In this document: positions 1-64,000 of the stretch, piece after piece
How positions within the stretch are numbered: position 1 is the first letter of the stretch
Layout of the letters: each line of letters starts with the position of its first letter
DNA from: Bacteriovorax stolpii
GTDB taxonomy: Bacteria; Bdellovibrionota; UBA1018
Assembly (NCBI GenBank): GCA_945860415.1
Contig: CAMAQA010000002.1
Coordinates: 10,193-74,192 of the forward strand
Length of the DNA stretch: 64,000 nucleotides
Reading direction: 5' to 3'
Position numbers and translations under genes: made by a program
Notes under the pieces: model-generated
The model's database searches: none
Told to the model about the DNA's origin: nothing
Seen by the model: only the letters and a program-made list of their open reading frames with translations

Positions 1-2
1 CG

Positions 3-560
3 CGCTCGCTGCTCGGACTGCTCTTCGGGGCGAGCCAGGGTCATGGACTGCGGCCAGCGCCGTTTGAGACTTCGGATGCATTCCTGCGTCTCACCGCACG
101 CATCTGGTCTCCTGAAGCCACGATCGAGCCTTTCTTCGTCTCCGCATTCGTGACCGAGCTTTGCGGGCCTCTTCCTGCAGAGTCGGCCATACAGGCTCGA
201 GAAGCCAGCCAGGAGGGCTATGAGCAGGCCGTGCTGAAGGCGGCCTGGGCTGTATGGCAGGCGCTGCATCTCGACTTTCTTGACGGTGTCTGGATTCGAG
301 GCCTTCGCGACTGCGTTTTTGAAGCTGCTGCAACGGGTGGCCGGGCTTCGTATCGAGGCGCGGATCCGAGCTGGCTCCAATCCGTTTTGGATCAACGAAT
401 TCCACAGCGAGGAATGCACCTGTCAGAGCTGAGCGGCGGAGTGGTCCGTCGCAAGCTGGAGTCGCGATCCCTGCGTCTGCTGGATCAGCTGGTGTCCGAG
501 AACCAGGAAGCTCCTTCGGTGATCGGCGAAAACGGCCTGATGGAGGACCTGGCGGCATGA
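3..560 (+). CDS. hypothetical protein, 5' end outside window
   Basis: The reading frame is open from the window edge (no stop between nt 3 and 560). Its stop overlaps the next start (ATGA at 557-560). No recognisable motif. Confidence 0.35.
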   Translation, partial: RSLLGLLFGASQGHGLRPAPFETSDAFLRLTARIWSPEATIEPFFVSAFVTELCGPLPAESAIQAREASQEGYEQAVLKAAWAVWQALHLDFLDGVWIRGLRDCVFEAAATGGRASYRGADPSWLQSVLDQRIPQRGMHLSELSGGVVRRKLESRSLRLLDQLVSENQEAPSVIGENGLMEDLAA

Positions 561-2344
561 ATCGGCAGCCTCCAGCCTCCATTCGTTCCGTGGAATCGTT
601 CGGGGTTTCGGGCCTGCTCGCTTCTGATGCGAAGGTTTTTCATGAGGTGTTCTACGATGCGGGTGGACTGGGCCGTGCCGCGGACCTGGTGGCGGCTCGT
701 CTCCGGGATTCCGGACCGGATGAGTTCTCACTTCATGCGCTCGTGCTTTTCGGCGTTCTCGGAGCAAGTCGAGTCTTTGAAACCCTGTCGCCGATCCAAT
801 TTGAATGCGGGATGGATGGGATGCACTTCGCTCTTTCCTTCTGCTTTGAGCTACCGGAAGGCACGGGGATGGCTTGGGATGGACTTTCCGGCAGGGTGAT
901 GTCGGGAGTGGCGGTCTCGCCTCTCGATGAGCTTCTGCTGGCCTTCTGCAGGAATGCCGACCATGTGATCCTCAAAGGGCAGCCTGCGCTCCATCGGGTC
1001 GAGATTTGCGCGCTGGTGCGGTGGGGGCGTCGGCAGGCCCGCGAGCCTGCTCCGCTGGAAGTGGTGATCCTGGCCGGTGAGCCTGCAGCGTCTCCCGAAG
1101 CAGCCGAATACACGGCCCTCGGTGACCTGGATTATTCCCAGCTACTGAAACGTTCCTCCGAGTCCGGAGCCGAATCACCGGTGACGGGCGAGGTGCTGGT
1201 GCATCAGGCCCGGACCGCAGAAGAGCTGGTCCGGCGCATCCGAGGGCGTCAGATGGCGCTGGAGGAGTCTTCGGAGGTCCGCATTGCCGGCTCTCCATTG
1301 GCCGTCTCCGACGAAACAGCGGTCACCGTGAGTGGCTCGGACTCGGAACAGCCTTCCGTCGACGAGCTGGTTACCGCCACTTCACCCGTGGAAAACCGCA
1401 AACGAGGGCTTTTTTCGAAGCTCCTGAAGTGGGTTTCTCCGGCATCGGATTCGGCATCGGATTTGGCATCGACGCAGGAGAAGGATGAGCCCACGGCCGC
1501 AGGCGTGGGGGCAGCTGCTCAGGAGGCCGGGGAGCACGAGCGTTCTTCAGTGGTTGCCGAGATTTCGACCGCCGCCCGCGAGCTTGAGAAGGATCTGGGT
1601 GAAGGTGCGCTCGGGCGTGCGATGCGTGAGGTGGCGGGCATCAAATCCGAGGCGAAGAATCCCCGCGTAGAGCGGTGGATTGAAGGGATGATGGCGGAAC
1701 TGAGCGCCGAGCGGAGTCGGATCATCGAGGCCTCACGCCGGCTTTCCAACTCTGTTCGCGTGAAGGAACTCGAGTTCAAGAATCGTGAAAATTCCCTGCA
1801 GCAGAGCATCCGCGAGCGAGATGAAGCCATCCGGGTGAAGACTCTGGGCATGATGCGGATGAAGGAGCAGGTTGCCAAGCTGCAGATCTCGCTGGAGAGG
1901 GCAAAGCTCGGCACAGGCTCCGGTGATGAAACCGCCATGAAATACAAATACAATCAGGCCCAAAAGCTCCTGCAGACTGTTCGAAGCGAGTCGGAGTCAT
2001 TGAAGTTCCGGGTCGAGGAGCTGCAGTCGAAGCTGGCGCAGGCACTGGACCAGCGCAAGCAATCAGTTCCGCTGGCCCAGCACGCGGAACTCGAGCGGCA
2101 GGTCGAGAGGCAGGCGCGCCAGATCGAAGAGCTGAAACGGCAGAAGTCTTCATCGCCACCGGAGGAGGTCCGGAAGAACCTCGAGATCGCCCAGCGTGTA
2201 GCCATGCACCAGAGACAGAAGAGCGAGCAGCTCGAACTGGTGCTGCAGGAGCAAAAGATCGAGGTCGAGCGACTGAAGCAGGAACTGGGGCGTCTCCAGT
2301 CAGGCTCAGGAACGGGCCAGGGCTCCGGCAGCAGTGCCGCCTGA
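557..2344 (+). CDS. large coiled-coil protein, function unknown
   Basis: 595-aa ORF. The C-terminal half is rich in heptad-like E/K/R/Q/L stretches (…ELEFKNRENSLQQSIRERDEAIR…, …LKQELGRLQ…). ATG start coupled to the upstream ORF. Confidence 0.6.
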   Translation: MNRQPPASIRSVESFGVSGLLASDAKVFHEVFYDAGGLGRAADLVAARLRDSGPDEFSLHALVLFGVLGASRVFETLSPIQFECGMDGMHFALSFCFELPEGTGMAWDGLSGRVMSGVAVSPLDELLLAFCRNADHVILKGQPALHRVEICALVRWGRRQAREPAPLEVVILAGEPAASPEAAEYTALGDLDYSQLLKRSSESGAESPVTGEVLVHQARTAEELVRRIRGRQMALEESSEVRIAGSPLAVSDETAVTVSGSDSEQPSVDELVTATSPVENRKRGLFSKLLKWVSPASDSASDLASTQEKDEPTAAGVGAAAQEAGEHERSSVVAEISTAARELEKDLGEGALGRAMREVAGIKSEAKNPRVERWIEGMMAELSAERSRIIEASRRLSNSVRVKELEFKNRENSLQQSIRERDEAIRVKTLGMMRMKEQVAKLQISLERAKLGTGSGDETAMKYKYNQAQKLLQTVRSESESLKFRVEELQSKLAQALDQRKQSVPLAQHAELERQVERQARQIEELKRQKSSSPPEEVRKNLEIAQRVAMHQRQKSEQLELVLQEQKIEVERLKQELGRLQSGSGTGQGSGSSAA

Positions 2345-2401
2345 GCAGTTTGGGCTGGAGTGACCGGCTGCCTGTGCTAAACCTTGGAGCAGGTCACACG
2401 C

Positions 2402-2486
2402 GCTCTCGTGGTGGAATTGGTAGACACGCTGGTCTTAGGAACCAGTGCCGCAAGGCGTGACAGTTCGAGTCTGTCCGAGAGCACCA
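2402..2486 (+). tRNA. tRNA-Leu (anticodon TAG), CCA encoded
   Basis: Hand-folded. Acceptor stem GCTCTCG/CGAGAGC, anticodon loop CT-TAG-GA, long variable arm, T-arm GTTCGAGTC, 3' ACCA. Confidence 0.9.
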
Positions 2487-2507
2487 ATCTTGCTTGAGCA
2501 AGCCGGC

Positions 2508-3323
2508 ATGCAGGACATTCTTTCACCGCTCGGCCTCAATCACATTCGCAGCTTCTTCTCGCATCGTCCCCTGGTGGTCTTCGATTTTGACGGTACCCTG
2601 GCGTCGATCTCCTCCAATCGCGATGAGGTGCACGCGTCGGATCTGACGCGCGCTCTCGTGGGACGCCTCAGCCAATGGATTCCGGTGGGTGTGGTCTCCG
2701 GGAGGCGTCTATCAGATCTGACGGAGAGATTTCGCGGGATGGATCGGGTGATCCTTGCGGGAAATCACGGTGGAGAGAGTCCGGATGACTCCGACGACTC
2801 CTATCGTCAGCGCGCGGTTCTTGCCGCTGAGGATGTGAAGCAGTTTTTGGGCGAGTTGTCGAAGATCGAGCTGCTCCAGGCCATGCCGGCTCACGTCATT
2901 GAGAACAAGCGGCTTTCTCTGACTTTTCATTGGCGAGGAGTGGATCCTGAGCTCGTTCGAAAATGGGGGCAGGAGGTGAGGCGCATCGCCGCAGAGAGCG
3001 GAAATTTCAGGATGATTCCGGGCATCCAAAGCCTGAGTGTCATTCCTCGCCATCTTTCGGATAAGGGCGACGCAGTTCTCGGGCTTCGGGATGCGGCCCG
3101 CCGAACGCATCTGGTGTACCTCGGAGACGAGGAGACTGACGAGGATGTCTTTCGCAAGGCGGCAGGAGAGGCATTTCTGGGCATTCGCGTGGGTGAAAGC
3201 GGGAGTTCTGCGGCCGATTGGTACGTTTCCAGCCAGTCTGAGGTGGACCGGGTCATCGAGGTTTTCCTCGCCCTAGTCGCAGGACCCACAGCCTCCGCCG
3301 TGTCCATGTCCCGACCCGCCTGA
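2508..3323 (+). CDS. otsB: trehalose-6-phosphate phosphatase-like HAD-IIB hydrolase
   Basis: Motifs VVFDFDGTLA, SGR, AGNHG, KGDA and YLGDEETDEDVF match the OtsB/HAD-IIB pattern. The start is set at ATG 2508 because the track start at 2445 overlaps the tRNA-Leu. Confidence 0.7.
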   Translation: MQDILSPLGLNHIRSFFSHRPLVVFDFDGTLASISSNRDEVHASDLTRALVGRLSQWIPVGVVSGRRLSDLTERFRGMDRVILAGNHGGESPDDSDDSYRQRAVLAAEDVKQFLGELSKIELLQAMPAHVIENKRLSLTFHWRGVDPELVRKWGQEVRRIAAESGNFRMIPGIQSLSVIPRHLSDKGDAVLGLRDAARRTHLVYLGDEETDEDVFRKAAGEAFLGIRVGESGSSAADWYVSSQSEVDRVIEVFLALVAGPTASAVSMSRPA

Positions 3324-3521
3324 ATCCCAGGTGCCATGGCAGCCATGAAGGGTGCTTTCGCGGAGGTCGCCCTGGCCTCCCACTGCAAAACGCGACACCT
3401 GCTTGTTGCACGATTCCTTTCCGCATTTCGGACAGGGCGGAGCGGAGGAGAGGTGGCTCGATACTCTCTCCTCGAAGCGGTGTTTGCACGACTCGCAGGC
3501 GTATTCGTAGACCGGTGCCAT
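3273..3521 (-). CDS. FmdB-family zinc-ribbon protein
   Basis: MAPVYEYACESCKHRFE…CPKCG is the CxxC…CxxC FmdB/CxxC_CxxC_SSSS N-terminus. Gly/His-rich tail. Confidence 0.75.
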   Translation of the reverse strand: MAPVYEYACESCKHRFEERVSSHLSSAPPCPKCGKESCNKQVSRFAVGGQGDLRESTLHGCHGTWDSGGSGHGHGGGCGSCD

Positions 3522-3582
3522 GCCTTCAGTTTAGCACGCTCTGGAACAAGGTGTCGGACCTGTGCTACCCCTGTCTTCAGGT

Positions 3583-3659
3583 GACTCCGTAGCTCAGTTG
3601 GATAGAGCACGTGCCTTCTAAGCATGAGGTCGCAGGTTCGATTCCTGCCGGAGTCGCCA
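3583..3659 (+). tRNA. tRNA-Arg (anticodon TCT), CCA encoded
   Basis: Hand-folded. Acceptor stem GACTCCG/CGGAGTC, D-loop AGCTCAGTTGGATAGAGC, anticodon loop CT-TCT-AA, T-arm GGTTCGATTCC. Confidence 0.9.
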
Positions 3660-3689
3660 TTTTGACGCCCCTTCTTCCCGGGATCCTTC

Positions 3690-4418
3690 GTGAGCCGCTT
3701 GATCGACAAACTCCAGAGCCGTTGTCCGCGCTGCCGACTACGGCCCACGCTGTGCCTGTGTTCTGAATTTCCTCAGTTCTCCGGCCTCAAAACGGAACTT
3801 CGGCTCCTCATCCATCGCTACGAGGGTAATACGACGACCAACACGGGGCTGCTTGCCTGTGAGCTGATTCCGGGTTCGAGGGTCTTGTGGCGCGGCTGGA
3901 AGCCCGAAGAGGCGGGGGCGTTTGCCCCGGGGCGCGAGGAACCGTGGTTGTCGCCTGCGGAACTGTTCACGGAAAAAAGAACGCCGCTGCTGCTTTTTCC
4001 TGAGCCCGAAGCGCAGGTGGTGGATTCGTCCTGGCTGGAGCGCCGCCTCTCCGTTGATTCCCAGGAAAGATTCACGCTGCTGGTCCCGGACGGCAGCTGG
4101 CGACAGGCCAGGCGCGTGGGACGACGAGAGCCCGCGCTGAAGAACGTGATTCGCGTGACTCTGCCGCCTGGTCCCCCGTCCGAATACCGCCTTCGTCGCG
4201 AGCCGCACCCGGAGTTTGTCTGTACCTTCGAGGCTGTGGCGCGGATCCTGGGCGTGATCGAGGGTCCGACGGTACAGCAGGAACTCGAGCTGCTCTTTCG
4301 CAAGTTCGTGGGCCGACAGCTCTGGTCGCGTGGAGATCTCCTGGCCAGTGAGGTCGTTGGAGGCATTCCTGAAGCCGCCATTCAGGAGCGTCAGCTGAGC
4401 GGATTTCCGAAGGTCTAG
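3690..4418 (+). CDS. DTW-domain protein (tRNA acp3U-transferase family)
   Basis: N-terminal CPRC…CLC cysteine cluster and the DGSWRQA (DTW-type) motif. GTG start. Confidence 0.7.
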   Translation: MSRLIDKLQSRCPRCRLRPTLCLCSEFPQFSGLKTELRLLIHRYEGNTTTNTGLLACELIPGSRVLWRGWKPEEAGAFAPGREEPWLSPAELFTEKRTPLLLFPEPEAQVVDSSWLERRLSVDSQERFTLLVPDGSWRQARRVGRREPALKNVIRVTLPPGPPSEYRLRREPHPEFVCTFEAVARILGVIEGPTVQQELELLFRKFVGRQLWSRGDLLASEVVGGIPEAAIQERQLSGFPKV

Positions 4419-5638
4419 TGCACCAGCTCCAGCCGGACCACTTTCTTTTCGAGCTCTTCGATGATCGTCCTGCTGTGTTCTGGTCCGCGCGTTTCCAGCG
4501 TGAGCGCGACTTCGGTCTCGTCGATCCGGGTCGACGGCTCATCACGATCATGGATCGCCTGGAGAATGTTCGCACCCTGCAGGGCGAGGAGCTGAGTTAG
4601 CCGCGCGAGGCTGCCGGGACGATCCGAGATCACGACGTTCATCCTCAGTCGGCGTCCTTTTAGGATCATGCCCCGGTCGATGATCCGCGAGAGCACGTTC
4701 ACATCGATGTTTCCGCCGCTGATGATCAGGACAACTTTCTTTCCTCGGATTTCATTACGAAGCTGTTCCAGCGCTCCGAGTGCGATCGCCCCGGAACCTT
4801 CGGCCACAGTCTTCGCCTTTTCCAGAAGAGTCAGAATCGCGGCGGCCGTGGTCTCGTCATCGACTTCCACGAGCCTGCTGACGCGCGCGCTGATCAGGTC
4901 GCGCATGGTTTCGCTCGCCGTGCCCACCGCGATGCCGTCGGCGAAGGTGTTGACCGGTCCTGCAGACTGGACATGTCCTGCACGGATGGAGCGAACCAGC
5001 GAGGGCGCACCGGTCGCCTGGACTCCGATGAGCTGCGCCCCGGGCTTGAGCTTTTCGAACACGATCGACACTCCAGCCATGAGCCCGCCACCGCCCATCG
5101 AACTCACGACCACATCGGTTTCCGGAAGTTGCTCGAGAATTTCGAGTCCGGTCACGCCCTGTCCCGCGATCACCATCGGGTCTTCGAATGCGGGAATGTA
5201 GACGCGCCCTTCCTGTGCCACGAGCGACTGCGCGTGGGCGTAGGCCTCGTCGTAGTTTTCGCCTGCGAGGATGACTTCCGCGCCGAGCGCTTGCGTGTTC
5301 TGGATCTTCACGAGCGGAGCGGTTTTCGGCATCACGATCTTGGCCGAGACTCCGAGGAGTTTGGAACCCCAGGCAACCCCCTGCGCGTGATTTCCGGCGC
5401 TGGCGGCGATGACTCCGCGAGAGCGCTCTTCGGCCGTGAGCTGCGAGACGCGATAGGTCGCGCCGCGGATCTTGAAGGAGCCGATCGGCTGCATGTTTTC
5501 GAGCTTGAGGTAGATCTCGCAGCCAAACGTCTCGGAGAGCCAGGTATTATGGAGCAAGGGCGAAGGTTCGATGTGCTGCGAGAGCACTGCCTGCGCCTTT
5601 CGGATATCCTCGAAAGAGACGTCAAATTTGCGGCTCAT
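4415..5638 (-). CDS. ilvA: threonine ammonia-lyase (short form with one ACT-like domain)
   Basis: PLP-lysine motif SFKIRGA, the glycine loop GGGGL, and a C-terminal regulatory ACT-like domain. Confidence 0.85.
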   Translation of the reverse strand: MSRKFDVSFEDIRKAQAVLSQHIEPSPLLHNTWLSETFGCEIYLKLENMQPIGSFKIRGATYRVSQLTAEERSRGVIAASAGNHAQGVAWGSKLLGVSAKIVMPKTAPLVKIQNTQALGAEVILAGENYDEAYAHAQSLVAQEGRVYIPAFEDPMVIAGQGVTGLEILEQLPETDVVVSSMGGGGLMAGVSIVFEKLKPGAQLIGVQATGAPSLVRSIRAGHVQSAGPVNTFADGIAVGTASETMRDLISARVSRLVEVDDETTAAAILTLLEKAKTVAEGSGAIALGALEQLRNEIRGKKVVLIISGGNIDVNVLSRIIDRGMILKGRRLRMNVVISDRPGSLARLTQLLALQGANILQAIHDRDEPSTRIDETEVALTLETRGPEHSRTIIEELEKKVVRLELVH

Positions 5639-5661
5639 AAGAGCCTCGATACTACCCCCAA

Positions 5662-6654
5662 TCAGCCGGCGAGGGCACGGGGTTTTTCTTCCGCGATTTT
5701 CGGGTTACCTGGCTGGATCACCCAGACGGGGCACGTCGCGCCCCGGATCACCTGGCGGGTGATGCTGCCCAAGAGGGCGGACGAGACTGGGCCGCTTCGA
5801 GAAGCCATGGTAACGAGGCCGATCTTCTCGCGCTCGATCAGTTCGAGCACGTGGTCGGAAATGCTGCCCATGGTTTCATCCATGATGAACTCGCATTCGA
5901 TGCCCTGGTTTCGCGCCCAGCGGGCCCAGCCGTTTCCACGGCGGTAGCGCTCCTGGACTTCGTCATTGAAGTAATTGCGGGCGGGAATCCAGGCGCCGGT
6001 GAACAGGTACGCTCCCGACTGGAAGATCGGCTCCACGAGGTTCGGTACCGAGTGGTAAAGCCATACCTTCGAACGAAGTTCACGCGCGAAGTCGATTACT
6101 CGACGAAACACCTGCTTCGAACCGCGCGCGAAGTCCGTGGCAAAGAGGATTCGATCGAGGCCACGAACCTCCTCCACGCCAGGGCCGATGGCGAGTGTCG
6201 GAACCTGAGCCCTCAAGAGGAGTGTCTCGGCAAAACTGCCGAGAAGAAATCGGGCGGCACCGTGCCTGCCGTGCGTAGGAGTGGCTACCAGCTGGGCGCT
6301 GCGAGATTTGGCGTAACTTTCGAGAGCTTCCACGGATGACCGGACCCGCGATCGACGTTCCATCAGGACGACGGGGTGCATCAGCGCACGGGCAAGTGCC
6401 GGTCGTCGCAGGGAATGCCGATCGACGATCTGGGCAAGCGCCTTCTCTGCGGCGATCCGATGCTGGGGCTCCATTCCGGTGGGCAGGCCGCCACCCTCGG
6501 GAGTCAAGCTGAGGTCCATTTGCGATGGGCTGAGAACGTAGACCGGCTCGATCGCGATCGACATCCGCGAGGCCCAGTTTTCGAGCACGGCCGCAGAGTG
6601 ATCCATCAGGGTTCCCGGTTCACGAATGGCATCAATGGCCCAGAGCACGAGCAT
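5662..6654 (-). CDS. tandem universal stress protein (UspA family)
   Basis: Two Usp-like halves. C-terminal motif GSITRQVIRGATCPVWVI. Confidence 0.7.
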   Translation of the reverse strand: MLVLWAIDAIREPGTLMDHSAAVLENWASRMSIAIEPVYVLSPSQMDLSLTPEGGGLPTGMEPQHRIAAEKALAQIVDRHSLRRPALARALMHPVVLMERRSRVRSSVEALESYAKSRSAQLVATPTHGRHGAARFLLGSFAETLLLRAQVPTLAIGPGVEEVRGLDRILFATDFARGSKQVFRRVIDFARELRSKVWLYHSVPNLVEPIFQSGAYLFTGAWIPARNYFNDEVQERYRRGNGWARWARNQGIECEFIMDETMGSISDHVLELIEREKIGLVTMASRSGPVSSALLGSITRQVIRGATCPVWVIQPGNPKIAEEKPRALAG

Positions 6655-6749
6655 GGGCCATTGACTTGCAAAGGACGGGCGAATGCTGAGGCGGGCAGCT
6701 CATCCGGCGCGAGCCGGATCAGAAAGGCATGGCTCGCGCCACGCCCAGA

Positions 6750-7283
6750 TCAGTTCTGCTCGAGGTCGAGGTAGAAGGTTTCGCTGTCGTCATTGTACCC
6801 GAAGAGCTCGGCGTAACGACCCCAGTTCACGAGCATGAGGAAGGTCTGCTCGGCATTCTCGTTGGGAATGAGCTCTGCCAGCTTTTCGAGAACTTCGTCT
6901 CGAAGCGCCTCGTGGTCTTCGTTCTCGTTCAGGTACTGAACCAGGGTCTTGAACAGCGGAACGGTCATCAGCTGGTCATGGATGATCGACTTGCGATCAC
7001 TGATGCCGGCTTCGGAAACCCTGTTTCCGACTTCGGTCACTTCGACGTCACCTCCGGGAGTGTGGACGACGCCGAGGAGCTCGGCAGCACGGATGACGGC
7101 GAGCGTCTCTCCGAACTCCATCTGCAGTTCGCTGGCGAGCTTGTAAATGTCTTCGCGCCCGCCCTTGGAAATCAGGAGCTCGACGAGCCCCAGAATTTCA
7201 CTGATTCCGATTTGAGGAAGAGTTTCGAGAGTCTTTGTTCCGCCAGGTTTGTCCATACAGTGTCTGTTCGTTCCTTTACGCAA
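6750..7283 (-). CDS. stand-alone AAA-associated C-terminal domain protein (normally fused to NitT/TauT-type ABC ATPases)
   Basis: From memory, the sequence resembles the PF09821-type domain. It overlaps the upstream ABC ATPase stop by 8 nt. An alternative ATG at 7256 is possible. Confidence 0.5.
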   Translation of the reverse strand: MRKGTNRHCMDKPGGTKTLETLPQIGISEILGLVELLISKGGREDIYKLASELQMEFGETLAVIRAAELLGVVHTPGGDVEVTEVGNRVSEAGISDRKSIIHDQLMTVPLFKTLVQYLNENEDHEALRDEVLEKLAELIPNENAEQTFLMLVNWGRYAELFGYNDDSETFYLDLEQN

Positions 7284-8037
7284 TCAGCGAGAAGATCTTG
7301 TCGACGTACTCACTGAAAGCCTTGTCCCTTTTGCGCCGGGGTCGCGGCAGGTCGATCGTCAGGTCTCCTGCGATCTGTCCTGGCTTGCTCGAGAGAACCA
7401 ACACTCGGTCGGCCAGCTCGATGGCTTCCTCGATCAGGTGGGTGACCATCACCACTGTGTTGACCGGAAAGTCACGATCCGCCCAGATATCCAGCAGCTC
7501 GTCACGAAGGTTGATCGAGGTCAGGGCATCGAGGGAGGAAAAGGGCTCATCCATCAGGAGAATTTCAGGTTCGACTGCCAGCGCTCGAGCGAGGCCCACG
7601 CGCTGTTTCATTCCACCAGAAAGCTCTCGCGGATAGGCCTCTTCATAGCCTTCCAGGCCCACTTTGGCGATATACATTGCAGCACGTTTGCGCTGCATTG
7701 CGACATCGAGTCCTCGGGGCTCGAGGCCCAGTTCGATGTTCTCTGCCACCGTCAGCCAGGGCAGGAGTGCGAAGCTCTGGAAGACCATGGCGGCCTCCAG
7801 GTTGGTCGAAGTGAGAGGCTTTCCTTTATACAGCACGTGCCCCTCGCTCGGGCGCAGGAGTCCGTTGATGATGCGAAGAATGGTGCTTTTGCCCGCGCCG
7901 GAGGGGCCGACTATCGCGATGAATTCGCCTTCACGCGCCTTGAACGAGACGTCCTGAAGCACGGTGACATCGCCCTGGGGCAGCCGGAACCGGTGCGTGA
8001 GGTTTTCAAGTTCGAAGAGGATCTGTCCGGACGTCAT
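7276..8037 (-). CDS. ABC transporter ATP-binding protein (NitT/TauT-like)
   Basis: Walker A GPSGAGKST, signature LSGGMKQR, Walker B LLMDEPFS. Confidence 0.85.
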   Translation of the reverse strand: MTSGQILFELENLTHRFRLPQGDVTVLQDVSFKAREGEFIAIVGPSGAGKSTILRIINGLLRPSEGHVLYKGKPLTSTNLEAAMVFQSFALLPWLTVAENIELGLEPRGLDVAMQRKRAAMYIAKVGLEGYEEAYPRELSGGMKQRVGLARALAVEPEILLMDEPFSSLDALTSINLRDELLDIWADRDFPVNTVVMVTHLIEEAIELADRVLVLSSKPGQIAGDLTIDLPRPRRKRDKAFSEYVDKIFSLIA

Positions 8038-9869
8038 TATGCCTCAAACTTGTATCGATCGACCGTCGATCGGTAAATGGGTTTCCAGACAAATGCATTC
8101 ACGATCAGGATCCAGCCCACCATGGCGGCCACGCACAGGGTGATCGCCTGGTTGTCGCCAAGGTCATAGACTGCGCGGTCCAGCAGGCTGCCGAGTCCGC
8201 GTACTTGGAAGGTTTCTCCCTGCAGTTTGACGTATTCTGAGACGACCAGCGCATTCCAGCCGCCACCCCAGGCGGTGATCGCCCCCGTGACGAGAGCAGG
8301 GCTGATTGCAGGGATGACCAGCCGCTTCCAGAGCTGCACCCGAGTGAGTCCGAGCGCCTTCATGGCTTCGATGAGGTCTGCGGGGATCGTGGCGGCACCG
8401 CCCAGGCAGTTGAAAAGCGGGTACCAGAACATTCCGGTGAGCACGAGCGCGATGCTGGCCATCTCCATTCCGCCGCCGACCTTCCTCACGGCGACGAGAA
8501 CGATCAGCGGAAATAGCGCGACGGCGGGAAGGCTTGCGCCGATCTGGGCGATCGTCGTGAAGGTCTGGCGAAGGCGTGGACGGTCCCAAGACAGGAGTAC
8601 GATCGGAATCGTACCCGCAATCGAGATGGCCAGAGCGACGATGAGTCGAAGCGTGGAAGAGAGCACGGCCAGTGGAATTTCACGAACGATCGGCGGCCAT
8701 GGCGGCGAAAGCCAGCGCACCAGCAGCAGTGCCGCGACCAGTCCGAGGAGGATGCCAATTGTTCCCAGGATCAGGCTTCGTACCCACTTCGCGCCAGCCG
8801 TCAGGCGCGCGTAACGCTCGTAGCTCGGCAGAGCGACCCTTCGATACAGCGACTCACCGATCCACGAGAAGGTGGCTGCAGGAAGATCCCAGAATAGCGG
8901 CAGGAAGATCTCTCTTGTGATCCAGGAGAGGGGAAAGAGCAGCGCGCGGAGCATGAGATTCAAGGCATGGCCCGCGGGCTTCAGCTTGAACGTGAGCTCG
9001 CGCACCCACTCGGGATTTCTCAGGGCGTCTGCATCGGGAGTCGAACTCGAAGTTTCCTGTCGGAATCTCTCCGACCAGATCGAGAGCGGCCGCCAGAAGA
9101 GGAAGTCGAACGTGAGAATCAGCGCCGTCAGGGACGCGAGTCCCCAGCCGACCAGATTCATCTGATTGGCCTCTGCAGCGCGCGACAGGAAGCTTCCGAT
9201 TCCGGGGAGATTGTACTGGATCAGGCCGACCGCGATGATTTCGCAGGCAACGAGAAAGTACCAGCCGTTCGACCACGACAGGATGCTGTTGTAGACGAGG
9301 CGCGGAACGCAGGCCGGGGCGTAGAGACGCCAGAAGCGCTGCGAGCCCGTCACTCCAAAGCTCGTCACGGCATCAAAGTTGTCCTGCGGAATCGTCTTGG
9401 TGGCTTCGTAAACGGCGAAGGCCATGTTCCAGGCCTGGCTCGTGAAGATCAGGAAGATGCTGGCGAGCTCGATGCCGATTCGATGGCCCGAAGTTGCTCC
9501 GATGAAGAACGAGATCGCCGCCGGAAAGAATCCCACCTGCGGCACGGATTGCAGCGTATCAAGCAGAGGCAGGATGATGCGTTCGCCCAGCTGGCTGCGG
9601 GCTGCCGTGAGTCCGAGGACGAAGGCAAAGACGAGCGATGCAAGATAACTGACGATCACCCGGAACAGAGATAGTGTCAGCGCTCCGGGAAGGTCTCCGA
9701 GCGTCAGCTCCTCAGCCTTGAGCTGCACGAGGTGCAGGCCGCCCCGGTAGACGCCCACGGTGAGCGCGAGGAGCCCCAGGAACAGCACGAAATAGAGCGC
9801 GCTGTTTTGGGCGCGTTCTCTCACGTGGCGCGGAAGTCCGCGAACGGGGGGGCGGGGATTGAATGCCAT
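8037..9869 (-). CDS. ABC transporter permease, duplicated (two fused BPD-type transmembrane domains)
   Basis: Long polytopic ORF with two permease-like halves. The start is set at ATG 9869 (MAFNPRPP…) because the track start at 10070 overlaps the divergent gene. TAATG junction with the ATPase gene. Confidence 0.75.
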   Translation of the reverse strand: MAFNPRPPVRGLPRHVRERAQNSALYFVLFLGLLALTVGVYRGGLHLVQLKAEELTLGDLPGALTLSLFRVIVSYLASLVFAFVLGLTAARSQLGERIILPLLDTLQSVPQVGFFPAAISFFIGATSGHRIGIELASIFLIFTSQAWNMAFAVYEATKTIPQDNFDAVTSFGVTGSQRFWRLYAPACVPRLVYNSILSWSNGWYFLVACEIIAVGLIQYNLPGIGSFLSRAAEANQMNLVGWGLASLTALILTFDFLFWRPLSIWSERFRQETSSSTPDADALRNPEWVRELTFKLKPAGHALNLMLRALLFPLSWITREIFLPLFWDLPAATFSWIGESLYRRVALPSYERYARLTAGAKWVRSLILGTIGILLGLVAALLLVRWLSPPWPPIVREIPLAVLSSTLRLIVALAISIAGTIPIVLLSWDRPRLRQTFTTIAQIGASLPAVALFPLIVLVAVRKVGGGMEMASIALVLTGMFWYPLFNCLGGAATIPADLIEAMKALGLTRVQLWKRLVIPAISPALVTGAITAWGGGWNALVVSEYVKLQGETFQVRGLGSLLDRAVYDLGDNQAITLCVAAMVGWILIVNAFVWKPIYRSTVDRYKFEA

Positions 9870-9949
9870 CTCTTCGCTTATAATTCCGAGGGGGTGAATT
9901 TGGAACCCGAGCGTCAAGATTCGGGTGTTTTCTTCCGACAAGCAACTGG

Positions 9950-10600
9950 ATGAGCGCTGTGATTCGCCTGCTCCGGAAATGCCTCTCGCCGGCCGCCCTC
10001 GCGTTGATCGTGCTGGTGTCCTCGACACATGCGGCGCCGTCGGCGGAAGCCAAAAGGTGTTCAGATGCATTCAGGCTCTTTCACCGCCGAAGCTCATCCG
10101 AGGCCCACGAAATCTTTTCTCGTTTTTCCAGCGTACCGGCGGCCTGGCAGCAGCTCGTGGATCGCGGTCTGCTCGATCGTTACTGGCAGGATTCCCGCGT
10201 CGAGGAGATTGCCCTGAATCTTGCGACCGCCCCCGACGGCCGCGAGTTCATGACGGTCATCGATGATTTCAAGGTCAAGATGGAAGTCCATCGGTCCCAC
10301 GACCAGCTTGTCGTGCTCATTCCCTCCATTCGCGTGCAGGGAACGGAACTGGGCGGGCGAGCCGCAGGAATCGATGGAGGATTCATCCGCCTCCTGAGCG
10401 GAGTCCTCCGCGGCTTCGCCATTGAAATGGCCCAGAATCCGGCGATTCACTCCGTTCGCATCGAGGCCAACAAGATCGTCAACCAGGACCTGATCCGCAT
10501 GCTGGAGGGCCTGGGCTTCGAGCGCTTTGAGAAGAGCCTGCTTCCCGACTACAAGGTCGAGCTTCAGTTGCCGCCGAAAAGGCGCGTGTCGAGCGAGTAG
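9950..10600 (+). CDS. secreted hypothetical protein
   Basis: N-terminal signal peptide (…LALIVLVSSTHAAPS). No recognised domain. Confidence 0.5.
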   Translation: MSAVIRLLRKCLSPAALALIVLVSSTHAAPSAEAKRCSDAFRLFHRRSSSEAHEIFSRFSSVPAAWQQLVDRGLLDRYWQDSRVEEIALNLATAPDGREFMTVIDDFKVKMEVHRSHDQLVVLIPSIRVQGTELGGRAAGIDGGFIRLLSGVLRGFAIEMAQNPAIHSVRIEANKIVNQDLIRMLEGLGFERFEKSLLPDYKVELQLPPKRRVSSE

Positions 10601-11016
10601 GTTCCCGGGCCGAGCAGCGCCATCACGAGCAGGATGACCGCGAGATTCAGGGCATACTCATTTCCCGGGGGGTTGTTCGTGATGAGGTATCCGCCTCCCT
10701 TGTGGCCGATGACCGCCGCCACGATGAGCGTGATCATGCAGACGATCGCAGCAGGACGGTAAAGGAGCCCAAGCAGGATCAGGATGCCGCCCACGAGTTC
10801 GGCCAGCATGGCCATTCGAGCCTGAACTGCCGCAAACGGAACTCCGAGGCTTTGGAGCCAGCCGATGAATCCTTGCATCGCATTCGCTCCACCCGGGCCC
10901 ACGATTCCGAGCTTTCCGAGGCCGTGCACGATCAGGCACGAGCCGACGAAGGCACGAAGGATCAGGATGGAAGCGGGTAGTGCCTGGGAGAAATCGCCGG
11001 TCAGGAGAGTGTTCAT
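10564..11016 (-). CDS. DoxX-family membrane protein
   Basis: Four predicted TM helices. RAFVGSCLIVHGLGKL is a typical DoxX N-terminus. Confidence 0.75.
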   Translation of the reverse strand: MNTLLTGDFSQALPASILILRAFVGSCLIVHGLGKLGIVGPGGANAMQGFIGWLQSLGVPFAAVQARMAMLAELVGGILILLGLLYRPAAIVCMITLIVAAVIGHKGGGYLITNNPPGNEYALNLAVILLVMALLGPGTYSLDTRLFGGN

Positions 11017-11103
11017 GGGTCTCGGGTGCCACGGAATCCTTGGAAATTCAATCGCTTAAGCCTTGCTTTGACACATTGCGCTATAGCGGGTTAGACCCGC
11101 CGC

Positions 11104-12396
11104 ATGCGTTTGCACCCGGTTCTGGGCCTGGCACTGCTGTCTTTGCTCGTCCATTCCTCGGCGGCTCTCGCCATGGGGTCGAAAAATCCCGGCGGCGATT
11201 CGGTTGCTGCCATCGAGTCGGTCATCCGTAGGGCACCGATTTTTCGCTCGGGAGTCGGAAAACGCACTTTCGTGTTCTTCGTGAATGGAGATGCGGATCA
11301 TTTCGTGACCGATTCGGCAGACTCCACGAGGCCGGATCTTTCTCGGGTGGATGCGGCCGATGTTCGGAAAATCGAGCAGCTCGCACTTTCATGCCGCGAG
11401 TGCAACGTGGTCGTCCTGCACGACCAGCGAGGCACGGACAACTGGTACACGAAGGACGCTCCGTGGGCGACATTCCTTCGGGTCTACTCGCGTGGGCGCA
11501 AATATTACGAGAAGTCCGTGAGTGAGCTCAACATGGCAGAGCCGCGCGTATTGACGGAGCTGTTGAAGTACTCCGAGCGCGCGTTTCCTGGAGCAGGCTT
11601 GTACCTCGTGTATCGAGGGCATTCCTTCATTCCACGGTTCGTCCCGGGCAGGCCCGAGTCGGGCCTTGCTCCCTTCGATTACAGCAATCCCGAGGCACCG
11701 TACGGTGTGCGCGAGTTTTCGGCGTCGATCCGCGATGCGAAGCTGGGAAGGCCGCTGAATGCCGTGGTGATGGCCGCATGCACGATGGCAGACGCGGAGC
11801 TGGCCGACGCGATTGCGCCTCATGCGAAGACGTTGATTGCTCCCCAGCTCGAAGTCCTGGAGACACTATCGACCGGATTTGGGTACCGGTACCTGACGGA
11901 GCTCGACGAGGTGGAGCTTCGCAGCGAAGCGGTCCAGCGAATCTCGACGCTGCTGCTCGAGCCCATCCGGACCACTCCAAACGATGACGACGCCCTGATG
12001 GAATACCCGGTCAGCATCATCGATCTCGACGGTTTCGGCGGCATCTCCGGCCGACTTCGCCAGCTGGTCTCGAGTTCCGGAGTGGCCGAGTCCGTGATTC
12101 GTGACAAGGCCCTTCTTTCCAAGTCCATTTCGGCTCGAACAGTGGAAGTCCTCACGAAAAAAGGAAAGAGCGACGGCCAGATTGCCCGGTTGATCGATGC
12201 GCTTCGCCAGCCCTCGCGCAACCCGGATTCGCTCGATGTGAAGCTCCTGCTCGATTTACTGAAGTCGACGTCGTCGGAACCTTCGCTGCTGCGACAAATT
12301 TCCGAGATCGAAACCCATCTCGGGCCACGGGTTCGAGTGCTGGATCGACCGGAGTTCTCGAAAGCCAACGGCCTGACATTTCAGCTGAGGGAGTGA
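11104..12396 (+). CDS. secreted protein, possibly a clostripain (C11)-like cysteine peptidase
   Basis: Signal peptide. A candidate His-Gly (YRGHSF) and Cys (VMAACTMAD) dyad has C11-like spacing. Weak, judged by eye only. Confidence 0.4.
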   Translation: MRLHPVLGLALLSLLVHSSAALAMGSKNPGGDSVAAIESVIRRAPIFRSGVGKRTFVFFVNGDADHFVTDSADSTRPDLSRVDAADVRKIEQLALSCRECNVVVLHDQRGTDNWYTKDAPWATFLRVYSRGRKYYEKSVSELNMAEPRVLTELLKYSERAFPGAGLYLVYRGHSFIPRFVPGRPESGLAPFDYSNPEAPYGVREFSASIRDAKLGRPLNAVVMAACTMADAELADAIAPHAKTLIAPQLEVLETLSTGFGYRYLTELDEVELRSEAVQRISTLLLEPIRTTPNDDDALMEYPVSIIDLDGFGGISGRLRQLVSSSGVAESVIRDKALLSKSISARTVEVLTKKGKSDGQIARLIDALRQPSRNPDSLDVKLLLDLLKSTSSEPSLLRQISEIETHLGPRVRVLDRPEFSKANGLTFQLRE

Positions 12397-12400
12397 TCGT

Positions 12401-13330
12401 ATGCGGAATCGGATGCGAAGCACGGCGTTCTTTCTTGTGGGGATCTGGATCTTCGGCGGGAAGCTCGCGCTGGCAACCTCCTGGGAGCTCGAGCCCACGA
12501 GCTTCGGAAGCCGCGACAAAGTGGAATGGCTGGACGCCAAGACTTCGAAATGCTGGCTCCGGAGAACCACCCTCTCCACTGAAGACCCGGTCGATGGACG
12601 CGAGTCCGTCATCGTTTATGACGAGTACATTCCAACACGGCGTGATTTCGCGACCCGGGCGAGCGTGGTGATTCTTCCTCCCACAGGAGGCGAGACGTTC
12701 ATTGATCGGGGCTATGCGCGAAGCCTCTGCCGACGTCAGGTGATCGGTGTCATCATCAAGCGCTGGAGCCACGACACCGAGGCGGGAATGGACCTCGAAA
12801 CCCATGATCGAGGTTTCGCGCGAGGCATCGTGGCCATTCGCCGCGTGAAACACTGGATTCTTGCCGAGCGTCCGAAAGGAAAGCTGGGCATCCTGGGGAC
12901 CAGCGTCGGAGGTCTTTATGCAGGCCTTGCTCTTTCGGTGGATCCGGACTTTTCCGCGGGCTCATTGATCGTGGCGGGCGCGCCACTGGCCACCATTCTT
13001 GCCCGCAGCACCTTGCCCGCAGTGGTGAAGCAGCGAGAGAATCGGATGAAGGCGTTTTCGATCGCCTCGCAGGATGAGTACGAGCAGCTCCTCATGCGCG
13101 AGATCGATCTCGACATGCTCAAGGCGGGAAACCTGCTCTCGTCGCGACCGATGCTCATGATTCGATCCTCGACCGATACAGTCGTGCCGGCATCCACCCA
13201 GGAAGTGCTGTGGAATGCAGCGGGAAGGCCGGATGGCGAAGTGTATTCCTCGAATCATCAATGGTCGATTGTTCGCGCCTACCTGTTCCAGAGGACCAGG
13301 GTCGCGCGCTTTTTTGCAGAGGTGCTCTGA
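12401..13330 (+). CDS. alpha/beta hydrolase
   Basis: Nucleophile elbow GTSVGG and a signal/anchor N-terminus. Only 4 nt downstream of the preceding gene. Confidence 0.7.
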   Translation: MRNRMRSTAFFLVGIWIFGGKLALATSWELEPTSFGSRDKVEWLDAKTSKCWLRRTTLSTEDPVDGRESVIVYDEYIPTRRDFATRASVVILPPTGGETFIDRGYARSLCRRQVIGVIIKRWSHDTEAGMDLETHDRGFARGIVAIRRVKHWILAERPKGKLGILGTSVGGLYAGLALSVDPDFSAGSLIVAGAPLATILARSTLPAVVKQRENRMKAFSIASQDEYEQLLMREIDLDMLKAGNLLSSRPMLMIRSSTDTVVPASTQEVLWNAAGRPDGEVYSSNHQWSIVRAYLFQRTRVARFFAEVL

Positions 13331-13824
13331 TGGATCGCTCGATCAAGCTGTTGCTGGTCCTGGTTTTCGGATTTTTTCTCGCTTCGGCCGTCCGAGCGAA
13401 CGCAGGTTTGCTGGAAGTGGAAATCCTGGGCGGAAAGACCGAGTCGCAGAAACGGGTCTGGTGGAAGAGTCGGCTGCAGGAGCCTGCGCAGAAATGGTCT
13501 GGAAGATCCTTGGGCGAGGTCACCGTCCGGGTGCTCGAGGAAATGAAACGTCAGGTCCGGATCGATTTCCAAGCGACAGCACAAGGCGTTTCTCGGATTG
13601 GAAACCTGGGGTCTGATCTGGAGGTGATTTCAGACACCCGCATGAAGGCCTACGGCTGGTGTGTTCGCGTGAAGCGCGACAACATCTGGGAGTACCCCGA
13701 GGTGATGCCTGATGCATTCCTTCTGACCGAAGATCTCACCGCGATGGAGTGGTTCTACGCTTACGCGGAGTTTGACGCTGAAAAGGGCGGTTGGTTCCGC
13801 CAATGCGTTCCTTCGCATCTCTAG
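13330..13824 (+). CDS. secreted hypothetical protein
   Basis: The internal ATG at 13330 overlaps the upstream stop (ATGA) and gives a clean signal peptide, MDRSIKLLLVLVFGFFLASAVRANA. Confidence 0.55.
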   Translation: MDRSIKLLLVLVFGFFLASAVRANAGLLEVEILGGKTESQKRVWWKSRLQEPAQKWSGRSLGEVTVRVLEEMKRQVRIDFQATAQGVSRIGNLGSDLEVISDTRMKAYGWCVRVKRDNIWEYPEVMPDAFLLTEDLTAMEWFYAYAEFDAEKGGWFRQCVPSHL

Positions 13825-15314
13825 CTGCAGGGATTCTTTCGCATCTTTCGAATCTGGGGCAGCGGCGGAATGGATCGGTTGTGATAGTAGCTGCAGAGAT
13901 GAGCTACCCGTTCAGCAGTCAGGCAGGATTCTACAGGAACCCGGTCGTCCTGCAGGCACGCCAGCGTGGCAGGAAAGTAAGTCGAGCCGAGGAGCCTGCG
14001 AAGCGGCTTGCTCGACGAATCGGTTTTGCCGGCGCTTTCGTTGCCGAGCCAGAGATAGTACTGAGCCAGTGACCAGTAAAGTCCGGCTCGAGCATCGCGG
14101 GCGAATCCGGCGGTTTCAAGTTGGCGCGAAAGCCCTTCCAGGTCGGCAAGGGCATCCTCGATGGATCCCTCCAGCAGGCGTTGCCGAGCCTGGTTCAACG
14201 ACACCCAGGGATGCGGACGTCCTCCGGTCACCGTCGATTCAAAATCACGGAAGGACTCCTCGGAGCCGTAATGGAGCGTTGCCTGTGCGAATGCGGCACT
14301 CACCGAAATGAGAGCGACCAGAGCGAGCATTCGTGGACGCGCCTTGTTCGAAATCCAGCTCACGATGAGGATCATGAATAAGAGCGAACCGAGCATCTGG
14401 CGCGCCGGGTGGTACCAGTCCACTCGCGGAACCGCGCTGAGTGCCACTGTGGGAAGTAAAAACGCGAGCCCTGCCAGGGCAGCGAGGGCATGAGACGGGT
14501 GTGTTCGGTGTCGCCGAATCACGAGAACGATGAGCGACGCGACGGTGATGACCAGCAATAACGGCCAGCCCCATTTTCCGATCCCATTCAGCTCAAACTG
14601 CTCGAACCAGGAACCATGAAAAGAAGCCAGGTGCGGAATCACCAGATTCCGGAAATACGTCCAGATGGCTCTCGACTGGGTCAAGAGCCATGCTCCCCAG
14701 GAGAAAGGATCGCTGGTCGATGGAAGCGACCCTGTAGCTGCGTCGCCCTGGTAGACGGAGGTCAGAAATCCCACCCATTGCGGGCGCAGGATCGCGGGCA
14801 GCGAACCCACCGCAAAGCCCACCAGTGCCCGTCTGGGACTCGGAAGAGAAGGCTCACGAACGATGAACTGCCATGCCATCCAGCAGGCTGCGATCGACCA
14901 GGAGTAGGCCCAGGCCTCGGCTCGAAGCAGGATCGGCACCAGTGAGCATGCCAATCCGCTGAGGATCCAGAGGAGCGAGCGCGGCTGACGACTCCATTGA
15001 ATCCAGAGGCCCGTCCAGGCAACGGACCAGAGCAGAGTCAGCGTGGTCGAAAGCTGAGATGCGTAAAAGAAGGAAAAGGCGATCATCGGATGAAGGGCGA
15101 TGGCGAGCAGAGCTGAGAGACTGGGTTTGATGCGAAAGAGCCTGAGGGTGGTGAATGCCAGCACTGCCGAGAGGATCAGGGCCAGGATCCGAGAGTGATC
15201 CGGGGCTTCTCCGAGCAGGCAATGGAGAGCATGGGCGAGCCAGCGATCCGGATTGGCTTGCTGGAGCGAGCAGGCCTGCGCGACGAAATAGCCATCGTCC
15301 AACAGCGAGATCAT
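13821..15314 (-). CDS. polytopic membrane protein with a soluble helical C-terminal domain (possibly a glycosyltransferase-39/PMT_2-like architecture)
   Basis: About 10 hydrophobic segments are followed by a TPR-like helical tail. The family assignment is tentative. Confidence 0.5.
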   Translation of the reverse strand: MISLLDDGYFVAQACSLQQANPDRWLAHALHCLLGEAPDHSRILALILSAVLAFTTLRLFRIKPSLSALLAIALHPMIAFSFFYASQLSTTLTLLWSVAWTGLWIQWSRQPRSLLWILSGLACSLVPILLRAEAWAYSWSIAACWMAWQFIVREPSLPSPRRALVGFAVGSLPAILRPQWVGFLTSVYQGDAATGSLPSTSDPFSWGAWLLTQSRAIWTYFRNLVIPHLASFHGSWFEQFELNGIGKWGWPLLLVITVASLIVLVIRRHRTHPSHALAALAGLAFLLPTVALSAVPRVDWYHPARQMLGSLLFMILIVSWISNKARPRMLALVALISVSAAFAQATLHYGSEESFRDFESTVTGGRPHPWVSLNQARQRLLEGSIEDALADLEGLSRQLETAGFARDARAGLYWSLAQYYLWLGNESAGKTDSSSKPLRRLLGSTYFPATLACLQDDRVPVESCLTAERVAHLCSYYHNRSIPPLPQIRKMRKNPCS

Positions 15315-15355
15315 GACGGCAGCTTAAGGGTATTCGGAGTGACTTTGTGGAAAAA

Positions 15356-15431
15356 TGGTGGGCCGCGAAGGGATCGAACCTTCGACCCGCAGATTAAGAG
15401 TCTGCTGCTCTACCAACTGAGCTAGCGGCCC
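15356..15431 (-). tRNA. tRNA-Lys (anticodon CTT), CCA encoded
   Basis: The reverse complement reads GGGCCGCTAGCTCAGTTGGTAGAGCAGCAGACTCTTAATCTGCGGGTCGAAGGTTCGATCCCTTCGCGGCCCACCA. Anticodon loop CT-CTT-AA. Confidence 0.9.
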
Positions 15432-15511
15432 ACATCGTCGACAGGAGTCACGCATCTAGCACCGTGATTGAGAGCGTGCAAGAGGGGAGTCTACCCCTTA
15501 GAATAGTTTTT

Positions 15512-16306
15512 ATGAAAAATCGGAATCGGATCTTCCTCATGGCTGTCCTTTGCCTGCCAAGACTGGCTGGAGCCACGAGCTTCATCGAGAAGAGTTTTCC
15601 GGATGCCGTGGGAGAGTCGCCGGTCATCGTTCGTGGAACCATCGGAATGAGCTATTCCGATTATGGGCGCTCCCCAGGGGATGAAAAGCGTCTGTTCACC
15701 TACTATGAGCTCGTTCCTTCCGAGGTTTTCAAGGGATCGGTTCCGGATGGAGCCATCATGCTGCGCCAGATTGGCGGGTCGAAAGATGGCGTCACCATGG
15801 AAGTTCCTGGTACTGCGCGCTTTTCTCGAGGCGAAGAAGTCGTCGTGATGCTCGGTGCACAGGGAGGCGACGGAACCTTCAATGTTCGGAGCCTGATGAT
15901 GGGCAAGTTCACGATCGACCGCCTAAATGGCAAGGAGTACCTCAACGGTCCAGGTGCGGTCAGCCCGGAGGAAGTGAATGACGGAGAAGTGATCCATCCT
16001 GAAGAGGGCATGCGCCGTCCCAGGACGGCGGTGTACACGCTCGAGGCCCTTCGCGAGCTGGTACGCGCGAAGGAACAGGAGCCCTCGCAGGCGGCTGGAA
16101 CGTCGAGTCCGAATCCATCCCCCACGGCTGCATCTCCGTCTGGTCTCGCTCCACAGCCGACGGCGGCACCCGGGTTGCAAAATCCCGATCAGGGCGATGC
16201 AGCTGCTCCCGCGGAACAGGGGAGCACTCGCAAGTGGTTCTGGGGGGCCATCCTCATGGGTGTGTGGCTGGCTCTTCGCACACTGCGACGCAGTTCCGGC
16301 AAGTAA
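15512..16306 (+). CDS. secreted protein with a Pro/Ala/Ser linker and a C-terminal hydrophobic, basic tail
   Basis: ATG 15512 gives the signal peptide MKNRNRIFLMAVLCLPRLAGA. The C-terminus is …WFWGAILMGVWLALRTLRRSSGK. Confidence 0.6.
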   Translation: MKNRNRIFLMAVLCLPRLAGATSFIEKSFPDAVGESPVIVRGTIGMSYSDYGRSPGDEKRLFTYYELVPSEVFKGSVPDGAIMLRQIGGSKDGVTMEVPGTARFSRGEEVVVMLGAQGGDGTFNVRSLMMGKFTIDRLNGKEYLNGPGAVSPEEVNDGEVIHPEEGMRRPRTAVYTLEALRELVRAKEQEPSQAAGTSSPNPSPTAASPSGLAPQPTAAPGLQNPDQGDAAAPAEQGSTRKWFWGAILMGVWLALRTLRRSSGK

Positions 16307-16345
16307 TTCGGCCGGAGCTTTTTCGCCCGGAACGGGGTTCCCGGC

Positions 16346-18079
16346 GTGGAGCGCGGTTTTTCGGTTAGCCTATTCGCGGCGCTGGTTCTGGGCTTGCTGC
16401 CGGCCTGGGCCTGGGGAGCCACACCGACGATGACTCGCCACGGAGTGCCGGTCCGTTGGCAGTCACGTCAGCCGCAGTTTGTCGCAAACCCCGAAAATAG
16501 TTCCGGACTGCCGTCGCACGAAGTGTTTCACTCGTTCACTCGCGCGCTGCAGCGCTGGCGCAAGGCTTCGCAGGAACGTCTCGACTTCCACTACTGGCAG
16601 GGAACGGAGCACTCCGTCTTTGCTCCCGAGAGCCGCCTCAACGGTTATTCGACGATCTATTTTGCCTCGCAGGCGGATTCTTCGGAGGTGGCACTCGATT
16701 CAAGCATCCTCGGGCTCACGCAGGTCTGGTTTGATTCGGCCACCGGCGAAGTCCTCGAAGCCGACATCATCCTGAATGACCGCGACCACCAGTTTGGTCG
16801 AGTGCGAGAAGGGGCGCTGCCGTCGCGGAGTGAGGGTAGTCCGGCACCCATCTCACTCGACAACGTCATTACTCACGAGCTGGGGCATGCCTTCGGTCTT
16901 GCGCACAGCGCGGCAATGCAATCGACGATGTTCTTTGCCGAAGGACCGGACCAGGCGTACCCCGGTTGTGATGACCAGGTGGGCATCGCTCGCGTCTATC
17001 CCCACGACGATTCGGCCGAACGCGGAGCAATCGAGTTCGAAGTGCGTTCTCCGTCGGGATTGCCGATGATCGGAGCGCAAGTGCACGCCATCTCACGCGG
17101 CCGTGGAGTGGTATTTGCCGGAGCCCTGAGTGATGCGCGTGGACGGGTGAGCCTCTCGGCGCTGGAGCCCGGTGTCTATGACCTCTTGATCGAGCCTTAC
17201 CATGCAGGTGCCGGCTCATTGCCGGAGTACTACCGCTCGGCTTCCTACGCCGTCTGCGCAGGAAAACTGTTTTCGCGCACCTGGCCAGGAAGAATCGGAA
17301 ACGAGCTCTCAGGATTTCGAGTGGAGGCGGGGCGGACACTGACTCTCGAGCCCCAGGCCGTGTCCTGTGCAAAGTCGGCCGGAGCGGATATCGAAGCCTC
17401 GGTCGGCAGCACGGACCGAGGCATGGCACCTATTCTGAACGCCGACGGGCAACAGTTTTCCTGGCTCGATCGGGCCGATGTTTCCGGAAGTGCTCAACTT
17501 CCGCCGAGGTATTTTCGCCTGCAGCTTCGAGGCTCGCTCGATCTCAAGATCATTTCCTTTAGCGCGTACTCTCCGATTCGAGTGAAGCCGATCCTGCGCG
17601 GCCCCCTCGGTGACGTCATTCGAACGCAGCTGGATGCACCGGTTTACCGGGGAGAGTCGGGCTTCGTGAACCATGATCTCCGGCTGCGGGCCCAAGATCT
17701 GGACCCTGGGGAATATGCTCTGGAGCTGCGTTTTGATCCGGTGCCGATCACGGATTATCCGGCGGGTGCCATCCTGCGCGATCGTGCGCCCTTTTTCGTG
17801 CTGATCGGATCTGTGGGTGGCGGAGGTGAGTCGCCGCTTGCGGCCGTGCACCCGATGAATTCGCGATGCCGGCGAAACGATGTCTTTCCGGAGTACAAGT
17901 CTCCACCAGGCCCTCCTGCCAGGCGTCTGTTTTCGTCCTCGAGCCCTCCCGTATCCAGCGGGTGTGCACCAGGCGACGCGGAAGGTTCCGGGATGGGCGG
18001 GTCCTCCGGTCTCGTCCTTCTGGGTGCGGTGCTGCGACAGTTGCCGGCTTGGCTGAAACGGCTTACCCTGAGGGCATGA
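16346..18079 (+). CDS. secreted matrixin-like (M10-type) zinc metalloprotease
   Basis: HELGHAFGLAHS zincin motif, a signal peptide, and a C-terminal hydrophobic/basic tail. GTG start. Confidence 0.75.
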   Translation: MERGFSVSLFAALVLGLLPAWAWGATPTMTRHGVPVRWQSRQPQFVANPENSSGLPSHEVFHSFTRALQRWRKASQERLDFHYWQGTEHSVFAPESRLNGYSTIYFASQADSSEVALDSSILGLTQVWFDSATGEVLEADIILNDRDHQFGRVREGALPSRSEGSPAPISLDNVITHELGHAFGLAHSAAMQSTMFFAEGPDQAYPGCDDQVGIARVYPHDDSAERGAIEFEVRSPSGLPMIGAQVHAISRGRGVVFAGALSDARGRVSLSALEPGVYDLLIEPYHAGAGSLPEYYRSASYAVCAGKLFSRTWPGRIGNELSGFRVEAGRTLTLEPQAVSCAKSAGADIEASVGSTDRGMAPILNADGQQFSWLDRADVSGSAQLPPRYFRLQLRGSLDLKIISFSAYSPIRVKPILRGPLGDVIRTQLDAPVYRGESGFVNHDLRLRAQDLDPGEYALELRFDPVPITDYPAGAILRDRAPFFVLIGSVGGGGESPLAAVHPMNSRCRRNDVFPEYKSPPGPPARRLFSSSSPPVSSGCAPGDAEGSGMGGSSGLVLLGAVLRQLPAWLKRLTLRA

Positions 18080-18624
18080 CCCGAAACTCGCTCCGGATTG
18101 TCGTGGCAGGCGCAGCACTTCTGATGGCAACTGAGGTCTGGGCTTCTCTCGAGCCCAGTCGTTTTTTTCAGGCGGACGGCAAGAAAACCGAGAACTATAT
18201 TTCCGATGGAGTCGTGGTCGGGGGAGATCCGGCCATTCAATCGGTCCGGATCACGGAAATTCGCCGTGCGGCGAATCCGAAATTTGAGCGCATCGTGGTC
18301 GATCTCGATGCTTCGAGGCAGGATGGAGAGGTCACCGCGCTGGCCCGGCCGCCGTATTATCAAGTGTCGGTAAATCCTGAAGAAAAACGGTTGGTTTACA
18401 CCATCTGGGGCAAGCCCCAGCTGGATTTCAAGGCGTCGGCGGTCGTCGCCGCGCTCAAGAAAAGCAAAGTGATTGAGAGCGTGGAGATTCTTCCCGCGGT
18501 CCATGCCGATCAATGGACTTTCGTGCTGAATTTGAAAACGGGCAGTCCGGTCGAAGTGTTTGATCTGGTCCAGCCCGCCAGAATCATCACCGACATCCGC
18601 CTGGGACGAGCCTTGCCAAAGTAA
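18076..18624 (+). CDS. secreted hypothetical protein (AMIN-domain-like)
   Basis: ATG 18076 overlaps the upstream stop (ATGA). Signal peptide MTRNSLRIVVAGAALLMATEVWA. The ERIVVDLD stretch is AMIN-like, judged by eye. Confidence 0.5.
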   Translation: MTRNSLRIVVAGAALLMATEVWASLEPSRFFQADGKKTENYISDGVVVGGDPAIQSVRITEIRRAANPKFERIVVDLDASRQDGEVTALARPPYYQVSVNPEEKRLVYTIWGKPQLDFKASAVVAALKKSKVIESVEILPAVHADQWTFVLNLKTGSPVEVFDLVQPARIITDIRLGRALPK

Positions 18625-18662
18625 TCCGCGCTCCCATATTAACCGGTAGGAGGATTCCTGCC

Positions 18663-21206
18663 GTGACGGACTTCCCTACTGACATGCAGCTGCCCGCTCC
18701 TGCTGGTGACGCCGCCAGGAACTCGGGTCTGGTCCTTCCTGACCAGATCCTGCCTCCGCACGTTTTCGTCCTGCCCATGAACCAGGCCGTCGTCTACCCG
18801 ACGATGATGGCCCCGCTCCAGCTCACGATTCCGCGCTACATCGAGATGGTCGAGCACGCCCTGGCCAAGCACCCGTCGCGCACGCTCGGGCTTTTGCTTA
18901 CCCGAGACTCGGAAGTCTCTTCGGATACCAAGCTCTCGGATCTGCATCAGGTGGGCGTGATCGTGAAGGTCTTGAAGCGCCTGCGCATGCCCGACGGCTC
19001 GATCAGCCTGCTGGTCCACAGCCTCAAGCGCTTCAGGGTGAAGGCGCCTCTTTCGGAAGACCCGTACATCGTCGTCGAGCCCGAGTACCTCGAGGACGTC
19101 ATCGAAAAGTCCAACGAGTTCGATGCGCTCTCGCGTTCGACCGTGGCGCTCGTCAAGCAGCTCTCCGAGGTGAATCCGTTCTTCACCGACGAAATGCGCA
19201 TGGCGATGCTCAACGCCCCGAACCAGGGCACGGTGACCGATATCATCGCTTTCGCGCTGGCCTTGCCGAAAGACGAGGCCCAGGGCTTCCTCGAGACGCT
19301 GTCGGTGAAGGGACGCTTCGAAAAGCTCATGGTCACGCTTCGTGAGGAGAAGAACGTGGCCGAGATCCAGAAGAAGATCTCGGACGACGTGGATACGAAG
19401 GTGACCGCGATCCAGCGCGAATTTTTCCTGAAGGAGCAGCTCAAGGTCATCAAGCGAGAACTCGGCATGGAGGAGGAGGGACGCGAGAAGTCGTCTCGCT
19501 CCTTCCGCGAGCGGATCGAAGCGGCGGGAATGCTGGAGGAGACCAAGAAGATTGCGCTCGAAGAACTCACGAAGTTCGAGACGCTTTCCGAGAATTCTCC
19601 CGAGTACAACGTCTCGCGAACCTACCTCGAGACGCTTTGCTCGCTGCCGTGGAGCATCGAAACGAAGGATAACCTGGATCTCGATCACGCACAGGAGGTG
19701 CTTGATGACGAGCACCTCGGCCTCGAGAAGGTCAAGGAGCGCATCCTTGAGTTCATCGCCGTGCGCTCGCTCAAGGCCGATCCGAAGGGCTCGATCCTGT
19801 GCCTTGTCGGACCACCGGGCGTGGGCAAGACGTCGATCGGCAAGAGTGTCGCCGAGGCCTTGGGCCGCAAGTTCTACCGCTTTTCTCTCGGAGGAATGCG
19901 CGACGAGGCCGAGATCAAGGGGCATCGCCGCACCTATGTCGGCGCGCTTCCGGGCAAGATCATCCAGGCCATGCGCCGTGCAGGCTCGAAGAACGCGGTG
20001 ATTCTGCTCGACGAGATCGACAAGCTCGGGGCCTCGTTCCAGGGAGATCCGTCGAGCGCGCTGCTCGAAGTGCTGGATCCGGAACAGAACGCCACGTTCA
20101 TGGATCATTACCTCGACCTGCCGTTCGACCTCTCGAAGGTGCTCTTTATTGCGACCGCCAACCAGGCGTCGACGATTCCGGGGCCGCTGCTCGACCGCAT
20201 GGAGCTCATCGAGCTTCCGGGCTACACGCTGGAAGAAAAAGAGGACATCGCGGTTCGGCATGTCATTCCGAAGGAGCTCAAGGCCAATGGCGTGAAGCCT
20301 TCGCAGGTGCGCATCGACCGTGCGGCTCTTCGCTCGCTGATGCAGGACTATTCGCGCGAGCCAGGCCTTCGCACCCTGCAGCAGCTCGTGGGCCGAATTG
20401 CGCGCAAGGCCGCGACGAGGATCGTTCGCGCGGAAAAGCTCGGGGCTCGCGGCAAGGCCTCGCTGCCGATCCGAGTCGGAGCCGGAGACCTGCTCGAGTG
20501 GCTGGGGCCGAAGCGCTTTTACAACGAAATGGCCGAGCGCGTGACGGCACCCGGCGTGGTCACTGGCCTTGCGTGGACCGCAATGGGCGGCGACATCCTG
20601 TTCATTGAGGCGGCAGACCTTCCGGGTTCCGGCCAGCTGAAGCTCACCGGCAAGATGGGCGACGTGATGACTGAGAGCGCCTCGATTGCCTGGACCTACG
20701 TGAAGAAGAAGCTCGCTGCCGAACTGAAAGTGGGACAGGAGCACTTCAAAGATCGCGACCTGCACCTGCACATTCCCGCAGGCGCGATTTCGAAGGATGG
20801 CCCGTCGGCGGGCATCACGATGGCGTCGGCGTTGTACGGGCTCTTCAAGGGAATCCAGGCGCGCCAAAAGGTGGCGATGACGGGCGAGCTCTCGCTGACC
20901 GGCAAGGTGCTTCCGGTCGGCGGCATCAAGGAAAAGCTCCTGGCCGCGAAGCGCGCCGGCATCACGACCGTGATCCTGCCGAAGTTGAACGAGAAGGACC
21001 TGTATGACGTTCCCGAGCACACGAAGCAGGGCTTGAACCTGTTCTTCGTCAGTCACGTCGAAGAAGTCTTTCCGCTGGTGCTTGAGTTTCCGCAGAACAA
21101 GCCCGTGAAGGTGGGAGCACGAACAGTGTCGTCCAAGGGGCGGAAGCTGAAGGCGAAGGCAAGACAGGGGCGCTCGAAGGGGGGCAGCCGATCCTGGCTG
21201 TCGTGA
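18663..21206 (+). CDS. lon: ATP-dependent Lon protease
   Basis: LON N-domain, Walker A GPPGVGKTS, Walker B LLDEIDK, and the proteolytic motif DGPSAG. Confidence 0.95.
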   Translation: MTDFPTDMQLPAPAGDAARNSGLVLPDQILPPHVFVLPMNQAVVYPTMMAPLQLTIPRYIEMVEHALAKHPSRTLGLLLTRDSEVSSDTKLSDLHQVGVIVKVLKRLRMPDGSISLLVHSLKRFRVKAPLSEDPYIVVEPEYLEDVIEKSNEFDALSRSTVALVKQLSEVNPFFTDEMRMAMLNAPNQGTVTDIIAFALALPKDEAQGFLETLSVKGRFEKLMVTLREEKNVAEIQKKISDDVDTKVTAIQREFFLKEQLKVIKRELGMEEEGREKSSRSFRERIEAAGMLEETKKIALEELTKFETLSENSPEYNVSRTYLETLCSLPWSIETKDNLDLDHAQEVLDDEHLGLEKVKERILEFIAVRSLKADPKGSILCLVGPPGVGKTSIGKSVAEALGRKFYRFSLGGMRDEAEIKGHRRTYVGALPGKIIQAMRRAGSKNAVILLDEIDKLGASFQGDPSSALLEVLDPEQNATFMDHYLDLPFDLSKVLFIATANQASTIPGPLLDRMELIELPGYTLEEKEDIAVRHVIPKELKANGVKPSQVRIDRAALRSLMQDYSREPGLRTLQQLVGRIARKAATRIVRAEKLGARGKASLPIRVGAGDLLEWLGPKRFYNEMAERVTAPGVVTGLAWTAMGGDILFIEAADLPGSGQLKLTGKMGDVMTESASIAWTYVKKKLAAELKVGQEHFKDRDLHLHIPAGAISKDGPSAGITMASALYGLFKGIQARQKVAMTGELSLTGKVLPVGGIKEKLLAAKRAGITTVILPKLNEKDLYDVPEHTKQGLNLFFVSHVEEVFPLVLEFPQNKPVKVGARTVSSKGRKLKAKARQGRSKGGSRSWLS

Positions 21207-21214
21207 GCCGACCC

Positions 21215-21478
21215 TCAGATCACTTCGAAGCTGTCGGCTTTCAGGACGATCTGTGAGTTTTCATCCTCCTTCCGACCGGTGACGCTTGCATCTGCGCCGG
21301 ACTCGAACGCCTGTTCGATGGTTGATTCGAGGCTGGTGAAAAGTTTCTGTGGAATAAGCACGGAACTCGTTGATCGACCGGACTGAAGTTGAAGGAATCC
21401 GATTTTTTTACCCTTCACTGTGGTGACCACCTTAAACTCAATGACCTTGCCTGAAGACTGAGCGCTCTGTTTTTTCAT
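21215..21478 (-). CDS. small soluble protein (87 aa), translationally coupled to the CDF gene
   Basis: The ATG at 21478 overlaps the CDF stop (ATGA). The sequence MKKQSAQSSGKVIEFKVVTT… is the C-terminal part of the 313-aa track ORF. No known motif. Confidence 0.45.
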   Translation of the reverse strand: MKKQSAQSSGKVIEFKVVTTVKGKKIGFLQLQSGRSTSSVLIPQKLFTSLESTIEQAFESGADASVTGRKEDENSQIVLKADSFEVI

Positions 21479-22125
21479 TGTCCCTCGATTGTAGAAGACT
21501 CGCCTGGTCTCAGGATTTCTACTGACTCTCGGATGATCCCGAACGAGGCCTTGAGTACGAAAGTGGCCACGAGAATCGCAACCAGCACATCGGGCCACCG
21601 GGTTCCTAGGAGGGCCACGAGAGCCGAGGCAGTCAGGAGCCCGGCGTTGGAGATGAGGTCGGCCTTCGAGCAGGTCCACGTCGACTTCATGTTGATGTCG
21701 TCCGACCTGCTCTCTGAGAGAAGCCACATGCAAGTCAGATTGCCGAAGAGAGCCAGCACGCTGAAGGCGCCCATCCATCCCGAGTGAGGCAGAACCGTAG
21801 GACGTAGCAGTCCTCCGAAGCCCGAATCGAAGAGCGCCGACAGGGCCAGCAGAGCGGTCACGCCTCCCTTGGCGAGCGCTGCCCTGGCCTTCCAGTTCAT
21901 GTCCTTGTTGATCGCAATGAGGCCGAGTCCAGTCAGCAGCACATGGCTGAGCAGGTGGATCGCATCTGCGGCCAGTAGATGCGAGTGGGCTTGGGCTGCT
22001 CCCCAGAACTCGGCGATACAAACCACGGCGTTGATCGCCAGCACAGCCATCAGGGTTTTCTGATGGTGCCGTTGGGCCGATGGTTCTCCGTGCAGGAGGT
22101 TCTGGCAGGAATGACAGTCCTTCAT
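21475..22125 (-). CDS. cation diffusion facilitator (CDF) membrane domain without the usual cytoplasmic C-terminal domain
   Basis: Six-TM pattern with CDF-like TM2 (LLAADAIHLLSH) and TM5 (NMKSTWTCSKADLISNAG). ATG 22125 is preferred (MKDCHSCQ…). A GTG at 22152 would lie inside the palindrome. Confidence 0.65.
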   Translation of the reverse strand: MKDCHSCQNLLHGEPSAQRHHQKTLMAVLAINAVVCIAEFWGAAQAHSHLLAADAIHLLSHVLLTGLGLIAINKDMNWKARAALAKGGVTALLALSALFDSGFGGLLRPTVLPHSGWMGAFSVLALFGNLTCMWLLSESRSDDINMKSTWTCSKADLISNAGLLTASALVALLGTRWPDVLVAILVATFVLKASFGIIRESVEILRPGESSTIEGQ

Positions 22126-22146
22126 CTCGTCGAGAACCGTGACATA

Positions 22147-22187
22147 AGCCACCCATTAATGCAATAGCGTTGCATTAATGGGTGGCT
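22147..22187. promoter_or_regulatory. 41-bp perfect palindrome containing candidate Zur-type box A
   Basis: AGCCACCCATTAATGCAA-tagcg-TTGCATTAATGGGTGGCT: 18-nt perfect arms. It is centred in the 82-bp gap between the divergent CDF and COG0523 genes. Confidence 0.6.
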
Positions 22188-22207
22188 TGCGTTAGTCGCG
22201 GTGGTCC

Positions 22208-23419
22208 ATGAAAGATCAGTCTGCGTCAGGGCGCCCATTGCCGGTCACGGTGCTGTCGGGATTTCTCGGTGCTGGAAAAACCACCCTTCTCAATCAGGTG
22301 CTGACGAATCGAGCCGGCATGCGCGTGGCCGTCATCGTCAACGACATGAGCGAGGTCAATATCGACGCCGCCCAGATCAAGGGTGGCTCGGCCATGCTGT
22401 CGCGTCAGGAAGAGCGGCTGGTGGAAATGCAGAACGGCTGCATCTGCTGCACGCTTCGAGAAGACCTTCTGATCGAGGTTGCGAAACTCGCAGAAGAGGG
22501 ACGCTTTGACTACCTCCTGATCGAGTCAACCGGCATCTCGGAGCCTCTTCCTGTGGCCGAAACCTTTCAGTTCGCTGACCCCGCCGGCAGGGTGCTCAAT
22601 GATCTGGCCCGGCTTGACACCATGGTGACCGTCGTGGATGGGCCAAGGTTCCTCAAGGACTACAACGAGGGGGCTTTGCTCCGAGAGCGGAAACTTGCCG
22701 TGGACGAAAAGGATTCGAGAACCATTACCGACCTGTTGGTGGAGCAGGTGGAGTTCGCCAACGTGATCGTGATCAACAAGACGGATCTCATGGGCGGCAT
22801 GCGCATTCGAGAGCTCGAGGGAATTTTGAAGGCTCTCAATCCCGAAGCGACCATCCTCCGAACCAGCTTCGGGCGGATACCGTTGCCCTCCATTCTGGGT
22901 ACCGGACTTTTTGATTTTTCGCGAGCCTCGCTTGCGCCGGGTTGGATGAGGCGCATGCGGGGTGAGCCGTTGAGTGAGGCCGAGGAATACGGAATTTCGA
23001 GCTTTGTTTTTCGTGACCGCCGGCCTTTTCATCCGCAGCGTTGGGCGGATCTCTGTAGTCGGATCTGGCCGGGTGTTCTGCGCTCGAAGGGTTTCATCTA
23101 TTTGGCCTCGCGGCTGGAGCACATCGCCCTGTGGTCGCAGGCGGGCACGGTCTGGTCACTGGGGCCTGCGGGCGCCTGGAGGGCCGCCATTCCGGAAGAG
23201 GCCTGGCCGGATGACGAGTCCACGCGGGCTGCGATCAAGCGCGACTGGCACCCGATTTTCGGAGACCGCCGACAGGAACTCGTCGTGATCGGGGGGCGCG
23301 AGATGAGGCCGGAGCGGATCAGGAGCGATCTTGAACGGGCACTGCTGACGGAAGACGAGGTTGCGCTCGGCCGGTCGCGATGGAAGGGGTTTTCGGATCC
23401 TTTTCCTAAATGGATCTGA
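22208..23419 (+). CDS. COG0523-family GTPase (CobW/ZigA/YeiR-like metallochaperone), copy 1
   Basis: Walker [13 protein letters not shown], metal motif [16 protein letters not shown], and a CobW_C-like tail (RPFHPQR…RSKGF). Confidence 0.9.
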   Translation: MKDQSASGRPLPVTVLSGFLGAGKTTLLNQVLTNRAGMRVAVIVNDMSEVNIDAAQIKGGSAMLSRQEERLVEMQNGCICCTLREDLLIEVAKLAEEGRFDYLLIESTGISEPLPVAETFQFADPAGRVLNDLARLDTMVTVVDGPRFLKDYNEGALLRERKLAVDEKDSRTITDLLVEQVEFANVIVINKTDLMGGMRIRELEGILKALNPEATILRTSFGRIPLPSILGTGLFDFSRASLAPGWMRRMRGEPLSEAEEYGISSFVFRDRRPFHPQRWADLCSRIWPGVLRSKGFIYLASRLEHIALWSQAGTVWSLGPAGAWRAAIPEEAWPDDESTRAAIKRDWHPIFGDRRQELVVIGGREMRPERIRSDLERALLTEDEVALGRSRWKGFSDPFPKWI

Positions 23420-23437
23420 TTCGTTTTTAGTTGTCAT

Positions 23438-23458
23438 TATTGCATTTCAGTTGCAATA
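23438..23458. promoter_or_regulatory. candidate Zur-type box B
   Basis: tatTGCATttcagTTGCAata, 39 nt upstream of the S18 ATG. Confidence 0.5.
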
Positions 23459-23493
23459 AATGGCACCTGTTCGGACGTGATCAAAAGGAGTCA

Positions 23494-23811
23494 ATGATGG
23501 GTAGATTGAATGTGGGTTCTACAGGGGGTCGTGTGGAGCGTGGCGACTGGGAGGACAAGAGTGAGGAACGGCGTAGCGCGCCCCGCATGCGACGCTTTCG
23601 CGCGCCTCCGGATCTGATTTTCGATTACAAGGATGTCGAATCTCTCAAGCCTTTCCTGTCGGAGAGCGGAAAGATTGTTCCGGCGCGGATCAGCCGCCTG
23701 AGCGCCTCCCAACAGCGCAAGCTGACCCAGGAAGTCAAGCGGGCCCGCCAGCTGGCGTTGCTGCCCATCAGTGATCGTCACTCGGGTGGGTCCGGCGGAA
23801 GTCGCTTCTGA
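23494..23811 (+). CDS. rpsR: ribosomal protein S18, cysteine-free variant with atypical N- and C-terminal extensions
   Basis: Core [50 protein letters not shown] matches S18. RBS AAGGAG at 23485-23490. ATG at 23494 or 23497. Confidence 0.8.
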
Positions 23812-24862
23812 GATCAGCCGGGAGCTCCCAGAGTGCGAGCTCTCCGGTGTCGAATCCCACGGCGATCGAGTTTCCAGAGGGATGCCAGGCCATGCATGTG
23901 GCCTGGCTCTCTGCTGCCGAAGTGCCGATGACCATGGGTCGAAGCGCGATGGAGTCCAGGCTCCAGAGCATCCAGCAGCCGTCCGTGCCGATAGTGGCAA
24001 ACTGTCGTGGTGATGCTGGTCTGAACCCGATGTCGACAATGGTCCCGATATGGCCGCCAATCACACGCGGCTGCTGGCCGGCGGGGGTCGCTCGGGTGAA
24101 GTCCCATGACGTGATGGCTTCGCCTCCAGCGGCCAGAAGCTGCGAGCCATCCGGGCTCCACCGCAGCGCTCTGACCTGCCCAGGAAATCCCGACATTCGG
24201 AAGTCATTTCCGGACGAGGTTCGCCAGACGTGCAGCGTCTGGTCTCGGCACCCCGAGGCAATCCACCGTCCGTCTGGACTTACCGACAGTTGAAGCGGAC
24301 TGCCATTCCAGTTGAAGGTTCTCGCGGGCCGCGACGAACCTTGTTTCCAGATCTGAAGTTCAAGGTGAGAAACCGAGATAAAGCTGTCCTGTATGTCACG
24401 CCACTGCAGATCGCAGATGGCGGCGCGCGCGCCCTCGAAGCGACTGACTTCGGTGCCTTCGAGTGAACACCAGGTGATGATCCTGCCGGCTGCGGAAAGA
24501 AACCCACTGCCATCATGCGCCGGGCGGAGCAGCTCCGCGGCGGCCAGGCCCGAAAGCGATGAGCACCACTGAAGGCGGATTTCTCCATCTTCGATGCGCC
24601 AGCAGCGGAGTTCTCCCTTTTTGCTTCCGCGTCCGGATGAAATCACCAGCCCATCACATCCCAGCCATCGGACATCGGTCAGTTCAGTCGCATGCGCAAT
24701 CGTACGCGTGAGCGTCGCGCCGCCATTGAGGTGGACGATTCCGATTCCTCCGGCTGTTTCTCCGATCAGTAGATGGGTGCCGTCCTCACTCCAGTGCAGA
24801 TGGCGAATATAGTCTCCATACTCGATGGAACGGAGTGGATCGATCAAGCGGAGGTCAGACAT
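23768..24862 (-). CDS. WD40-repeat beta-propeller protein, cytoplasmic
   Basis: Repeats such as [20 protein letters not shown] and [13 protein letters not shown]. No signal peptide. The start overlaps the upstream COG0523 stop by 19 nt. Confidence 0.8.
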
Positions 24863-26217
24863 GCACGAAAGCCCTCGTTCAATTCGGCTCGATCCAGGTT
24901 TCTTCCGATGAATACCAGTTGATTGGTCCTCTCTTCGTGATCAAGCCAATCGACCTCCGGGAGACTCTCCACGATCATGTGTACTCCATGAAACACGACT
25001 TTAGAGCTGGATCCGCCCTCGGTGGGTTCTACGTTTAGAACCCCCTTCATTCGGAAGAGATCGGCTCCCCGACTTCTAACCAGATTCGAGATCCAGAAGT
25101 TGAAGATGGGTCTCGAGACGATTCCGGATACCGCGATTCCAACGGACGATACGGTGCTGTCGTGCTCATGGCCCGGGTTGAACTCATGAGAGTCCTCGGG
25201 CTCAAGAGTCGTCCCGGAAGATGTATGAAGCTGCATTTGAAACTCGGACGGATGATGTTGCAGGAAGAGCGTGTATCTGCCGTCTGCAGGAATCTCGAGG
25301 AGGAACTCCTTGGGGCCATTCTTGGAGAGCTCGAGGCTGAAGTGGCAGGGTGACGGAATCAGGGTGGACCCAGGCGCCATGGCGATGGGCTCGTCGGAGA
25401 ATAAGATCATGGCCCGCTCGCGCAGTTTGAGTACCTCGCTGTTCGTCAGCTCGGTCTGGGCGAGAATCGCGATCGATAGCGCCGGGTCTGGCCCCTCTTC
25501 AAGACGAAGAGCATGCACGCCAGCGGGCAGCGCGTAAGATCCGGACCACTCAAACGGATACTCCGGATCGAGGAATGCGGGACGAGTTCGAAGCGCTCGT
25601 TGAAGGTCGAATCCGCCCACGTCGATGACGTTTTGGATCGGGATATTGCATTGAGTGGTTCGCAGGATCCGGGCTGCGCCATTGATCGCCCGTATCCGGC
25701 CTTCGAGCGCAGGAAGGTCGGACTCCGCTACCAGATCCACTTTGTTCAGCAGGATGAGGTCGGCGAAGGCGATCTGTTCCTGGCACTCGTCTGAATCCTC
25801 GATATGCAGTGACAGATGTCTCGAGTCCACGACGGTGACCACGCCGTCGACCTGGTAGGTGGCTTTCATCTCATCGTCGGCCAGGAAGGTCTGAACGACC
25901 GGAGCTGGATCGGCAAGCCCGGTGGTCTCGATGATGATTCGGTCGAATTTGTCCCGCCTCTGAAGGAGGCGTCCCAGGATGCGAATCAGGTCGCCGCGAA
26001 CGGTGCAGCAGATGCATCCGTTGTTCATTTCATGGATCTCTTCCTCGGATGACAGGATTAGTCCGCTGTCGATGCCGATCTCTCCGAACTCGTTTTCGAT
26101 GATGGCGATTCTTTGACCGTGATGCTCGGCGAGGATTCTGTTGAGCAGGGTGGTCTTTCCGGACCCCAGAAACCCGGTCAAGATGGTCAATGGAATTCGA
26201 CTCGTATTTTCACTCAT
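24844..26217 (-). CDS. COG0523-family GTPase, copy 2, with a large insertion between the G-domain and CobW_C
   Basis: GFLGSGKTTLLN, GCICCTVRGDL and NKVDL motifs. About 130 extra residues (…EWSGSYALPAGVHALRLEEGPD… HEFNPGHEHDS) precede the CobW_C-like end. Confidence 0.85.
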   Translation of the reverse strand: MSENTSRIPLTILTGFLGSGKTTLLNRILAEHHGQRIAIIENEFGEIGIDSGLILSSEEEIHEMNNGCICCTVRGDLIRILGRLLQRRDKFDRIIIETTGLADPAPVVQTFLADDEMKATYQVDGVVTVVDSRHLSLHIEDSDECQEQIAFADLILLNKVDLVAESDLPALEGRIRAINGAARILRTTQCNIPIQNVIDVGGFDLQRALRTRPAFLDPEYPFEWSGSYALPAGVHALRLEEGPDPALSIAILAQTELTNSEVLKLRERAMILFSDEPIAMAPGSTLIPSPCHFSLELSKNGPKEFLLEIPADGRYTLFLQHHPSEFQMQLHTSSGTTLEPEDSHEFNPGHEHDSTVSSVGIAVSGIVSRPIFNFWISNLVRSRGADLFRMKGVLNVEPTEGGSSSKVVFHGVHMIVESLPEVDWLDHEERTNQLVFIGRNLDRAELNEGFRACLTSA

Positions 26218-26235
26218 GGTTTGGCTCTCCGTGGA

Positions 26236-27528
26236 TCAGGTGGAATTAAAACGGTGAAATGGCATCGGTAGACGGGGTTGCAGGATACTTCGGGTATCAG
26301 GCTCCGAAAGCGAGAGCAGTCTGGGTTTCGGGCCAAGGACCAGCGCGCGCCGGACTCGGGAAGGAATGGCCTCCGGATCGTGGGTGCACCACACGACGGA
26401 GAGGGCGCGAGACGCCTGGGTGGCCTCGAGTCGACGCACAAGCAGTCCGGCCGTCTCGGCATCGAGGCCTGAAGTCAGTTCATCGCAGAGAAGAATCTCG
26501 GGGCCTGCCGCGATTGCAGAAATCAGCATGGCCTGCTTCTGCTGACCGAAACTGAGTCCTGACAGGGGCTGATGCATTTCAGCTTGGAGCTCAAACGATT
26601 CAAACAGGTTCTCCAGCTCGCCTTCGCTGATTCGAGATCCAATTCGGGCATCCTCCCAGGGAGTGGCGCCGAGAAGGAAGTGTTCGGGATTCTGAAAAGT
26701 CATCATGATCCCGCGAATGCAGCCGCGGAGAGATTCAGTGCCCAGTCGCTTCAGGGTTCCCGAGCTCGGAGGCCGAAGTCCGGCCATCACTCGAAGAAGT
26801 GTGGTTTTCCCAGATCCGCTTGGCCCGAGAAGGGCGAGCCATTCGCCCTGTTGGAGCTCAAGATGGATCTCCGAAAATACTTCCTTTCCGAGAATCTCCA
26901 CGGCGATCCGATCCAGCTCCATCACCAGATCGGGTCTCGATCTGAACTCCATCGGATTCGTCGGGCCGGTCGTACGAAGAGCGCGAGACTCTCTGGCCGT
27001 TTCCGCCCGTCGAAGGCCATAGTCCAGAGTGGAGGCAAGAAGAAGCGAAGTGCACGCATGGGGCGCAGAACTCGGCGCACGAAGCCGAATCGCCGAGAGC
27101 CGGGAGGGGAATGCCTCAACCATGATGGCGCTTCCGGTACAGATGTCCTGAATCAGTTCGTGAAGCCAGGGAGCACTCGACACCCTCCTGACCAGGCGCT
27201 CGGCTCCATCCCGGGTGATGATTCCGGAGATCGCACCCATGAACCCTAATCCGGCGAGCCAGCGATACAGTGTGCCTGGGGCGATCCCTCTGCCGCTGAG
27301 CCAGCTGCCGAGCCAGCTGATCATCGCAATGCCGAACGAAAGTGCTAGAAACAGGTAAGGGGTGCTCGAGTGGCGCTTCGCGGAGCTCGACCCATGACGA
27401 TACGTCCAGGAGGCAGCGAAGAGAAGAAGCGCGATCAGCGGCACGAAGGGGGTGATGTCGTCCGCCGAGAGCGCGGCCAACAGGAGAATACCCGAGGCCG
27501 CGGCAGTGAGAATCATGCCTCGGATCAT
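26236..27528 (-). CDS. fused ECF transporter T-component-like membrane domain plus A-component ATPase (CbiQ/CbiO-like)
   Basis: An N-terminal region of about 190 aa is hydrophobic. It is followed by Walker A GPSGSGKTT, signature LSFGQQKQ and Walker B ILLCDE. The ATG at 27528 overlaps the upstream ORF stop (ATGA). Confidence 0.7.
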   Translation of the reverse strand: MIRGMILTAAASGILLLAALSADDITPFVPLIALLLFAASWTYRHGSSSAKRHSSTPYLFLALSFGIAMISWLGSWLSGRGIAPGTLYRWLAGLGFMGAISGIITRDGAERLVRRVSSAPWLHELIQDICTGSAIMVEAFPSRLSAIRLRAPSSAPHACTSLLLASTLDYGLRRAETARESRALRTTGPTNPMEFRSRPDLVMELDRIAVEILGKEVFSEIHLELQQGEWLALLGPSGSGKTTLLRVMAGLRPPSSGTLKRLGTESLRGCIRGIMMTFQNPEHFLLGATPWEDARIGSRISEGELENLFESFELQAEMHQPLSGLSFGQQKQAMLISAIAAGPEILLCDELTSGLDAETAGLLVRRLEATQASRALSVVWCTHDPEAIPSRVRRALVLGPKPRLLSLSEPDTRSILQPRLPMPFHRFNST

Positions 27529-27695
27529 GGGACGCGTGCGCCCCGTGACATCAGGCGTGACCACCCCGCACCCATCAGAACGCCACAGAGCAACAGGAGC
27601 AGTCCGAAAACAAATGGCGACTCATCGCTCGGAGCGGCCGTTCCGCCCACGATCTCGGGTAGTATTCCGGCGAGTCGGGCGTGATGGTCGAACAC
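27525..27695 (-). CDS. small membrane protein, CbiN-like C-terminal half
   Basis: …APSDESPFVFGLLLLLCGVLMGAGW resembles the PSGE-plus-TM end of CbiN. A GTG at 27695 lies 4 nt after the cbiM stop. The stop overlaps the next ATG. Confidence 0.4.
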   Translation of the reverse strand: MFDHHARLAGILPEIVGGTAAPSDESPFVFGLLLLLCGVLMGAGWSRLMSRGARVP

Positions 27696-27699
27696 CGCC

Positions 27700-28263
27700 T
27701 CATCCAGGCCCGTGTAGCTGAGTGACAGCCGGGGTGTCTGGCGAGGAGGATTGAAATGCGATGGCGAGAACTGCAGCATCTGCGACGTAGACAGCCATGC
27801 TGGAAACTGCCAATGCGGTAGCGATCCCCCAGAGAGTCCTTCGACCGGGTCGAAGGAAAGTGGCGACAGTGCGGCTCAGGAAAAAGGCGAGCCCCGGACC
27901 GATCACTCCAAGCGTGAGGATATTTGCCCCCAGGCTGGTCAGCCCGCCGTGCCCCATTCCCACTGCCTGAATGGCAAGGATCAATGCGACGGGCAGGATG
28001 ACGTGCAGGGGGCCCACCAGAAGGGCAAGTAAACCCGTCATGCACAGGTGCGAACTGATTCCGAAGAGCGGCATAGGAATCGGAAGCACCGTGCAGGCGA
28101 AGACCAGTGCCGATCCTACCGTGAGAAGGTTTCTGAACGAAGGATCGCCGGTCGTCGTCAGGGTGTGCTTCATCCGGATCGAGCCCAGGAGAACGGCGGG
28201 TGCCGCCAGCGAGGTCAGCGCCAGGGCATGTGCGGCAGGCAGGATTCCCTCGGAAATGTGCAT
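27700..28263 (-). CDS. cbiM: ECF transporter substrate-capture component, CbiM/NikM family
   Basis: Hallmark N-terminus MHISEGIL and a conserved internal His (GISSHLCMTG). Polytopic. Short for the family at 187 aa. Confidence 0.8.
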   Translation of the reverse strand: MHISEGILPAAHALALTSLAAPAVLLGSIRMKHTLTTTGDPSFRNLLTVGSALVFACTVLPIPMPLFGISSHLCMTGLLALLVGPLHVILPVALILAIQAVGMGHGGLTSLGANILTLGVIGPGLAFFLSRTVATFLRPGRRTLWGIATALAVSSMAVYVADAAVLAIAFQSSSPDTPAVTQLHGPG

Positions 28264-28281
28264 CCGATCACCGCTCTCTTC

Positions 28282-28452
28282 CTATTTTTTGGAGCTGCTC
28301 GGGCTCTTGCCTTCGACAAAGAGGACGTGCTTTCGAACCTTGGGGTCATATTTCTTCTTCTGCAGCTTGTCGGTCGTCTTCTGCTTGTTTTTGGTCGTGT
28401 AGTAGCAAAAGCCGGTTCCTGCGGTTGACACCAGACGAACTTTCTCTCTCAT
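28282..28452 (-). CDS. rpmG: ribosomal protein L33, non-zinc-ribbon (C-) form. 56 aa, absent from the supplied ORF track
   Basis: Manual translation gives [56 protein letters not shown]. This matches the L33 pattern (xRLVSxAGTGxxYxTxKNK…KYDPxVRKHV). Confidence 0.85.
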
Positions 28453-28470
28453 GGTCGGTACCCCTTTTCT

Positions 28471-28491
28471 TATCGCAATTCAGTTGCGTTA
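28471..28491. promoter_or_regulatory. candidate Zur-type box C
   Basis: tatCGCAAttcagTTGCGtta, 22 nt upstream of the rpmG ATG (minus strand). Confidence 0.5.
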
Positions 28492-28513
28492 TTAGGGCTC
28501 CATATTCAAAACG

Positions 28514-28741
28514 TCAATGGGCATTTTTTGAATCGTTCAGTGCGCGTTTGAACCATTCCAGGACTCGAGAGTAGTGGGCCTCGCCATAGAGTTCTCGAAA
28601 TCGCCTTGTGTCCTGCAAGGCAGTGCTCTGGAGCAGTCGGACCCTGGCCTGCAGGTAGTCGCGAGTCAGGGGTATTCCGCACTTGAGGGTGATGCACTCC
28701 TTCCATTCTTCGAACGATGTCGGAAGTTCAGTCTTTTTCAT
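28514..28741 (-). CDS. hypothetical protein (75 aa)
   Basis: The ATG overlaps the upstream stop (ATGA at 28738-28741). Helical and charged. No known motif. Confidence 0.45.
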   Translation of the reverse strand: MKKTELPTSFEEWKECITLKCGIPLTRDYLQARVRLLQSTALQDTRRFRELYGEAHYSRVLEWFKRALNDSKNAH

Positions 28742-29322
28742 GATTTCCTCGGGTTTAGGTTACGCCACATTTGCGACCCATCGATCGGTCGGACCATTGG
28801 CCTGAGTTCGAGGTCACGCCAGAAATGGCGCAGGTTGATCGCTCGTCGCAGTGAGGTGGGCCGATGACGATTGTGGAACTTTTCTTCGATCCACCGTTCG
28901 TAGTGCTCCATCCATCCAATGAACCGAGCAAAGGTTGGAAGGGCGCTTTGATACTCGGCGGCGGAGGGCGCGGCCGCCAGCTCTGGACTCTTGAGAAGAC
29001 ACCACGGATCCTGGAGGTCCAGACCACGGGCAAAGCGCGGCCTGGGTCGGTGGCGCGACCAGAACCAGAGGCCTTGTCCAGGGACGTGCAGGGTGATGCC
29101 AAACGCCCAGAGACAAACGTCAAAACCGAGCTGTGGGCGACGATCATCCACGTAAGCGGCAGAGCTGGACCATTCGACCTGCTTTTCGAGTTTCCTCAAT
29201 CCAAAGAGGAGTAAGAGATCGGCTTCGGGCGCTTTGATGTCGTGGCCCCAGAGGCAAAACTGATGGTCCCAGTTTCTCAGTCGGTCAGCGTTTGAGAGGG
29301 TGGAAGTGGCCAGAGGGTCCAA
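28738..29322 (-). CDS. hypothetical Trp-rich protein (194 aa)
   Basis: ORF directly downstream of box D. No signal peptide and no known motif. Confidence 0.5.
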   Translation of the reverse strand: MDPLATSTLSNADRLRNWDHQFCLWGHDIKAPEADLLLLFGLRKLEKQVEWSSSAAYVDDRRPQLGFDVCLWAFGITLHVPGQGLWFWSRHRPRPRFARGLDLQDPWCLLKSPELAAAPSAAEYQSALPTFARFIGWMEHYERWIEEKFHNRHRPTSLRRAINLRHFWRDLELRPMVRPIDGSQMWRNLNPRKS

Positions 29323-29341
29323 GGTCTTCTAACCCTGACAT

Positions 29342-29362
29342 AGATGCAACTCAGTTGCAATA
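29342..29362. promoter_or_regulatory. candidate Zur-type box D
   Basis: agaTGCAActcagTTGCAata, 23 nt upstream of ATG 29322 (minus strand). Confidence 0.55.
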
Positions 29363-29376
29363 ACAATCGTCGGGCT

Positions 29377-29754
29377 TCAGTTGCGCGGTGGACTACAGCC
29401 CGTCAGTTTTCCATGGCTCCATTCCAGGAGCCAGGGCGTCGTCGCCACGGCCTTGTCGAGCTCAGTGGCTTGCTCGGGTGCGCGAAAGGCGCGCAGATTG
29501 CGGGGAAGCCTGGCACGATCACGCAAGATTTCGCCGGTTTCTCCTCGAACGTAAATAACGACCGGGGGAGCCGTTGTTCCTACGGCGAGCTGCTCGATCA
29601 AGTCATGGCAGCCCTGACAGCGAGGGCTTGCGAGAACGACTTGAACCTTCGGACCAGTTGCATCGAGGAAGGGACGAAGTCGCGAATCATCGATTGATTC
29701 CAGCGATCGAGGCAGCAGCGCGAGGATCGCAAGGCAGGGAGCCAGGGCACTCAC
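29377..29754 (-). CDS. exported thioredoxin-fold-like protein with a CxxC motif
   Basis: Hydrophobic N-terminus. VVLASPRCQGCHDLIEQL shows the beta-strand, CxxC, helix pattern. The start overlaps the TBDR stop. Confidence 0.45.
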   Translation of the reverse strand: MSALAPCLAILALLPRSLESIDDSRLRPFLDATGPKVQVVLASPRCQGCHDLIEQLAVGTTAPPVVIYVRGETGEILRDRARLPRNLRAFRAPEQATELDKAVATTPWLLEWSHGKLTGCSPPRN

Positions 29755-31928
29755 AAGTCCACCCGCATGGTGAGGCTGACGATTCTTCCGCGGAGCGGTC
29801 CCCAGATGAAATTATTATCCAGATGAAAATGCGTGGGATCGGTGCCGTGCTGGTTCCAGTTCAGCGGAGAAACGCCCATGCCGGTCTGCGTGACGTCAAA
29901 GAGGTTCAGGGCGGTCAGCTTCAGGCTGATCTGCGAGCTGTGCCGGTACCGAAACGAGAGGTCGGTGGTCGTGAACGCCGGAGCACGGGAATTCTTGCGG
30001 CGATCACCGCGAATATCTGCGAACTCCGGCGGGTCCGTGGGATTGGTGTGCTGGAGACTCTCGAAACGATTGCCATAGCGGTACCGAGCAAGATCGCGGG
30101 CACCATAGAGTCTTCCGGTCAGGTGAATCTCAAACGGCCCCCGGTGGCAATCGACGAGAAGTTGCAGCCGCTGCTCGATCGGCGCCGTGGGCAGCCGCCA
30201 GGCGTAACCCGCAGGAAAAATGAACTGCTCGAATCCAGCACTCAGGTCGAGGTCGTTCAGTGCGCTCCATCGAGAGGTCAGTTCGAGTGCACTGATGGCG
30301 TAGGTTTCGTCCGAGTTCCTGAAGACCACGGGATCACCAATCACGACATCCTGTTCGGCATAGGCCATGTTCTCAATCCACGTGACGTAGGCTCCCGCTG
30401 AGGTTTCCCATTTGGACTGGGTGTGGGCCATTCTCGCATGGGCGGAGTGCGATTTCTCCAGCTCCGTGATGCCCACAATAAAGCCCGACTCGCTCAGGCC
30501 ATGCTGCGATTCAAGGAAGGCCAGGGGCACCCTGTACCCCCGACCGTAGCCCAGCTCTCCGCGCCAGTTTCCAGACCAATAGTGATTCAAGTAGGCGCGT
30601 GGCGAGAGCAGGGTCGAAGACAGCTGATTCTGTCCGTCAGGCCGGTCTCGCCAGCGAACTCCCAGTCGGTCGAGGCGCAGCGCCAGTGAGAGATCGGTAT
30701 CCGACGACAGGGCAAGAATGGACTGACCGAAGATGCCTTGTGAGAAGAAATCGAGTGAATCCGAAGGAAGTGCACCCGACTCAAAGAGTTTTACCGATTG
30801 CGAGGACATTCGCTGGCGGCGGGTTTCCGTACCGAGCGTGAAGGCGTGCGCTCCGCTGGACCAGAGGTATCTGAGATCTGCGAACCCCAGCTGGTCGCTG
30901 CTCGAGTAGTCGTAGCCGTGCATGTAGATCGTATCGAGTGCCTGGCTCGCGAATGACCCCCTCGCCTGAATTCGCTGATCGTCGCTCCAACTCTTCTGAA
31001 TGCTCAGAGTGACCTCATCGCGTTCCAGACGAATGTCATCGGTAATGTAGGAAAGGTCGCCGGCAAACGGCAGGCGAACGTTTCCTCCGGGGAGGAGCTG
31101 GTAGTAGTCGAGATTGTCGGAAAGGATGGATCGGGGTCCAGCGGGTCGAAACTTGCTGGTATTTCCGCCAAGTGCCCCGAGAGATTGTCTTGCGTATTTT
31201 GCTTCGGCAAGCCATGAGTCGCCCCATTCTCGAGAGGCTTTCAGGTAGCCAGCCCACTGCCGTGTGGTCGGAAATTCCGAGACGCCATTGCCGTCAACGT
31301 CCCAGAAGCCATTTTCGGAAAGCTGAAATGCGGCGGCAGCCCGTGTCTGCTCATTCGCTGACACCCAGGTGCCCACGGTCGAAACCAGCCGGCTGCCCGC
31401 ATTGCCGAGTTCGGCGATCGTTGAAAAGTCGTTTCCTCTCGGCTTTTGAGTGACGACATTGACGACACCGCCGATGGCTTCCGGCGCCAGCTGGGCTGCA
31501 CCGGTGCCTCGAGAAATCTCGATTCGCTCGACACCGGCAATGGGCATCGCGTCCAGCCCGTAGAGCGACGCAATCGAAGAATGCAGCGGAAACCCGTCGA
31601 CCAACACGGTGGTATGTTCACCGCGCATCCCGTTGAGCATCACCCGCTTGGCGCCGCAATTGGCACAGGTGGTCTGGATGTCGACTCCGGATTCGCTGTC
31701 GAGGGCTTCGATCAGGTTTCGCGAGGATTTCGTGTCCAGGCGTTTCCTGCCGATGGTTCCTGTCGCGACGCTCCCGCCCTGCTTGACTGCGCGAGCACGG
31801 ACTACGGTCTCGTAGAGGATCGGGCCCGCGCTGGTGCGAGGCTCAGCGGCTGCTACCGATGTGAATGATGTGAAAAAGGGCAGTGCCACCAGAGTCGGCA
31901 GCACTGCCCCGCAGATCAGCTTGAGCAC
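29751..31928 (-). CDS. TonB-dependent receptor 1
   Basis: Signal peptide, plug domain (…GVERIEISRGTGAAQLAPEAIGGVVNVVT), a long beta-barrel and a C-terminal aromatic-rich strand. Confidence 0.85.
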   Translation of the reverse strand: MLKLICGAVLPTLVALPFFTSFTSVAAAEPRTSAGPILYETVVRARAVKQGGSVATGTIGRKRLDTKSSRNLIEALDSESGVDIQTTCANCGAKRVMLNGMRGEHTTVLVDGFPLHSSIASLYGLDAMPIAGVERIEISRGTGAAQLAPEAIGGVVNVVTQKPRGNDFSTIAELGNAGSRLVSTVGTWVSANEQTRAAAAFQLSENGFWDVDGNGVSEFPTTRQWAGYLKASREWGDSWLAEAKYARQSLGALGGNTSKFRPAGPRSILSDNLDYYQLLPGGNVRLPFAGDLSYITDDIRLERDEVTLSIQKSWSDDQRIQARGSFASQALDTIYMHGYDYSSSDQLGFADLRYLWSSGAHAFTLGTETRRQRMSSQSVKLFESGALPSDSLDFFSQGIFGQSILALSSDTDLSLALRLDRLGVRWRDRPDGQNQLSSTLLSPRAYLNHYWSGNWRGELGYGRGYRVPLAFLESQHGLSESGFIVGITELEKSHSAHARMAHTQSKWETSAGAYVTWIENMAYAEQDVVIGDPVVFRNSDETYAISALELTSRWSALNDLDLSAGFEQFIFPAGYAWRLPTAPIEQRLQLLVDCHRGPFEIHLTGRLYGARDLARYRYGNRFESLQHTNPTDPPEFADIRGDRRKNSRAPAFTTTDLSFRYRHSSQISLKLTALNLFDVTQTGMGVSPLNWNQHGTDPTHFHLDNNFIWGPLRGRIVSLTMRVDL

Positions 31929-31932
31929 GGAA

Positions 31933-32364
31933 TTACCAGGCGCGCTTCAACGCCGAGCAGGTATTGACGTGAAAGTGAGTGCCATGTTTCCAGCGAATAT
32001 TCACTTCAGAGGGTCTTTCCAGTGACACGTCTTCAGATGGGAGGACGACTCGGATCATGGTCGCTCGGGAGTGGCCGCCCTGAAGGTAGACCCACTTCCC
32101 GTCAGGACTGAGCTTGTCAAACCGAACTCGAATCGGCTCGGGACGATCCGATCCGTGCGAGTAGTTGGTGACGATCAGTGCAGTGGTCCCCTCGAGGCCG
32201 GGGGTGGATTCTGATTGCTGGATGTCAGAAATCTCGACCCGACAGGAGAACCGAGGATCCCCGCGGTCGCGGCCCTCGAATACCAGCGCTGGATCAGCAA
32301 GAGCGGCCCCGGATAAGGCGACGGACAAGCCGAGGGCACCTAGAAATACTGCTAACTTCTTCAT
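31933..32364 (-). CDS. secreted small protein with a His-rich C-terminal patch
   Basis: Signal peptide MKKLAVFLGALGLSVALSGAALA. Contains …NIRWKHGTHFHVNTC…. RBS AAGGAG. Confidence 0.55.
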   Translation of the reverse strand: MKKLAVFLGALGLSVALSGAALADPALVFEGRDRGDPRFSCRVEISDIQQSESTPGLEGTTALIVTNYSHGSDRPEPIRVRFDKLSPDGKWVYLQGGHSRATMIRVVLPSEDVSLERPSEVNIRWKHGTHFHVNTCSALKRAW

Positions 32365-32415
32365 GCGGTTCTCCTTCGTGAATGGATCGTTGATCGGGCT
32401 GTGTATTCAGACCTT

Positions 32416-32640
32416 TCAGCTCGGATCGCCCTGCTGTGCACGTGCGGCAAGGCGCTGCTCCTTGTGTTTCTTCTTCTGTGCGACGTATTCATTGACCGTC
32501 TCGAGCGTCACGCGATGCGGACGGGTCGGCTCGTGGGTGATCGGCGAAATCACGGTAGCGACCGGATCGGCGCGATAGACGGGCGAGTTTCGGCGCATGT
32601 TGCGGCGGCTCTTAGAGATCTTTTTCTTGGGTGTTGCCAT
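32416..32640 (-). CDS. rpmF: ribosomal protein L32, non-zinc-ribbon (C-) form with a C-terminal extension
   Basis: [17 protein letters not shown] is a canonical L32 N-terminus. The position of the CxxC…C ribbon is occupied by SPITHEPTRPHRVT. Confidence 0.75.
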   Translation of the reverse strand: MATPKKKISKSRRNMRRNSPVYRADPVATVISPITHEPTRPHRVTLETVNEYVAQKKKHKEQRLAARAQQGDPS

Positions 32641-33844
32641 TTGTCGGTTCTCCGGTGTGGTGCCCTACGGAATGCAGGGACTTGAAATGGGGTTTTCGGG
32701 TGCGCCGCTTTTCAGAGCGCTCCCACTCTTTTTCGCGTTCTTCGCGGAAAGGATCGCGAAAGCGGCTCCAGTCGAGGTGCATCTCGAAGTCGCTGAGCAG
32801 GCACCGGTCGAGCTCACGAAAAAACGCTTCCGATCGCATCCGCCTCGACACATGAGAATCCCAAGCGAAAGCCAGCTCAGTCATCCGATCTCCGGTTTCA
32901 GGATTCCAGTGTTCGAAGGCCTCGGGGTGATCCTCACGAGCCTGGCGAAGCTCGTCGGCGGGAAGCGTTGCCAGCCAGTATCCATCTCCCGAGCAGTCAA
33001 AGAGCCGAGGGCCTGCCTGCGTGATGGTAAAAGCGACATCGGTCTCCGAGGCGATCCAGGCGGTGCCTTCGCTGCGCAGCAGCTCCTCGGGCCAGCGGCG
33101 CACGAGCTGATAGAACCGTTCGGGGTGAAAGGGACGATTCCTGCGAAAGACCTGCCCGGGCTGGGCGTGCTTCGAGAACTGAAGCCCGAGCCGCCAGACC
33201 GCTCCGTTGGCTGTTCGCTCTGCTGAAAATTCGCGGGAGATCAGCTGGCGGGCCCATTCCGAAGTGATGTCAGACCGCTCCAGAATTTCGGCGCGAGTAT
33301 TCAAGCTCCTCAGGAATTCGGCTGAGGCATGCTTCTCGTGTTCCGTACCCGAAAGGACGAGAGCATCCGAGAAGTCGATCTGGTCGGCGATGGCTTCGAC
33401 CAAGGGTACCTGGCGGTCAAGTCCGATTCGTCGGGTCGAGACCCAGTCGAGAAGAAGCTTGTCAGTGCCAATGGCTGAGACGAACGATCGAATTCGGAAT
33501 CCAGCCTGGTGAAGCGGTTGATCCGCGCCAAAGGCGTCGACAATGGCCCACGGGTCGGCGTCGATCGGGGTCACGAGCCAGATTGCGCTCTCGAGCGGGC
33601 TACTCTGAGCCATCGGAAGCAGCCGGTCTTCGATCGCTTGCCGAACAGAACAGGACGAGCAATCGGAAGTCTCTTTCGAGGGGGTCGTGACTAAGGCGCC
33701 ACCGGAAAGAGTGGCCAGCAGTCGTGCGAGCGAATTGCCTTCTCGTACACGGACACTTTGAACGACGACGACCGAACGCTCGGAGGGAGCAGTGCGCCGC
33801 GATTTCGCAGCCAGGCGTTCGGCAAGTGAGATGATCTCAGCCAT
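32612..33844 (-). CDS. COG0523 paralog with degenerate GTPase motifs (copy 4)
   Basis: The C-terminal half aligns by eye to copy 3 ([11 protein letters not shown]…, [10 protein letters not shown]…DPF). Walker A is replaced by [15 protein letters not shown] by CSSCS, and NKTD by LSGTE. Confidence 0.7.
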
Positions 33845-35075
33845 GGGTCACCGATTCTCCATCTGCCGTCGTGGGGTTCTGCCAGGACGGAAACGGATCG
33901 TTTGCTTTCAGCCATTGCTCCTTGCCGAGGGCGAGCTCCGAGTCGCTGAGCAGGCAGGAGTCGAGCTTGCTCCTGAGCTCGTCATGATGGCGAGAGCCTT
34001 CGAGCGTGATGATCACGAGCTCCTGCTGGCGATCGCCGAACTGCTCATCCCAGATCGACTGGATGCGAGTCAGTTCTTCTTCGTCCATGTCCCAGTCCTC
34101 GGGAGGCTGGGCGGCGTACCACTCTCCGCCGCTCTCGACCGAACTGACGAGTCCGGCCTGCGACCAGACGCCCACTTCCGAAGGACGCGTGGCGATCCAG
34201 AAAAAGCCCTTCGAGCGAATCACGCTCTTCCAGCCTTCCTGAAAGAGCTGAAACAGGCGCTCTGGGTGAAAGGGCCGCTTGGCCCGATAAACAAAGCTCG
34301 AGATACCGTACTCTTCGGTCTCGGGCTTTTCTTCTCCGCGAAGAATCTTCAGCCATCCCGCCGATTCGGAGGCTTTTTCGAAGTTGAACAGCCCGGTCTT
34401 CAGCACCGTTGCGGGCGCCACCTGACCGTAGCGGCTCTCGATGAGGCGGGCTCCGGGGTTCAGCTTCTTGAGCACTCCCTTGAGGGTGTCCAGCTCGGCA
34501 GCTGAAACCAGATCGGTCTTGTTGAGCACGAGGATATCTGCAAACTCGACCTGTTCCACCAGCAGGTCGGTGATCGTGCGCTCGTCTTCGTCTCCTGCCT
34601 CGAGTCCGCGGGCCCTGAGCTCGTCGGACTGCTGGTAGTCATTCAGGAAGTTGAGCGCGTCGATGACGGTCACCATCGTGTCGAGGCGGGCCAGCTGCGA
34701 GAGCGACACCCCGTTCTCATCCTCGAAGGTGAAGGTTTCAGCCACGGGCAGCGGCTCGGAGATTCCGGTCGATTCAATCAGCAGGGCATCGAATCTCCCC
34801 TCGCGAGCCAGTCGAGCCACCTCGACGAGCAGGTCTTCGCGAAGCGTGCAGCAGATGCAGCCGTTCTGCATTTCGACGAGCTTCTCTTCAGTGCGGCTCA
34901 GGGAGGCTTCGCCACCCTTGACCAGGGCTGCGTCGATGTTCACCGAGCTCATGTCATTGACGATCACCGCCACGCGCATGCCGTCGCGATTTCGAAGCAC
35001 ATGGTTCAGGAGCGTGGTCTTTCCGGCTCCGAGGAATCCGGAAAGAACCGTGACGGGAAGCTGCGAGGACTGCAT
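33837..35075 (-). CDS. COG0523-family GTPase, copy 3
   Basis: [28 protein letters not shown] and a CobW_C-like tail. Confidence 0.9.
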
Positions 35076-35101
35076 CGAGGACTTCCTTTTTCGAGGACGG
35101 A

Positions 35102-35389
35102 TTAGTTTTTTCGGCCCTTCGCGACCAGTCGTGCCTTGATGGTGCGGAGACGATCCGAGAGGTTCGCATCCTTGGCAAGCTTGATGGCCCGGCTGATTCC
35201 TCCCTGCTTGTCGATCGTGCGGATGGCACGAGTCGACAGGCGAAGTGACAGGATCTGGCCGAGCTCCGGAATGGAGTAGCGCTTGCTGACGATGTTGGGC
35301 AGCCAGCGCGTGCGGGTCTTGATGTTCGAGTAGCTGACGAGGTTGCCGGTCGTCGGGCCCTTGCCGGTGAGTTCGCAGAACTTAGACAT
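35102..35389 (-). CDS. rpmB: ribosomal protein L28 (no CxxC pair)
   Basis: [33 protein letters not shown] matches the L28 N-terminus. The start is set at ATG 35389. Confidence 0.85.
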
Positions 35390-35708
35390 AAACTTCTCCG
35401 CTTTTCTTGGCGATTCGCACTTTCTTGCCGTCAAGGATCTTCGTGCCGAGCCGAGTGGGCTTGCCGGTTTTCGGGTCTACTGCCATGACATTCGAAATGT
35501 GAATGGGCGCCTCCTTGGCCACAATTCCGCCCTGGGGGTTGGCCTGCGAGGCGCGGACGTGTCGTTTGACCTGGTTCAGACCTTCCAGAATCACCGACTC
35601 TCGCTTGAGCTGCATGGCGATGATGCGAGCCTGCTTGCCTTTTTCTTTTCCGGAGATGACTTCGACCAGGTCGCCTTTGCGGAGCAAACTTCTGATTTGC
35701 GTTTTCAT
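35382..35708 (-). CDS. rplX: ribosomal protein L24
   Basis: [19 protein letters not shown] (KOW motif), …[15 protein letters not shown]… and DGKKVR align to bacterial L24. The start is set at ATG 35708. Confidence 0.85.
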
Positions 35709-35718
35709 GGGGTCCTCG

Positions 35719-35961
35719 TTACTTCGTGTACTTCTTGCGGAAGCGTTCAATGCGGCCCTGAGTGTCGAGCAGCTTTTCCTTTCCGGTGAAGAAGGGGTGC
35801 GACGCGCTCGAGATTTCAACCTTCACGACGGGATACTCCTTGCCGTCCTCCCAGATCATGGTTTCCTTGGGCTGGGCGGTCGAACGGGTCAGGAAGGCAA
35901 AATCGGACGATACGTCCTTATAGATGACTTCGCGGTATTCGGGGTGGGTGGCCTGCTTCAT
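35719..35961 (-). CDS. rpmE2: ribosomal protein L31 type B (non-zinc form)
   Basis: [12 protein letters not shown]…[14 protein letters not shown]…RFRKKY is the type B signature. No Cys. Confidence 0.9.
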
Positions 35962-35975
35962 GGTGTTCTCCGGTC

Positions 35976-35996
35976 ATTTGCAATTTTGTTGCGTGT
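35976..35996. promoter_or_regulatory. candidate Zur-type box E1
   Basis: attTGCAAttttgTTGCGtgt, 18 nt upstream of the rpmE2 ATG. Confidence 0.5.
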
Positions 35997-35998
35997 AG

Positions 35999-36019
35999 TA
36001 GTGCAACTCTGATGCATTT
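35999..36019. promoter_or_regulatory. candidate Zur-type box E2
   Basis: tagTGCAActctgATGCAttt. Its centre is 23 bp from that of E1, and it lies 69 nt upstream of the Fur-family gene. Confidence 0.45.
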
Positions 36020-36084
36020 GTCAAATTCTTCCGGCATGTGACGGCCCCGTTCCCTCCCGAGGGCATCTGCTGTAGGGTCATTCC

Positions 36085-36582
36085 ATGAGCAAGGAAGGAC
36101 AGTCTCGCGGGGTGCGCCGTGTGCAAGTTCGCAAGAATACAGGGACAGTTCATGGTCGGCATGAGGCCGAGCTCTCATCGGCCCTTGAGGCCATCGAGCG
36201 AGCGGGCATGCGCCGTACCCAGCCTCGAATCGCGATCTTGAAGGCATTGATTGCCGAGCACGGACCTTTCAGTGTCGACGAGCTTCGTGAGTTCTCTCTT
36301 CTTGATGGAGTCGATCGGGTGACCGTTTACCGAGTCTTGACGGCATTTGAAGAGCTGGGCCTGGTGCGCCGGTGTGAGTTCGGCGACGGCACCTCGCGCT
36401 ACGAGTTCGCGGGTGGTGGCCACCACCACCATCACGTCATCTGCAAAAAATGCCGCAAAACGGAAAACGTCGACGAGTGCATTCCTGACGCGATCATCCA
36501 GCGCGTTCGCAAGCTGGGCTACGACGACGTCTCGCACACCCTCGAGTTTTTCGGGGTGTGCAAGACCTGTCGTGCGGCTTGA
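36085..36582 (+). CDS. zur: Fur-family metalloregulator, probably Zur
   Basis: Winged-helix motifs RRTQPRIAILKAL and RVTVYRVL, a His-run (HHHHH), and two CxxC pairs (CKKC, CKTC). The Zur assignment comes from context only. Confidence 0.75.
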   Translation: MSKEGQSRGVRRVQVRKNTGTVHGRHEAELSSALEAIERAGMRRTQPRIAILKALIAEHGPFSVDELREFSLLDGVDRVTVYRVLTAFEELGLVRRCEFGDGTSRYEFAGGGHHHHHVICKKCRKTENVDECIPDAIIQRVRKLGYDDVSHTLEFFGVCKTCRAA

Positions 36583-36630
36583 TTGAGATCCTGTTCGTGT
36601 ACCAGTCGGCAGTGAGTTGCCGTTTGGGAT

Positions 36631-36660
36631 TCTCAATCGGCAATATGTTGCCGATTGAGA
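36631..36660. repeat. 30-bp inverted repeat (13-nt perfect arms, 4-nt spacer)
   Basis: TCTCAATCGGCAA-tatg-TTGCCGATTGAGA. A weaker CGGCA-n6-TGCCG sits at 36607-36622. Either a zur terminator hairpin or an operator. Confidence 0.5.
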
Positions 36661-36682
36661 CAATGTCGGATACTCTCTCTGG

Positions 36683-37816
36683 ATGAAGCGTTATGAGCGC
36701 AGGCTCGATCTCAAAAAGCTCCTCGCCAAGAACTCCTTGTTCCTTTTTGGCCCTAGGGGGGTTGGAAAGAGCTTTCTGATTCGTGAGACGCTTCTTGGAC
36801 TCAAGACCTACAATCTTCTGGATGATGAGGTTTTCGACAAGCTGATGCGTCGTCCGAAAGCTATCGAGGAGGAGCTGGCATCTGGCACTCGTACTGTGGT
36901 CATCGACGAGATCCAGAAGCTTCCCAAGCTTCTGGATGAAGTGCATCGACTCATCGAGGAGCGAGGAATTCGATTTCTCCTCACCGGAAGTTCGGCGCGC
37001 AAGCTGAGGCGAGGGGGGGCTAATCTCCTTGCTGGCAGAGCGTGGGAGAGCCATCTCTATCCATTGATTCGAAACGAGATCGATCAGTTCAGCCTAGATC
37101 GCTATTTGAACGTGGGGGGGTTGCCTCGGGTCTACCTTTCTGACGAACCACGCGAGGAACTCAAAGCATACGTTCGCACCTACCTGATGGAGGAAATCAA
37201 GGCCGAGGCGCTCGTTCGTTCTTATGAGCGGTTTGTTCGCTTTTTCGAGGCCATCGCCCAGTCGAATGGAAAAGAGATCAACTATCAGAACCTATCGAAG
37301 GATTCGGGGGTTCCAGTGCGGACCATTGAAGGCTACATCGAGGTGCTTCGGGATACATTGGTCGGTTTTGAGCTCCTGCCCTTCACCAAAACGGTGACTC
37401 GGAAAGCTGTGAGCCGCTCGAAGTTTTACCTCTTTGATGTGGGGGTGGCGAATTACCTCAAGGGCCTTGAGAAAATCGTTCCTGCAAGCAGTGACTTCGG
37501 CGATGCGTTCGAGCACTTCATCATTACCGAGGTCCGGGCCTACAGCTCTTATTCGAGACGAGACCTGAAGTTACAGTACTGGCGCTCGAAGGATCGTGAA
37601 GTGGACCTGATCTTTGGTTCTTCAGCGATCGAAATCAAGAGCACGGAGCGGATACGTGACGAGGACTTCAAGGGGCTCAAGGCCCTGCGCCAGGAGAAGC
37701 TCCTCAAAAACTATTTTCTCGTGAGCCGCAGCAAAAACGAGGGAGTGACCGACAATATCCGTTATCTTCACTACGAGACCTTCCTCGCCGAGCTCTGGGC
37801 GGGAAAGGTCTCGTAG
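36683..37816 (+). CDS. AAA+ ATPase (AAA_14 plus DUF4143 architecture)
   Basis: Walker A GPRGVGKSF and Walker B VVIDEIQK. The C-terminal DUF4143-like region is assigned from memory of the family. Confidence 0.75.
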   Translation: MKRYERRLDLKKLLAKNSLFLFGPRGVGKSFLIRETLLGLKTYNLLDDEVFDKLMRRPKAIEEELASGTRTVVIDEIQKLPKLLDEVHRLIEERGIRFLLTGSSARKLRRGGANLLAGRAWESHLYPLIRNEIDQFSLDRYLNVGGLPRVYLSDEPREELKAYVRTYLMEEIKAEALVRSYERFVRFFEAIAQSNGKEINYQNLSKDSGVPVRTIEGYIEVLRDTLVGFELLPFTKTVTRKAVSRSKFYLFDVGVANYLKGLEKIVPASSDFGDAFEHFIITEVRAYSSYSRRDLKLQYWRSKDREVDLIFGSSAIEIKSTERIRDEDFKGLKALRQEKLLKNYFLVSRSKNEGVTDNIRYLHYETFLAELWAGKVS

Positions 37817-37863
37817 CCATGGTCTGTTTGAAAAGTGCGGCTGTCGCGCGGCTCGAGCTGGGA

Positions 37864-39837
37864 TCAGAGCCGGGCCTGAACTCCGACGATGAAGTTCCTG
37901 CCCGGAAGCGGTGCCACGTCCTTCACGAACGAGACATGGTTTCGCGCTTCGACGTTGAATGCGTTGTTGAGGCGTGCCGTCAATCTCAGGGCTCCAAATC
38001 CGGTGGTTACCGGCATCTCGGCTCCGACGTTCAGCATCGTGTAGGCAGGCGTCTTCTGCTCGTTGGTCGCGAGCTGGGTCTGGGCCTCGGAGCGCTGGAT
38101 TTCGATGTCCGCTGCGATCGAGTTGCTGCGATAATTCAGCCCCACCGTTTCACGCACCGGAGTCACGCGTGGCAGGAACGTCTTATCGGAGCGGTTGAAG
38201 CCGCGCACCAGGTCGAGGCGCGTTTCGAGTTCCCAGATGCCGTTCCAGAGATTCCAGGGAAGCTGCTCGCGAAGCTCGAACTCGGCGCCATAGAGGGCGG
38301 CTGAGATTGGGCGGAACTCGTATTCCGCGAAGCCACTGTCGCCGTCGGTCTGGCCATTCGGAATGAGACCAATGAACCGGGTGAAGTTCTGCGCGAAGAG
38401 CGTCGCACGACCTTCGCTCTTGCCGACCTGCCTTCGAAGCGAGAACTCTACTGAGCGGCCGATCTCACGCTTCAGATCGGCATTGCCGATTTCGTACGTG
38501 CTGGTGGCCATATGCGCACCGAGCGCGAAGAGCTCCTGGTAATTCGGGGCACGCTCGGTGAACGAGGTGTTCAGTCCCAGGCTGTAGACCTCATTCAGGC
38601 GATACAGCGTTCCGAGCGACAGGCTGGGCGTGATGAAGCTTCGCGCAGCCGCAGCTCCGAATGCGGCCCCGCCCTGTGAATTCACGCGCGAGTATTCGCC
38701 TCGGAGTCCGAAGTTGTGGGTCCAGCTGCCGATCGGCAGTTCTTCGAAGGCGAACAGCGCGCCCTGGACATTTTCGGTCGTCGGAAGAAAAGCTTCTTCT
38801 CCTGAAGCACTCAGCCGAAACGCCAGCGTTTGCAGGCCGACGATGCCTTGGACGGCACCCCAGGGACGATGGCGAAGATCTGCGCGGATTTCTCCGCCCG
38901 AGTTGCGAAAAACCGTTCCTTCTTCGGCACCCCCGCCGCCCCCGTCGTCGTGGCCTTCTTCGGTGTGCTTGTAATACGAGAGGGCGCCGGCGACCCGCCC
39001 CGACTCCACCCAGCCGCCGGTCTTGAATTCACCCGAAAAGTCGATGCGCTGGCGATTGAGTTCAATGACGACGTCTTCCTCTTTCACGACTCCGTAGTGT
39101 GTTCCGAAGCTCGAGAACGAGGTGCCCCAGTAGCCGTTCTCGGTGATCCGACTGATACCCAGCGCACCCTCGAGGGTTTCGGCTTCGCTGTTGGTGACCG
39201 TGCGGACCGGGGTGCGGTAGTCTTCCGAAGCGCGCAGGATGCCGTCGAAATGGTATGCCCATTCGCCGACGCTGTGGTTGACGAGAAGCCCGAGGGTGCG
39301 GCCCGAATCAACCGTGGAGTAACGCGAGTCGAACTTGATCTTCGAGTCGTACTGAAGGCGGGTCGGAATCCGCGAGCTGACCGTATTGACCACGCCACCG
39401 ATGGCGCTCGATCCGTAAAGAAGGGCTCCTGAGCCGCGAATGACCTCGACACGGTCGACCAGAAGCGGGTCTCCGGCCACGGCATGATCGGCGCTGGTGC
39501 CGGAGGCATCGAGCGTGCCGAGGCCGCCCTGGAGCACGCGAATGCGGTCGCCATCGAGCGCACGAATGATCGGTCGGCTCGAGCCGGGCCCGAACTGAGT
39601 CGAAGTCACGCCGGTTTCGCGAGAGAGCGTCTCGCCCAGGGTCTGAGCGCGCTTTTTGTCGAGCTTGCGTCCGGAAAGCTCGCTGATGGTCGGCACAAAG
39701 TCTTGAACGGATTTCTTCTCAGTGCCGGAGATTCCGAGCACGGTGATCTCGGGAATCTCGAGCTCATCGGGTTCTGCGGCAACCAGCAGCGAGCTGGCGA
39801 GAAGGGTCGGGGCCATCAGGGCAAGTGTCTTTTTCAT
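37864..39837 (-). CDS. TonB-dependent receptor 2 (ZnuD-like candidate)
   Basis: Signal peptide from ATG 39837, a plug domain and a beta-barrel ending …FIVGVQARL. Contains a His/Asp/Gly-rich segment, HTEEGHDDGGGGGAEEG. Confidence 0.85.
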   Translation of the reverse strand: MKKTLALMAPTLLASSLLVAAEPDELEIPEITVLGISGTEKKSVQDFVPTISELSGRKLDKKRAQTLGETLSRETGVTSTQFGPGSSRPIIRALDGDRIRVLQGGLGTLDASGTSADHAVAGDPLLVDRVEVIRGSGALLYGSSAIGGVVNTVSSRIPTRLQYDSKIKFDSRYSTVDSGRTLGLLVNHSVGEWAYHFDGILRASEDYRTPVRTVTNSEAETLEGALGISRITENGYWGTSFSSFGTHYGVVKEEDVVIELNRQRIDFSGEFKTGGWVESGRVAGALSYYKHTEEGHDDGGGGGAEEGTVFRNSGGEIRADLRHRPWGAVQGIVGLQTLAFRLSASGEEAFLPTTENVQGALFAFEELPIGSWTHNFGLRGEYSRVNSQGGAAFGAAAARSFITPSLSLGTLYRLNEVYSLGLNTSFTERAPNYQELFALGAHMATSTYEIGNADLKREIGRSVEFSLRRQVGKSEGRATLFAQNFTRFIGLIPNGQTDGDSGFAEYEFRPISAALYGAEFELREQLPWNLWNGIWELETRLDLVRGFNRSDKTFLPRVTPVRETVGLNYRSNSIAADIEIQRSEAQTQLATNEQKTPAYTMLNVGAEMPVTTGFGALRLTARLNNAFNVEARNHVSFVKDVAPLPGRNFIVGVQARL

Positions 39838-39866
39838 GGAGAGGAAAGCTATCGAGGAGGTTTCTT

Positions 39867-39887
39867 TAATGCAACTATTTTGCACTG
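39867..39887. promoter_or_regulatory. candidate Zur-type box F
   Basis: taaTGCAActattTTGCActg, 33 nt upstream of the TBDR-2 ATG, in the divergent gap. Confidence 0.5.
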
Positions 39888-40024
39888 AGGGATTCGACCG
39901 GAAGACGGAGGATCATCAGGTGACCAAATCTTGGACACTGCCCAGGCGGCTCTTCGGGCGATTTTCCTGTCCTTTTCCGGGTGGCACCGGCGGTGCAACT
40001 CCGAGGGGCGAAGGAATCAACCCG

Positions 40025-40504
40025 ATGTTCATTCGCTCACGTTTTGTCCTAGTTCTTGTCCTGCTCCTGTCTGTTAGCGGAGCTCGTGCTGCGGATTCTG
40101 ATTCCGTTGCGCTCGAAATGACCGGATTTCGAATGGAACAGGACGGGCTTCACGCCACGACCTGGAGCTTTCGTGATCAGCTCAAGCTGATCATCTCCAA
40201 GAAGCGTTTCATGACCGAGAAGGCAGCCCAGGAATTCTGCAAATCCTATCGAAGCACGCTCGATACCGAATTCAGCGCCCTGCTGATTGCGATGTCAGGC
40301 GCCTCCAGCCAGAGCAAGGTTTTGCATGAATCCATTTCTTGGAAGATCCAGGATCGTTCCGGAATCTGGCAATGGGTGGGAAAAGATCGGCAGATCCTGG
40401 TCCTGACCGATGGCGAAGGGATGCGTGAAGAAGTGATCAGCGAGAAGCAGCTGACGAAACTCGCCCCTGAGGGCGTTCCCGCTATTTGCGTCTCTCAGAG
40501 CTGA
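40025..40504 (+). CDS. secreted hypothetical protein (159 aa)
   Basis: ATG 40025 gives the signal peptide MFIRSRFVLVLVLLLSVSGARA. An in-frame ATG at 39869 with a strong AGGAGG is an alternative start. Confidence 0.5.
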   Translation: MFIRSRFVLVLVLLLSVSGARAADSDSVALEMTGFRMEQDGLHATTWSFRDQLKLIISKKRFMTEKAAQEFCKSYRSTLDTEFSALLIAMSGASSQSKVLHESISWKIQDRSGIWQWVGKDRQILVLTDGEGMREEVISEKQLTKLAPEGVPAICVSQS

Positions 40505-40536
40505 CGCGCCGAGCTGCCAAAAGGTACCGGATACCG

Positions 40537-40574
40537 AAAAAAAAACCCGGCCACGCGAGTGACCGGGGGTTTTG
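40537..40574. terminator. bidirectional rho-independent terminator
   Basis: An A-run, the stem CCCGG…CCGGG, then a T-run (aaaaaaaaaCCCGGccacgcgagtgaCCGGGggtttt), lying between convergent genes. Confidence 0.65.
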
Positions 40575-40592
40575 AATTCTTGCTGAGCGAGC

Positions 40593-40826
40593 TTAGTTCG
40601 AGAGTTCCGACAGCTCGTCCAGTGGGTTGGAGTCCACCGGGGCTTTCTTCACTTCCACCTTGCCTGCTGCGATCTCGCGCAGCGAGGTGACGATGACGCG
40701 ATTCTTGCTCTTCACGAGCGGCTCGGAACCCTTGTAAAGCTGGCGGGCGCGGCGAGTGGCGACGTGGACCAGCTCGTACATGTTCTCGACTTTTGCGAGG
40801 CAATCTTCGATCGTGACGCGTGCCAT
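40593..40826 (-). CDS. rpoZ: DNA-directed RNA polymerase subunit omega
   Basis: [10 protein letters not shown]…[22 protein letters not shown] 8 nt upstream of ATG 40826. Confidence 0.85.
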
Positions 40827-40863
40827 CAGACTCACTCCTTAAAAGGTTATCGAATTCCGTGGG

Positions 40864-42693
40864 TTACCCCAAGGATTCGTCCCGGTCAAGGGCGGGGTCG
40901 CCCGCCGGGCTTTCCGAGGCCTGAAACAGCGCCAGAACGGCATCGGGATGGAGCTCCTCGATCTGCCTGCGACGAAGCTTCTGGGTGTGGGTGATCTCGC
41001 CGGACCGGACCGAAAGCGACTCGGGAAGGATCACAAACCGACGAATGCGCTCGTAAGGGGCAAGGCCGGCGTTCAGTTCCTCGACCTCGCTCTGGACCAG
41101 GGCCCGGATCTTGGGGTGGTTGACGAGCTCCGGGAAACGGCTGAACAGGATCTGGCGCTCGGTGCAGAATTTGATGATCTCATCACGGCGAAGGGTGATC
41201 AAGGCCGCCAGATGGCTTCTGCGGTCTCCGAGGACCACGAAGTCCTCCAGATACCTGCTGGAGCGCGCACGGTTCTCGATCTTTTGGGGAGCGATCGTGC
41301 GGCCGCTGGAGAGGATGATCATGTCCTTCTTGCGATCCGTGATGTGAAGACGGCCTTCGGTGTCGAGGTAGCCGAGGTCGCCCGTATGAAGCCATCCGTC
41401 TCGGACAATCTCGGTGGTCGTCTCGGATCGATTCCAGTAGCCGAGAAACGGCTCTTTCGAGCGCGCGACGATCTCGCTGTCGGAAAGGATCTGGATCTCG
41501 ATGCTCGGCAGGGGGCGGCCCACGCTTCCGAATGCCGGCAGCGCGGGATCATTGATCGCGATCGGACCGCAGGTTTCGGTCAGACCGTAGCCCTCGAGGA
41601 CGCGGACTCCGAGCAGGTCGAGCTCGCGAGCGAGGTCCGGTGGCAGCGGCGCACCGCCGCTGATGGCGAATTTCAGTCGTCCACCCAGGCGTTTCTGGAC
41701 TCCCTTGATCACGGTCTGCTGCGCCAGCAACGATTCTGCCGTATCCGCCAGGCTCGGGCGTTCGTGGGCTTCGCGCGACGCCGCCACCCGGCGAGTGGCA
41801 TCGATCAGTCGCTCGATGATGGCACGCTCGGCAGCGGGCTTCGAGTCGATGTTCTCCTGGATTCCGGAGAGAATCCTTTCAAAGAGCTTGGGAACACCGA
41901 AAAGCAACGAAGGCTGTACCTCGGCGATTTCGGTTTCGATGAGGTCGACGCGAGTGGAAAAGCAGGTCTTCCAACCGAAGACAAAGCCGATGGCGAGTTC
42001 AAACTGCCCGAAGATGTTGGCGAGCGGAAGAACCGTGTAGGTCGTTTCCTGCTCGGTCTGCAGGTGCGACCGGAAGAGCTCCGCGCAATCGTGGAGGCCG
42101 CACATGAACTGCGCCTGAGAAATCATCGAGCCCTTGGGTTCGCCCGTGGTTCCTGAGGTGTAGACCAGCAGGAACAAGGCCTGCGGGTCGGCATTCCAAA
42201 GTCGCTTTTCAACGCCCTCGCGTCCGCCGGTTGCGAGCATTCCCCGACCACGTTCGAGGAGTTCCGGAAGTTCTCCGAACAGCAGCACCTGCTTATCGAC
42301 CAGTGCTTCCGGGCGATGTCGTGAGAGTCGATCTCGGAGAGCCGGTGATTCCAGGCAGATCAGCGTGGCCCCTGAATCACGGAAAATCGCCGCGAGTTCT
42401 TCATCCGACTGTACGGGCGAAAGGGGCACTGGCACCGCACCGCAGGCGATGACCGCCCATTGAAGCCGCGCGAAATCAACTGAGGTATTGCCCACGATCG
42501 CGACCCGCTCGCGGGCATGGATTCCGCGCTCTTCAAGCACCAGGGCCAGGCTGAGGATGTCGCTGACGATCTTGGAATAGCCGTGATCGACCCAGCGCGA
42601 CTCGACGCGCTCGCTGAAGGCGATCGCATCGGGGGTGGAATCACGGCGTGAAAGCAGGGTGCGGGTGAGTGTGGATTCGAGGATGAGAGGCAT
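40864..42693 (-). CDS. long-chain fatty-acid--CoA ligase (AMP-binding family)
   Basis: AMP-binding motif YTSGTTGEPKG. Other motifs: GYGLTE and TGDLGYLD. Confidence 0.85.
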   Translation of the reverse strand: MPLILESTLTRTLLSRRDSTPDAIAFSERVESRWVDHGYSKIVSDILSLALVLEERGIHARERVAIVGNTSVDFARLQWAVIACGAVPVPLSPVQSDEELAAIFRDSGATLICLESPALRDRLSRHRPEALVDKQVLLFGELPELLERGRGMLATGGREGVEKRLWNADPQALFLLVYTSGTTGEPKGSMISQAQFMCGLHDCAELFRSHLQTEQETTYTVLPLANIFGQFELAIGFVFGWKTCFSTRVDLIETEIAEVQPSLLFGVPKLFERILSGIQENIDSKPAAERAIIERLIDATRRVAASREAHERPSLADTAESLLAQQTVIKGVQKRLGGRLKFAISGGAPLPPDLARELDLLGVRVLEGYGLTETCGPIAINDPALPAFGSVGRPLPSIEIQILSDSEIVARSKEPFLGYWNRSETTTEIVRDGWLHTGDLGYLDTEGRLHITDRKKDMIILSSGRTIAPQKIENRARSSRYLEDFVVLGDRRSHLAALITLRRDEIIKFCTERQILFSRFPELVNHPKIRALVQSEVEELNAGLAPYERIRRFVILPESLSVRSGEITHTQKLRRRQIEELHPDAVLALFQASESPAGDPALDRDESLG

Positions 42694-42698
42694 GCCGT

Positions 42699-43184
42699 CT
42701 ACTTTCGAGTCATCTTGCGTTTCAGGGCGACGTCCATTTCGCGCTTGGCCGACCGCTCCTTCAGGTCCTGGCGCTTGTCATGGTGCTTCTTGCCCTTGGC
42801 CAGGCCGATCTCGACCTTGGCGCGTCCCTTCTTAAAGTACATCCGAAGGGGGATGAGTGTCAGCCCTTCCTGGGTGATCGCGCCGAAAAGCCGGTCGATG
42901 TCCTTTCGCGCGATCAGGAGCTTTCGTTTCCGGAGCGGCTCGTGGTTGTAGATGTTGCCGTGGCTGTAGGGCGCGATGTGCATCTGGAGGAGCCACGCTT
43001 CGAGGACATTGGTTCCGTGCGTCGGAAAGATGTCGATGTAGGCATCCTTGAGGCTCGAACTCTGCGTGCGCAGGCTCTTGACCTCGGTGCCCGTGAGCAT
43101 GATTCCGGCCTCGAGCGTTTCCTGGATGAAGTAATCCGCGCGAGCCGTCGAATTCGTGGCGATGAGTTTCTCCGCCTCGGCCAT
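42699..43184 (-). CDS. smpB: SsrA-binding protein
   Basis: …EAGIMLTGTEVKSLR…, …LLQMHIAPY…, and a basic C-terminal tail. Confidence 0.9.
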   Translation of the reverse strand: MAEAEKLIATNSTARADYFIQETLEAGIMLTGTEVKSLRTQSSSLKDAYIDIFPTHGTNVLEAWLLQMHIAPYSHGNIYNHEPLRKRKLLIARKDIDRLFGAITQEGLTLIPLRMYFKKGRAKVEIGLAKGKKHHDKRQDLKERSAKREMDVALKRKMTRK

Positions 43185-43861
43185 CAGCTCTTCCTCTTTT
43201 CAGAATTCACGGGCTGCGCCACGCCTAGCGACAGGATGGTTCGAAATGCATCCTCCACGCCCATTTTGGCATCGCGCACCTGCGATTCGGGGACGATCAG
43301 GTAGAAACCGCCCGTGGGATTGGGCGTGGTCGGTACGAAGACGTTGAGGCATCCCTCCGGGAGCTGCGCATTTCGCGCATTTCCGGTCACGAAACCCAGC
43401 GTCCAAACGCCCTGGCGCGGGTATTCGAGGTACACCACGCGGTTGAACTGCTGCCCGCCTCCAGAGCCAAAAGCCCGCAGCATCTGATCCAGTGCGCTGT
43501 AAACGCTTCGGACCACCGGAATCCGCTGGATGAGTTCCGAGAGCAGGTCGAGGAGTTTCTGGCCGAGGTAGTGCTGCGAGATCCATCCCAGCAGAGAAAT
43601 CAGGAAGGCGAGCCCGATCGAGAGCGCGGCCGTGAAGGCCAGCTTCAGCGCCGCCGACCACGGATGATCTTCGCCCAGAAGGCTGTCACGGAGGCTCTCC
43701 GGAAGCAGCTCTTGAAGCGACCACAGGAACTGGGCAAAGCCCGAGAGCATCCAGAGAATCACGGCAAGCGGAATGAGGATGAGCAGTCCTGAAACGAAAT
43801 GGGCGCGAAAGAGCGTTCGAAAATCAGGAAGTCGCGGCACCCTCAATTTGAGTCGTTCCAT
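43184..43861 (-). CDS. DUF502-family membrane protein
   Basis: Two N-terminal TM helices and the RIPVVRSVYSALDQ motif. Confidence 0.7.
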   Translation of the reverse strand: MERLKLRVPRLPDFRTLFRAHFVSGLLILIPLAVILWMLSGFAQFLWSLQELLPESLRDSLLGEDHPWSAALKLAFTAALSIGLAFLISLLGWISQHYLGQKLLDLLSELIQRIPVVRSVYSALDQMLRAFGSGGGQQFNRVVYLEYPRQGVWTLGFVTGNARNAQLPEGCLNVFVPTTPNPTGGFYLIVPESQVRDAKMGVEDAFRTILSLGVAQPVNSEKRKS

Positions 43862-43864
43862 TTT

Positions 43865-45265
43865 TTAGAGCTCCAAGGTCAGGGTTGCGCCACCGCCCCA
43901 GAGGCGGCCTCCGATCGAGTAGCCCGGGGCGCCGATTTTGGTCTCGGCGAGATCTCCGGTCTCATCTCCTGCGGTCTTGACCACGGATTGGTTCACGAGG
44001 TGCTGGTAGGAGGCGTGAAAATCCAGCTGCGCTGGAGTGTCCCATCCCAGGAAGGTGGGAAAGCGACGGCCCCAGCCTGCAGAAATGCTGTGCCTGCTCG
44101 GGTCGAGGTAGTTTCCGGAGTCGGAGGGCAGGCTGCGGAACATGGAAGGTCTGTAGAAGTACCCGATACGGAGGGTCGAGGCATCAAACGAAATTTCCTC
44201 GGCAATTCGAGGCGTGACGATGTTTCGCAGCGACATGCCCGGAAGTACGCTCGGGTTGACGATCAGGCCGGTGCAGCCTGTTCCCGTGCAGTTTTCGATC
44301 GGATCGGTGATCTCCAGTGCCGGACGCTTGAAGTTCGCCCAGTTCTGAAAGTCGGCCTGAAGGTAGAGGCGTCCACGGGGAGAATGCTTCCAGCTGAAGC
44401 CGGTCTCGAGCGTCAGGGGATCGTAAAAGAGCGCGGAGTTCGCGCCGAAGCGGATGTCGAGCGCGGCGAGATCACCGAAGGCGCGTGCGCTCGAATTGAA
44501 GTTGAGTGTCGCCTTCGCATCGTGCGTGGTTCGGAGCACTTGTCCGAAGGACCATGCTCCCGCTTCTTCCTGCGGCGTTTCGGAGAGTAGGAGCCAAGCG
44601 AGGTTGGGCGAGGTCTTGGGCTTCAGGCTCGCCGACACTCGCATCGAGCTTGTTGTTCCGGCGGCAGTCTGCAGGAACGCATTTCCAGTTGCCGTGATGG
44701 CGTAGCCAATGTGCAGGCCCAGGCCGAGCGACAGCCTCGGGGTGATCTTGGCGGCAAGGCCGGCTTCCAGCAGAGGACGCTGAGTGCGCGAGCGATACAG
44801 CACGTATTCGGGAATGTAAGGCTCGCCCGTGTCGATCGCACCGAGCGGATCGAAGGGCGTGAAGATCGTGAGGCCCGCGCTCAGGTGATACCAGTCCTGG
44901 GCGAGCAGGGCTGCGGCACCAATGGTCTGACCCAGCACCGATCGGTAGTCATCCACCACGTTTCCGGTACGAGTCTGGTCGGAGGTGAACTGATTCTCGA
45001 TCGTGACTCCCTCGATCGGCGTGAACGTCGGATCCATGAAAAGCCAGCCGTAGCTGAGTCGGAGCTTCTTTCCGGCAGCTTCGGTCAGGCCTGCCGGATT
45101 GGAATACGCGGAATAGGCATCAAAGCCCCAGGCTGCACCTGCGCCGGCGAGTCCTGCCGTGCGAGAGCCAAAGCCAAAACCGCCGACATCGGCTCGAGCG
45201 GGCTGGGCGAAGGCGAGTGCCGCGAGGGCGGCCCCCAGCGAGAGCGTCAACTTTTTGAATTTCAC
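43865..45265 (-). CDS. FadL/OmpP1-type outer-membrane transport protein
   Basis: Signal peptide, an N-terminal GFGxGSRxAGLAGAG hatch-like segment, and a beta-barrel ending in an aromatic/Leu strand. Confidence 0.65.
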   Translation of the reverse strand: MKFKKLTLSLGAALAALAFAQPARADVGGFGFGSRTAGLAGAGAAWGFDAYSAYSNPAGLTEAAGKKLRLSYGWLFMDPTFTPIEGVTIENQFTSDQTRTGNVVDDYRSVLGQTIGAAALLAQDWYHLSAGLTIFTPFDPLGAIDTGEPYIPEYVLYRSRTQRPLLEAGLAAKITPRLSLGLGLHIGYAITATGNAFLQTAAGTTSSMRVSASLKPKTSPNLAWLLLSETPQEEAGAWSFGQVLRTTHDAKATLNFNSSARAFGDLAALDIRFGANSALFYDPLTLETGFSWKHSPRGRLYLQADFQNWANFKRPALEITDPIENCTGTGCTGLIVNPSVLPGMSLRNIVTPRIAEEISFDASTLRIGYFYRPSMFRSLPSDSGNYLDPSRHSISAGWGRRFPTFLGWDTPAQLDFHASYQHLVNQSVVKTAGDETGDLAETKIGAPGYSIGGRLWGGGATLTLEL

Positions 45266-45357
45266 AGCTCGGTTTTAGCCACAGACCCCGGGCACTGTCG
45301 AGCAGAGCTTCTCGTCGGAAAGCGGTAGTGAGAGACTAGCGGAGAGGGGCGTGGCGA

Positions 45358-45912
45358 ATGAAAAGAGCGTGGCTGATCCTGGGGCTGCTGATGTGCGTGC
45401 CTGCCCGTGCGGCAGTGTCGATGAAGGACGTTCGGATCCAGATTGAGCCGGTGGTGGGCTACGAAAAGGCTTTCAAAACCATACCCAGCCCGCATACGAA
45501 CCTTCGGTTTCTGTACGGCCTGCGTGCAGTGGCGGGTTATTCCATTCTTTCAGGCGAGCTCGAGGCCACTCGCGCCAGCGACACCGAGAGCTATCCCGCC
45601 GATCTCCGAACCATCGCCGAGACCTCTGAGAAGGTGAAGCTGGGACTTCGAAGCTCGATCGACCGCTCTTTCGGGTCTGCATTTTTTCGGGCGGGGGGAC
45701 AGGCGCAGCGGCTCACGCGGACGGACACGCTCGTGGCAATTGCCACCACCGTCCAGGATCCGATTGCGATCGATCCTTATGCCGGACTCGGTGTGGAGCT
45801 GGGGGGCAGGATGATTCGAGCCACTGGGGCTGCGACGGTGGTCTTTCGAAATCTGTCAGACTGGCGCCAGAACGACCTCGAAACGACCTTCGGCCTGAAG
45901 ATCGGATACTGA
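45358..45912 (+). CDS. small outer-membrane beta-barrel protein
   Basis: Signal peptide, alternating amphipathic strands and a C-terminal …FGLKIGY. Confidence 0.5.
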   Translation: MKRAWLILGLLMCVPARAAVSMKDVRIQIEPVVGYEKAFKTIPSPHTNLRFLYGLRAVAGYSILSGELEATRASDTESYPADLRTIAETSEKVKLGLRSSIDRSFGSAFFRAGGQAQRLTRTDTLVAIATTVQDPIAIDPYAGLGVELGGRMIRATGAATVVFRNLSDWRQNDLETTFGLKIGY

Positions 45913-45917
45913 TCGGC

Positions 45918-46343
45918 CTAATCCGAGCGCACCTTTCCGCGCAGGCTCTTTTTCTGCGAGTGGACCCGCTTGGATCCTTCACGCCTCTTCTGGCTTCCAT
46001 GCGTCGGTTTCGTGGCCTTTCGTTTTTTCGGCAGCACGATGGCATCGGCGAGAATGGATCGAAGCTTCTCAAGGCAGTCGTCGCGATTTCGGCCCTGGTC
46101 TCGATGCAGGTCGCTCGTCACGATGAGATCACCCTCGGTGGTCAGCCGCGAGCCAATCTTCTGGATCACCCGTTCGCGAAAGTGCGACGGAATGCTCGGG
46201 CTCGAGAGTGCATTCCACCGGAGCTGGCACTTGCTGTTGACCTTGTTCACGTTCTGGCCGCCGGGGCCGGAGCTCCTGACATAGCTCAGCTCGAGCTCAT
46301 GAAGGGGAATTCGAAAGAAGGGCGAGATGATCAGGGCTGACAC
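45918..46343 (-). CDS. arfB: alternative ribosome-rescue factor ArfB (peptidyl-tRNA hydrolase)
   Basis: GPGGQNVNKV (GGQ) motif and a basic C-terminal tail. A GTG start at 46343 gives the expected length of about 141 aa. Confidence 0.8.
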   Translation of the reverse strand: MSALIISPFFRIPLHELELSYVRSSGPGGQNVNKVNSKCQLRWNALSSPSIPSHFRERVIQKIGSRLTTEGDLIVTSDLHRDQGRNRDDCLEKLRSILADAIVLPKKRKATKPTHGSQKRREGSKRVHSQKKSLRGKVRSD

Positions 46344-46435
46344 GGGCCTGACTCTCCCGCTGTGGGCTGGCGCTTGCAATCGAAACCAACGGAATCCTGA
46401 CAATTCGGCCCAGGGGGCCATGTTAGGCCAGCGCC

Positions 46436-47626
46436 ATGAAAGTTCACTGGAAAGCCATCCTCCTGTCGATCCTGCTCGGAGCAGGGCCAGCTGTCCATGC
46501 AGCTGATGCTCCCGCAAAGCCGTGGTACGAGAAGCTCTCGCTGCGCGGCTACACGCAGGTTCGTTACAACCGCCTTCTCGAGACCAATCCGAAGCTCAAG
46601 TGCGAGCAGTGCGACAAAAGTTGGGGTGAGAGTGGCTCCTTTTTTGTGAGGCGCGCCCGAATCATTCTCTCCGGCGACGTGCATGATCGAGTCTTCGTCT
46701 ACATTCAGCCCGATTTTGCCTCCGAGGCCAGCAGTACTTCGAACCTGCACCTGCTTCAGGTTCGCGACCTCTTTTTCGATCTCGCGCTGACCTCCAGCCG
46801 CGAGTACCGTCTGCGCTTCGGTCAGAGCAAGCTTCCCTTTGGGTGGGAGAACCTGCAGTCGAGCTCGAACCGGCTGATGCTGGATCGCGCCGATGCGATC
46901 AACAGCGCCGCACCGACCGAGCGCGACCTCGGCGTGGCGTTCTACTGGGCTCCCTCAGAAATTCGAAAGCGCTTCAAGACGCTGGTCGACAGCGGACTCA
47001 AGGGCTCGGGCGACTACGGTGTTTTCGGCCTGGGCGCCTTCAACGGCCAGTCGGCAAACAAGCCCGAGGCCAATGACAATCGGATGATGGTAGCGCGTCT
47101 ATCGTATCCCTTCCTGTTCGAATCGGGCCAGTTCCTCGAGCTGGGCGCGCAGGCCTATGGACAGCAGTTCGTCGTGTCGAGCGTCACTTCGGGGGTCACG
47201 GGTAATCGCAACCAGCGCGACGCTCGAGGAGCTCTCAGCGCCATCTGGTACCCGCAGCCCTTCGGGCTCCAGGCGGAATGGACCACGGGCGTGGGGCCTG
47301 CTTATGACTCCGCGGCAAATGCGATCACGAACCGGAACCTCTCCGGAGGATACGTTTCGGCGATGTGGAGGCATGTCTCGGATGAATCCGGCTCCGTGAC
47401 TCCGTTTGTTCGGTACCAAAGGTACGAGGGCGGAAAGAAACACGAGCTGGATGCTCGGTACTACGATGTCAAGGATTGGGAATTCGGCGTCGAGTGGCAG
47501 CCGATTCCCGCATTCGAACTCACGGCCGACTACACGATGTCGGATCGCCTCACCCGCGACGCCGCGAAGCCGAACAATGACCAGAGCGGAAACCTGCTAC
47601 GGCTCCAGGTCCAGTTCAATTATTGA
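46436..47626 (+). CDS. phosphate-selective porin O/P family protein
   Basis: Signal peptide. KLSLRGYTQVRYN is typical of the family, as is the C-terminal LRLQVQFNY. Confidence 0.7.
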   Translation: MKVHWKAILLSILLGAGPAVHAADAPAKPWYEKLSLRGYTQVRYNRLLETNPKLKCEQCDKSWGESGSFFVRRARIILSGDVHDRVFVYIQPDFASEASSTSNLHLLQVRDLFFDLALTSSREYRLRFGQSKLPFGWENLQSSSNRLMLDRADAINSAAPTERDLGVAFYWAPSEIRKRFKTLVDSGLKGSGDYGVFGLGAFNGQSANKPEANDNRMMVARLSYPFLFESGQFLELGAQAYGQQFVVSSVTSGVTGNRNQRDARGALSAIWYPQPFGLQAEWTTGVGPAYDSAANAITNRNLSGGYVSAMWRHVSDESGSVTPFVRYQRYEGGKKHELDARYYDVKDWEFGVEWQPIPAFELTADYTMSDRLTRDAAKPNNDQSGNLLRLQVQFNY

Positions 47627-47630
47627 TCAA

Positions 47631-48476
47631 TTATTTTTTCCAGAGGGCCGCGAAAAAGCGATCCCACTGTTCCCACGTCAATGCCTCGGCTCGAAGCGTC
47701 GGGTCGATTCCGGCAGGCTCAAGAGCCTGTTTGAATTGAGGCACGGCAGCGAGTCCTGCACGGAGCATCTTCCGCCGATGCGCAAACGAGGCGCGCAGGA
47801 GCTTGTCCCAGAGCTTCATCGCTTCGGCATTTCCGGCAGGCATGGATGCCAGGCGCGGAGTTTTTCTCGGAATGAGCAGCACGACTTCGGAGTCCACATC
47901 GGGCGGTGGCTGGAACGCTCCTGGAGGAACGGACGCCACCTTCGAAACATCCCAGAAGTTCTGGATCCAGAGCGAGAGGCTGCCCCAGGCCTTGGTGCCG
48001 GTCTCGGCCCGAAGCCGCTGGGCAACCTCGGCCTGGAACATCAGGATCATGAACGGAATGCGATCCGGATGCTCGGCAAGGCGAAGCAGGATCGCGGTGC
48101 CCGATGCATAGGGAAGATTCGACAGCACTCCGAGTGGAGGCGAGGCCAGCCATTCGCTCTCGGGCACTTCCAGGAAATCGGCGTCCCAGACGCGAACCAC
48201 TCCTTTCCAGTGATCCGCCCACTTGCGATCCATCTCGGCAACACCGAAGCGAACCTGGTGAAGATCGGCAAGCTTTCGGATCATCGGTTCGGTGAGTGCT
48301 CCGGCGCCCGGGCCCACTTCGAGCAGGCTCTTGCAGCCGCTCTCCTTCAGCTTCTCCATGCAGAGATCGGTCAGCCGCTCGCACAGAGCCATGTCCTTGA
48401 GAAAATGTTGTCCGAAGGCTTTTCTTCTGGGGTGTGCAGGCATGGGTTCAGTCTGCGGCCGACGCTTTTGCGGCAA
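47631..48476 (-). CDS. rsmA: 16S rRNA (adenine1518/1519-N6)-dimethyltransferase
   Basis: FGQHFL and SAM-binding LEVGPGAGALT motifs. An alternative ATG at 48443 avoids overlap with tsaD. Confidence 0.85.
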   Translation of the reverse strand: MPQKRRPQTEPMPAHPRRKAFGQHFLKDMALCERLTDLCMEKLKESGCKSLLEVGPGAGALTEPMIRKLADLHQVRFGVAEMDRKWADHWKGVVRVWDADFLEVPESEWLASPPLGVLSNLPYASGTAILLRLAEHPDRIPFMILMFQAEVAQRLRAETGTKAWGSLSLWIQNFWDVSKVASVPPGAFQPPPDVDSEVVLLIPRKTPRLASMPAGNAEAMKLWDKLLRASFAHRRKMLRAGLAAVPQFKQALEPAGIDPTLRAEALTWEQWDRFFAALWKK

Positions 48477-49536
48477 CGGCCAGCATGTCCTTTCCGGTGA
48501 GGAAGTGTCCCTGGGCGAAACGGAACGCCCCGGCGCCCGCGATCATCGCGGCGTTGTCGGTGCAGTAGTCTTTGAGCGGAAAGCTCGGCTCGATTTCAAG
48601 TCCCCACGACTTCCATTCCGAGGCAAGGCGCGAGCGCAGGCGAGAGTTGGCCGCCACTCCACCGACGATTGCTGCAGATTTGCAGCCGAATCGGCGCGCA
48701 GCGAGCTTCATTTTCCGGAGAATCGCATCGACGATCGCTTCCTGGGTCGAGGCGCAGAGGTCCGGCAGTCGTGCCTGAAGCTCCTGCTGCGGAACCTTCT
48801 TGATCTCGAGTGCAACGGCCGTTTTGAGTCCGCTGAAGGAAAAATCCAGCACGTCCTTCTGCGGAAGCGCGCGTGGAAAGTCGAAGGCCGCAGGATTTCC
48901 TCCCCGCTGCGCCGTGCGGTCGATCCACACGCCACCGGGATACGGAAAGCCCATGAGCTTGGCCGTCTTGTCGAATGCTTCGCCGGCGGCATCATCCCGA
49001 GAACGTCCGACAAGCGCAGTGGAAAGAAAGGGCAGAGGCCATTTCGCGGGTTCGTCGTGGACGACGTAAAGATTGGTGTGCCCTCCCGAGATCACGGCTG
49101 CAAGCATGGGCAGATGCTGGATTGCAGGCTCGTCGCGATCGAGGAAGAGGCTCGAGAGATGCCCTTCGAGATGATGAACAGGGATGAGCGGTTTCTGGAG
49201 CGCGAAGGCCATGGCCTTGGCCGCAGTGACTCCAACCAGGAGCGCGCCGACCAGGCCTGGGCGCTGGGTGACGGCAATGGCGTCCACGGCAGGAGCGCTG
49301 ATTCCCGACTGTTTCAATGACTCTTCGATCATCGCGTTGATCGTCTCGAGATGATTTCTGGAGGCGATTTCCGGAACCACTCCACCATAGGGAGCGTGGA
49401 TCTGGACCTGCGAGAACGTGGCGACGCTCAGGACGTCCACACGCCTGCGATCGGACGACAGCCTGACTACCGAAGCGCTGCACTCATCGCAGGACGACTC
49501 GATTCCGAAGATCAGCTTTTCAGCGGACACGCTCAT
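48448..49536 (-). CDS. tsaD: tRNA N6-adenosine threonylcarbamoyltransferase
   Basis: GIESSCDE, HLEGH and SGGHT motifs of the Kae1/TsaD family. Confidence 0.9.
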   Translation of the reverse strand: MSVSAEKLIFGIESSCDECSASVVRLSSDRRRVDVLSVATFSQVQIHAPYGGVVPEIASRNHLETINAMIEESLKQSGISAPAVDAIAVTQRPGLVGALLVGVTAAKAMAFALQKPLIPVHHLEGHLSSLFLDRDEPAIQHLPMLAAVISGGHTNLYVVHDEPAKWPLPFLSTALVGRSRDDAAGEAFDKTAKLMGFPYPGGVWIDRTAQRGGNPAAFDFPRALPQKDVLDFSFSGLKTAVALEIKKVPQQELQARLPDLCASTQEAIVDAILRKMKLAARRFGCKSAAIVGGVAANSRLRSRLASEWKSWGLEIEPSFPLKDYCTDNAAMIAGAGAFRFAQGHFLTGKDMLAVAAKASAAD

Positions 49537-49550
49537 GAGGGGTTCTTTTG

Positions 49551-51107
49551 CTACTCGTCGCCTGCCGGGCAGGCCATTTTTTTCAGATTCGCGGAAACCT
49601 TCGCTTCATCGAGCTTCGGCTGACCATCCACGGTCAGGTACCACGCGGGGGCGCGTTCCGGTGAATGGCATTTCAGGCAGCTCTGCGCTGCCACGACCTT
49701 GGGCATGGTTTCGAGCCCAAAAGGATGGTCGCGTCCCGCGCCATGGCAGTTTTCGCACTGGACGGTGGCGTGCACGCGCGAGGCCTGGCGAAGCAGCTCG
49801 CGTGCGACCGTAGGCTTCGAGGTGCGGAGCTCGGCGATCCAGGATTCAAGCGCAGGCTTCTTCGGTGCCTTCGCCGGGTCTTTTGCGGATGGGTCCTGGT
49901 TCCACTCGACGAGCTGGTGGAGCCTGGAGAATCCTTCCGGGTCATTCAGCCCGACGGTGTGGCACGACAGGCACTCCAGGTTCTGATGCTGTCCGGCCTT
50001 CACGAGCGTGGCGTAGGCGGCGGCATGGGGAGTCTTGCGCCAGAAGTCGAACTGCTTGAAGTGGCAGTCCGCGCAGCGGGCGAAGGTCTGGAACTTCGGA
50101 GTTCCTTCCTTTTGGGCCGCCTGAACGATGGCTGAAATTTTCTTCTCTTCTTCGCGGTTGGCCTCGGCGATCTGCTCTTTCGTCAGGAGGACCAGCTTCT
50201 GGAGCTCGGAAGGCACCTGGTCTGCCGGAGGATCGAGGTCAGCATCCAGTGCCGGCATCTGGGATTCCGGGGGAGCCTTCAGCTCGATCGTTCCCACGGC
50301 CTGATTTCGAAAGCTGCACTGGTGGATGCTGGTTCGACGGGGTCCGTGCTCCACCGTGCGGGGCTGCTGCAGGTAGCTTTGTGAATGAGCGCCGATGATG
50401 AAGTCGATTCCAGGAATCGACTCCGCCAGCTTGAGGTCTTCGTCGAAACCCTGGTGTGTGAGGGCAACGAGCCAGTCGGCTTTTTTCCGAGCCTCGCGGA
50501 CCCATTTTTTCACCAGCGGTCCGAAATCGGTGGCCCGCAACTCAGGGGGCAGGCCGACGTTCCTGCCGACGATGCCGATCACTGCCACACGATGACGAAC
50601 TCCATCCGTGGAGCGGAGCTCAAAAATATGCTCGGAACGAAGCCAGCGCTTCCAGCCCGTGCGGGTCTTTTTTTCGAGGTTGGCTCCGAGCGCCATGGCG
50701 CCGCTTTCCGCAACGAGCTTGTCAAAGAAGGCCGTTCCGAGCGCAAAATCCTTTTCTCCGGGAACAAGTGCCCGCAGTCCGGTCAGCTTCAGAGCTCGGG
50801 CCAGTGCCAGCGATTGGATTTCCGTCTGGCGCTTCAGCGTTTCCGGAACTTCCTGGGTGGAGAAAAAGAGATCGCCAGCGTCGAGCTGGAGCAGCTGATC
50901 GCGGGTCCGTCCGGACAGGAGTGAGTCGAGGAGACGATCCTTCCGGACCATGCCTCCAGTCGGATTCGTTCGGCATCCGCAGGGCTCGATTTCGCCGAGC
51001 ACGTCGTTCGAGTGCACGATGATCGGGGCCTTGTCGGCAGCCATGGCCGTCGACAGCAGCAGCAGCCCGAGCGCTGCGCCAGCAAGAAACGGCCGTTGCC
51101 GGATCAT
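49551..51107 (-). CDS. metallophosphoesterase/5'-nucleotidase-like domain fused to a tetraheme c-type cytochrome domain
   Basis: Signal peptide from ATG 51107. N-terminal IIVHSNDVLGEIEPCGC. Four CxxCH motifs (CADCH, CLSCH, CENCH, CLKCH) in the C-terminal 200 aa. Confidence 0.7.
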   Translation of the reverse strand: MIRQRPFLAGAALGLLLLSTAMAADKAPIIVHSNDVLGEIEPCGCRTNPTGGMVRKDRLLDSLLSGRTRDQLLQLDAGDLFFSTQEVPETLKRQTEIQSLALARALKLTGLRALVPGEKDFALGTAFFDKLVAESGAMALGANLEKKTRTGWKRWLRSEHIFELRSTDGVRHRVAVIGIVGRNVGLPPELRATDFGPLVKKWVREARKKADWLVALTHQGFDEDLKLAESIPGIDFIIGAHSQSYLQQPRTVEHGPRRTSIHQCSFRNQAVGTIELKAPPESQMPALDADLDPPADQVPSELQKLVLLTKEQIAEANREEEKKISAIVQAAQKEGTPKFQTFARCADCHFKQFDFWRKTPHAAAYATLVKAGQHQNLECLSCHTVGLNDPEGFSRLHQLVEWNQDPSAKDPAKAPKKPALESWIAELRTSKPTVARELLRQASRVHATVQCENCHGAGRDHPFGLETMPKVVAAQSCLKCHSPERAPAWYLTVDGQPKLDEAKVSANLKKMACPAGDE

Positions 51108-51108
51108 G

Positions 51109-51912
51109 TCAGGCCTTGTCCTTCCTGGGCTTGGATTTGCCGGAAGATTTTCGCTCTGCCGCCTTTTTGGCTTCAGGAGATTTCGGAAAGCGATCCGCCA
51201 GCTCCTGGTAGAAGCCCCGGGCATCCTCTTCGAATCCCATCGCCTCGAACGACTGCGCGATTCGCAGGAGCGCAGAAGGGATGCGCTTGGACTTCGGAAA
51301 CTTCTCCTGGATCTTGGAGTACTCCACGATCGACGACTGATACTGCTTCATCAGGAAGTGGGATTCGCCCAGGAGCTGGAGTGCTTCTTCCATGGCCGGG
51401 CCCTTTTTTGGACGAGAAGCCAGGAACTGCGAGAAGGCCTCTGCGGCTGCTTCAAATTTGCCCGCATGGAAGAGCGCCTTGCCCTTTTCGAGCCCGCCTC
51501 CGGAAGCGGGAGATTCGGTTGCACCTCCAGCGGCAGGAGCCGCGGCGGTCGCTGGCATCGGCTTCTGGCCCTTGATGGCTTCGATCATGGCAAGCTGGGC
51601 CTTTTCCAGTTCCACGATGCGATCTTCGTACGCCTTGAGCTGCGGTGCCGTCGAGGACGCAGACTTTTCCATCTCGGCCTTGCCGCGTTCGAGTTCCTCG
51701 ATCCTGCCGCTCAGTCTGGCGATCTCAGCCTTGAGCTCGTCCACGAGGTATGACTCGGCCTGGGCTGAACGTGCGCCCTGGCTTGAGGGAGACTCGATGT
51801 CGAATGACTGGCTGTCGCGCATCATGGCGCGAGTGCGCAGGCAGGCGCTTTGAGAAACTGCAATGGAGGTCAAACAGGCGGCCAGAAGTGCTTGGTTCAT
51901 GATCCGTTTCAT
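51109..51912 (-). CDS. ybgF: Tol-Pal system protein YbgF/CpoB-like (coiled coil plus TPR)
   Basis: Signal peptide, a coiled-coil segment, and C-terminal TPR-like repeats (…ALLRIAQSFEAMGFEEDARGFYQEL…). Confidence 0.7.
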   Translation of the reverse strand: MKRIMNQALLAACLTSIAVSQSACLRTRAMMRDSQSFDIESPSSQGARSAQAESYLVDELKAEIARLSGRIEELERGKAEMEKSASSTAPQLKAYEDRIVELEKAQLAMIEAIKGQKPMPATAAAPAAGGATESPASGGGLEKGKALFHAGKFEAAAEAFSQFLASRPKKGPAMEEALQLLGESHFLMKQYQSSIVEYSKIQEKFPKSKRIPSALLRIAQSFEAMGFEEDARGFYQELADRFPKSPEAKKAAERKSSGKSKPRKDKA

Positions 51913-51945
51913 TGAAACGAATCATCTCACTCCAGCCTCATTGCA

Positions 51946-52389
51946 TCAAGAATTCGGAGGAGCGGGTTCAGCCGGGGCGGTCGGTGGATTGGCCGGCGTT
52001 GAATCGACGGCTGGCGGGTTGGAGGCGTCAGCGGGAGGTGCGGAGAGCGAGCTTCGGACTGCTCCTCCTCGAATACTCAGGAATTCGGCTTTTTCGGCAA
52101 GCTCACGGGCCTCGTTCGCATACTTCCGGGCACGGGCAAAATTCTTGTAGCGGTACTCCTGGCGGGCCTTGAAGAAGAGCTCTTCCGAGAGCCGGAAATA
52201 GTCGGTGGAATTCGTGTCGGCCTGGACCTCGCGTGCAGCCTTCAACGCTGCAGCCGCATCGGACATCTCCTGGATGGGACGTCGGGCAATGATCGAGCAC
52301 CCGGACCCCGCGACGAGGAGCAGAAAAAAAGCGATCCCTGCTTTCGCGGGGATCGCCTGATCAGTTTTGGAATCCAGCGTGTGATTCAA
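51946..52389 (-). CDS. lipoprotein, DUF4398-like
   Basis: Lipobox LVAGSGC. The helical region resembles DUF4398, judged by eye. Confidence 0.5.
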   Translation of the reverse strand: MNHTLDSKTDQAIPAKAGIAFFLLLVAGSGCSIIARRPIQEMSDAAAALKAAREVQADTNSTDYFRLSEELFFKARQEYRYKNFARARKYANEARELAEKAEFLSIRGGAVRSSLSAPPADASNPPAVDSTPANPPTAPAEPAPPNS

Positions 52390-52398
52390 GCCTGCGAA

Positions 52399-52899
52399 TC
52401 AGCGGGTGGTGATGACGAAATTGGCACGACGATTCCGGGCATGGGCTGCCTCGGTTTCAGCCGCATCCAGGAGGCGTTCCTTGCCATAGCTGATGGTGGT
52501 CACGCGATCACCGGAAATGCCCATGCCTTCGAGGTATTTCCGCACGGCATTCGCACGCTTTTCTCCGAGAGCGATGTTGTACTGAACGCCACCGCGGCTG
52601 TCGCAGTGTCCTTCGATCTGGACAGCGATGCTCGGCTTGTCCTTCAGGATCGAGGCGTTGTTCTTGAGGGATTCCTTGGCCTCAGGATCCAGGGCGAAGG
52701 AGTCGTACGGAAAGCGGATCGTGACCAGGCCCATGGCCTTGCCGTTGTCGGAGTCGCCCAGGGTCATGTCGCTCATGTCGGTTCCGGGGCTGATTTCATC
52801 CGCCTTCTGCTTCTTGGCGCAGCCAGTGGCCAGCGTTGCCGTCAGGGCGATGAGGGCGAGAGAAAGTGCGGTACGAAAAAATTTTTGGAGAGAGATCAT
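52399..52899 (-). CDS. pal: peptidoglycan-associated lipoprotein (OmpA-family)
   Basis: Lipobox LATGC from ATG 52899. OmpA-like C-terminal domain (…IEGHCDSRGGVQYNIALGEKRA…NRRANF). Confidence 0.85.
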   Translation of the reverse strand: MISLQKFFRTALSLALIALTATLATGCAKKQKADEISPGTDMSDMTLGDSDNGKAMGLVTIRFPYDSFALDPEAKESLKNNASILKDKPSIAVQIEGHCDSRGGVQYNIALGEKRANAVRKYLEGMGISGDRVTTISYGKERLLDAAETEAAHARNRRANFVITTR

Positions 52900-53082
52900 G
52901 TGTTCACCTCGAGTTTCTTCAAGATGAGGCAACTTTCTGGAAATTGCAAACATCTCGAGCGGTTCCGCGTGGAGCCTGAAGACCGGAATTCGCCGGAAAG
53001 TCCGGTTTCGGTCACGGCAACATCGCAGGAGCGGCAGATTTCAGGCACGGATCGCGCAACCTTCCGCCTCCAACAGGAGGTC

Positions 53083-53514
53083 ATGATGAGAGATGTGAAC
53101 AAGGTATTGCTAATTGGTCGATTGGGTGCGGATCCGGTGTCGAGAGAGACTCCTTCCGGAGTGGCGCTCACTCGTTTTTCCGTCGCCACGTCCATGCGAA
53201 AGCGGGGAGAGGCGCGGAAAGGCGAGAATGAGGGAGTGGGTGAGCGCGACGAGGACAAGGAGTCAACCGTTTGGCACCGAGTCGTGGCGTGGGGCAAGGA
53301 GGGAGAAGTGTGTGCGCGGTACCTGAAGAAGGGAGCTCCGGTCTTCATTGAAGGAAGGATTCGGCAGAACCGGTACATGACCAAGGAAGGTCAGACGAGG
53401 ACTGAGCTGGAGGTGCATGCGGACCGGGTCAGCTTCCTTCCATCAGGAGGAACTTCGGCGTGGTCTTCGCCTTCCGAGGCGATCGAAAGCGCCGCTGCAT
53501 CGATCCTGAACTGA
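53083..53514 (+). CDS. ssb: single-stranded DNA-binding protein, atypical (loop insertion, no acidic C-terminal tip)
   Basis: OB-fold motifs NKVLLIGRLGADP, TRFSVAT, WHRVVAWGK and FIEGRIR. RBS AGGAGG. ATG at 53083 or 53086. Confidence 0.8.
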   Translation: MMRDVNKVLLIGRLGADPVSRETPSGVALTRFSVATSMRKRGEARKGENEGVGERDEDKESTVWHRVVAWGKEGEVCARYLKKGAPVFIEGRIRQNRYMTKEGQTRTELEVHADRVSFLPSGGTSAWSSPSEAIESAAASILN

Positions 53515-54042
53515 TCAATCGGCCTTTCGGACAAGATCTCCGACCATGATCGCGCGTGGTGAGAAGGCGGGGGTCTTGTCCGAAGGCAGCATCTTTTCAA
53601 GTCGAGCAATCGCAACGCCCTGCTCGACGTGGATCACCTTGATGCTGCCAATGGGAAACACGATTTCCTTGTAGAGCTTTTCTCCGAGGAGGTCGTAGGT
53701 CGGCATCTTGCGACTGACTTCGAGCACCGTTCCCGGCTTGATGCCCTGGGATGACCCGACGTTGATGAAGTAATCCTTTTTGGGGGCTGGAGGGGGTTTC
53801 GCTTCGGATGACTCTGGGATCACTGGTGGCTCACCGAGGTCCACGCCCTGATACACGCTGTAGACCACGGCCTCGGCGGCTTTCGCCGAGGGCACCAGGA
53901 ACCACAAGCTGCTGATCAGGAGCCCGACGAGCACTGCGGACCCGACGAAGAATGCGGTGATCCAGAGGCTCCACTGCGCCACGTTCAGTGCGATGGCGAC
54001 ATTCTGGTTCTGCGAGGCGGTTTTTGGACGATCCATGTTCAT
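53515..54042 (-). CDS. membrane-anchored hypothetical protein
   Basis: One N-terminal TM helix, a Pro-rich linker and a small beta-rich domain. No known motif. Confidence 0.5.
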   Translation of the reverse strand: MNMDRPKTASQNQNVAIALNVAQWSLWITAFFVGSAVLVGLLISSLWFLVPSAKAAEAVVYSVYQGVDLGEPPVIPESSEAKPPPAPKKDYFINVGSSQGIKPGTVLEVSRKMPTYDLLGEKLYKEIVFPIGSIKVIHVEQGVAIARLEKMLPSDKTPAFSPRAIMVGDLVRKAD

Positions 54043-54135
54043 GACTTCCTCATGAGTCGTATCGGACGCAGGTGCCGGGTCCTAAAGCCCGTGGACGCAT
54101 TCTCCAGAAGTGGTTCCGCTTTCCGATAAGAAGGG

Positions 54136-55128
54136 GTGGTTGCTCATGCGCCTGCCGGAGGCTGGATTCCGGTTGCCATTGAGGATTTGAGAAAGCTCGC
54201 GCGCGAGCTTCCGCTGGACCTGTTCATCCAGCTCTCGGAGTCAAACTATTGTCACGTCTTCTCCAGGACGACCGGCCTGGATTACGGTCGGCTGGCCAAT
54301 TATCGCCAGAAGGGCGTGACCCACCTCCACGCACGCGAGTCGGACCGGGCGATCCTGGAACAGCACCTCAGGGAACATCAATTGGATCGACTCCTGGCGG
54401 ATTCTTCCGTCCGCCCCGAGCAGAAGGCCGGACTCATCCTGAACTGGACGGAACGAACGATCGCGGATGTCTTCATTTCCACCTCGTATGCTCCCGAGGC
54501 GATGGAGGACTCGCGCAGGCTCGTGCTTCAATATGTGGATCTCATGGCCCGCCAGCCCTACTCGCTGGCTGCGCTGCTGCGCTTGATCTCGCACGAGCAC
54601 TACCTGCACTTTCATTCAGTTGCAGTGGCCGTATTCAGCGCGATGCTGGCGCGGGCCTCCGGCAAGTACTCTACCGAAGATGTGGCGCTGATTTCCTGGG
54701 GGGGATTCCTGCACGATATCGGGGCGACGAGAATCGAAGGTGATTTTTACTGCGACCCGCTGGCTGCTGCCGAGGGCCCCGCGCGCGATCAACTGGACTC
54801 GCACTGCCGCCTTGGCCTGGAGATCATCCAGGAGAGTCGCTCGATTCCGAAAGAGGTGGGGTACATCGTGTACCAGCACCATGAATCGCCGAATGGCAGC
54901 GGAAGGCCGAATGGCACTCGGCGCGCCGGCATGCATGAACCGGGAATGCTCGTGGCCGTCGTGGATGCGTGGAGCTCATTGATCAGCAGCCATGGAGGAC
55001 GACAGGCCCTTGCTCCTCAGCAGGCGTTCGATGTCCTCGTGAAGGCAGCAGAGCAGGGGAGATTGGACGGAGATTCGGTGGAGCTGCTCCGGACGCTGAT
55101 ACCCCGTCAGCCCGGGCGTGCCGCCTAG
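54136..55128 (+). CDS. HD-GYP-type domain protein (GYP replaced by GRP)
   Basis: H…HD motif (HSVAVA…, GGFLHDIG) and HHESPNGSGRPNG in place of HHExxDGxGYP. GTG start. Confidence 0.7.
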   Translation: MVAHAPAGGWIPVAIEDLRKLARELPLDLFIQLSESNYCHVFSRTTGLDYGRLANYRQKGVTHLHARESDRAILEQHLREHQLDRLLADSSVRPEQKAGLILNWTERTIADVFISTSYAPEAMEDSRRLVLQYVDLMARQPYSLAALLRLISHEHYLHFHSVAVAVFSAMLARASGKYSTEDVALISWGGFLHDIGATRIEGDFYCDPLAAAEGPARDQLDSHCRLGLEIIQESRSIPKEVGYIVYQHHESPNGSGRPNGTRRAGMHEPGMLVAVVDAWSSLISSHGGRQALAPQQAFDVLVKAAEQGRLDGDSVELLRTLIPRQPGRAA

Positions 55129-56822
55129 AAGCCGGTGTAGTTTTTCCGAAGCTCGCGATCCACGCGGAGGTACTTCTCCGGATTTTCGACCGCAGGATGG
55201 ACATGGAATCCGAAAACCCACGGCTGCACGAGCGTCTGCCGCTCATGCCGTGGGCCCGGGCTCCAGACAGCGAGTTTATCAAGAAGTTGATGGAGCTCGC
55301 GCGCCTTTTGCCCGCGGCTTCGCTCCGGAGTCGATGCAGCCGCCTCGAGCGCACGAAAATCAGGAAGTCGCCGGGCTTCGTCCGGTTCTAGCCAGAACAC
55401 CGGCTCGAGAACGCTCCGCCAGCTCGGCACGTCCCAGTTCCATCCCAGGATCAGCACATCGGTTTCGCCTCGCCGGAATCGCTCGATTGCTGGAGCGCGA
55501 TCACTATTTTTCGCCTCAGGTGCGAAGCCTCCCCGCTCCAATCGCTCCTGCGCGAGCTCCAGCATTCGCTGACCCTGGTCATCCTGGCCCACGAGCTCCA
55601 CTCGGATCGGCGTTCGTGATGCGGTAGTGGCCTTCGCTGGCCTGGTCACTTGACGTGCACTCGTGGTTTTTCGAGACACCGGACCTGCATCGAGCCACTC
55701 CTCCAGCTGCGGAAGAAAAGGAAGATCGGCTCGAGGCAGCAACTGCTCGGAAAAGCCCGGAACCTCGGCCCAGAAATCACGCCCCAGCTCCGAGAGAATC
55801 CGTCGACGGACTTCGAGTTGCGGAAGGGTCTTGAGGTTCAGCAGGGCCACCGTGACCGTGGGGCGCAAGCCCCGCTCCAGTCGGATGCCCTTCGAGCTCC
55901 ACCTCGACTTGAGGAGCCAGGGTTTTTCGGGTTCGAGTGCCTCGGATGCAAACTCCGCATGCACGTCGATGAGATCCGCCCGGCCGTCCACGAACCTGCT
56001 CCACGCAGCTCGTTCATTTTCCATCCAGTCGACGCGGATTCCATCCACCTGCGGCAGGGGCTTCGATGCGTGTTGGAGATAGCCGAGGTCGCGATATTCG
56101 CTGGCAGCTTCGGTGGGATAAAACGAGTTGCTATAGCCTTCGCGCGCACGGAGCACGAGGCCAAATCCCGGATGCCAGTCGGTCAGGACAAACGGGCCGC
56201 TCGACGCCGGGGGCGCCTGGGTGGCAGAGAAGTGGTTCGTCGCCTGGAGCGGGGGCGCGAGGATTCCTCCTCCGAGGGCGATCGGAGCCGTAAAAGGAAG
56301 TGCCAGGACCTTTTCGAAATCCGGATCCGGCAGGTTGAGCTTGAGCACCAGGGTCTCGGCATCCCGGGCCTCAAAAGACCGGAGTCGCGAGAGGAAAGCT
56401 CGCTGTGGCGCGGAATCCTGCGGAAGCGAGGCGAGCGTCTCCCACGACGCGATGAAGTTCCTTGCCGTGATCGGCTCGCCACTGGAAAACGCGGCGCCCG
56501 ATTTGATCCGAATCGTGAGCGTCGTGCGCTGGGCATCCCAGCTGCCACGTTCGGCGGCAAGAACGGTTCTGAGTCTCGGAAACCGATCGAGGTAGGTCAG
56601 CTCAAAAAGCGTGTCATGCATCCACGTCAGCAGCGGACGATTGGCCGGAGTCGACCAGGTCCGGGCGTCCGGACTGGTGGGCCGTGTCGAGGTGGCGATC
56701 ACCAGATCCAGGCGCGGCCGCGCCGATGAAAATCCCCAGCTCGGGGTCGCACTCATCAGCGATGCTGCGAGGATCGCGGAGCTCGAGAGCAGGACGCAAG
56801 AACGGGGTCTCGATGCGGTCAT
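55125..56822 (-). CDS. ABC transporter substrate-binding protein, family 5 (peptide/nickel type)
   Basis: Signal peptide. Size and sequence pattern are typical of SBP_bac_5. No cognate permease in the window. Confidence 0.65.
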   Translation of the reverse strand: MTASRPRSCVLLSSSAILAASLMSATPSWGFSSARPRLDLVIATSTRPTSPDARTWSTPANRPLLTWMHDTLFELTYLDRFPRLRTVLAAERGSWDAQRTTLTIRIKSGAAFSSGEPITARNFIASWETLASLPQDSAPQRAFLSRLRSFEARDAETLVLKLNLPDPDFEKVLALPFTAPIALGGGILAPPLQATNHFSATQAPPASSGPFVLTDWHPGFGLVLRAREGYSNSFYPTEAASEYRDLGYLQHASKPLPQVDGIRVDWMENERAAWSRFVDGRADLIDVHAEFASEALEPEKPWLLKSRWSSKGIRLERGLRPTVTVALLNLKTLPQLEVRRRILSELGRDFWAEVPGFSEQLLPRADLPFLPQLEEWLDAGPVSRKTTSARQVTRPAKATTASRTPIRVELVGQDDQGQRMLELAQERLERGGFAPEAKNSDRAPAIERFRRGETDVLILGWNWDVPSWRSVLEPVFWLEPDEARRLPDFRALEAAASTPERSRGQKARELHQLLDKLAVWSPGPRHERQTLVQPWVFGFHVHPAVENPEKYLRVDRELRKNYTGF

Positions 56823-56878
56823 GCCAGAAGTGTATCTGCACCGCTGGCGCTTCGCCAGCGTGGGCGAAGCCGTAGGGC

Positions 56879-59593
<2,715 letters not shown>

Positions 59594-59740
59594 ATCGAAT
59601 GCATAGCTGGCACGAGGGGGGGAGGGCAAGTGTTCGAAATCGGGAACCTTTCCGGGGTCACCAGCACGGGCCGGGGCGGCAGAAATTACCGGTTTCGCGT
59701 CAATAGGGCAGGAGTAGACTCATGGGGTGAGGACTAGTCC

Positions 59741-60709
59741 ATGAAACTCTTTGGTTCATTGCGTTCCCGAGGTTTTCGAGTCGGAATGGCCGCTTCCGGC
59801 GCTGCAGTGGCTGCAGTTTTGGCGATCTCCTGCTCTTCGCAGGGAATGATCGACGAAAATCTGGAACTCGAGGACTCCGGGCCTGCCACCGTGGGCCAGG
59901 AGTCGACACCCGATGCGGACGCGGTTCCTGCGCCGAAAGTCGCCAGGCCCCGAAAGCCACGCGCAGCGGCAGCCGGTCGAGTCGCGGATGTTCCGCAGAT
60001 GGCCATCGAGCGAAACGGCGCCGTGCTGAACGCTTTCTACTTCGTGCGCGGCGAGGGCAGCTGGGTGGATCTCGCCCAGCGCATCTATCGAGATCCGATT
60101 CGAGCCGAGGATCTGAAGGCGTGGAATCCAGGCGTCAAGATCGCCACCGGTTCGGTCGTCTTCTATCGTTCTCCGACACGCCCGAGCGATGATCTGGCGA
60201 TGAAGCCCTTCCATGAGGACTTCGGCGTTCCGGCCGATTCTTATACCTTCCAGGACGGCGACACCGTCGAAAAGGTTGCTGAAGCGAAGCTGGGGTCAAA
60301 AGATTCCTGGCGTGAAATCCAGATCGCCAATCGCGACATCTCGGATTTCGCCAAGGTATCGTCAGGCACCGTCATCGCCATTCCGCCTGCGGAAGTGAAC
60401 AATGGCCAGATTCTCGAACAGCTTGCCCAGAGCCAGCTCGAAGGTCAGCGGCAAAATCGACAGGCCGCGGATGCCGAGAGGGCTGCTGAAGTGGCGCGGC
60501 AAAATCCTGCTGATCTGGGTCAGGCCAACGTTGCAGGAACGACGGGCAGCGAAGACGGGGTCTCGCAGCGAGGCCCCGCTTCAGAGGAAGGTCCGGCTGG
60601 ACGCCTGATGGCCGCCATGCAGGGGCTTCCGGTTCCGCCCCAGGTGCTTGCGGGCGCGCTGGCCATTCTGATCGGCGGAGCCTTTCTGCTCCGTCGTCGC
60701 GCCGAATAA
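59741..60709 (+). CDS. lipoprotein with two LysM-like repeats and a C-terminal TM segment
   Basis: Lipobox LAISC. LysM-like segments (YFVRGEGSWVDLAQRIY…, YTFQDGDTVEKVAEAKLG…) judged by eye. Confidence 0.55.
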   Translation: MKLFGSLRSRGFRVGMAASGAAVAAVLAISCSSQGMIDENLELEDSGPATVGQESTPDADAVPAPKVARPRKPRAAAAGRVADVPQMAIERNGAVLNAFYFVRGEGSWVDLAQRIYRDPIRAEDLKAWNPGVKIATGSVVFYRSPTRPSDDLAMKPFHEDFGVPADSYTFQDGDTVEKVAEAKLGSKDSWREIQIANRDISDFAKVSSGTVIAIPPAEVNNGQILEQLAQSQLEGQRQNRQAADAERAAEVARQNPADLGQANVAGTTGSEDGVSQRGPASEEGPAGRLMAAMQGLPVPPQVLAGALAILIGGAFLLRRRAE

Positions 60710-60713
60710 AAAA

Positions 60714-60745
60714 AGCGCCAGCCCGGATGATTCCGGACCGGCGCT
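60714..60745 (-). terminator. hairpin terminator for the minus-strand lipoprotein gene
   Basis: AGCGCCAGCCCGGA-tgat-TCCGGACCGGCGCT, a 14-nt stem with 2 mismatches. The plus-strand A-run at about 60704-60714 supplies a U-tract for the minus-strand transcript. Confidence 0.55.
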
Positions 60746-60772
60746 CGAAGGATTCCTGAGGTTGAACCGAGA

Positions 60773-61288
60773 TCAGTTGATCCGGATCACGTCGATCTCC
60801 AGCTTCGTGCAGATGTTGCCCTGAAGCGTGTTGACGGGCTGGAGCGCTCCGGACAGCGAGTTGCCATCAAAGCGAAGCGTGCCCTGGTAATCGCCGAGGC
60901 AGACTGCGGTTCCATCGAAGCTCAAGTAGGACATCTGCGACGTTCCCATGAAATTCGATCCTGAGTTCATGAGCGGGCTCACGGAGTTCGAGTTGGTTTT
61001 CGTCAGATAAATTTTCTGGATTTCATTTCCGTTGATGACTCCACGGAAAGTGCCCGTGGTCGCCGCCGTCGCCCCTCGTCCTGCCGACCAGGTGCCGGTC
61101 ACGCGCTGGTTGTCCTGTTCCTGAATCGTCAGGATCAGCTGGCTCTGGCTGACCATGCCACTGGCCGTCGCATATTCGGTGCCTTCGTACTGGCCCTGCC
61201 GCTGCATTCCGCATCCGGTGAGCATTCCCGCCAGGATGGCCATTGCGGCCGCTTTCTTTGCATTAAATTTCACATTGAACAGCTTCAT
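60773..61288 (-). CDS. lipoprotein, function unknown
   Basis: ATG 61288 gives MKLFNVKFNAKKAAAMAILAGMLTGC (lipobox). Confidence 0.55.
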   Translation of the reverse strand: MKLFNVKFNAKKAAAMAILAGMLTGCGMQRQGQYEGTEYATASGMVSQSQLILTIQEQDNQRVTGTWSAGRGATAATTGTFRGVINGNEIQKIYLTKTNSNSVSPLMNSGSNFMGTSQMSYLSFDGTAVCLGDYQGTLRFDGNSLSGALQPVNTLQGNICTKLEIDVIRIN

Positions 61289-61485
61289 CGTTTCACTCCT
61301 CTTTCTAATCCTTCTGTCCACGCACGGCGTGTACAGACCGAAGTATCGCAAGGGGTGTGCCGAGTTGGTGGGGTGGGTTAAGTCGTTGATTTGACTAAAT
61401 AACGGGGTTTTGCGCGAGGAAGCGCTACTGTCCAAAGTTTGGGCACCTGTACAGGTGAGGCGAGGGCGCTGCGTCTGGCGGAGGT

Positions 61486-61983
61486 TCAGCGGAGTCGGAC
61501 CGGAATGCCTGATTCGCCGCCGAGAAAGATCATGTAGCCGTCGATGTCATAGCGAGGCGTCGGATCCTTCTTTTCGTGCAGGTATTCTCGCTCGTTGCAG
61601 CTTTTCTCGAGGTACGGATTCTCGCCGGTGAATTTCCGGTCCCAGAGTTTCGAGATCAGCCTCGTCGCGGCGCCGGCCCCGACGCGATTGAGTTCGGCTT
61701 TTCGCCAGTCGGTAAGCGGCATGAGCAGAAGCGGCTTCACGGCTTCAGCGGCGAACGAAATGACGTTCGACTTCAGCTCGCAGTAGATGTTCAGCGAGCA
61801 TTCGATCAGCCCCTGTTCGCACTGGTCGGCATTCCTTCTCATGATCGCCGGAAATTCTGGAAAAGGGTATCCGGTACCTTTTGACGCTAGGGCTGTCAGG
61901 CTGGCTCTAAAACGCCAGATCGCAGGTGTTCCTTCGTTTGGAACACTCCGTTCCGCGGCGCCTTGTTCCCGAAGTCGCTTCAT
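61486..61983 (-). CDS. hypothetical protein
   Basis: 165-aa ORF. No motif recognised. Confidence 0.4.
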   Translation of the reverse strand: MKRLREQGAAERSVPNEGTPAIWRFRASLTALASKGTGYPFPEFPAIMRRNADQCEQGLIECSLNIYCELKSNVISFAAEAVKPLLLMPLTDWRKAELNRVGAGAATRLISKLWDRKFTGENPYLEKSCNEREYLHEKKDPTPRYDIDGYMIFLGGESGIPVRLR

Positions 61984-62026
61984 CCGATCCTGAGTTCGTC
62001 AGCACATTCAAACCAGGAGATGAACC

Positions 62027-62761
62027 ATGAGGCAGATTCGGACTCTCGGCAGGATTTCGGCAGACGCAGTAAAGCTCGCAGCAGCTCTGGCCCTTGCGCC
62101 GCTGCTGCTCGGATGCATCGAAACGGTCGGCTCCGACCAGGTTTCCGACGATGCGATTTACAGAACCTACCGGGTGACCTATTCGGAGGAATCCGGCCGG
62201 GTCCTCGCAAGCGCCTCGTTCAATGTCGGCGGGCCCCTCGGCACCAGCATTCGGCTTCAGTCGCCGAGCAGGATCCTGCTGAATGACCTTCAGCTCTCGG
62301 AGCGATCCTTTCTCGGAACGACGTACGAGGGTGATTGGGCGGTGCCCTTTTCGGCAGAGCCGTATCGCTGGACGTGGATCGATCGGCGAGGAGACGCCCA
62401 CTTCGAGCGCCTGTCGATCGTTCCGTTCGAGGTGCAGAGTCCGCCAGCATCCGTCAGTCCCGGGGCTTCGCTGACCATCACGATGACCGGGCAGTCTCTT
62501 TCGAGCGAGGACTCCTGGGGAGCCTGGATCACACAAGACCATGCCGATGGTTCGACACGCACCGAGAGTCTCGAGGCCCGGGTCCTCGATGGCCGCCGCC
62601 TGAGGCTCGATGCCAGCCAGGAAACCCGCCTCGAGGAAGGCGATGCTCAGCTCGTGATTCGGCGAACGCGATCTGCGGGGCTACAGCAGGGCCCCTCCCG
62701 CAGCGGCACCGTGTACGCCACCTTCGAGGCAACTCCCATTCGGCTCCGGATCACGCGCTGA
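62027..62761 (+). CDS. lipoprotein, function unknown
   Basis: Signal peptide plus lipobox (…APLLLGC). Confidence 0.5.
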   Translation: MRQIRTLGRISADAVKLAAALALAPLLLGCIETVGSDQVSDDAIYRTYRVTYSEESGRVLASASFNVGGPLGTSIRLQSPSRILLNDLQLSERSFLGTTYEGDWAVPFSAEPYRWTWIDRRGDAHFERLSIVPFEVQSPPASVSPGASLTITMTGQSLSSEDSWGAWITQDHADGSTRTESLEARVLDGRRLRLDASQETRLEEGDAQLVIRRTRSAGLQQGPSRSGTVYATFEATPIRLRITR

Positions 62762-62796
62762 GGACTTGACTCCTGCAATACTCACGGGAGATTTTC

Positions 62797-63603
62797 ATGG
62801 CCATGCAGGCTGAAGCCAGAACCAGCTCCGAACTCCTGCGCGAAGAGCTGTCGCGCAGGAGTCGGGCCAATCCCCGCTACTCGCTTCGAGCCTTCTCGAA
62901 GCTGATCGGGGTCAGTCCCGGTGCCCTGTCCGAGCTCCTCAATGGCAAGCGTCCGCTGTCGGTGAAGCAGGCCCATCAGATTGCCCAGCGCCTCGGGTGG
63001 TCGGACGCCGAACTCGAGCGGCTGGTTCGACTCTGTGTTCACGACCAGTCCTCGCGCCAGGGGTTGTCTTCTCCCGAATCCCCCGCAGCTTACGGCACGA
63101 AGAACCTGCCGGAGGATGTCTTTCGGGTCATCGCGGACTGGTACTGCCTGGCCATTCTTTCACTTGCCGAGATTCCTGGATTTCGAGCGGAGGCTCGCTG
63201 GATTGCCAAGCGCCTCAGGATTTCGCTGCATCAGTGCACGGAGGCTCTCGAGCGACTCGAGCGCGTCGGGCTTATGATTCGCGACGGAAATCAACTGAAG
63301 CCGTCACCTGAGTTTGTGATTGCGGGCTCGGAAGTGCCCTCGGAAGCGATCCGGGCCTACCATCGAAGCCTGCTCGAGATGGCCAGCAGTTCACTCGATA
63401 CCCAAAGTCCGCGCGAAAGAGACATTACGGGAATCTGCCTGGCTATCGACCCGCGGGACTTGGATGAGATTCGCCGCGAAGTCGAGGCCTTTCAGGACCG
63501 CGTGGTGCGTCGGTATTCGAAGCCCGGAAAAAAGAAGGAAGTCTATCAGCTCGAGTGCGCCCTGTTTCGGCTCACCGAACCCCTTCCGAAAGCAGGAGCC
63601 TAG
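62797..63603 (+). CDS. TIGR02147/DUF4423-type protein with an N-terminal HTH
   Basis: NPRYSLRAFSKLIGVSPGALSELLNGKRPLS is the characteristic N-terminus of this family, recalled from memory. Confidence 0.65.
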   Translation: MAMQAEARTSSELLREELSRRSRANPRYSLRAFSKLIGVSPGALSELLNGKRPLSVKQAHQIAQRLGWSDAELERLVRLCVHDQSSRQGLSSPESPAAYGTKNLPEDVFRVIADWYCLAILSLAEIPGFRAEARWIAKRLRISLHQCTEALERLERVGLMIRDGNQLKPSPEFVIAGSEVPSEAIRAYHRSLLEMASSSLDTQSPRERDITGICLAIDPRDLDEIRREVEAFQDRVVRRYSKPGKKKEVYQLECALFRLTEPLPKAGA

Positions 63604-63604
63604 A

Positions 63605-64000
63605 ATGAAGACCAGGAAAACGTGGATGGCCTGCAGGAGTCTGGCGCTCATCTTGTCGTACGCGGCTCTCTTCAGCCCGTTGGCAGAGGCTTCGCCCGCG
63701 CGCGTTGGCAACGGAGACGACGGTGCCGATCTCGAAAAGCTCTCGAAGCTCGAGTCTGGCCCCATTATGGATGCGAGGAACCGGGCGGTGGAACTCGTTC
63801 GGAAGCTCAACGCCGCCGGAGTTCCAGGACTCGGAATGCTCGAGCCTGAAATCTCGAAGAGTGAGCTCTTCGTGGCGTCGGAAGATATTCCGGCCCACCT
63901 CGAACAGGACCAGGGAGTATTTCACTCCTCGATGCAGGGCAAGGTGTTCGCGCGAACGCTTGCCGAGCCCCATGCTTCCACCCGGTTCTTTCCCGCAGCC
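63605..64000 (+). CDS. secreted hypothetical protein, 3' end outside window
   Basis: ATG 63605 lies 2 nt after the upstream stop. Signal peptide …LFSPLAEA. The frame is open to the window end. Not in the ORF track because there is no stop. Confidence 0.5.
   Translation, partial: MKTRKTWMACRSLALILSYAALFSPLAEASPARVGNGDDGADLEKLSKLESGPIMDARNRAVELVRKLNAAGVPGLGMLEPEISKSELFVASEDIPAHLEQDQGVFHSSMQGKVFARTLAEPHASTRFFPAA

Follow-up and report, generated by a model that had tools for sequence, protein, structure and literature searches.

The 19-kb block at positions 21215–40504 of the window, the 64-kb stretch from an uncultured, predatory-type member of the Bdellovibrionota analysed here, has an intergenic share of 828 nt (4.3%). 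We propose, with a probability of roughly 0.85, that it is a zinc-starvation (Zur) regulon cluster built by accretion of independently conserved units, each headed by a Zur box. The gene content, including ZigA-type COG0523 proteins, a type B bL31, and a ZnuD-like receptor, is the classic Zur repertoire. The Zur-type reading of the first-pass annotation is supported by four independent lines of sequence evidence: the box consensus, the conserved promoters, the gene content, and the closest solved relative of the regulator. Profile searches and the ORF list recovered every element that this annotation had claimed, each in its place, with the amendments given below.

The predicted Zur boxes share the palindrome TTAATGCAAC-N3-GTTGCATTAA, which occurs seven times in the block, as follows.

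22146–22188 (core 22160–22174): Zur box 1, matching the core pattern without mismatch. It is embedded in inverted repeat I25, a perfect 19+5+19 palindrome with 100% complementary arms, in the 55 nt that separate the divergently transcribed CDF and COG0523 #1 genes.
23437–23459 (core 23441–23455): Zur box 2, 39 nt upstream of the bS18 ATG.
28470–28492 (core 28474–28488): Zur box 3, 22 nt upstream of the bL33 ATG, heading the unit bL33-CbiM-CbiQ/O-COG0523-WD40.
29341–29363 (core 29345–29359): Zur box 4, with 0 mismatches, 23 nt upstream of a 194-aa ORF.
35975–36020 (cores 35979–35993 and 36002–36016): Zur boxes 5 and 6, in the divergent gap between bL31B and the regulator, immediately preceded by a TTGACA hexamer on the minus strand.
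39866–39888 (core 39870–39884): Zur box 7, 33 nt upstream of the ATG of TonB-dependent receptor 2 (TBDR2).

As had been noted at first reading, the copies occupy promoter-proximal gaps: all seven are intergenic and lie 18–41 nt upstream of a first gene. In the gap 32365–32415, neither pattern search nor PWM found a copy. Six matches to TGCAAYNNNRTTGCA with at most one mismatch are present in the 64 kb, against 0.29 expected, and none of 100 shuffles reaches six. By PWM the seven sites score at least 20.6 bits and the next best position 7.5 bits; the matrix was trained on the same seven sites, and the informative part is the score gap. The PWM scan detected no further site elsewhere in the 64-kb window.

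The consensus is the same as the ZUR box (ZUR_D) predicted upstream of the Desulfovibrio znuABC-zur genes, ATGCAACnnnGTTGCAT (PMC545781). The comparison with related genomes that the earlier reading called for shows that boxes and gene modules recur. The palindrome is kept at equivalent promoters in four relatives with the ribosomal cassette described below, and the TTGACA −35 hexamer with two tandem boxes is also found upstream of bL31B in loci L002, L016/L018, and L106; no box is recognisable in L105, another cassette-bearing relative. Box 7 has a counterpart upstream of the TBDR2 ortholog of L002 (at 5265), and in L021/L022 the counterpart of box 3 precedes CbiM by about 50 nt. L021 (48% GC) has boxes of this class upstream of CbiM, of bL33, and of one ZigA-like gene, and L023 has one upstream of the homolog of a 75-aa ORF (orf75). 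The Desulfovibrio match and the conservation of the promoters in relatives thus make the Zur reading well supported in silico.

Six ribosomal-protein paralogs lie in the block, all of them counted as cysteine-free (C-) forms.

35719–35961, minus strand: bL31 type B, first gene of the cassette (NCBIfam type B L31, 129 bits, cutoff 86).
35382–35708, minus strand: uL24 paralog (PF17136, 104 bits).
35102–35389, minus strand: bL28 paralog (PF00830, 78 bits), with one Cys and no CxxC.
32416–32640, minus strand: bL32 paralog (PF01783), with no Cys, last gene of the cassette.
28282–28452, minus strand: bL33 paralog (PF00471), with one Cys and no CxxC.
23494–23811, plus strand: bS18 paralog (PF01084, 74.7 bits), with no Cys.

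They had been described as lacking zinc ribbons, and the CxxC motif is indeed absent from 6/6. Eight ribosomal-protein families bind zinc in Thermus thermophilus, and all six paralogs belong to those families (PMC10450194); by our own calculation, six random ribosomal proteins would do so with a chance of about 1e-6. Where T. thermophilus uL24 has CPAC...CAKC, the uL24 of the window has DPKT...AKKS at the same places, and some relatives’ uL24 retain one Cys. The C- uL24 is in every case found inside a bL31-uL24-bL28 cassette, and the conserved cassette extends to bL31B-uL24-bL28-ZigA-pseudoCOG0523-bL32, with bL32 conserved in L002, L003, L016, and L105. From 35961 to 23768 a recount gives 17 minus-strand ORFs, not the 19 first reported.

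Two members of the cassette, and two genes outside it, are related to COG0523.

22208–23419, plus strand: COG0523 GTPase #1, ZigA-like (cobW, 182 bits, and CobW_C).
24844–26217, minus strand: COG0523 GTPase #2, 457 aa with an insert (cobW, 204 bits, and CobW_C).
33837–35075, minus strand: ZigA-type COG0523 zinc metallochaperone GTPase (cobW and CobW_C; ZigA equivalog).
32612–33844, minus strand: COG0523-derived pseudo-GTPase (CobW_C only, 34.6 bits).

The count of four COG0523 genes therefore holds for three intact GTPases, the fourth being a P-loop-less relative. The gene at 33837–35075 passes the NCBIfam ZigA equivalog cutoff of 600 with 618.3 bits, and GTPase #1 falls just under it with 586 bits. 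GTPase #2 is of the YjiA/CobW-like, WD40-linked type, with PRK11537 as its best NCBIfam match. The domain search and alignment A1 revealed no Walker A, ESTG, or NKxD motif in the pseudo-GTPase, which retains both outer cysteines of GCxCC and has a conserved basic/His C-terminal tail. Its orthologs in L002 and L003 are 81–87% identical, and L016 also has a homolog.

GTPase #2 belongs to a module, CbiM(N)-CbiQ/O fusion-COG0523-WD40, whose other parts in the window are the following.

27700–28263, minus strand: CbiM-type S component with an MHISEG N-terminus, truncated (PF01891, 105.7 bits, profile positions 1–165 of 205).
27525–27779, minus strand: CbiN-like C-terminal piece (YTGLDEAV...GAGWSRL), in a frame different from that of CbiM.
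26236–27528, minus strand: divergent CbiQ-like membrane domain fused to a CbiO-type ABC ATPase (ABC_tran, 79 bits, residues 231–364).
23768–24862, minus strand: cytoplasmic WD40 β-propeller (PF00400 and many β-propeller models).

The reported CbiM/N/QO transporter is present as CbiM and CbiQ/O-type genes, but CbiM is broken and the CbiN-like tail is in another frame. CbiM matches PRK08319 over positions 1–169 of 224, and alignment A2 shows a frameshift with about 70 residues missing, namely the last CbiM helix and the first CbiN helix. Because of this truncation, CbiM of the window is probably a pseudogene or the product of an assembly indel. The CbiN-like piece aligns with the C-terminus of the 310–326-aa CbiM-N fusions of L021, L023, and L101. 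The N-terminus of the CbiQ/O fusion has no match to Pfam CbiQ; those of its homologs score 25.0 bits in L101, equal to the gathering cutoff, and 17.3 bits in L021. The WD40 gene overlaps GTPase #2 by 19 nt, and the PDB matches of its product are classical WD40 proteins, with no AztD among them. The module is found in seven organisms, one of them a Planctomycetes MAG, with the WD40 partner conserved in seven loci; GTPase #2 is 47–51% identical to the COG0523 proteins of the L021 and L023 modules. In several genomes the module adjoins Zur boxes, ZIP genes, or CDF genes.

A possible, though doubtful, alternative keeps the Zur regulon and has this module import cobalt or nickel instead of zinc, the metal standing in for zinc in cambialistic enzymes and the linked COG0523 serving as a CobW-like cobalt chaperone. 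In known CbiM and NikM proteins the N-terminus builds a planar Co/Ni site, as seen in the NikM2 and CbiM structures. That site counts in favour of cobalt or nickel, as do two features that the S component shares with ordinary CbiM proteins, the MHISEG N-terminus and the SHxC motif, and the better scores of the linked COG0523 with the YjiA and CobW models than with ZigA. The Zur-linked subgroup, however, has TSHICG/SSHLCM as opposed to the common GTCSHPCGTG motif, and the module adjoins ZIP, CDF, Zur-type regulators, and C- ribosomal proteins in several genomes, with no B12 genes among annotated neighbours and no cobalamin riboswitch in the window, where tRNAs are the sole Rfam matches.

The regulator is the following gene.

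36085–36582, plus strand: Fur-family regulator, probably Zur (PF01475, 78 bits).

The Pfam match agrees with the family first assigned, and the protein carries an HHHHH-x2-CxxC motif and a C-terminal CxxC. A neighbouring Fur-family gene is found in the window, in L002, and in L023, and L021 has two copies. No NCBIfam subfamily (Zur, Fur, or PerR) can be assigned, all scores being far below the cutoffs, and the Fur and PerR models score slightly above that of E. coli Zur. These sub-threshold scores, two TonB-dependent receptors in the block, and B. subtilis PerR as the second-best PDB match, with a score almost equal to that of the best, might suggest a sensor of iron, manganese, or peroxide (Fur, Mur, or PerR) governing an iron-type or stress regulon. 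We consider this very unlikely, given that the top PDB match is Mycobacterium tuberculosis FurB/Zur (2O03, 63.6 bits), with the HHHHH-x2-CxxC segment in common, that the motif is unlike Fur and PerR boxes and fits ZUR_D, and that the block has the canonical Zur gene set and lacks genes for siderophores, haem, ferritin, or catalase.

The remaining genes encode receptors, a CDF protein, and small proteins.

29751–31928, minus strand: TonB-dependent receptor 1 (TBDR1), generic (plug, 59.7 bits; barrel, 50.5 bits).
37864–39837, minus strand: TBDR2, ZnuD-like (plug and barrel).
21475–22152, minus strand: CDF-family transporter, transmembrane domain only (TIGR01297, 65.8 bits, cutoff 82.35).
21215–21478, minus strand: 87-aa ORF, overlapping the CDF gene by 4 nt.
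28514–28741, minus strand: 75-aa protein of a small uncharacterised family.
28738–29322, minus strand: 194-aa ORF of uncertain reality; the source gene caller has a 116-aa plus-strand ORF instead.
29377–29754, minus strand: 125-aa ORF (orf125) with one CxxC (RCQGCH), overlapping TBDR1 by 4 nt.
31933–32364, minus strand: 143-aa secreted protein (orf143) with a signal peptide and HGTHFH near its C-terminus.
40025–40504, plus strand: 159-aa secreted protein, divergent from TBDR2, a possible island member.

Both receptors have the expected domains. Among NCBIfam families TBDR2 fits ZnuD best, with 243 bits, which falls far short of the 950-bit cutoff, and the protein carries a His/Asp/Gly-rich loop, HTEEGHDDGGGGG. 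The plug alone of TBDR1 resembles BtuB and siderophore receptors, with all NCBIfam scores far below cutoffs. The CDF protein is truncated, as first noted, covering TIGR01297 positions 2–198 of 285; it has a His/Cys-rich N-terminus and no C-terminal cytoplasmic domain. CDF transporters are normally exporters, and one under a starvation operator is counter-intuitive. The 87-aa ORF, with 49% GC against about 60% in neighbouring genes, has no Pfam or NCBIfam match, nor has the 194-aa ORF. The 75-aa protein has no Pfam family; it has 240 representative clusters at E ≤ 1e-3, invariant W13, C16, C21, R33, and G53 (alignment A3), and a 51% identical homolog in L023 with its own box. No family matches orf143, and its single-sequence AlphaFold model (pLDDT 37) is unusable. 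Neither pattern search nor PWM finds a box for the orf143-TBDR1-orf125 unit, which is absent beside the cassette in relatives; its membership in the regulon therefore rests on position.

It is highly improbable that the island serves to acquire cobalt/cobalamin, through CobW-like GTPases, CbiMNQO, and a receptor of the BtuB type, with a cobalt- or B12-responsive regulator acting at the palindrome. Pfam does use the name CobW for the GTPases and CbiM for the transporter, and B12 receptors are the best NCBIfam matches of TBDR1, in the plug only. Nevertheless, CobW scores are far below their own cutoffs whereas one GTPase passes that for ZigA, the window has no cobalamin riboswitch and the block no corrin-synthesis gene, neither the ZnuD-like receptor nor the six C- ribosomal paralogs fit a cobalt regulon, and the box is that predicted for znuABC (PMC545781). 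It is scarcely credible that the palindrome is a non-regulatory dispersed repeat, such as a REP or MITE-like element or a terminator, and that the zinc genes cluster by chance: palindromic intergenic repeats are frequent in bacteria and one copy extends to a perfect 43-nt hairpin, but no copy lies outside the island in 64 kb, the copies are upstream and not downstream of genes and lack T-tracts, and they keep their place with respect to TTGACA and the start codon across genomes of 48–59% GC with differing flanks.

In the Zur regulon that we favour, the zinc-bound repressor would occupy the 23-bp palindromes, which are predicted to overlap promoters or come directly after them, silencing at least six transcription units and probably its own gene. 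Falling zinc would take it off the DNA and release four responses. First, the C- copies of bL31B, uL24, bL28, bL32, bL33, and bS18 would replace presumed zinc-binding primary copies, freeing ribosome-bound zinc and permitting zinc-free ribosomes to be built. Second, ZigA-type COG0523 GTPases, one of them apparently paired with its GTPase-dead relative within the ribosomal-protein operon, would bring scarce zinc to priority clients. Third, the ZnuD-like receptor, and perhaps TBDR1, would import zinc across the outer membrane. Fourth, the CbiM(N)-CbiQ/CbiO ECF-type importer, probably linked translationally to a COG0523 and the WD40 protein, would move metal across the inner membrane and pass it to the chaperone; this arm may be dead in the window genome because its S component, CbiM, is disrupted.

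The arrangement had been thought undescribed, and this may hold for three of its parts. We could find no literature description of a C- uL24 spare copy, a GTPase-dead COG0523 partner, or a cobalt-transporter-like (CbiM-like) importer tied to a zinc chaperone. Its supposedly unusual density is not unique, since the unrelated organism L021 carries an island of comparable density. Zinc-starvation gene clusters of this kind are already known, and COG0523 genes clustered with WD40 genes and Zur sites have been reported before (Haas 2009, PMC2770081).

The block at 21215-40504 was mapped from an ORF listing of the window together with Pfam and NCBIfam family scans. It is flanked by the genes for Lon (18663-21206) and rpoZ (40593-40835), and its organization is as follows.

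Genes of the block (window coordinates, strand, assignment)
21215-21478, minus, 87-aa ORF
21475-22152, minus, CDF, transmembrane domain only
22208-23419, plus, COG0523 #1
23494-23811, plus, bS18
23768-24862, minus, WD40 protein
24844-26217, minus, COG0523 #2
26236-27528, minus, CbiQ-like/ABC ATPase fusion
27700-28263, minus, CbiM
28282-28452, minus, bL33
28514-28741, minus, orf75, a 75-aa ORF
28738-29322, minus, 194-aa ORF
29377-29754, minus, orf125, a 125-aa ORF
29751-31928, minus, TonB-dependent receptor 1 (TBDR1)
31933-32364, minus, orf143, a 143-aa secreted ORF
32416-32640, minus, bL32
32612-33844, minus, degenerate COG0523 (pseudo-COG0523)
33837-35075, minus, ZigA-type COG0523
35102-35389, minus, bL28
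35382-35708, minus, uL24
35719-35961, minus, bL31 type B
36085-36582, plus, Fur-family regulator
36683-37816, plus, AAA_14/DUF4143 ATPase
37864-39837, minus, TonB-dependent receptor 2 (TBDR2)
40025-40504, plus, 159-aa secreted ORF

Overlaps of 4-29 nt join many pairs of adjacent genes, an arrangement in keeping with translational coupling. The window is from a metagenome contig (ENA ERZ27280289). Its island proteins share 81-95% identity with their counterparts in two Bdellovibrionota MAGs, L002 ("uncultured Bacteriovorax sp.") and L003 ("Bdellovibrionia bacterium"). The sole Rfam and ARAGORN matches in the window are three tRNA genes, at 2402-2486 (Leu-tag), 3583-3659 (Arg-tct) and 15356-15431 (Lys-ctt).

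Repeat finding and pattern search identified seven palindromes in the block, with the consensus TTAATGCAAC-N3-GTTGCATTAA; we refer to these predicted operators as Zur boxes. The 15-nt core, at one mismatch or fewer, has six matches against 0.29 expected, a count reached in 0 shuffles. A PWM trained on the seven sites scores them at 20.6 bits or more, and the remainder of the 64 kb at 7.5 bits or less. The first-pass annotation had placed seven palindromes in promoter-proximal gaps, and indeed all seven fall within the block's 828 intergenic nucleotides (4.3%), 18-41 nt upstream of the start codon of each unit's first gene; in the gap at 32365-32415, which it had named as a junction, neither the pattern search nor the PWM finds a box. 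The units headed by boxes begin with COG0523 #1 (its box is common to the divergent CDF gene), bS18, bL33, the 194-aa ORF, bL31B and TBDR2. The bL31B promoter has two tandem boxes, common to the divergent regulator gene, and reads, on the minus strand, TTGACA-AATGCATCAGAGTTGCACTA-...-CGCAACAAAATTGCAAAT, followed by the RBS and ATG. The box between the CDF gene and COG0523 #1 lies inside a perfect 19+5+19 palindrome at 22146-22188, AAGCCACCCATTAATGCAA TAGCG TTGCATTAATGGGTGGCTT, which is far longer than the other boxes and spans the GTG start of the CDF ORF.

The TTGACA and two boxes upstream of bL31B recur in L002, in L016/L018 and in L106, contigs of other genomes. The uL24 paralog of the block, alt-uL24, is 75% identical to that of L016/L018, where the chromosomal surroundings differ, and 67% identical to that of L106. 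L002 also retains a box upstream of its ZnuD-like receptor gene. No recognisable Zur box of the same class lies upstream of the ribosomal cassette on contig L105. Two more distant organisms, L021 and L023 (48-50% GC), also have boxes of the same class, which precede CbiM, bL33 and a ZigA-like gene in L021 and an orf75 homolog in L023, with adjacent Fur-family genes in each. The sigma-70 consensus scan gave no promoter at its stringency, so our statements about promoters rest on the TTGACA, read by eye and conserved in relatives. Since a terminator scan of the minus-strand block gave nothing above chance, long transcripts across it are permitted.

What do these operators respond to? In two Desulfovibrio genomes, znuABC-zur is preceded by a 17-bp palindrome, ATGCAACnnnGTTGCAT, that Rodionov et al. 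(2004) predicted to be the ZUR site (PMC545781). The window consensus is the same as this ZUR_D box, so that the motif is linked to zinc uptake by evidence other than the gene content of the block. The regulator encoded at 36085-36582 matches PF01475 (78.1 bits, residues 40-155) and thus has a Fur-family fold, in which a winged-helix N-terminal domain is joined to a dimerisation domain. Its closest solved relative is M. tuberculosis FurB/Zur, with which it has in common an HHHHH-x2-CxxC segment and a C-terminal CxxC; its CxxC pairs, CKKC and CKTC, align with the Cys pairs of the structural zinc site of FurB. The PDB ranking is M. tuberculosis Zur (63.6 bits), B. subtilis PerR (62.5) and Sc Zur (55.8), and the NCBIfam equivalogs score far below their cutoffs (Zur 27.9 against 167; Fur 66.6 against 220). 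Because NCBIfam assigns no subfamily and PerR scores nearly the same, the Zur call depends chiefly on the operator and on what the regulon contains. With PerR so close in score, an iron or peroxide regulon has to be weighed; we consider this improbable, as the matching target genes are absent.

We estimate the probability that the block is a Zur regulon at roughly 0.85. The set of elements on which the first-pass annotation had based this reading is confirmed, and the reading itself is supported in silico. CbiM and CbiQ-like genes might be taken for a cobalt/B12 acquisition cluster; this is very improbable given a window without a riboswitch, the ZigA and the content of ribosomal paralogs without zinc-binding cysteines (C-), and a motif linked to znuABC. 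That the palindromes are a non-regulatory repeat is scarcely credible in view of their position, their restriction to the island within the window and their conservation in other genomes. The Zur regulon is a known kind of system; what sets this one apart as a variant is its uL24 paralog, its pseudo-COG0523 partner and a transporter module linked to Zur.

The six ribosomal protein paralogs have 0-1 Cys each, and none has a CxxC; the bL31 passes the NCBIfam type-B model. Boxes lie upstream of bL31B (heading uL24, bL28 and bL32), of bL33 and of bS18. The Thermus ribosome has eight zinc-binding families, and all six families here are among them; we calculate the chance of this at ~1e-6. In the 64-kb window these paralogs have no second copy. 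We infer that the C- paralogs replace presumed zinc-binding (C+) primary copies in the ribosome.

The uL24 paralog has DPKT...AKKS in place of the CPAC...CAKC of T. thermophilus uL24, a protein that binds zinc (PMC10450194). In the C+/C- dichotomy of uL24, with the Thermus protein as the zinc-binding CxxC...CxxC form, the paralog in the window is C-; the supplement of that study has no Bdellovibrio entry (PMC10450194). A probe made from the paralog with the four Cys restored showed that many natural uL24 proteins keep all four. In three relatives with the same cassette, alt-uL24 retains the first Cys only (CPKT), which points to decay from a C+ ancestor. The alt-uL24 clade is small: in a set of 5.8 billion proteins it amounts to six to seven clusters. 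Beyond the clade, the best matches of alt-uL24 are the primary uL24s of Bacillales, at 62-68% identity, and the top PDB match is from B. subtilis; this likeness raises the possibility of a horizontal origin rather than a local duplication. In the papers that we found, uL24 figures as a marker of thermal adaptation, whereas here a C- uL24 lies in a Zur-box operon; we found no description of a uL24 paralog, C- or otherwise, in a Zur context or a Zur-type operon. The proposal that uL24 joins the ribosomal proteins swapped under zinc limitation is, in our judgement, a likelier one than the importer proposed below. A uL24 in a Zur-box operon, conserved in at least six lineages, would add an exit-tunnel protein to the list of zinc-swapped proteins, and the swap would imply a zinc-rich, Thermus-like ribosome in these mesophilic bacteria.

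The first-pass annotation counted four COG0523 genes; three are intact GTPases, and the fourth, 32612-33844, is degenerate. Walker A (GxxGxGKT), GCxCC, ESTG and NKxD are present in the three intact paralogs. The protein encoded at 33837-35075 passes the ZigA equivalog NF038288 (618.3 bits; cutoff 600), COG0523 #1 falls just under it (586.1 bits), and COG0523 #2 (180.5 bits) and 32612-33844 (104 bits) score well short. COG0523 #2 is the longer YjiA/CobW-like form and is coupled to the WD40 gene. We rejected identification of the cassette GTPase as Mrf (216 bits; NF047431 cutoff 375); the four paralogs score 216, 189, 68 and 29 bits with that model, none reaching 375.

The protein encoded at 32612-33844 has no Walker A, ESTG or NKxD motif, so it is not a GTPase member, and alignment shows GCICC replaced by DCSSC, with two Cys kept. 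Since it is nevertheless 81-87% identical among relatives, it is a maintained pseudo-GTPase, not debris. Its C-terminus is a conserved charged/His tail ending ...HHTGEP, and its last 29 nt (32612-32640) overlap the start of bL32. We found no pseudo-COG0523 partner of this kind described in the literature. The clients of the COG0523 chaperone family are largely unknown, and it is tempting to propose that this protein, always paired with the ribosomal cassette, could be an adaptor or client-recognition subunit for the family.

Comparison with related genomes, as the first-pass annotation had suggested, shows that the boxes and two modules recur elsewhere. Module A, bL31B-uL24-bL28-ZigA-pseudoCOG0523-bL32, is intact in L002 and L016-L018, and is visible in part, to the contig ends, in L003 (distal genes) and L106 (proximal genes). 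A more distant variant in L105 has a single P-loop-less COG0523 in place of ZigA and pseudo-COG0523. In this bL31-uL24-bL28-X-bL32 cassette, X (3427-4299) is a 290-aa protein with a His/Cys-rich N-terminus, DSHTHSDHDCCSSGACGSE. Because bL32 directly abuts Lon in L003 (2401-5247), the window has at this junction ~11 kb (21215-32415) of extra Zur-type genes. The density of the island, held by the first-pass annotation to be unusual, is not unique: the unrelated L021 has a dense ~11-kb zinc island with Zur and another Fur-family gene, bL33, bL28, uS14, a box, CbiMN, CbiQ/O, COG0523, WD40, CDF and a ZigA-like gene. The L021 Fur-family genes (649-1113 and 9365-9859) are each ~39% identical to the window's regulator. 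A full-length CDF gene directly follows WD40 in L021, and a CDF gene also follows WD40 in the Planctomycetes MAG contig L101.

Module B, CbiM(N)-CbiQ/O-COG0523-WD40, was found by a CbiM scan of metagenomes in L021/L022 and L023, and, by inspection of the loci around CbiQ/O homologs, in a JGI contig that also has TonB/ExbBD genes. It also occurs in L103, L104 and L101, the last with CDF, DUF1826 and a second COG0523. Seven organisms have it, including that of the window and counting L021 and L022 once. It is present on six of the seven other contigs with inspected neighbourhoods; in the exception, L102, upstream DNA is cut off and unrelated genes follow. The nearest CbiQ/O homolog, P0231, is 58% identical, and an unannotated 432-aa ORF lies downstream of its gene. 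Zinc genes are absent from the other 77 CbiM loci (ordinary CbiM, mostly 214-236 aa); a lone one-mismatch box match occurs in four of these loci, in no case beside island-type genes. The SHxC motif of CbiM was discarded as a determinant of metal specificity: of the 76 ordinary CbiM genes that were retrieved, 70 have it as well, and the remaining six are without its Cys.

The window CbiM has an MHISEG N-terminus, but its ORF ends at residue 187, after profile position 165 of 205, whereas intact homologs are 306-339-aa CbiMs with a fused CbiN-like tail. In the window, only the C-terminal half of this tail (YTGLDEAV...GAGWSRL) is encoded, at 27525-27779 in another frame, and no DNA remains to encode ~70 residues, from the last CbiM helix through the first CbiN helix. 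The frameshift and deletion represent either a pseudogene or an assembly error. The metagenome scan gave no close relative of the window CbiM (best, 43% identity). The genes for the CbiQ/O fusion, COG0523 #2 and the WD40 protein are intact. At its N-terminus, the fusion has a membrane domain that is probably a divergent CbiQ: with PF02361, the L101 protein scores 25.0 bits (equal to the gathering cutoff), the L021 protein 17.3 bits, and that of the window has no match. The ATPase scores 79.3 bits with PF00005 and ~80 bits with the ECF_ATPase and cbiO models, the latter scores all below the cutoffs of those models. The WD40 protein is not AztD: it is a classical WD40 protein with no signal peptide, and AztD is absent from the best 60 of 353 PDB matches.

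We tentatively suggest that module B, with a small ORF, may be an ECF-type importer of zinc or a zinc substitute for zinc starvation, in which a WD40-scaffolded COG0523 would dock on the transporter and receive the metal directly on its entry into the cytoplasm. If true, this would be the first transporter-coupled client or partner of a bacterial COG0523 and a new ECF substrate class. Extending from Bdellovibrionota to Planctomycetes, the module offers a concrete, testable hypothesis for the function of WD40-linked COG0523s, which Haas et al. (2009) describe as prokaryotic kin of eukaryotic ZNG1 (PMC2770081), and prompts one to ask whether zinc can be a substrate of ECF transporters.

The membership of several other genes is less clear. 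The best-scoring NCBIfam family for TBDR2 is ZnuD (NF038289), at 243.1 bits; because the cutoff is 950, we call it ZnuD-like only. A TBDR2 loop, HTEEGHDDGGGGG (38900-39000), and the HGTHFH end of orf143 are possible metal-binding sites. The CDF ORF scores 65.8 bits with TIGR01297 (cutoff 82.35), and its match ends at profile position 198 of 285, having begun at 2; the C-terminal cytoplasmic domain is absent, and the CDF is truncated, as first annotated. No box precedes orf143-TBDR1-orf125, and these genes have no counterpart adjoining the cassette in relatives; they may be read through from bL32, which is conceivable because no terminator stands above chance. The AlphaFold single-sequence model of orf143 is unusable (pLDDT 37). 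GC by codon position does not decide between the 194-aa minus-strand ORF and a 116-aa plus-strand ORF at 28738-29322, and the reality of the former as a gene is uncertain. The orf75 family, ~70-80-aa proteins in 240 representative clusters with invariant W, two C, R and G, is uncharacterised and has no Pfam family; in two of two cases orf75 is downstream of a Zur box, immediately so in L023 (8338-8559) and as the second ORF of the box-4 unit in the window. The AAA_14/DUF4143 gene is not clearly in the regulon. It has its own conserved upstream element, TTGCCGATTGAGACAAT, which travels with the gene in L002, where it forms a direct repeat upstream of the ortholog (12570-12625). The window gene is closely preceded, at 36631-36660, by a perfect 13+4+13 palindrome, TCTCAATCGGCAA/TTGCCGATTGAGA. 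A gene with these domains also adjoins the ribosomal cassette in L016, and its position differs each time.

Several known systems resemble parts of the block. The arrangement had been thought undescribed, and for one part this does not hold: Haas et al. (2009) reported translational coupling between COG0523 genes of subfamily 5 and WD40 genes, in some cases preceded by a Zur site (PMC2770081). The coupling and the Zur site are the same here, but the pair is the downstream half of a module of four to five genes starting with CbiM(N) and a CbiQ/O fusion. The main text of that paper has 0 occurrences of CbiM and mentions no ECF-type transporter (PMC2770081), and we found no description of a Zur-linked CbiM(N)-CbiQ/O-COG0523-WD40 module. 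Like the group-I ECF transporters CbiMNQO and NikMNQO, module B combines an MHxxEG S component and a CbiO ATPase with a two-helix tail resembling CbiN and a probable T domain of the CbiQ kind. It differs in that M and N are fused, as are Q and O, COG0523 and WD40 always follow, and the context is zinc, not B12 or urease/hydrogenase; in the window, M(N) is disrupted.

The Desulfovibrio ZUR_D regulon has the same operator consensus and a Fur-family regulator encoded beside its targets (PMC545781). There, the target is the ZnuABC transporter only, whereas the block has no ZnuABC, and its boxes head at least six units with ~25 genes.

Since Zur regulons, like C- ribosomal paralogs, COG0523 chaperones and receptors of the ZnuD kind, belong to textbook knowledge, the island in itself is not new. 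In mycobacteria, an operon of alternative ribosomal proteins, rpmB2-rpmG1-rpsN2-rpsR2, which includes Mrf, a COG0523 protein that recruits a hibernation factor, is Zur-repressed. It likewise places C- paralogs and a COG0523 GTPase under one Zur-controlled operon, with bL28, bL33 and bS18 in common (PMC5912738). The cassette in the window differs in having bL31B, uL24 and bL32 but no uS14, a GTPase that fits ZigA and not Mrf, and an added GTPase-dead partner. The Zur regulons of Bacillus subtilis, Acinetobacter baumannii and Neisseria include L31*/S14* paralogs, ZagA/ZigA and ZnuD. Their logic is the same, with ribosomal zinc mobilised, a COG0523 chaperone and a TonB-dependent zinc receptor. 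However, those regulons are scattered on the chromosome and use ZnuABC for inner-membrane uptake, whereas in the window the genes form a clustered block.

Follow-up and report, generated by a model that had tools for sequence, protein, structure and literature searches.

Seven intergenic copies of a conserved palindrome

Which protein reads the palindrome TGCAA-N5-TTGCA that recurs upstream of genes in this uncultured, predatory-type bacterium of a 60% GC Bdellovibrionota lineage, and to which signal does it respond? An initial annotation, made by eye, had quoted seven copies and read them as candidate Zur operators. All seven 21-mers were found exactly as quoted; positions are those of the window, meaning the whole 64-kb stretch of DNA that was analysed.

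22157-22177: operator A, TAATGCAATAGCGTTGCATTA, between the diverging CDF and COG0523_A genes
23438-23458: operator B, 18 nt after the COG0523_A stop codon and 35 nt upstream of an S18 homologue
28471-28491: operator C, 18 nt upstream of an L33 homologue heading a CbiM-ABC-COG0523-WD40 operon
29342-29362: operator D, 19 nt before a 194-aa gene that starts with TTG; a conserved 75-aa gene comes next
35976-35996: operator E1, weakest of the seven, 14 nt ahead of an L31 type B gene
35999-36019: operator E2, 65 nt upstream of a Fur-family gene
39867-39887: operator F, 29 nt upstream of a ZnuD-like TonB receptor gene

Operator A is the core of a perfect 37-nt palindrome (22149-22185), and its ends lie 30 nt from the start of COG0523_A and 4 nt from the GTG of the CDF gene. 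The centres of E1 and E2 are 23 bp apart, and a divergent gene for a secreted protein lies 137 nt from operator F. The spacing of 18 to 69 nt to a start codon that had been given for the sites was roughly right, the measured distances being 14 to 65 nt, plus the 4 nt to the CDF GTG.

Scanning the window for TGCAA-N5-TTGCA with at most one mismatch gave 6 matches versus 1.41 expected, all located at 22 to 40 kb, a count reached in 0 of 100 shuffles. At two mismatches the bare pattern was not enriched in the window (19 matches versus 20.8 expected), so it is the wider 21-bp matrix, and not the bare pattern, that supports site C. When each site was left out of the matrix in turn, all seven ranked first among the ~63,850 untrained window positions, scoring 12.2 to 27.3 (E1 being the weakest) versus 6 to 9.3 for the next-best positions. 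The eye scan had left room for additional copies; the full matrix gave 19.5 to 30.6 for the seven sites and only 5.5 for the next position in the window, indicating that the window has no others. All seven sites were non-coding and no intragenic copy was present in the window. Non-coding gaps account for 7.4% of the region from 18663 to 42693, and the probability that all sites would be intergenic by chance is about 1e-8.

The consensus of 24 sites from the window and related genomes is TAwTGCAACtnaGTTGCAwTA, in which G and C never vary at positions +/-6 and +/-5. Sharing among the seven sites is limited to the 21-bp core, their flanks being unrelated. The operators have the form expected for the Fur family, an AT-flanked inverted repeat of ~15 to 21 bp; Fur-family operators are known as 7-1-7 sites, which the repeat described here fits.

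Genes behind the candidate operators

The genes and transcription units behind the seven sites are as follows.

21475-22152, minus strand: CDF (cation diffusion facilitator) transporter lacking the C-terminal cytoplasmic domain, transcribed divergently from COG0523_A
22208-23811, plus strand: COG0523_A (ZigA-like; 586 bits, slightly below the cut-off of 600), then the S18 homologue
23494-23811, plus strand: S18 homologue, 0 Cys, after operator B
23768-28263, minus strand: CbiM-ABC-COG0523-WD40 transporter cassette, with the next five features
23768-24862, minus strand: WD40 protein
24844-26217, minus strand: COG0523_B
26236-27564, minus strand: membrane domain fused to an ABC ATPase of ECF/CbiO-like type
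27525-27779, minus strand: possible CbiN-like ORF
27700-28263, minus strand: CbiM-like S component (Pfam CbiM, E = 3.9e-30)
28282-28452, minus strand: L33 homologue, 56 aa, 1 Cys, heading the operon behind operator C
28514-29322, minus strand: unknown 194-aa protein and conserved 75-aa protein, behind operator D
29377-32364, minus strand: distal part of the same-strand unit as the E1 operon (secreted 143-aa protein, TonB receptor 1, unknown 125-aa protein)
29751-31928, minus strand: TonB receptor 1, within this distal part
32612-33844, minus strand: COG0523-derived protein with a CobW_C domain only
33837-35075, minus strand: COG0523_C, zinc metallochaperone GTPase of ZigA type (618 bits; NCBIfam cut-off, 600)
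35102-35389, minus strand: L28 homologue, Cys-poor
35382-35708, minus strand: L24 (rplX-type) homologue, 0 Cys, between the L31 type B and L28 homologues
35719-35961, minus strand: L31 type B homologue without Cys, heading the E1/E2 operon (NF002462, 129 bits)
36085-36582, plus strand: Fur-family regulator, proposed Zur, adjoining E1/E2
37864-39837, minus strand: TonB receptor 2, whose best NCBIfam match is the zinc-piracy receptor ZnuD

Two parts of the initial gene picture had to be replaced. The 313-aa ORF drawn to the left of site A gave way to the CDF transporter, and the gene that follows site C is the L33 homologue, which falls below the usual ORF cut-off. The L31 type B, L28, L33, and S18 homologues contain 0 or 1 Cys each and are taken to be second copies. 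Zinc uptake, zinc sparing, and COG0523 genes, the content expected of a Zur regulon, are all represented behind the sites. No znuABC was found among the annotated genes (~16 to 45 kb), nor was there an extra site anywhere in the window that might mark it.

A Fur-family gene adjoins the tandem sites

The protein encoded next to E1 and E2 matches the Pfam FUR domain (E = 7.9e-22) and carries both CxxC pairs and an HHHHH run; the true start of its gene may lie further downstream. Its closest solved relative is M. tuberculosis Zur/FurB (2o03), relative to which the Cys4 site and the equivalents of His80/81/82/83 and His118 are kept, while the regulatory-site ligands Asp62 and Cys76 align with Arg and Ala. 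The curated Zur equivalog NF008646, an E. coli-type model, gave 27.9 bits versus a cut-off of 167, and the Fur and PerR models of NCBIfam scored higher than the Zur model, all below their cut-offs. Five Fur-family proteins encoded beside exact boxes in other phyla likewise reached no Fur-family equivalog. Curated models cannot assign the metal of the regulator.

The regulator gene has its own site, E2, an arrangement found in eight other genomes as well. A TTGACA hexamer (36019-36024, minus strand) abuts E2, and its TTGAC core was invariant in five genomes. A consensus promoter scan detected no sigma-70-type promoter, and conservation supports only the -35 element at E2.

The box in other genomes

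The check in related genomes proposed with the initial annotation bore out its reading, since the box adjoins the orthologous regulator and precedes zinc genes elsewhere. It lies beside the regulator orthologue in L001, L002, L004, L005, L010, L016, L035, and L059, and accompanies a Fur-family gene in at least eight genomes, the regulators being 40 to 92% identical to that of the window. Where boxes occur in tandem in other genomes, they are always 23 bp apart. In an intergenic alignment of five genomes, most invariant columns fell in the two operators and the TTGAC beside them, a few more lying downstream, and the flanks diverged around the conserved core.

Sites are also kept before orthologous genes, namely, those for TonB receptor 2 (L006 and L014) and the CDF transporter (L004). 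Elsewhere, the box is found upstream of DUF3299-ZrgA-ABC-FtsX (L011), a gene for a ZIP transporter (L016), an ABC-3 (ZnuB-type) operon beside zur (L010), and exbB-exbD-tonB-zur with a TonB receptor (L007). The CbiM-ABC-COG0523-WD40 cassette recurs on an unrelated contig of 46% GC, with a strong box (scoring 28.3, versus 4.8 for the next best) ~80 nt upstream of it, and the gene for the 75-aa protein adjoins the same box in three other phyla; this protein would be a further, uncharacterised member of the regulon.

Among the matches listed for the exact D. vulgaris 17-mer, a COG0523 homologue was present in 22 of 120 8-kb blocks, from many phyla, with the 17-mer 31 to 227 bp upstream in 11 of these 22, and a Fur-family gene was present in more than 16 of the 120. 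In Bacteroidota, Betaproteobacteria, and Myxococcota, COG0523 and Fur-family genes have the exact 17-mer upstream, and the box is not confined to Desulfovibrio.

These comparisons also bear on whether the box could serve a Fur-family regulator whose signal is iron, cobalt/nickel, manganese, or peroxide instead of zinc. The higher Fur and PerR scores of the regulator, TonB receptors of a kind typical of iron regulons, and a cobalt flavour lent by the CobW family, CbiM, and a weak B12-receptor (BtuB-like) match (67 bits versus a cut-off of 600) would suit such a regulator. However, the hallmarks of a zinc regulon include Cys-poor ribosomal homologues, L31 type B, and ZigA-type COG0523, relatives carry the box upstream of the zinc-uptake genes ZrgA, ZIP, and ABC-3, and siderophore, haem, ferrous-iron, and peroxide-defence genes are absent behind all sites. 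A cobalamin riboswitch was not found either, an Rfam gathering search of the whole window returning only three tRNAs. We thus give a signal other than zinc little probability.

We consider it improbable as well that a regulator of another family binds the palindrome and that the Fur-family gene is merely one of its targets. One metagenome-assembled genome does carry a second, 77% identical copy of the regulator with no box nearby, but the box keeps company with the regulator gene in the genomes listed above and with more distant Fur-family genes in other phyla, its AT-flanked inverted repeat is of the Fur-family kind, and no other regulator gene is present within the island. Still less probable is a dispersed repeat or RNA hairpin (REP-like element or terminator) without regulatory role since, although the copies are palindromic and the 37-nt hairpin at site A is perfect (-25.6 kcal/mol), sites B to F fold weakly (-2.3 to -5.6 kcal/mol) and have no T-run, no site is among the terminator-like matches, all lie 5' of genes and not at the 3' gene ends where such elements belong, and the core is kept at orthologous positions between flanks that are unrelated or diverge.

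Comparison with known zinc regulons

The Desulfovibrio palindrome to which the initial annotation had likened the sites is correct: Rodionov et al. (2004) predicted the Zur box ATGCAACnnnGTTGCAT and placed it, as ATGCAACNNNGTTGCAT, before znuABC-zur in both D. vulgaris and D. desulfuricans, with one predicted site per genome (PMC545781). Over the 14 specified positions of ATGCAACnnnGTTGCAT, the mismatches number 1 (A), 4 (B), 4 (C), 1 (D), 3 (E1), 2 (E2), and 2 (F). The palindrome, the proposed regulator family, and the proposed signal are those of Desulfovibrio. In contrast, the window has seven sites, none of them before a znuABC-zur operon, and its zur is a single gene pointing away from the L31 type B ribosomal-protein operon. 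Nor does the host belong to Desulfovibrio, and no Desulfovibrio protein was among the best 80 relatives of the regulator.

The gene content also recalls that of the Zur regulons of Bacillus, Streptomyces, and Mycobacterium, with which the window shares zinc-free ribosomal paralogues, COG0523 genes, and a predicted autoregulation. The Zur box of those bacteria is of the TCGTAAT-N-ATTACGA type and differs from that of the window, whose ribosomal-protein operon moreover includes an L24 copy. L24 is a ribosomal protein without a zinc ribbon, and we did not find an L24 copy in a Zur regulon in the literature on Zur. According to the account of Panina et al. (2003) given in PMC545781, Zur boxes in the three genera precede copies of L31, L33, L28, and S18 that lack zinc ribbons.

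The window also resembles the Acinetobacter/Neisseria-type set, as COG0523_C reaches the ZigA equivalog cut-off, COG0523_A falls just under it, and ZnuD is the best match of TonB receptor 2. However, the ZnuD score (243 bits) is well below the cut-off of 950, the box and the host phylum differ, and the island has four COG0523-type genes, two of them ZigA-like and one without the GTPase domain.

In gene order, the cassette recalls the clusters of COG0523 subfamily 5 with WD40 genes, some members of which have Zur sites upstream (Haas et al. 2009, PMC2770081): in both, a WD40 beta-propeller gene comes after a COG0523 gene and a Zur site is predicted upstream. The window links this pair to an S component of CbiM type and to an ABC ATPase that has its own membrane domain, a combination seen also in two other lineages and not mentioned by Haas et al. 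(2009). With CbiMNQO/NikMNQO importers, the cassette shares two features of the metal-binding S component, MHISEG at the N terminus and the histidine of SSHL, and an ECF/CbiO-like ATPase follows. Nevertheless, it scores far below the cobalt and nickel equivalog cut-offs, its ATPase-fused membrane domain matches no CbiQ model, and it is preceded by a Zur-type box in a window that lacks a B12 riboswitch.

A predicted zinc-starvation circuit

Four independent lines strongly support the reading as candidate Zur operators: a Fur-family gene adjoins E1/E2, the genes behind the sites are the classic zinc-starvation set, other genomes pair the box with regulator orthologues and zinc genes, and the Desulfovibrio consensus is real. 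As judged from sequence, the seven palindromes are thus very probably operators of a zinc-sensing Fur-family repressor, Zur, encoded at 36085-36582. We infer zinc as the signal, repression as the mode, and this protein as the one that binds, zinc-dependent binding being suggested by gene content.

Under zinc-replete conditions, a zinc-loaded repressor dimer would occupy each inverted repeat and, being bound 14 to 65 nt ahead of a start codon, would stand in the way of RNA polymerase. The ribosomal-protein operon would carry two dimers, 23 bp apart, located between and just after the conserved TTGAC(A) -35 element. A drop in zinc would release the repressor and turn on ~20 genes in six or seven transcription units, encoding zinc-free substitutes for L31 (type B), L28, L33, and S18 plus the L24 copy, COG0523 zinc metallochaperones, two TonB-dependent outer-membrane receptors, the CbiM-type inner-membrane importer cassette, and the repressor itself, which would hence be autoregulated. 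The CDF gene might be repressed or activated; CDF proteins are usually exporters and an odd target for a repressor of uptake genes. The circuit is of a textbook kind, unusually large (an 18-kb block), with a few unexpected members.

More tentatively, the zinc-starvation response may exceed what is known of such responses by including a swap to an alternative L24 and zinc import by a CbiMNQO-like ECF transporter with a dedicated COG0523 GTPase and WD40 protein. The four-gene cassette is found in unrelated genomes as well, with the same box upstream. If true, the L24 swap would make ribosome remodelling broader than simple zinc sparing.

Taken together, the seven operators and ~20 genes provide a near-complete, testable map of zinc starvation for a high-GC Bdellovibrionota lineage that has not been cultured. 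The box, until now predicted for Desulfovibrio only, is seen with COG0523 and Fur-family genes in several phyla, and it should help annotators call Zur regulons where curated models cannot separate Zur from Fur and PerR. The map also brings forward three unstudied candidates for zinc biology: the L24 homologue, the CbiM-type cassette with COG0523 and WD40 proteins, and the small conserved protein.

Sequence context of the seven palindromes

The initial annotation had described seven 21-bp palindromes of the TGCAA-N5-TTGCA type between 22157 and 39887 (sites A, B, C, D, E1, E2 and F, here called the box) as candidate operators of Zur, the zinc-sensing Fur-family repressor, and the sequence at these sites reads letter for letter as it was given there. 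Searching the window for TGCAA-N5-TTGCA with at most one mismatch returned six matches, compared to 1.41 expected, and none of 100 shuffles reached six; all of these matches lie within 22-40 kb. With up to two mismatches, the window gave 19 matches versus 20.8 expected, that is, no excess over chance, and the short core by itself therefore constitutes weak evidence. The signal is carried by the 21-bp context of the sites. When each site was left out in turn and scored with a matrix made from the other six, it ranked first among about 63,854 untrained positions, with scores of 12.2 to 27.3, whereas the runner-up positions reached 6 to 9.3. Scanning the window with the full position matrix gave 19.5 to 30.6 for the seven sites and only 5.5 for the next position, and this gap indicates that there are no additional copies in the window, which the reading by eye had been unable to exclude. 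On a coding/non-coding map of 18663-42693 made from Pfam and NCBIfam matches, all seven sites fell in non-coding DNA, which represents 7.4% of this interval (P about 1e-8).

Two weak matrix matches, 22425-22445 and 34853-34873, lie inside two paralogous COG0523 genes and were treated as coding coincidences rather than as extra sites. Both read ATGCAG-N7-CTGCAT and occupy similar places in the two ZigA-like paralogues, about 200-220 nt into each gene; they probably arise from a conserved peptide. Matrix matches in ribosomal operons of low-GC Bacilli were likewise set aside, being located about 1.1 kb downstream of rplX and probably part of the coding sequence of a conserved operon; they call for caution in applying the matrix to AT-rich genomes. 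Readings of the sites as hairpins, terminators or riboswitches were rejected.

Genes adjoining the sites

The 18-kb interval from site A to site F forms a single dense block of metal-related genes, in which COG0523 denotes the GTPase family including the zinc metallochaperone ZigA and CobW.

Genes at the seven predicted operators
21475-22152, minus strand: CDF transporter, on one side of site A
22208-23419: ZigA-like COG0523 GTPase, on the other side of site A
23494-23811: S18 homologue, downstream of site B
28282-28452: 56-aa L33 homologue, downstream of site C
23768-28263, minus strand: four-gene cassette following the L33 homologue (CbiM-like S component, ABC ATPase fused to its own membrane domain, COG0523 protein, WD40 protein)
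28514-29322: two unknown genes, downstream of site D
35719-35961, minus strand: L31 type B, first gene of the E1/E2 minus-strand unit, then an L24 homologue and an L28 homologue
Middle of the same unit: ZigA-type COG0523 protein (618 bits, cut-off 600), then a COG0523 relative without GTPase domain
End of the same unit: small secreted protein, TonB receptor and one more unknown gene
36085-36582, plus strand: Fur-family regulator gene (putative zur, below zur), downstream of E1/E2, which occupy the divergent gap between it and the L31 type B gene
Downstream of site F: TonB receptor, with the zinc-piracy receptor ZnuD as best match

Counted in the translations, the L31 type B, L28, L33, S18 and L24 homologues contain 0 or 1 cysteine each and are thus unable to form zinc ribbons. 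These homologues are presumed to be second copies; the window does not contain the canonical ribosomal operons. Names such as CobW, CbiM and BtuB-like could also be read in terms of cobalt or B12, but Rfam detected no riboswitch in the whole window, which argues against this account. The only Rfam matches in the window were three tRNA genes, at 2402-2483 (plus), 3583-3656 (plus) and 15359-15431 (minus).

A 313-aa ORF (21215-22156) to the left of site A was rejected as a gene. Its translation looks out-of-frame and has no family match, and we replaced it by the CDF frame, which has an orthologue in L004 (5403-6105; L001 to L282 denote loci or contigs from other genomes), there preceded by a tandem pair of boxes. 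The window CDF protein has no C-terminal cytoplasmic domain, and its gene starts 4 nt from site A. CDF transporters are usually exporters; a Zur box in front of such a gene suggests either activation or a non-export role. Site A itself is the middle of a perfect 37-nt palindrome (22149-22185, CCACCCAT-TAATGCAAT-AGC-GTTGCATTA-ATGGGTGG; -25.6 kcal/mol and z = -8.4 as RNA), far longer than the other six sites, and the additional arms put ATG on both strands.

The COG0523 relative lacking the GTPase domain (32612-33844, minus; 410 aa) retains only the CobW_C part, overlaps the preceding ZigA-type gene by 8 nt and is kept in L002, L004 and L005. Between zur and the ZnuD-like receptor, a DUF4143/AAA_14 ATPase gene (36683-37816, plus) is inserted in a GC dip (0.55). 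In L001 and L002, zur adjoins the receptor with no ATPase gene between them, and L002 carries a 91% identical copy of the ATPase gene at another place in its zinc island; this gene appears to be mobile.

The Fur-family regulator

The regulator contains a FUR domain, and its best solved relative is Zur of M. tuberculosis (FurB, 2o03). Compared to 2o03, the structural Cys4 site is kept, as are the residues matching His80, His81, His82, His83 and His118, and Glu101 is replaced by Asp. Two residues of the regulatory site in the mycobacterial protein, Asp62 and Cys76, are not kept, aligning with Arg and Ala. All NCBIfam equivalogs scored under their cut-offs, with the Fur and PerR models above the Zur model, so the metal cannot be named from the regulator sequence alone; close homologues bear no database name more specific than "Fur family". 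The zinc assignment rests on regulon content.

The closest relatives of the regulator come from MAGs labelled Bdellovibrionia and Bacteriovorax (92% and 90% identity), followed by Oligoflexia, then Verrucomicrobiota (about 50%) and Bdellovibrio (about 45%); Desulfovibrio was absent from the best 80. For several further proteins of the island, identity to the L001 and L002 counterparts is 85 to 97%. Together, these relatives assign the window to a 60% GC Bdellovibrionota lineage. As a caveat, one MAG harbors two regulator copies, L004 3913-4323 (72% identical to that of the window), within a zinc island with four boxes, and L003 9992-10450 (77%), which lacks a box and adjoins an integrase and a globin-like gene. 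The second copy could be a mobile duplicate or reflect a mixed bin.

The box in related genomes

The box adjoins the regulator gene in L001, L002, L004, L005, L010, L016, L035 and L059. A constant spacing of 23 bp separates the centres of paired boxes, seen in E1/E2 of the window, in L001, in two L004 pairs and in L005. In relatives, the box additionally lies upstream of further genes tied to zinc, as follows.

Box-preceded genes in other genomes
L011: DUF3299-ZrgA-ABC-FtsX
L016: ZIP transporter
L010: ABC-3 (ZnuB-type) operon
L007: exbB-exbD-tonB-zur and a TonB receptor
L006 and L014: orthologues of the ZnuD-like receptor behind site F

Since box-preceded zinc-uptake families in these relatives are absent from the window, zinc as the signal gains independent support.

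Alignment of the gap between L31 type B and zur from five genomes showed that the invariant columns fall mostly in the two operators and in GTCAA right after E2, with few others downstream. On the minus strand this motif reads TTGAC and may represent the -35 element of the ribosomal-protein operon, in which case the promoter spacer would contain E2, and E1 would lie around the start of transcription. A promoter scan found no sigma-70 consensus promoter within 22-40.2 kb, and a separate search for hexamers yielded nothing beyond weak candidates; a single promoter element, the TTGACA beside E2, is backed by conservation.

Wider distribution of the box

The Desulfovibrio Zur consensus named in the initial annotation proved to be real: for D. 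vulgaris and D. desulfuricans, Rodionov et al. (2004) predicted the 17-bp palindrome ATGCAACNNNGTTGCAT upstream of znuABC-zur (PMC545781), and no other paper naming the box was found in the searchable open literature. Of the 14 positions that this consensus specifies, 1 to 4 are mismatched in the window sites.

Searching the exact D. vulgaris 17-mer over 185,579 species genomes returned at least 120 matches, each retrieved with an 8-kb block. Among the 120 matches listed, none came from Desulfovibrio; the hosts included Bacteroidota, Betaproteobacteria (Methylophilaceae, Sulfuritalea, Rhodocyclaceae), Myxococcota and Ignavibacteria. A COG0523 homologue was present in 22 of these 120 blocks, with the 17-mer 31 to 227 bp upstream of the gene in 11 of the 22, and a Fur-family gene was present in more than 16 of the 120, often right beside the site. 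In a Polyangium block from the same list, the exact site precedes an L33-COG0523 pair. Genomes carry only a few COG0523 genes, and the occurrence of one in 18% of the listed blocks is therefore far above chance. On the strength of this association, the box is predicted to be a widespread Zur-type operator and not a peculiarity of Desulfovibrio.

Unexpected members of the predicted regulon

The L24 homologue (35382-35708, minus) is full-length and of the rplX type (115 bits versus a cut-off of 53.7). In the box-preceded operon, its gene follows the L31 type B homologue and precedes the L28 homologue, whose start it overlaps by 8 nt; it is found at the same operon position in four relatives (L001 410-727, L002 9297-9614, L004 2935-3264 and L005 2644-2970). 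Outside the clade, its nearest relatives are L24 proteins of Bacillota (62 to 64% identity). L24 is a ribosomal protein without a zinc ribbon, and our literature search found no paper tying an L24 paralogue to Zur. On another Bdellovibrionota contig, L209, S18 and L24 genes form a pair outside the usual ribosomal operon (2758-3303), with no box in the region upstream.

The CbiM-ABC-COG0523-WD40 cassette also occurs in unrelated genomes of two other lineages (L281 5899-10692 and L282 974-5202). On L281, a contig of 46% GC, a box lies upstream of the cassette and scores 28.3, the next best position scoring 4.8. The cassette may encode an energy-coupling-factor-type importer of zinc. Haas et al. 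(2009) already described the COG0523-WD40 pairing and its tie to Zur sites; the link to CbiM is absent from their account (PMC2770081). The window CbiM ORF (27700-28263, minus) encodes 187 aa, versus 306 to 312 aa in the closest homologues. The C-terminal part that it lacks is similar to an 84-aa ORF which overlaps it in a different frame (27525-27779, minus; DEAVFDHHARLAG versus DEAVLAHVAAQAG), which points to a split or frameshifted gene or to an assembly error.

A homologue search with the 75-aa protein (28514-28741, minus) returned three proteins only. Homologues in Methylophilaceae, Aureispira and Sphingobacteriaceae (L090 3307-3483, L138 6432-6611 and L150 563-757) adjoin an exact ATGCAACAGTGTTGCAT box or a COG0523 gene. 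They share the pattern W..CI...C.I.LT ... YG..HL...I.WF. with it. Even when the threshold was permissive, neither this protein nor the other unknown proteins of the island matched any family of Pfam or NCBIfam.

Discussion

The candidate Zur operator of the initial annotation is well supported by site statistics, by regulon content and by the occurrence of the box with zinc genes in relatives, and we consider it very probable that the seven palindromes are Zur operators. Zinc-loaded repressor dimers would occlude the promoters, and zinc starvation would lead to their release. This mechanism is an ordinary one, a type of circuit already known. What distinguishes the predicted regulon is its size, with seven operators, four COG0523-type genes and, in addition to an L24 copy, four cysteine-poor homologues of ribosomal proteins, together with its host lineage and its three unexpected members, namely, the L24 homologue, the CbiM cassette and the 75-aa protein.

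Follow-up and report, generated by a model that had tools for sequence, protein, structure and literature searches.

The delivery targets of bacterial COG0523 zinc chaperones are still largely open, and a locus at which such a GTPase is encoded together with a second protein raises the question of whether the two form a functional unit and what the second protein contributes. Here we analysed such a locus in a 64,000-nt stretch of DNA (the window), where the gene for COG0523 copy 2, a GTPase with an extra segment, runs into the gene for a WD40-repeat protein (Table 1). An association of this kind has precedent, as COG0523 subfamily 5 was found to cluster with WD40, znuABC, HoxN and SapB genes downstream of predicted Zur sites, with glr0534, all1751, bll7768 and CBWD1 as named members (Haas et al. 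2009, BMC Genomics 10:470; PMC2770081). The same study assigns eukaryotic ZNG1 (CBWD) to this subfamily. Anabaena all1751, one of these listed members, belongs to the experimental Zur regulon (PMC6103462). Because this clustering, with WD40, znuABC, HoxN and Zur sites, has been in print since 2009, the novelty implied by an earlier note on this DNA is overstated, and the pair is real but already catalogued and not unusual. That report gives the clustering alone, whereas the inserted domain, the conserved overlapping start and the role of the WD40 protein are considered here.

Table 1 Features of the COG0523-WD40 operon, with coordinates in the window
Feature	Position	Strand	Basis
Palindromic Zur-like box ATCGCAATTCAGTTGCGTT, 20-38 nt before the operon's first gene	28472..28490		Pattern match
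Presumed paralogue of ribosomal protein L33 without Cys (C-minus); opens the operon	28282..28452	-	Translated from sequence
CbiM-type ECF S component, truncated to 187 aa (relatives 323 aa)	27700..28263	-	Pfam CbiM, 3.9e-30
Fused membrane domain and ABC ATPase (TM-ABC), 442 aa	26236..27564	-	Pfam ABC_tran, residues 231-364
COG0523 GTPase (copy 2), long insert-bearing form of putative WD40-linked subfamily 5	24844..26217	-	457-aa ORF and Pfam
Inserted predicted beta-sandwich domain, residues 216-343	25189..25572	-	Alignment with 330/333-aa relatives; AF2 model
His patch HEFNPGHEHDS, residues 344-354	25156..25188	-	Alignment of the family
19-nt overlap of the COG0523 3' end with the WD40 start	24844..24862	-	Sequence read
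WD40-repeat protein of 364 aa, cytoplasmic; divergent within its COG0523-linked family	23768..24862	-	ORF and Pfam

The GTPase gene and its overlap with the WD40 gene

COG0523 copy 2 is a G3E P-loop GTPase with P-loop, ETTG, NKxD, GCxCC and CobW_C. Its Walker A motif GFLGSGKT occupies residues 15-22 (nt 26152-26175), the metal-binding GCICC residues 67-71 (nt 26005-26019), ETTG residues 97-100 (nt 25918-25929) and NKVD residues 158-161 (nt 25735-25746), and Pfam assigned residues 9-185 to cobW (1.7e-60) and residues 357-454 to CobW_C (PF07683; 2e-18, 66.5 bits vs a cutoff of 22). All the motifs read earlier in a 457-aa COG0523 protein, GxxGxGKT, CxCC and NKxD, were therefore located in this ORF. 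Every invariant column of the 78-sequence family alignment is kept, including C68, C70 and C71, which are invariant across the 78 relatives. By contrast, NCBIfam scores were all far under their cutoffs, with 210.3 vs 361 bits for the YjiA type (NF008578), 184.7 vs 332.1 bits for CobW (TIGR02475), the second-best match, and 180.5 vs 600 bits over the G domain only for ZigA (NF038288).

Of more than 8000 homologues, the 120 top-ranking ones were 52-57% identical to COG0523 copy 2 at 96-100% coverage and 435-473 aa long, all but one of them 446-473 aa. A Gloeobacter morelensis protein (P0166, 449 aa) showed 54% identity over 98% of the length of copy 2; it carries the insert and lies in a NicO-COG0523-WD40 arrangement, a context like that of glr0534 in the published list (PMC2770081). 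Judged by gene context and by this identity, COG0523 copy 2 would belong to subfamily 5. The only solved relative is E. coli YjiA (PDB 1nij, 4ixm), whose G domain and CobW_C superpose on those of copy 2 (Foldseek E 9e-21) and whose phmmer match covers residues 8-215 (1.5e-47), although YjiA has 318 aa and lacks both the insert and a WD40 neighbour. Copy 2 also resembles the zinc-starvation-induced, Zur-regulated COG0523 proteins of the ZigA/YciC/ZagA type, from which it differs in linker architecture and in having a WD40 partner.

ZNG1 is characterized by an N-terminal CPELVP motif and by METAP1 as its client, which it reportedly metallates according to 2022 papers in Cell and Cell Reports. 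Both ZNG1 and COG0523 copy 2 are COG0523 GTPases with CxCC, and a specific protein partner is a feature of ZNG1; however, the N-terminus of copy 2 (MSENTSRIPLTILTG) has no CPELVP-type motif, no METAP1-type client is encoded nearby, and ZNG1 has no operon-encoded WD40 partner. A second COG0523 gene in the window, ZigA-like with 586 bits in NCBIfam, lies at 22208-23419, 0.4-2 kb from the pair.

Direct reading of the junction bore out the earlier statement that the COG0523 stop lies 19 nt inside the WD40 gene. The WD40 ATG falls inside the conserved Ala-Cys codons (GC-ATG-T) of the COG0523 C-terminus, and a GAGGG Shine-Dalgarno-like sequence stands 9 nt ahead of it. The overlapping start GCATGTCT is identical in loci L004, L007 and L025, close variants (CAATGTCT, GCATGCCT) occur in L010, L057 and L073, the last from Ktedonobacter, and the Gloeobacter locus L008 has the form GCGTGTCT. 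An alternative TTG start for the WD40 gene (TTGA overlap) was rejected in favour of ATG, because the N-termini of the family line up from the ATG onwards and other loci share the GC-ATG-T start. Through this overlap, ribosomes finishing the chaperone would reinitiate on the WD40 frame, which may favour near-equal production of the two proteins. A 651-aa ORF in locus L071 was considered as a natural COG0523-WD40 fusion of the Rosetta-stone type and rejected; it lies on a low-quality MAG contig, lacks the last ~35 CobW_C residues and has an early WD40 stop, so that deletion or frameshift is more likely.

Operon context and distribution of the pair

The pair closes an operon that opens with a Zur-like box and is ordered L33 paralogue, CbiM, small TM ORF, TM-ABC, COG0523, WD40. 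The pattern AAYGCAA-N5-TTGCRTT matched five times in the window against 0.34 expected, with boxes at 22158 and 29343 besides that at 28472. In L007 and L010, the loci closest to this one, the same Zur-like box stands ahead of operons of the zinc regulon. From its likeness to published beta-proteobacterial sites (TGCAA-N5-TTGCA-type) and its context, we consider the box a candidate Zur site. The first ORF, which we take to be L33 from its sequence pattern, had phmmer matches among the ORFs of the related loci L072 and L086. As the earlier note had proposed, ECF transporter genes are found directly upstream of COG0523, namely CbiM and TM-ABC. The TM-ABC stop is separated by 18 nt from the COG0523 start, which has GGAG ahead of it, and L007, L010 and a 326-kb contig each have a TM-ABC homologue of 471-476 aa at the equivalent place. 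By tblastn, the window CbiM spans only residues 1-169 of the 323-aa homologues in L007 and L010, and its PDGLE-like part sits in another frame.

A search of positions 23300-29500 returned no sigma-70-like promoter-like site on either strand, including one for the separate WD40 promoter that had been raised as a possibility. Terminator-like sites numbered two, fewer than in shuffles; both fall on the non-coding (plus) strand, and none was seen on the coding (minus) strand inside the operon. These results are weak negative evidence. Near the operon lie a C-minus S18 paralogue, whose convergent ORF is overlapped by the WD40 3' end, a Fur-family gene (36085-36582) and the ZigA-like copy.

Insert-bearing COG0523 was found in at least 571 species genomes from many phyla, with a WD40 orthologue directly downstream in 72 of the 80 loci examined. 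Roughly a dozen bacterial phyla are represented among these 72 loci, with Acidobacteriota, Gemmatimonadota, Chloroflexota, Planctomycetota and Poribacteria among them; one Thaumarchaeota MAG also has the pair. Conversely, COG0523 was directly upstream in every WD40 homologue context looked up. The notion that the two genes fail to co-occur elsewhere is thus decisively contradicted, and this co-occurrence, the conserved overlapping start and the shared operon support the earlier view of COG0523 and WD40 as a functional unit. A tie between the insertion and the WD40 protein did not hold, as short COG0523 forms without the insert, for example in L004, have the same WD40 partner.

Compared with the published subfamily 5 clusters (PMC2770081), the window shows the same gene order, an upstream Zur-like site and importer neighbours, whereas its importer is of the ECF/CbiM type and its operon starts with the L33 paralogue. 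The Gloeobacter arrangement is given above, and L007 and the 326-kb contig both read CbiM-ABC-97/99 aa-COG0523-WD40. Among the 80 loci, ZnuA was present at 30 and Fur at 16, which, with the Zur-like boxes and the genes near the operon in the window, speaks for a link to zinc. The small p99 gene, which precedes the chaperone in 40 of the 80 loci, is absent from the window, as is p277.

The WD40 partner and its possible roles

The WD40 protein matched PF00400 with 67.6 bits against a cutoff of 27, many other propeller families also matched, and its best PDB sequence matches were WD40 proteins such as 2ymu and 5yzv. Its N-terminus has no hydrophobic signal-like stretch (maximum 12-residue Kyte-Doolittle mean 1.46), in agreement with the earlier description of a 364-aa WD40 protein without a signal peptide. 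NCBIfam gave one weak sub-threshold match (19 bits vs a cutoff of 400), which was not AztD. We defined the COG0523-linked WD40 family from 77 sequences; its motifs are GQD, WkGS.L..WSPdG, M-x-G-Y-x-x-K and WD-c-s-G-x-GP-x-G-x-x-P, and its HMM retrieves orthologues at E 1e-39 to 1e-122. Most columns conserved at ≥90% in this family hold Trp, Gly, Pro or Asp or are GH/WD-type repeat positions, and they include no conserved Cys/His cluster, the only recurrent His being H57 and H271, both at GH positions. The window protein retains M223, G225, W253, D254, P260, P265 and H271 of the motifs, deviates at 14 of the 43 columns conserved at ≥90% and is the second most divergent of the 77 members, with a median identity to the family of 25.6% vs 38.7% among the others. 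A literature search for the function of the WD40 partner returned only the 2009 clustering report, with no experimental follow-up since then among the papers searched.

Considering these findings, we think it likely, with some reservation, that the pair is the local copy of an ancient, widespread module in which a COG0523 subfamily-5 GTPase metallochaperone and a dedicated cytoplasmic WD40 protein are switched on under zinc starvation. The GTPase would bind zinc at its CxCC motif, and the WD40 propeller would bind the GTPase, serving either as an adaptor or as a regulatory subunit, so as to present one or more client proteins or tune GTP hydrolysis. By analogy, such a role may parallel those of other G3E accessory proteins, UreF/UreH for UreG and HypA for HypB, and the WD40 protein itself is probably not the metal acceptor. 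Since it is strictly coupled to the chaperone in hundreds of species and its partner would fall in the same subfamily as ZNG1, the WD40 protein is an obvious bait for clients or regulators.

The missing p99 gene, short CbiM and divergent WD40 protein mean that the copy in the window may be partly decayed. A stronger form of this idea, that the operon is decaying in this genome and the pair is an open-reading relic released from the constraints of its family, would also accommodate the loss of p277, the out-of-frame PDGLE-like part and the overlap of the WD40 3' end with the convergent S18 ORF. We consider it unlikely, however, as both ORFs are intact, COG0523 copy 2 keeps all the residues invariant in its 78 relatives, the Shine-Dalgarno sequence and overlapping start are preserved, and divergence from database relatives seems to be general among the proteins of this lineage.

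A scaffold role, in which the WD40 protein would dock the chaperone at the cytoplasmic side of the upstream importer (here ECF/CbiM) for direct hand-over of metal, fits the frequency with which importers adjoin the pair (ZnuA at 30, CbiM-type at 10 and NicO at 3 of the 80 loci) and the position of the pair after an ABC gene within one operon in the window, L007 and L010. Yet these importers are structurally unrelated in class (type II ABC, ECF and NicO/HoxN), which argues against one conserved docking surface; many of the 80 loci have no importer within 5-6 kb, and the conserved WD40 motifs are unchanged whatever the transporter type. We therefore regard general docking as rather unlikely too. 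Docking to the ECF transporter in particular, as the earlier note had suggested, is unsupported because the WD40 protein also accompanies insert-less COG0523 and the transporter type varies by locus.

Less likely still is a WD40 protein that serves as client or second metallochaperone and receives zinc from the GTPase, a reading that draws on analogy with AztD. This periplasmic beta-propeller zinc metallochaperone, whose gene lies in zinc-uptake operons and frequently close to genes of the CobW family, shows that beta-propellers can carry and pass on zinc (PMC6689063). The strict one-to-one gene coupling with the metallochaperone would suit such a client. Nevertheless, AztD is a secreted protein with defined zinc sites, whereas the window protein lacks a signal peptide, an AztD-type match and a conserved ligand cluster. 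It would also be unusual for a client without an enzymatic domain to be produced 1:1 with its chaperone across hundreds of species.

CbiM, NicO and CbtA are classically nickel/cobalt families, so the metal served by the module could differ from zinc in some lineages. That the module in general serves cobalt or nickel, like CobW or HypB, with the WD40 protein assisting a Co/Ni enzyme, is improbable: although the neighbours CbiM, NicO/HoxN and CbtA are annotated as Co/Ni transporters and CobW ranks second in NCBIfam, that score, like the others, is far below its cutoff. In the window, Zur-type boxes are accompanied by a ZigA-like gene, a Fur-family gene and ribosomal paralogues that do not depend on zinc; ZnuA is the transporter found most often beside the pair; subfamily 5 has published Zur sites and a published place in the Zur regulon (PMC2770081, PMC6103462); and no B12 or hydrogenase/urease genes were seen adjacent to the pair.

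The inserted segment of the GTPase

The extra segment of COG0523 copy 2, ~128 residues between the G domain and CobW_C, lies just ahead of a conserved HxHxD patch. The earlier estimate of ~130 extra residues at 25167-25572 was essentially right. The His-rich HEFNPGHEHDS, described then as the end of the extra residues, directly follows the insert. Its invariant H350, H352 and D353 are shared by the short relatives that lack the insert (HQHD), which makes the patch part of the subfamily linker and not strictly the end of the insert. Within the insert, the family alignment shows E219, P221-F-E-W224, G242-P-D244, H321 and E325 to be invariant.

With AF2 pLDDT values of ~88-98 across most of its length, the insert is confidently predicted to be a beta-sandwich. 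Its sequence has no credible match in Pfam, NCBIfam or PDB sequences, the HMM search proposed earlier thus returning nothing, and a Foldseek search of the full-length model against the PDB recovered only YjiA and other P-loop GTPases, with nothing matching the insert. Since the full-length search was blank for this part, the insert was modelled on its own, and the best PDB matches of that model were insignificant (E ≥0.06, TM ≤0.39). They were to jelly-roll capsids, PA14/Flo adhesins and GOLD, and no fold family was assigned.

The insert also occurs, with its signature residues conserved, in ZnuA, ZIP, CDF, CusB-like and CbtA proteins and in His-flanked (His-rich) lipoproteins; the signature reads [PA][FW]EW-G ... 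GPDP-M ... TEH-P-EF, usually followed by a His-rich tail. Its recurrence in several metal-trafficking protein types suggests a mobile metal-handling domain, and in COG0523 copy 2 the insert and His patch may form an accessory module for metal capture and hand-off, the one that those proteins carry. Tentatively, and as a possibility that we hold with more doubt than confidence, the insert could be an undescribed mobile metal-binding beta-sandwich that is spread over at least seven kinds of metal-trafficking protein (COG0523, ZnuA, ZIP, CDF, CusB-like, CbtA and secreted lipoproteins) and serves on both membrane sides as a common hand-off or capture module, with the WD40 protein as an obligate client-presenting subunit of a bacterial ZNG1-like chaperone. 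Being confidently folded, unannotated and shared by chaperones, periplasmic binding proteins and both importers and exporters of zinc, the domain could be a general element of metal hand-off, and defining it would improve the annotation of many ZnuA, ZIP and CDF variants.

Overlapping COG0523 and WD40 genes

The earlier note had described an insertion-bearing COG0523 GTPase (copy 2) whose gene runs into that of a WD40 protein, and the ORF list, Pfam searches and junction sequence upheld this description, including the GTPase motifs, the overlap and a WD40 N-terminus without signal-like character. In copy 2, Pfam recognised cobW at residues 9-185 (1.7e-60) and CobW_C at residues 357-454 (2e-18), and the downstream protein matched WD40 at 67.6 bits (cutoff 27), along with many propeller families. 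Since the junction reads ...GAGGGCTTTCGTGC-ATG-TCTGACCTCCGCT-TGA, the WD40 ATG (24862) lies 19 nt within the COG0523 gene; GAGGG stands 9 nt before it, and inspection of the WD40 N-terminal sequence found no hydrophobic stretch. The ECF-type genes said to lie just upstream were likewise recovered with Pfam on the same strand, and an 18-nt gap containing GGAG separates the ABC stop from the COG0523 start. As called, the ORF of a ribosomal protein S18 paralogue, the next gene after the ZigA-like COG0523 copy 1, converges with the WD40 gene and covers its final 44 nt.

Coordinates of the gene pair, its motifs, neighbouring genes and predicted boxes (window positions unless a locus is named)
Feature	Position	Strand	Remarks
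COG0523 copy 2	24844..26217	-	457 aa; ORF list
GFLGSGKT	26152-26175	-	copy 2 motif
GCICC	26005-26019	-	copy 2 motif
NKVD	25735-25746	-	copy 2 motif
Insert, residues 216-343	25189-25572	-	alignment with short forms
HEFNPGHEHDS	25156-25188	-	copy 2 His patch
WD40 protein	23768..24862	-	364 aa; ORF list
TM-ABC fusion	26236..27564	-	upstream of COG0523
CbiM	27700..28263	-	upstream of COG0523
PDGLE-like piece	within 27525-28263	-	after CbiM, another frame
L33 paralogue, Cys-less	28282..28452	-	56 aa; directly 5' of CbiM; below 80-aa ORF-list limit
194-aa ORF	28738-29322	-	no Pfam/NCBIfam match
S18 paralogue	23431-23811	+	Pfam 8.9e-21
Short CDF gene	21475-22152	-	225 aa; Cation_efflux only
Fur-family regulator	36085-36582	+	Pfam FUR 7.9e-22
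Box	22158-22176		ahead of ZigA-like/CDF
Box	28472-28490		20-38 nt upstream of L33 paralogue ORF, then CbiM
Box	29343-29361		just upstream of 194-aa ORF
Box	36000-36018		ahead of Fur-family gene
Box	39868-39886		ahead of 673-aa ORF
Small ~85-100-aa gene	L007 8689-8988; L010 5016-5351; L025 5076-5333		related loci; about 37 more

Full-length relatives of the WD40 protein were few, at about 30% identity to it, and every one whose context was checked overlaps a COG0523 gene that lies immediately 5' of it. Gene orders around these relatives included znuA-ABC...-cobW(333)-WD40 (L001) and fur-cobW(330)-WD40 (L004); those around close relatives of the long COG0523 form were CbiM-ABC-99 aa-COG0523(458)-WD40(373)-277 aa (L007), this last order plus a Fur gene on a 326-kb contig, and NicO-COG0523(449)-WD40(354) in Gloeobacter morelensis; the cobW genes upstream of WD40 in L005 and L006 were incomplete and confirmed by HMM. 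When the insert alone was scanned against GTDB genomes, one for each species, at least 571 genomes were confirmed, and a WD40 orthologue lay directly downstream in 72 of 80 listed loci (family HMM, E 1e-39 to 1e-122), with a modal overlap of 13 nt among those 72. The other eight comprised two loci too short at the end, one fused or frameshifted ORF, two with WD40 elsewhere in the locus and three without WD40. The expectation that the pair would co-occur in other genomes was thus borne out, and functional coupling of COG0523 and WD40 is strongly supported.

In the window, Poribacteria, Ktedonobacter, Oligoflexia and a Thaumarchaeota MAG, the WD40 start is nested in the codons for the GTPase's conserved C-terminal Ala-Cys (GC-ATG-TCT), and the same nesting occurs with GTG in Gloeobacter; the window overlap measures 19 rather than 13 nt only because its GTPase has two more C-terminal residues. 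A 651-aa ORF of an Acidobacteriales MAG (L071, 5311-7266), considered as a COG0523-WD40 fusion, joins a COG0523 that stops ~35 residues short to the first ~200 residues of the WD40 partner, and was set aside as probably a deletion or frameshift. Immediately 5' of the insert-bearing COG0523, 40 of the 80 listed loci encode a protein of ~85-100 aa with a strongly conserved VTEL-C-TE[PE]GCPP[IL]ETVIA motif. This protein had no Pfam match, and tblastn did not find it in the window; it is a possible third member of the module.

The pair is not novel in itself, because clustering of prokaryotic COG0523 subfamily 5 with WD40-repeat genes, znuABC, HoxN, SapB and COG1402 was reported in 2009 (Haas et al. 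2009, PMC2770081). The same clade includes human CBWD/ZNG1 and yeast YNR029c; glr0534, all1751 and SYNW2482 appear in the supplement lists, and Zur sites were predicted there ahead of znuCBA-COG0523-5-WD40 operons of Bradyrhizobium, Nitrobacter and Rhodopseudomonas (PMC2770081). One of these genes, all1751, belongs to the experimentally defined Zur regulon of Anabaena (PMC6103462).

The inserted segment

Comparison with two COG0523 proteins of 330 and 333 aa that adjoin WD40 genes in other contigs set the bounds of the insert: the G domain and CobW_C are nearly the same, and the long form has ~128 residues more. The earlier note had this segment end in a His-rich patch; the extra residues stood, with the patch next to them, but the short forms also have the patch, as HQHD, and it is therefore assigned to the subfamily linker. 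A search with the 457-aa query returned more than 8000 matches, and the best 120 were all 435-473 aa long (446-473 save one), with 52-57% identity and 96-100% query coverage, from Gloeobacter, Gemmatimonadota, Chloroflexaceae, Acidobacteriota, Myxococcota, Vampirovibrio, Competibacter and others. Judged by these homologues, the insertion is a family trait rather than an oddity of the window protein. An alignment of 78 sequences showed E219, P221, F222, E223, W224, G242, P243, D244, H321 and E325 of the insert to be invariant, with H350, H352 and D353 following it.

An AlphaFold2 model of copy 2, built with 78 homologues, predicted the insert as a sandwich of 8-9 strands and one helix (259-273), with block-mean pLDDT of ~88-98 across most of its length; modelled alone, it reached pLDDT 84.6 and pTM 0.78. 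Foldseek against the PDB gave for the full-length model only YjiA, matched through the two known domains, and other P-loop GTPases, and returned nothing significant for the insert alone (best E 0.06, TM <=0.39), whose sequence also had no match in Pfam, NCBIfam or PDB sequences. The full-length model additionally matched Shulin (6zyx_Y / 6zyw_Y, E 4e-08), a Tetrahymena outer-dynein-arm regulator, presumably via a COG0523-like GTPase domain within Shulin.

An HMM search with the inserted segment, as the earlier note had proposed, recovered the domain in several other protein classes. Against 1.84 billion cluster representatives, the profile found 589 proteins at E <= 1e-3, of which 276 reached E <= 1e-10. 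Among the 147 best matches, from which architectures were read, 72 were CobW_C proteins, eight were ZnuA proteins whose ZnuA model is split by the domain (including P0262, P0269 and P0331), four were CusB/HlyD-type adaptors with the domain N-terminal (CusB-like ones including P0307, P0349 and P0353) and two were ZIP transporters (including P0303); single cases were a CDF protein of Paenibacillus solisilvae with the domain C-terminal (P0265), a CbtA (P0284) and a TPR protein. The domain also stands alone with lipoprotein signals and His/Asp-rich tracts on either side (P0334, P0364, P0381, P0299), and in other metal-trafficking proteins His-rich tracts usually flank it. All these architectures keep the signature [PA][FW]EW-G ... 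G-x-Y ... [GY][PA]D[PA]-x-M ... TEH-x-P-x-EF, then a His-rich tail. We infer from this distribution a mobile metal-handling domain, whose invariant Glu, Asp and His residues are candidate metal ligands. Unannotated, confidently predicted in its fold and common to many metal-trafficking classes, the insert is the lead to follow.

The WD40 partner and the state of the window copy

Besides the insert, interest lies in this WD40 partner of ZNG1-like bacterial chaperones, for which our literature searches found neither a paper giving a function nor experimental follow-up. Accessory subunits are established for other G3E GTPases, as in UreG-UreF/H and HypB-HypA. By analogy with these, we favour an adaptor or regulatory subunit, in what is a nearly even call: the WD40 protein would associate with the GTPase and serve either to present clients or to tune its hydrolysis, and the overlapping start would favour near-stoichiometric synthesis of both. 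A metal-acceptor role is less likely, because the family alignment holds no conserved Cys/His cluster; its conserved positions are structural GH/WD-type residues together with surface motifs specific to the family (GQD, WkGS.L..WSPdG, M-x-G-Y-x-x-K, WD-c-s-G-x-GP-x-G-x-x-P). Nor is the insert the WD40 docking site, since WD40 pairs with insert-bearing and insert-less GTPases alike. The suggestion that the propeller docks the chaperone to the ECF transporter found no support, as importers near WD40 in the 80 listed loci are ZnuABC, ECF/CbiM, NicO or none, which argues against transporter-specific docking.

In the window, the GTPase keeps every invariant residue of the 78-sequence alignment, but among 77 family members only one is more divergent than its WD40 protein, which departs at 14 of 43 conserved columns and has a median identity to the family of 25.6% against 38.7% among the others. 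Compared with the 323-aa CbiM-PDGLE fusions in L007 and L010, the 187-aa CbiM aligns only to their residues 1-169. Beyond it, a PDGLE-like piece (YTGLDEAVFDH...FVFGLLLLLCGVLMGAGW) is read in another frame; this break may be a deletion, frameshift or sequencing error. In related loci the p99 and p277 genes stand on either side of the pair, but the window has neither, and the operon may be partly decayed in this genome.

Zur-like boxes and neighbouring genes

A perfect palindrome, CCCATTAATGCAATAGCGTTGCATTAATGGG, lies between the CDF gene and ZigA-like copy 1, and the pattern derived from it, AAYGCAA-N5-TTGCRTT, had five matches in the window, where 0.34 were expected. The same box occurs 5-6 times in L007 and L010, the two loci closest to this one, ahead of ribosomal-paralogue, CbiM and TonB-receptor operons, and it resembles beta-proteobacterial Zur sites in the Haas supplement (PMC2770081). 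The five boxes stand ahead of zinc-related genes. The region has the look of a Zur-regulon island, and the Fur-family protein, whose gene has a box copy with two mismatches ~70 nt upstream, is a candidate for its Zur. Homologues of the 194-aa ORF occur near COG0523-WD40 modules in 13 of the 80 listed loci (Poribacteria, Acidobacteria, Thaumarchaeota MAG).

A scan of 23300-29500 turned up no sigma-70-like promoter-like site and just two terminator-like sites, both on the plus strand. The most economical reading would be one Zur-controlled transcript, rpmG2-cbiM-(small TM ORF)-TM/ABC-COG0523-WD40. In the short CDF protein, no C-terminal dimerisation domain was detected. Its gene is divergent from the ZigA-like gene and shares the perfect palindromic box with it; a zinc-starvation operator is an odd control element for a gene of an efflux family.
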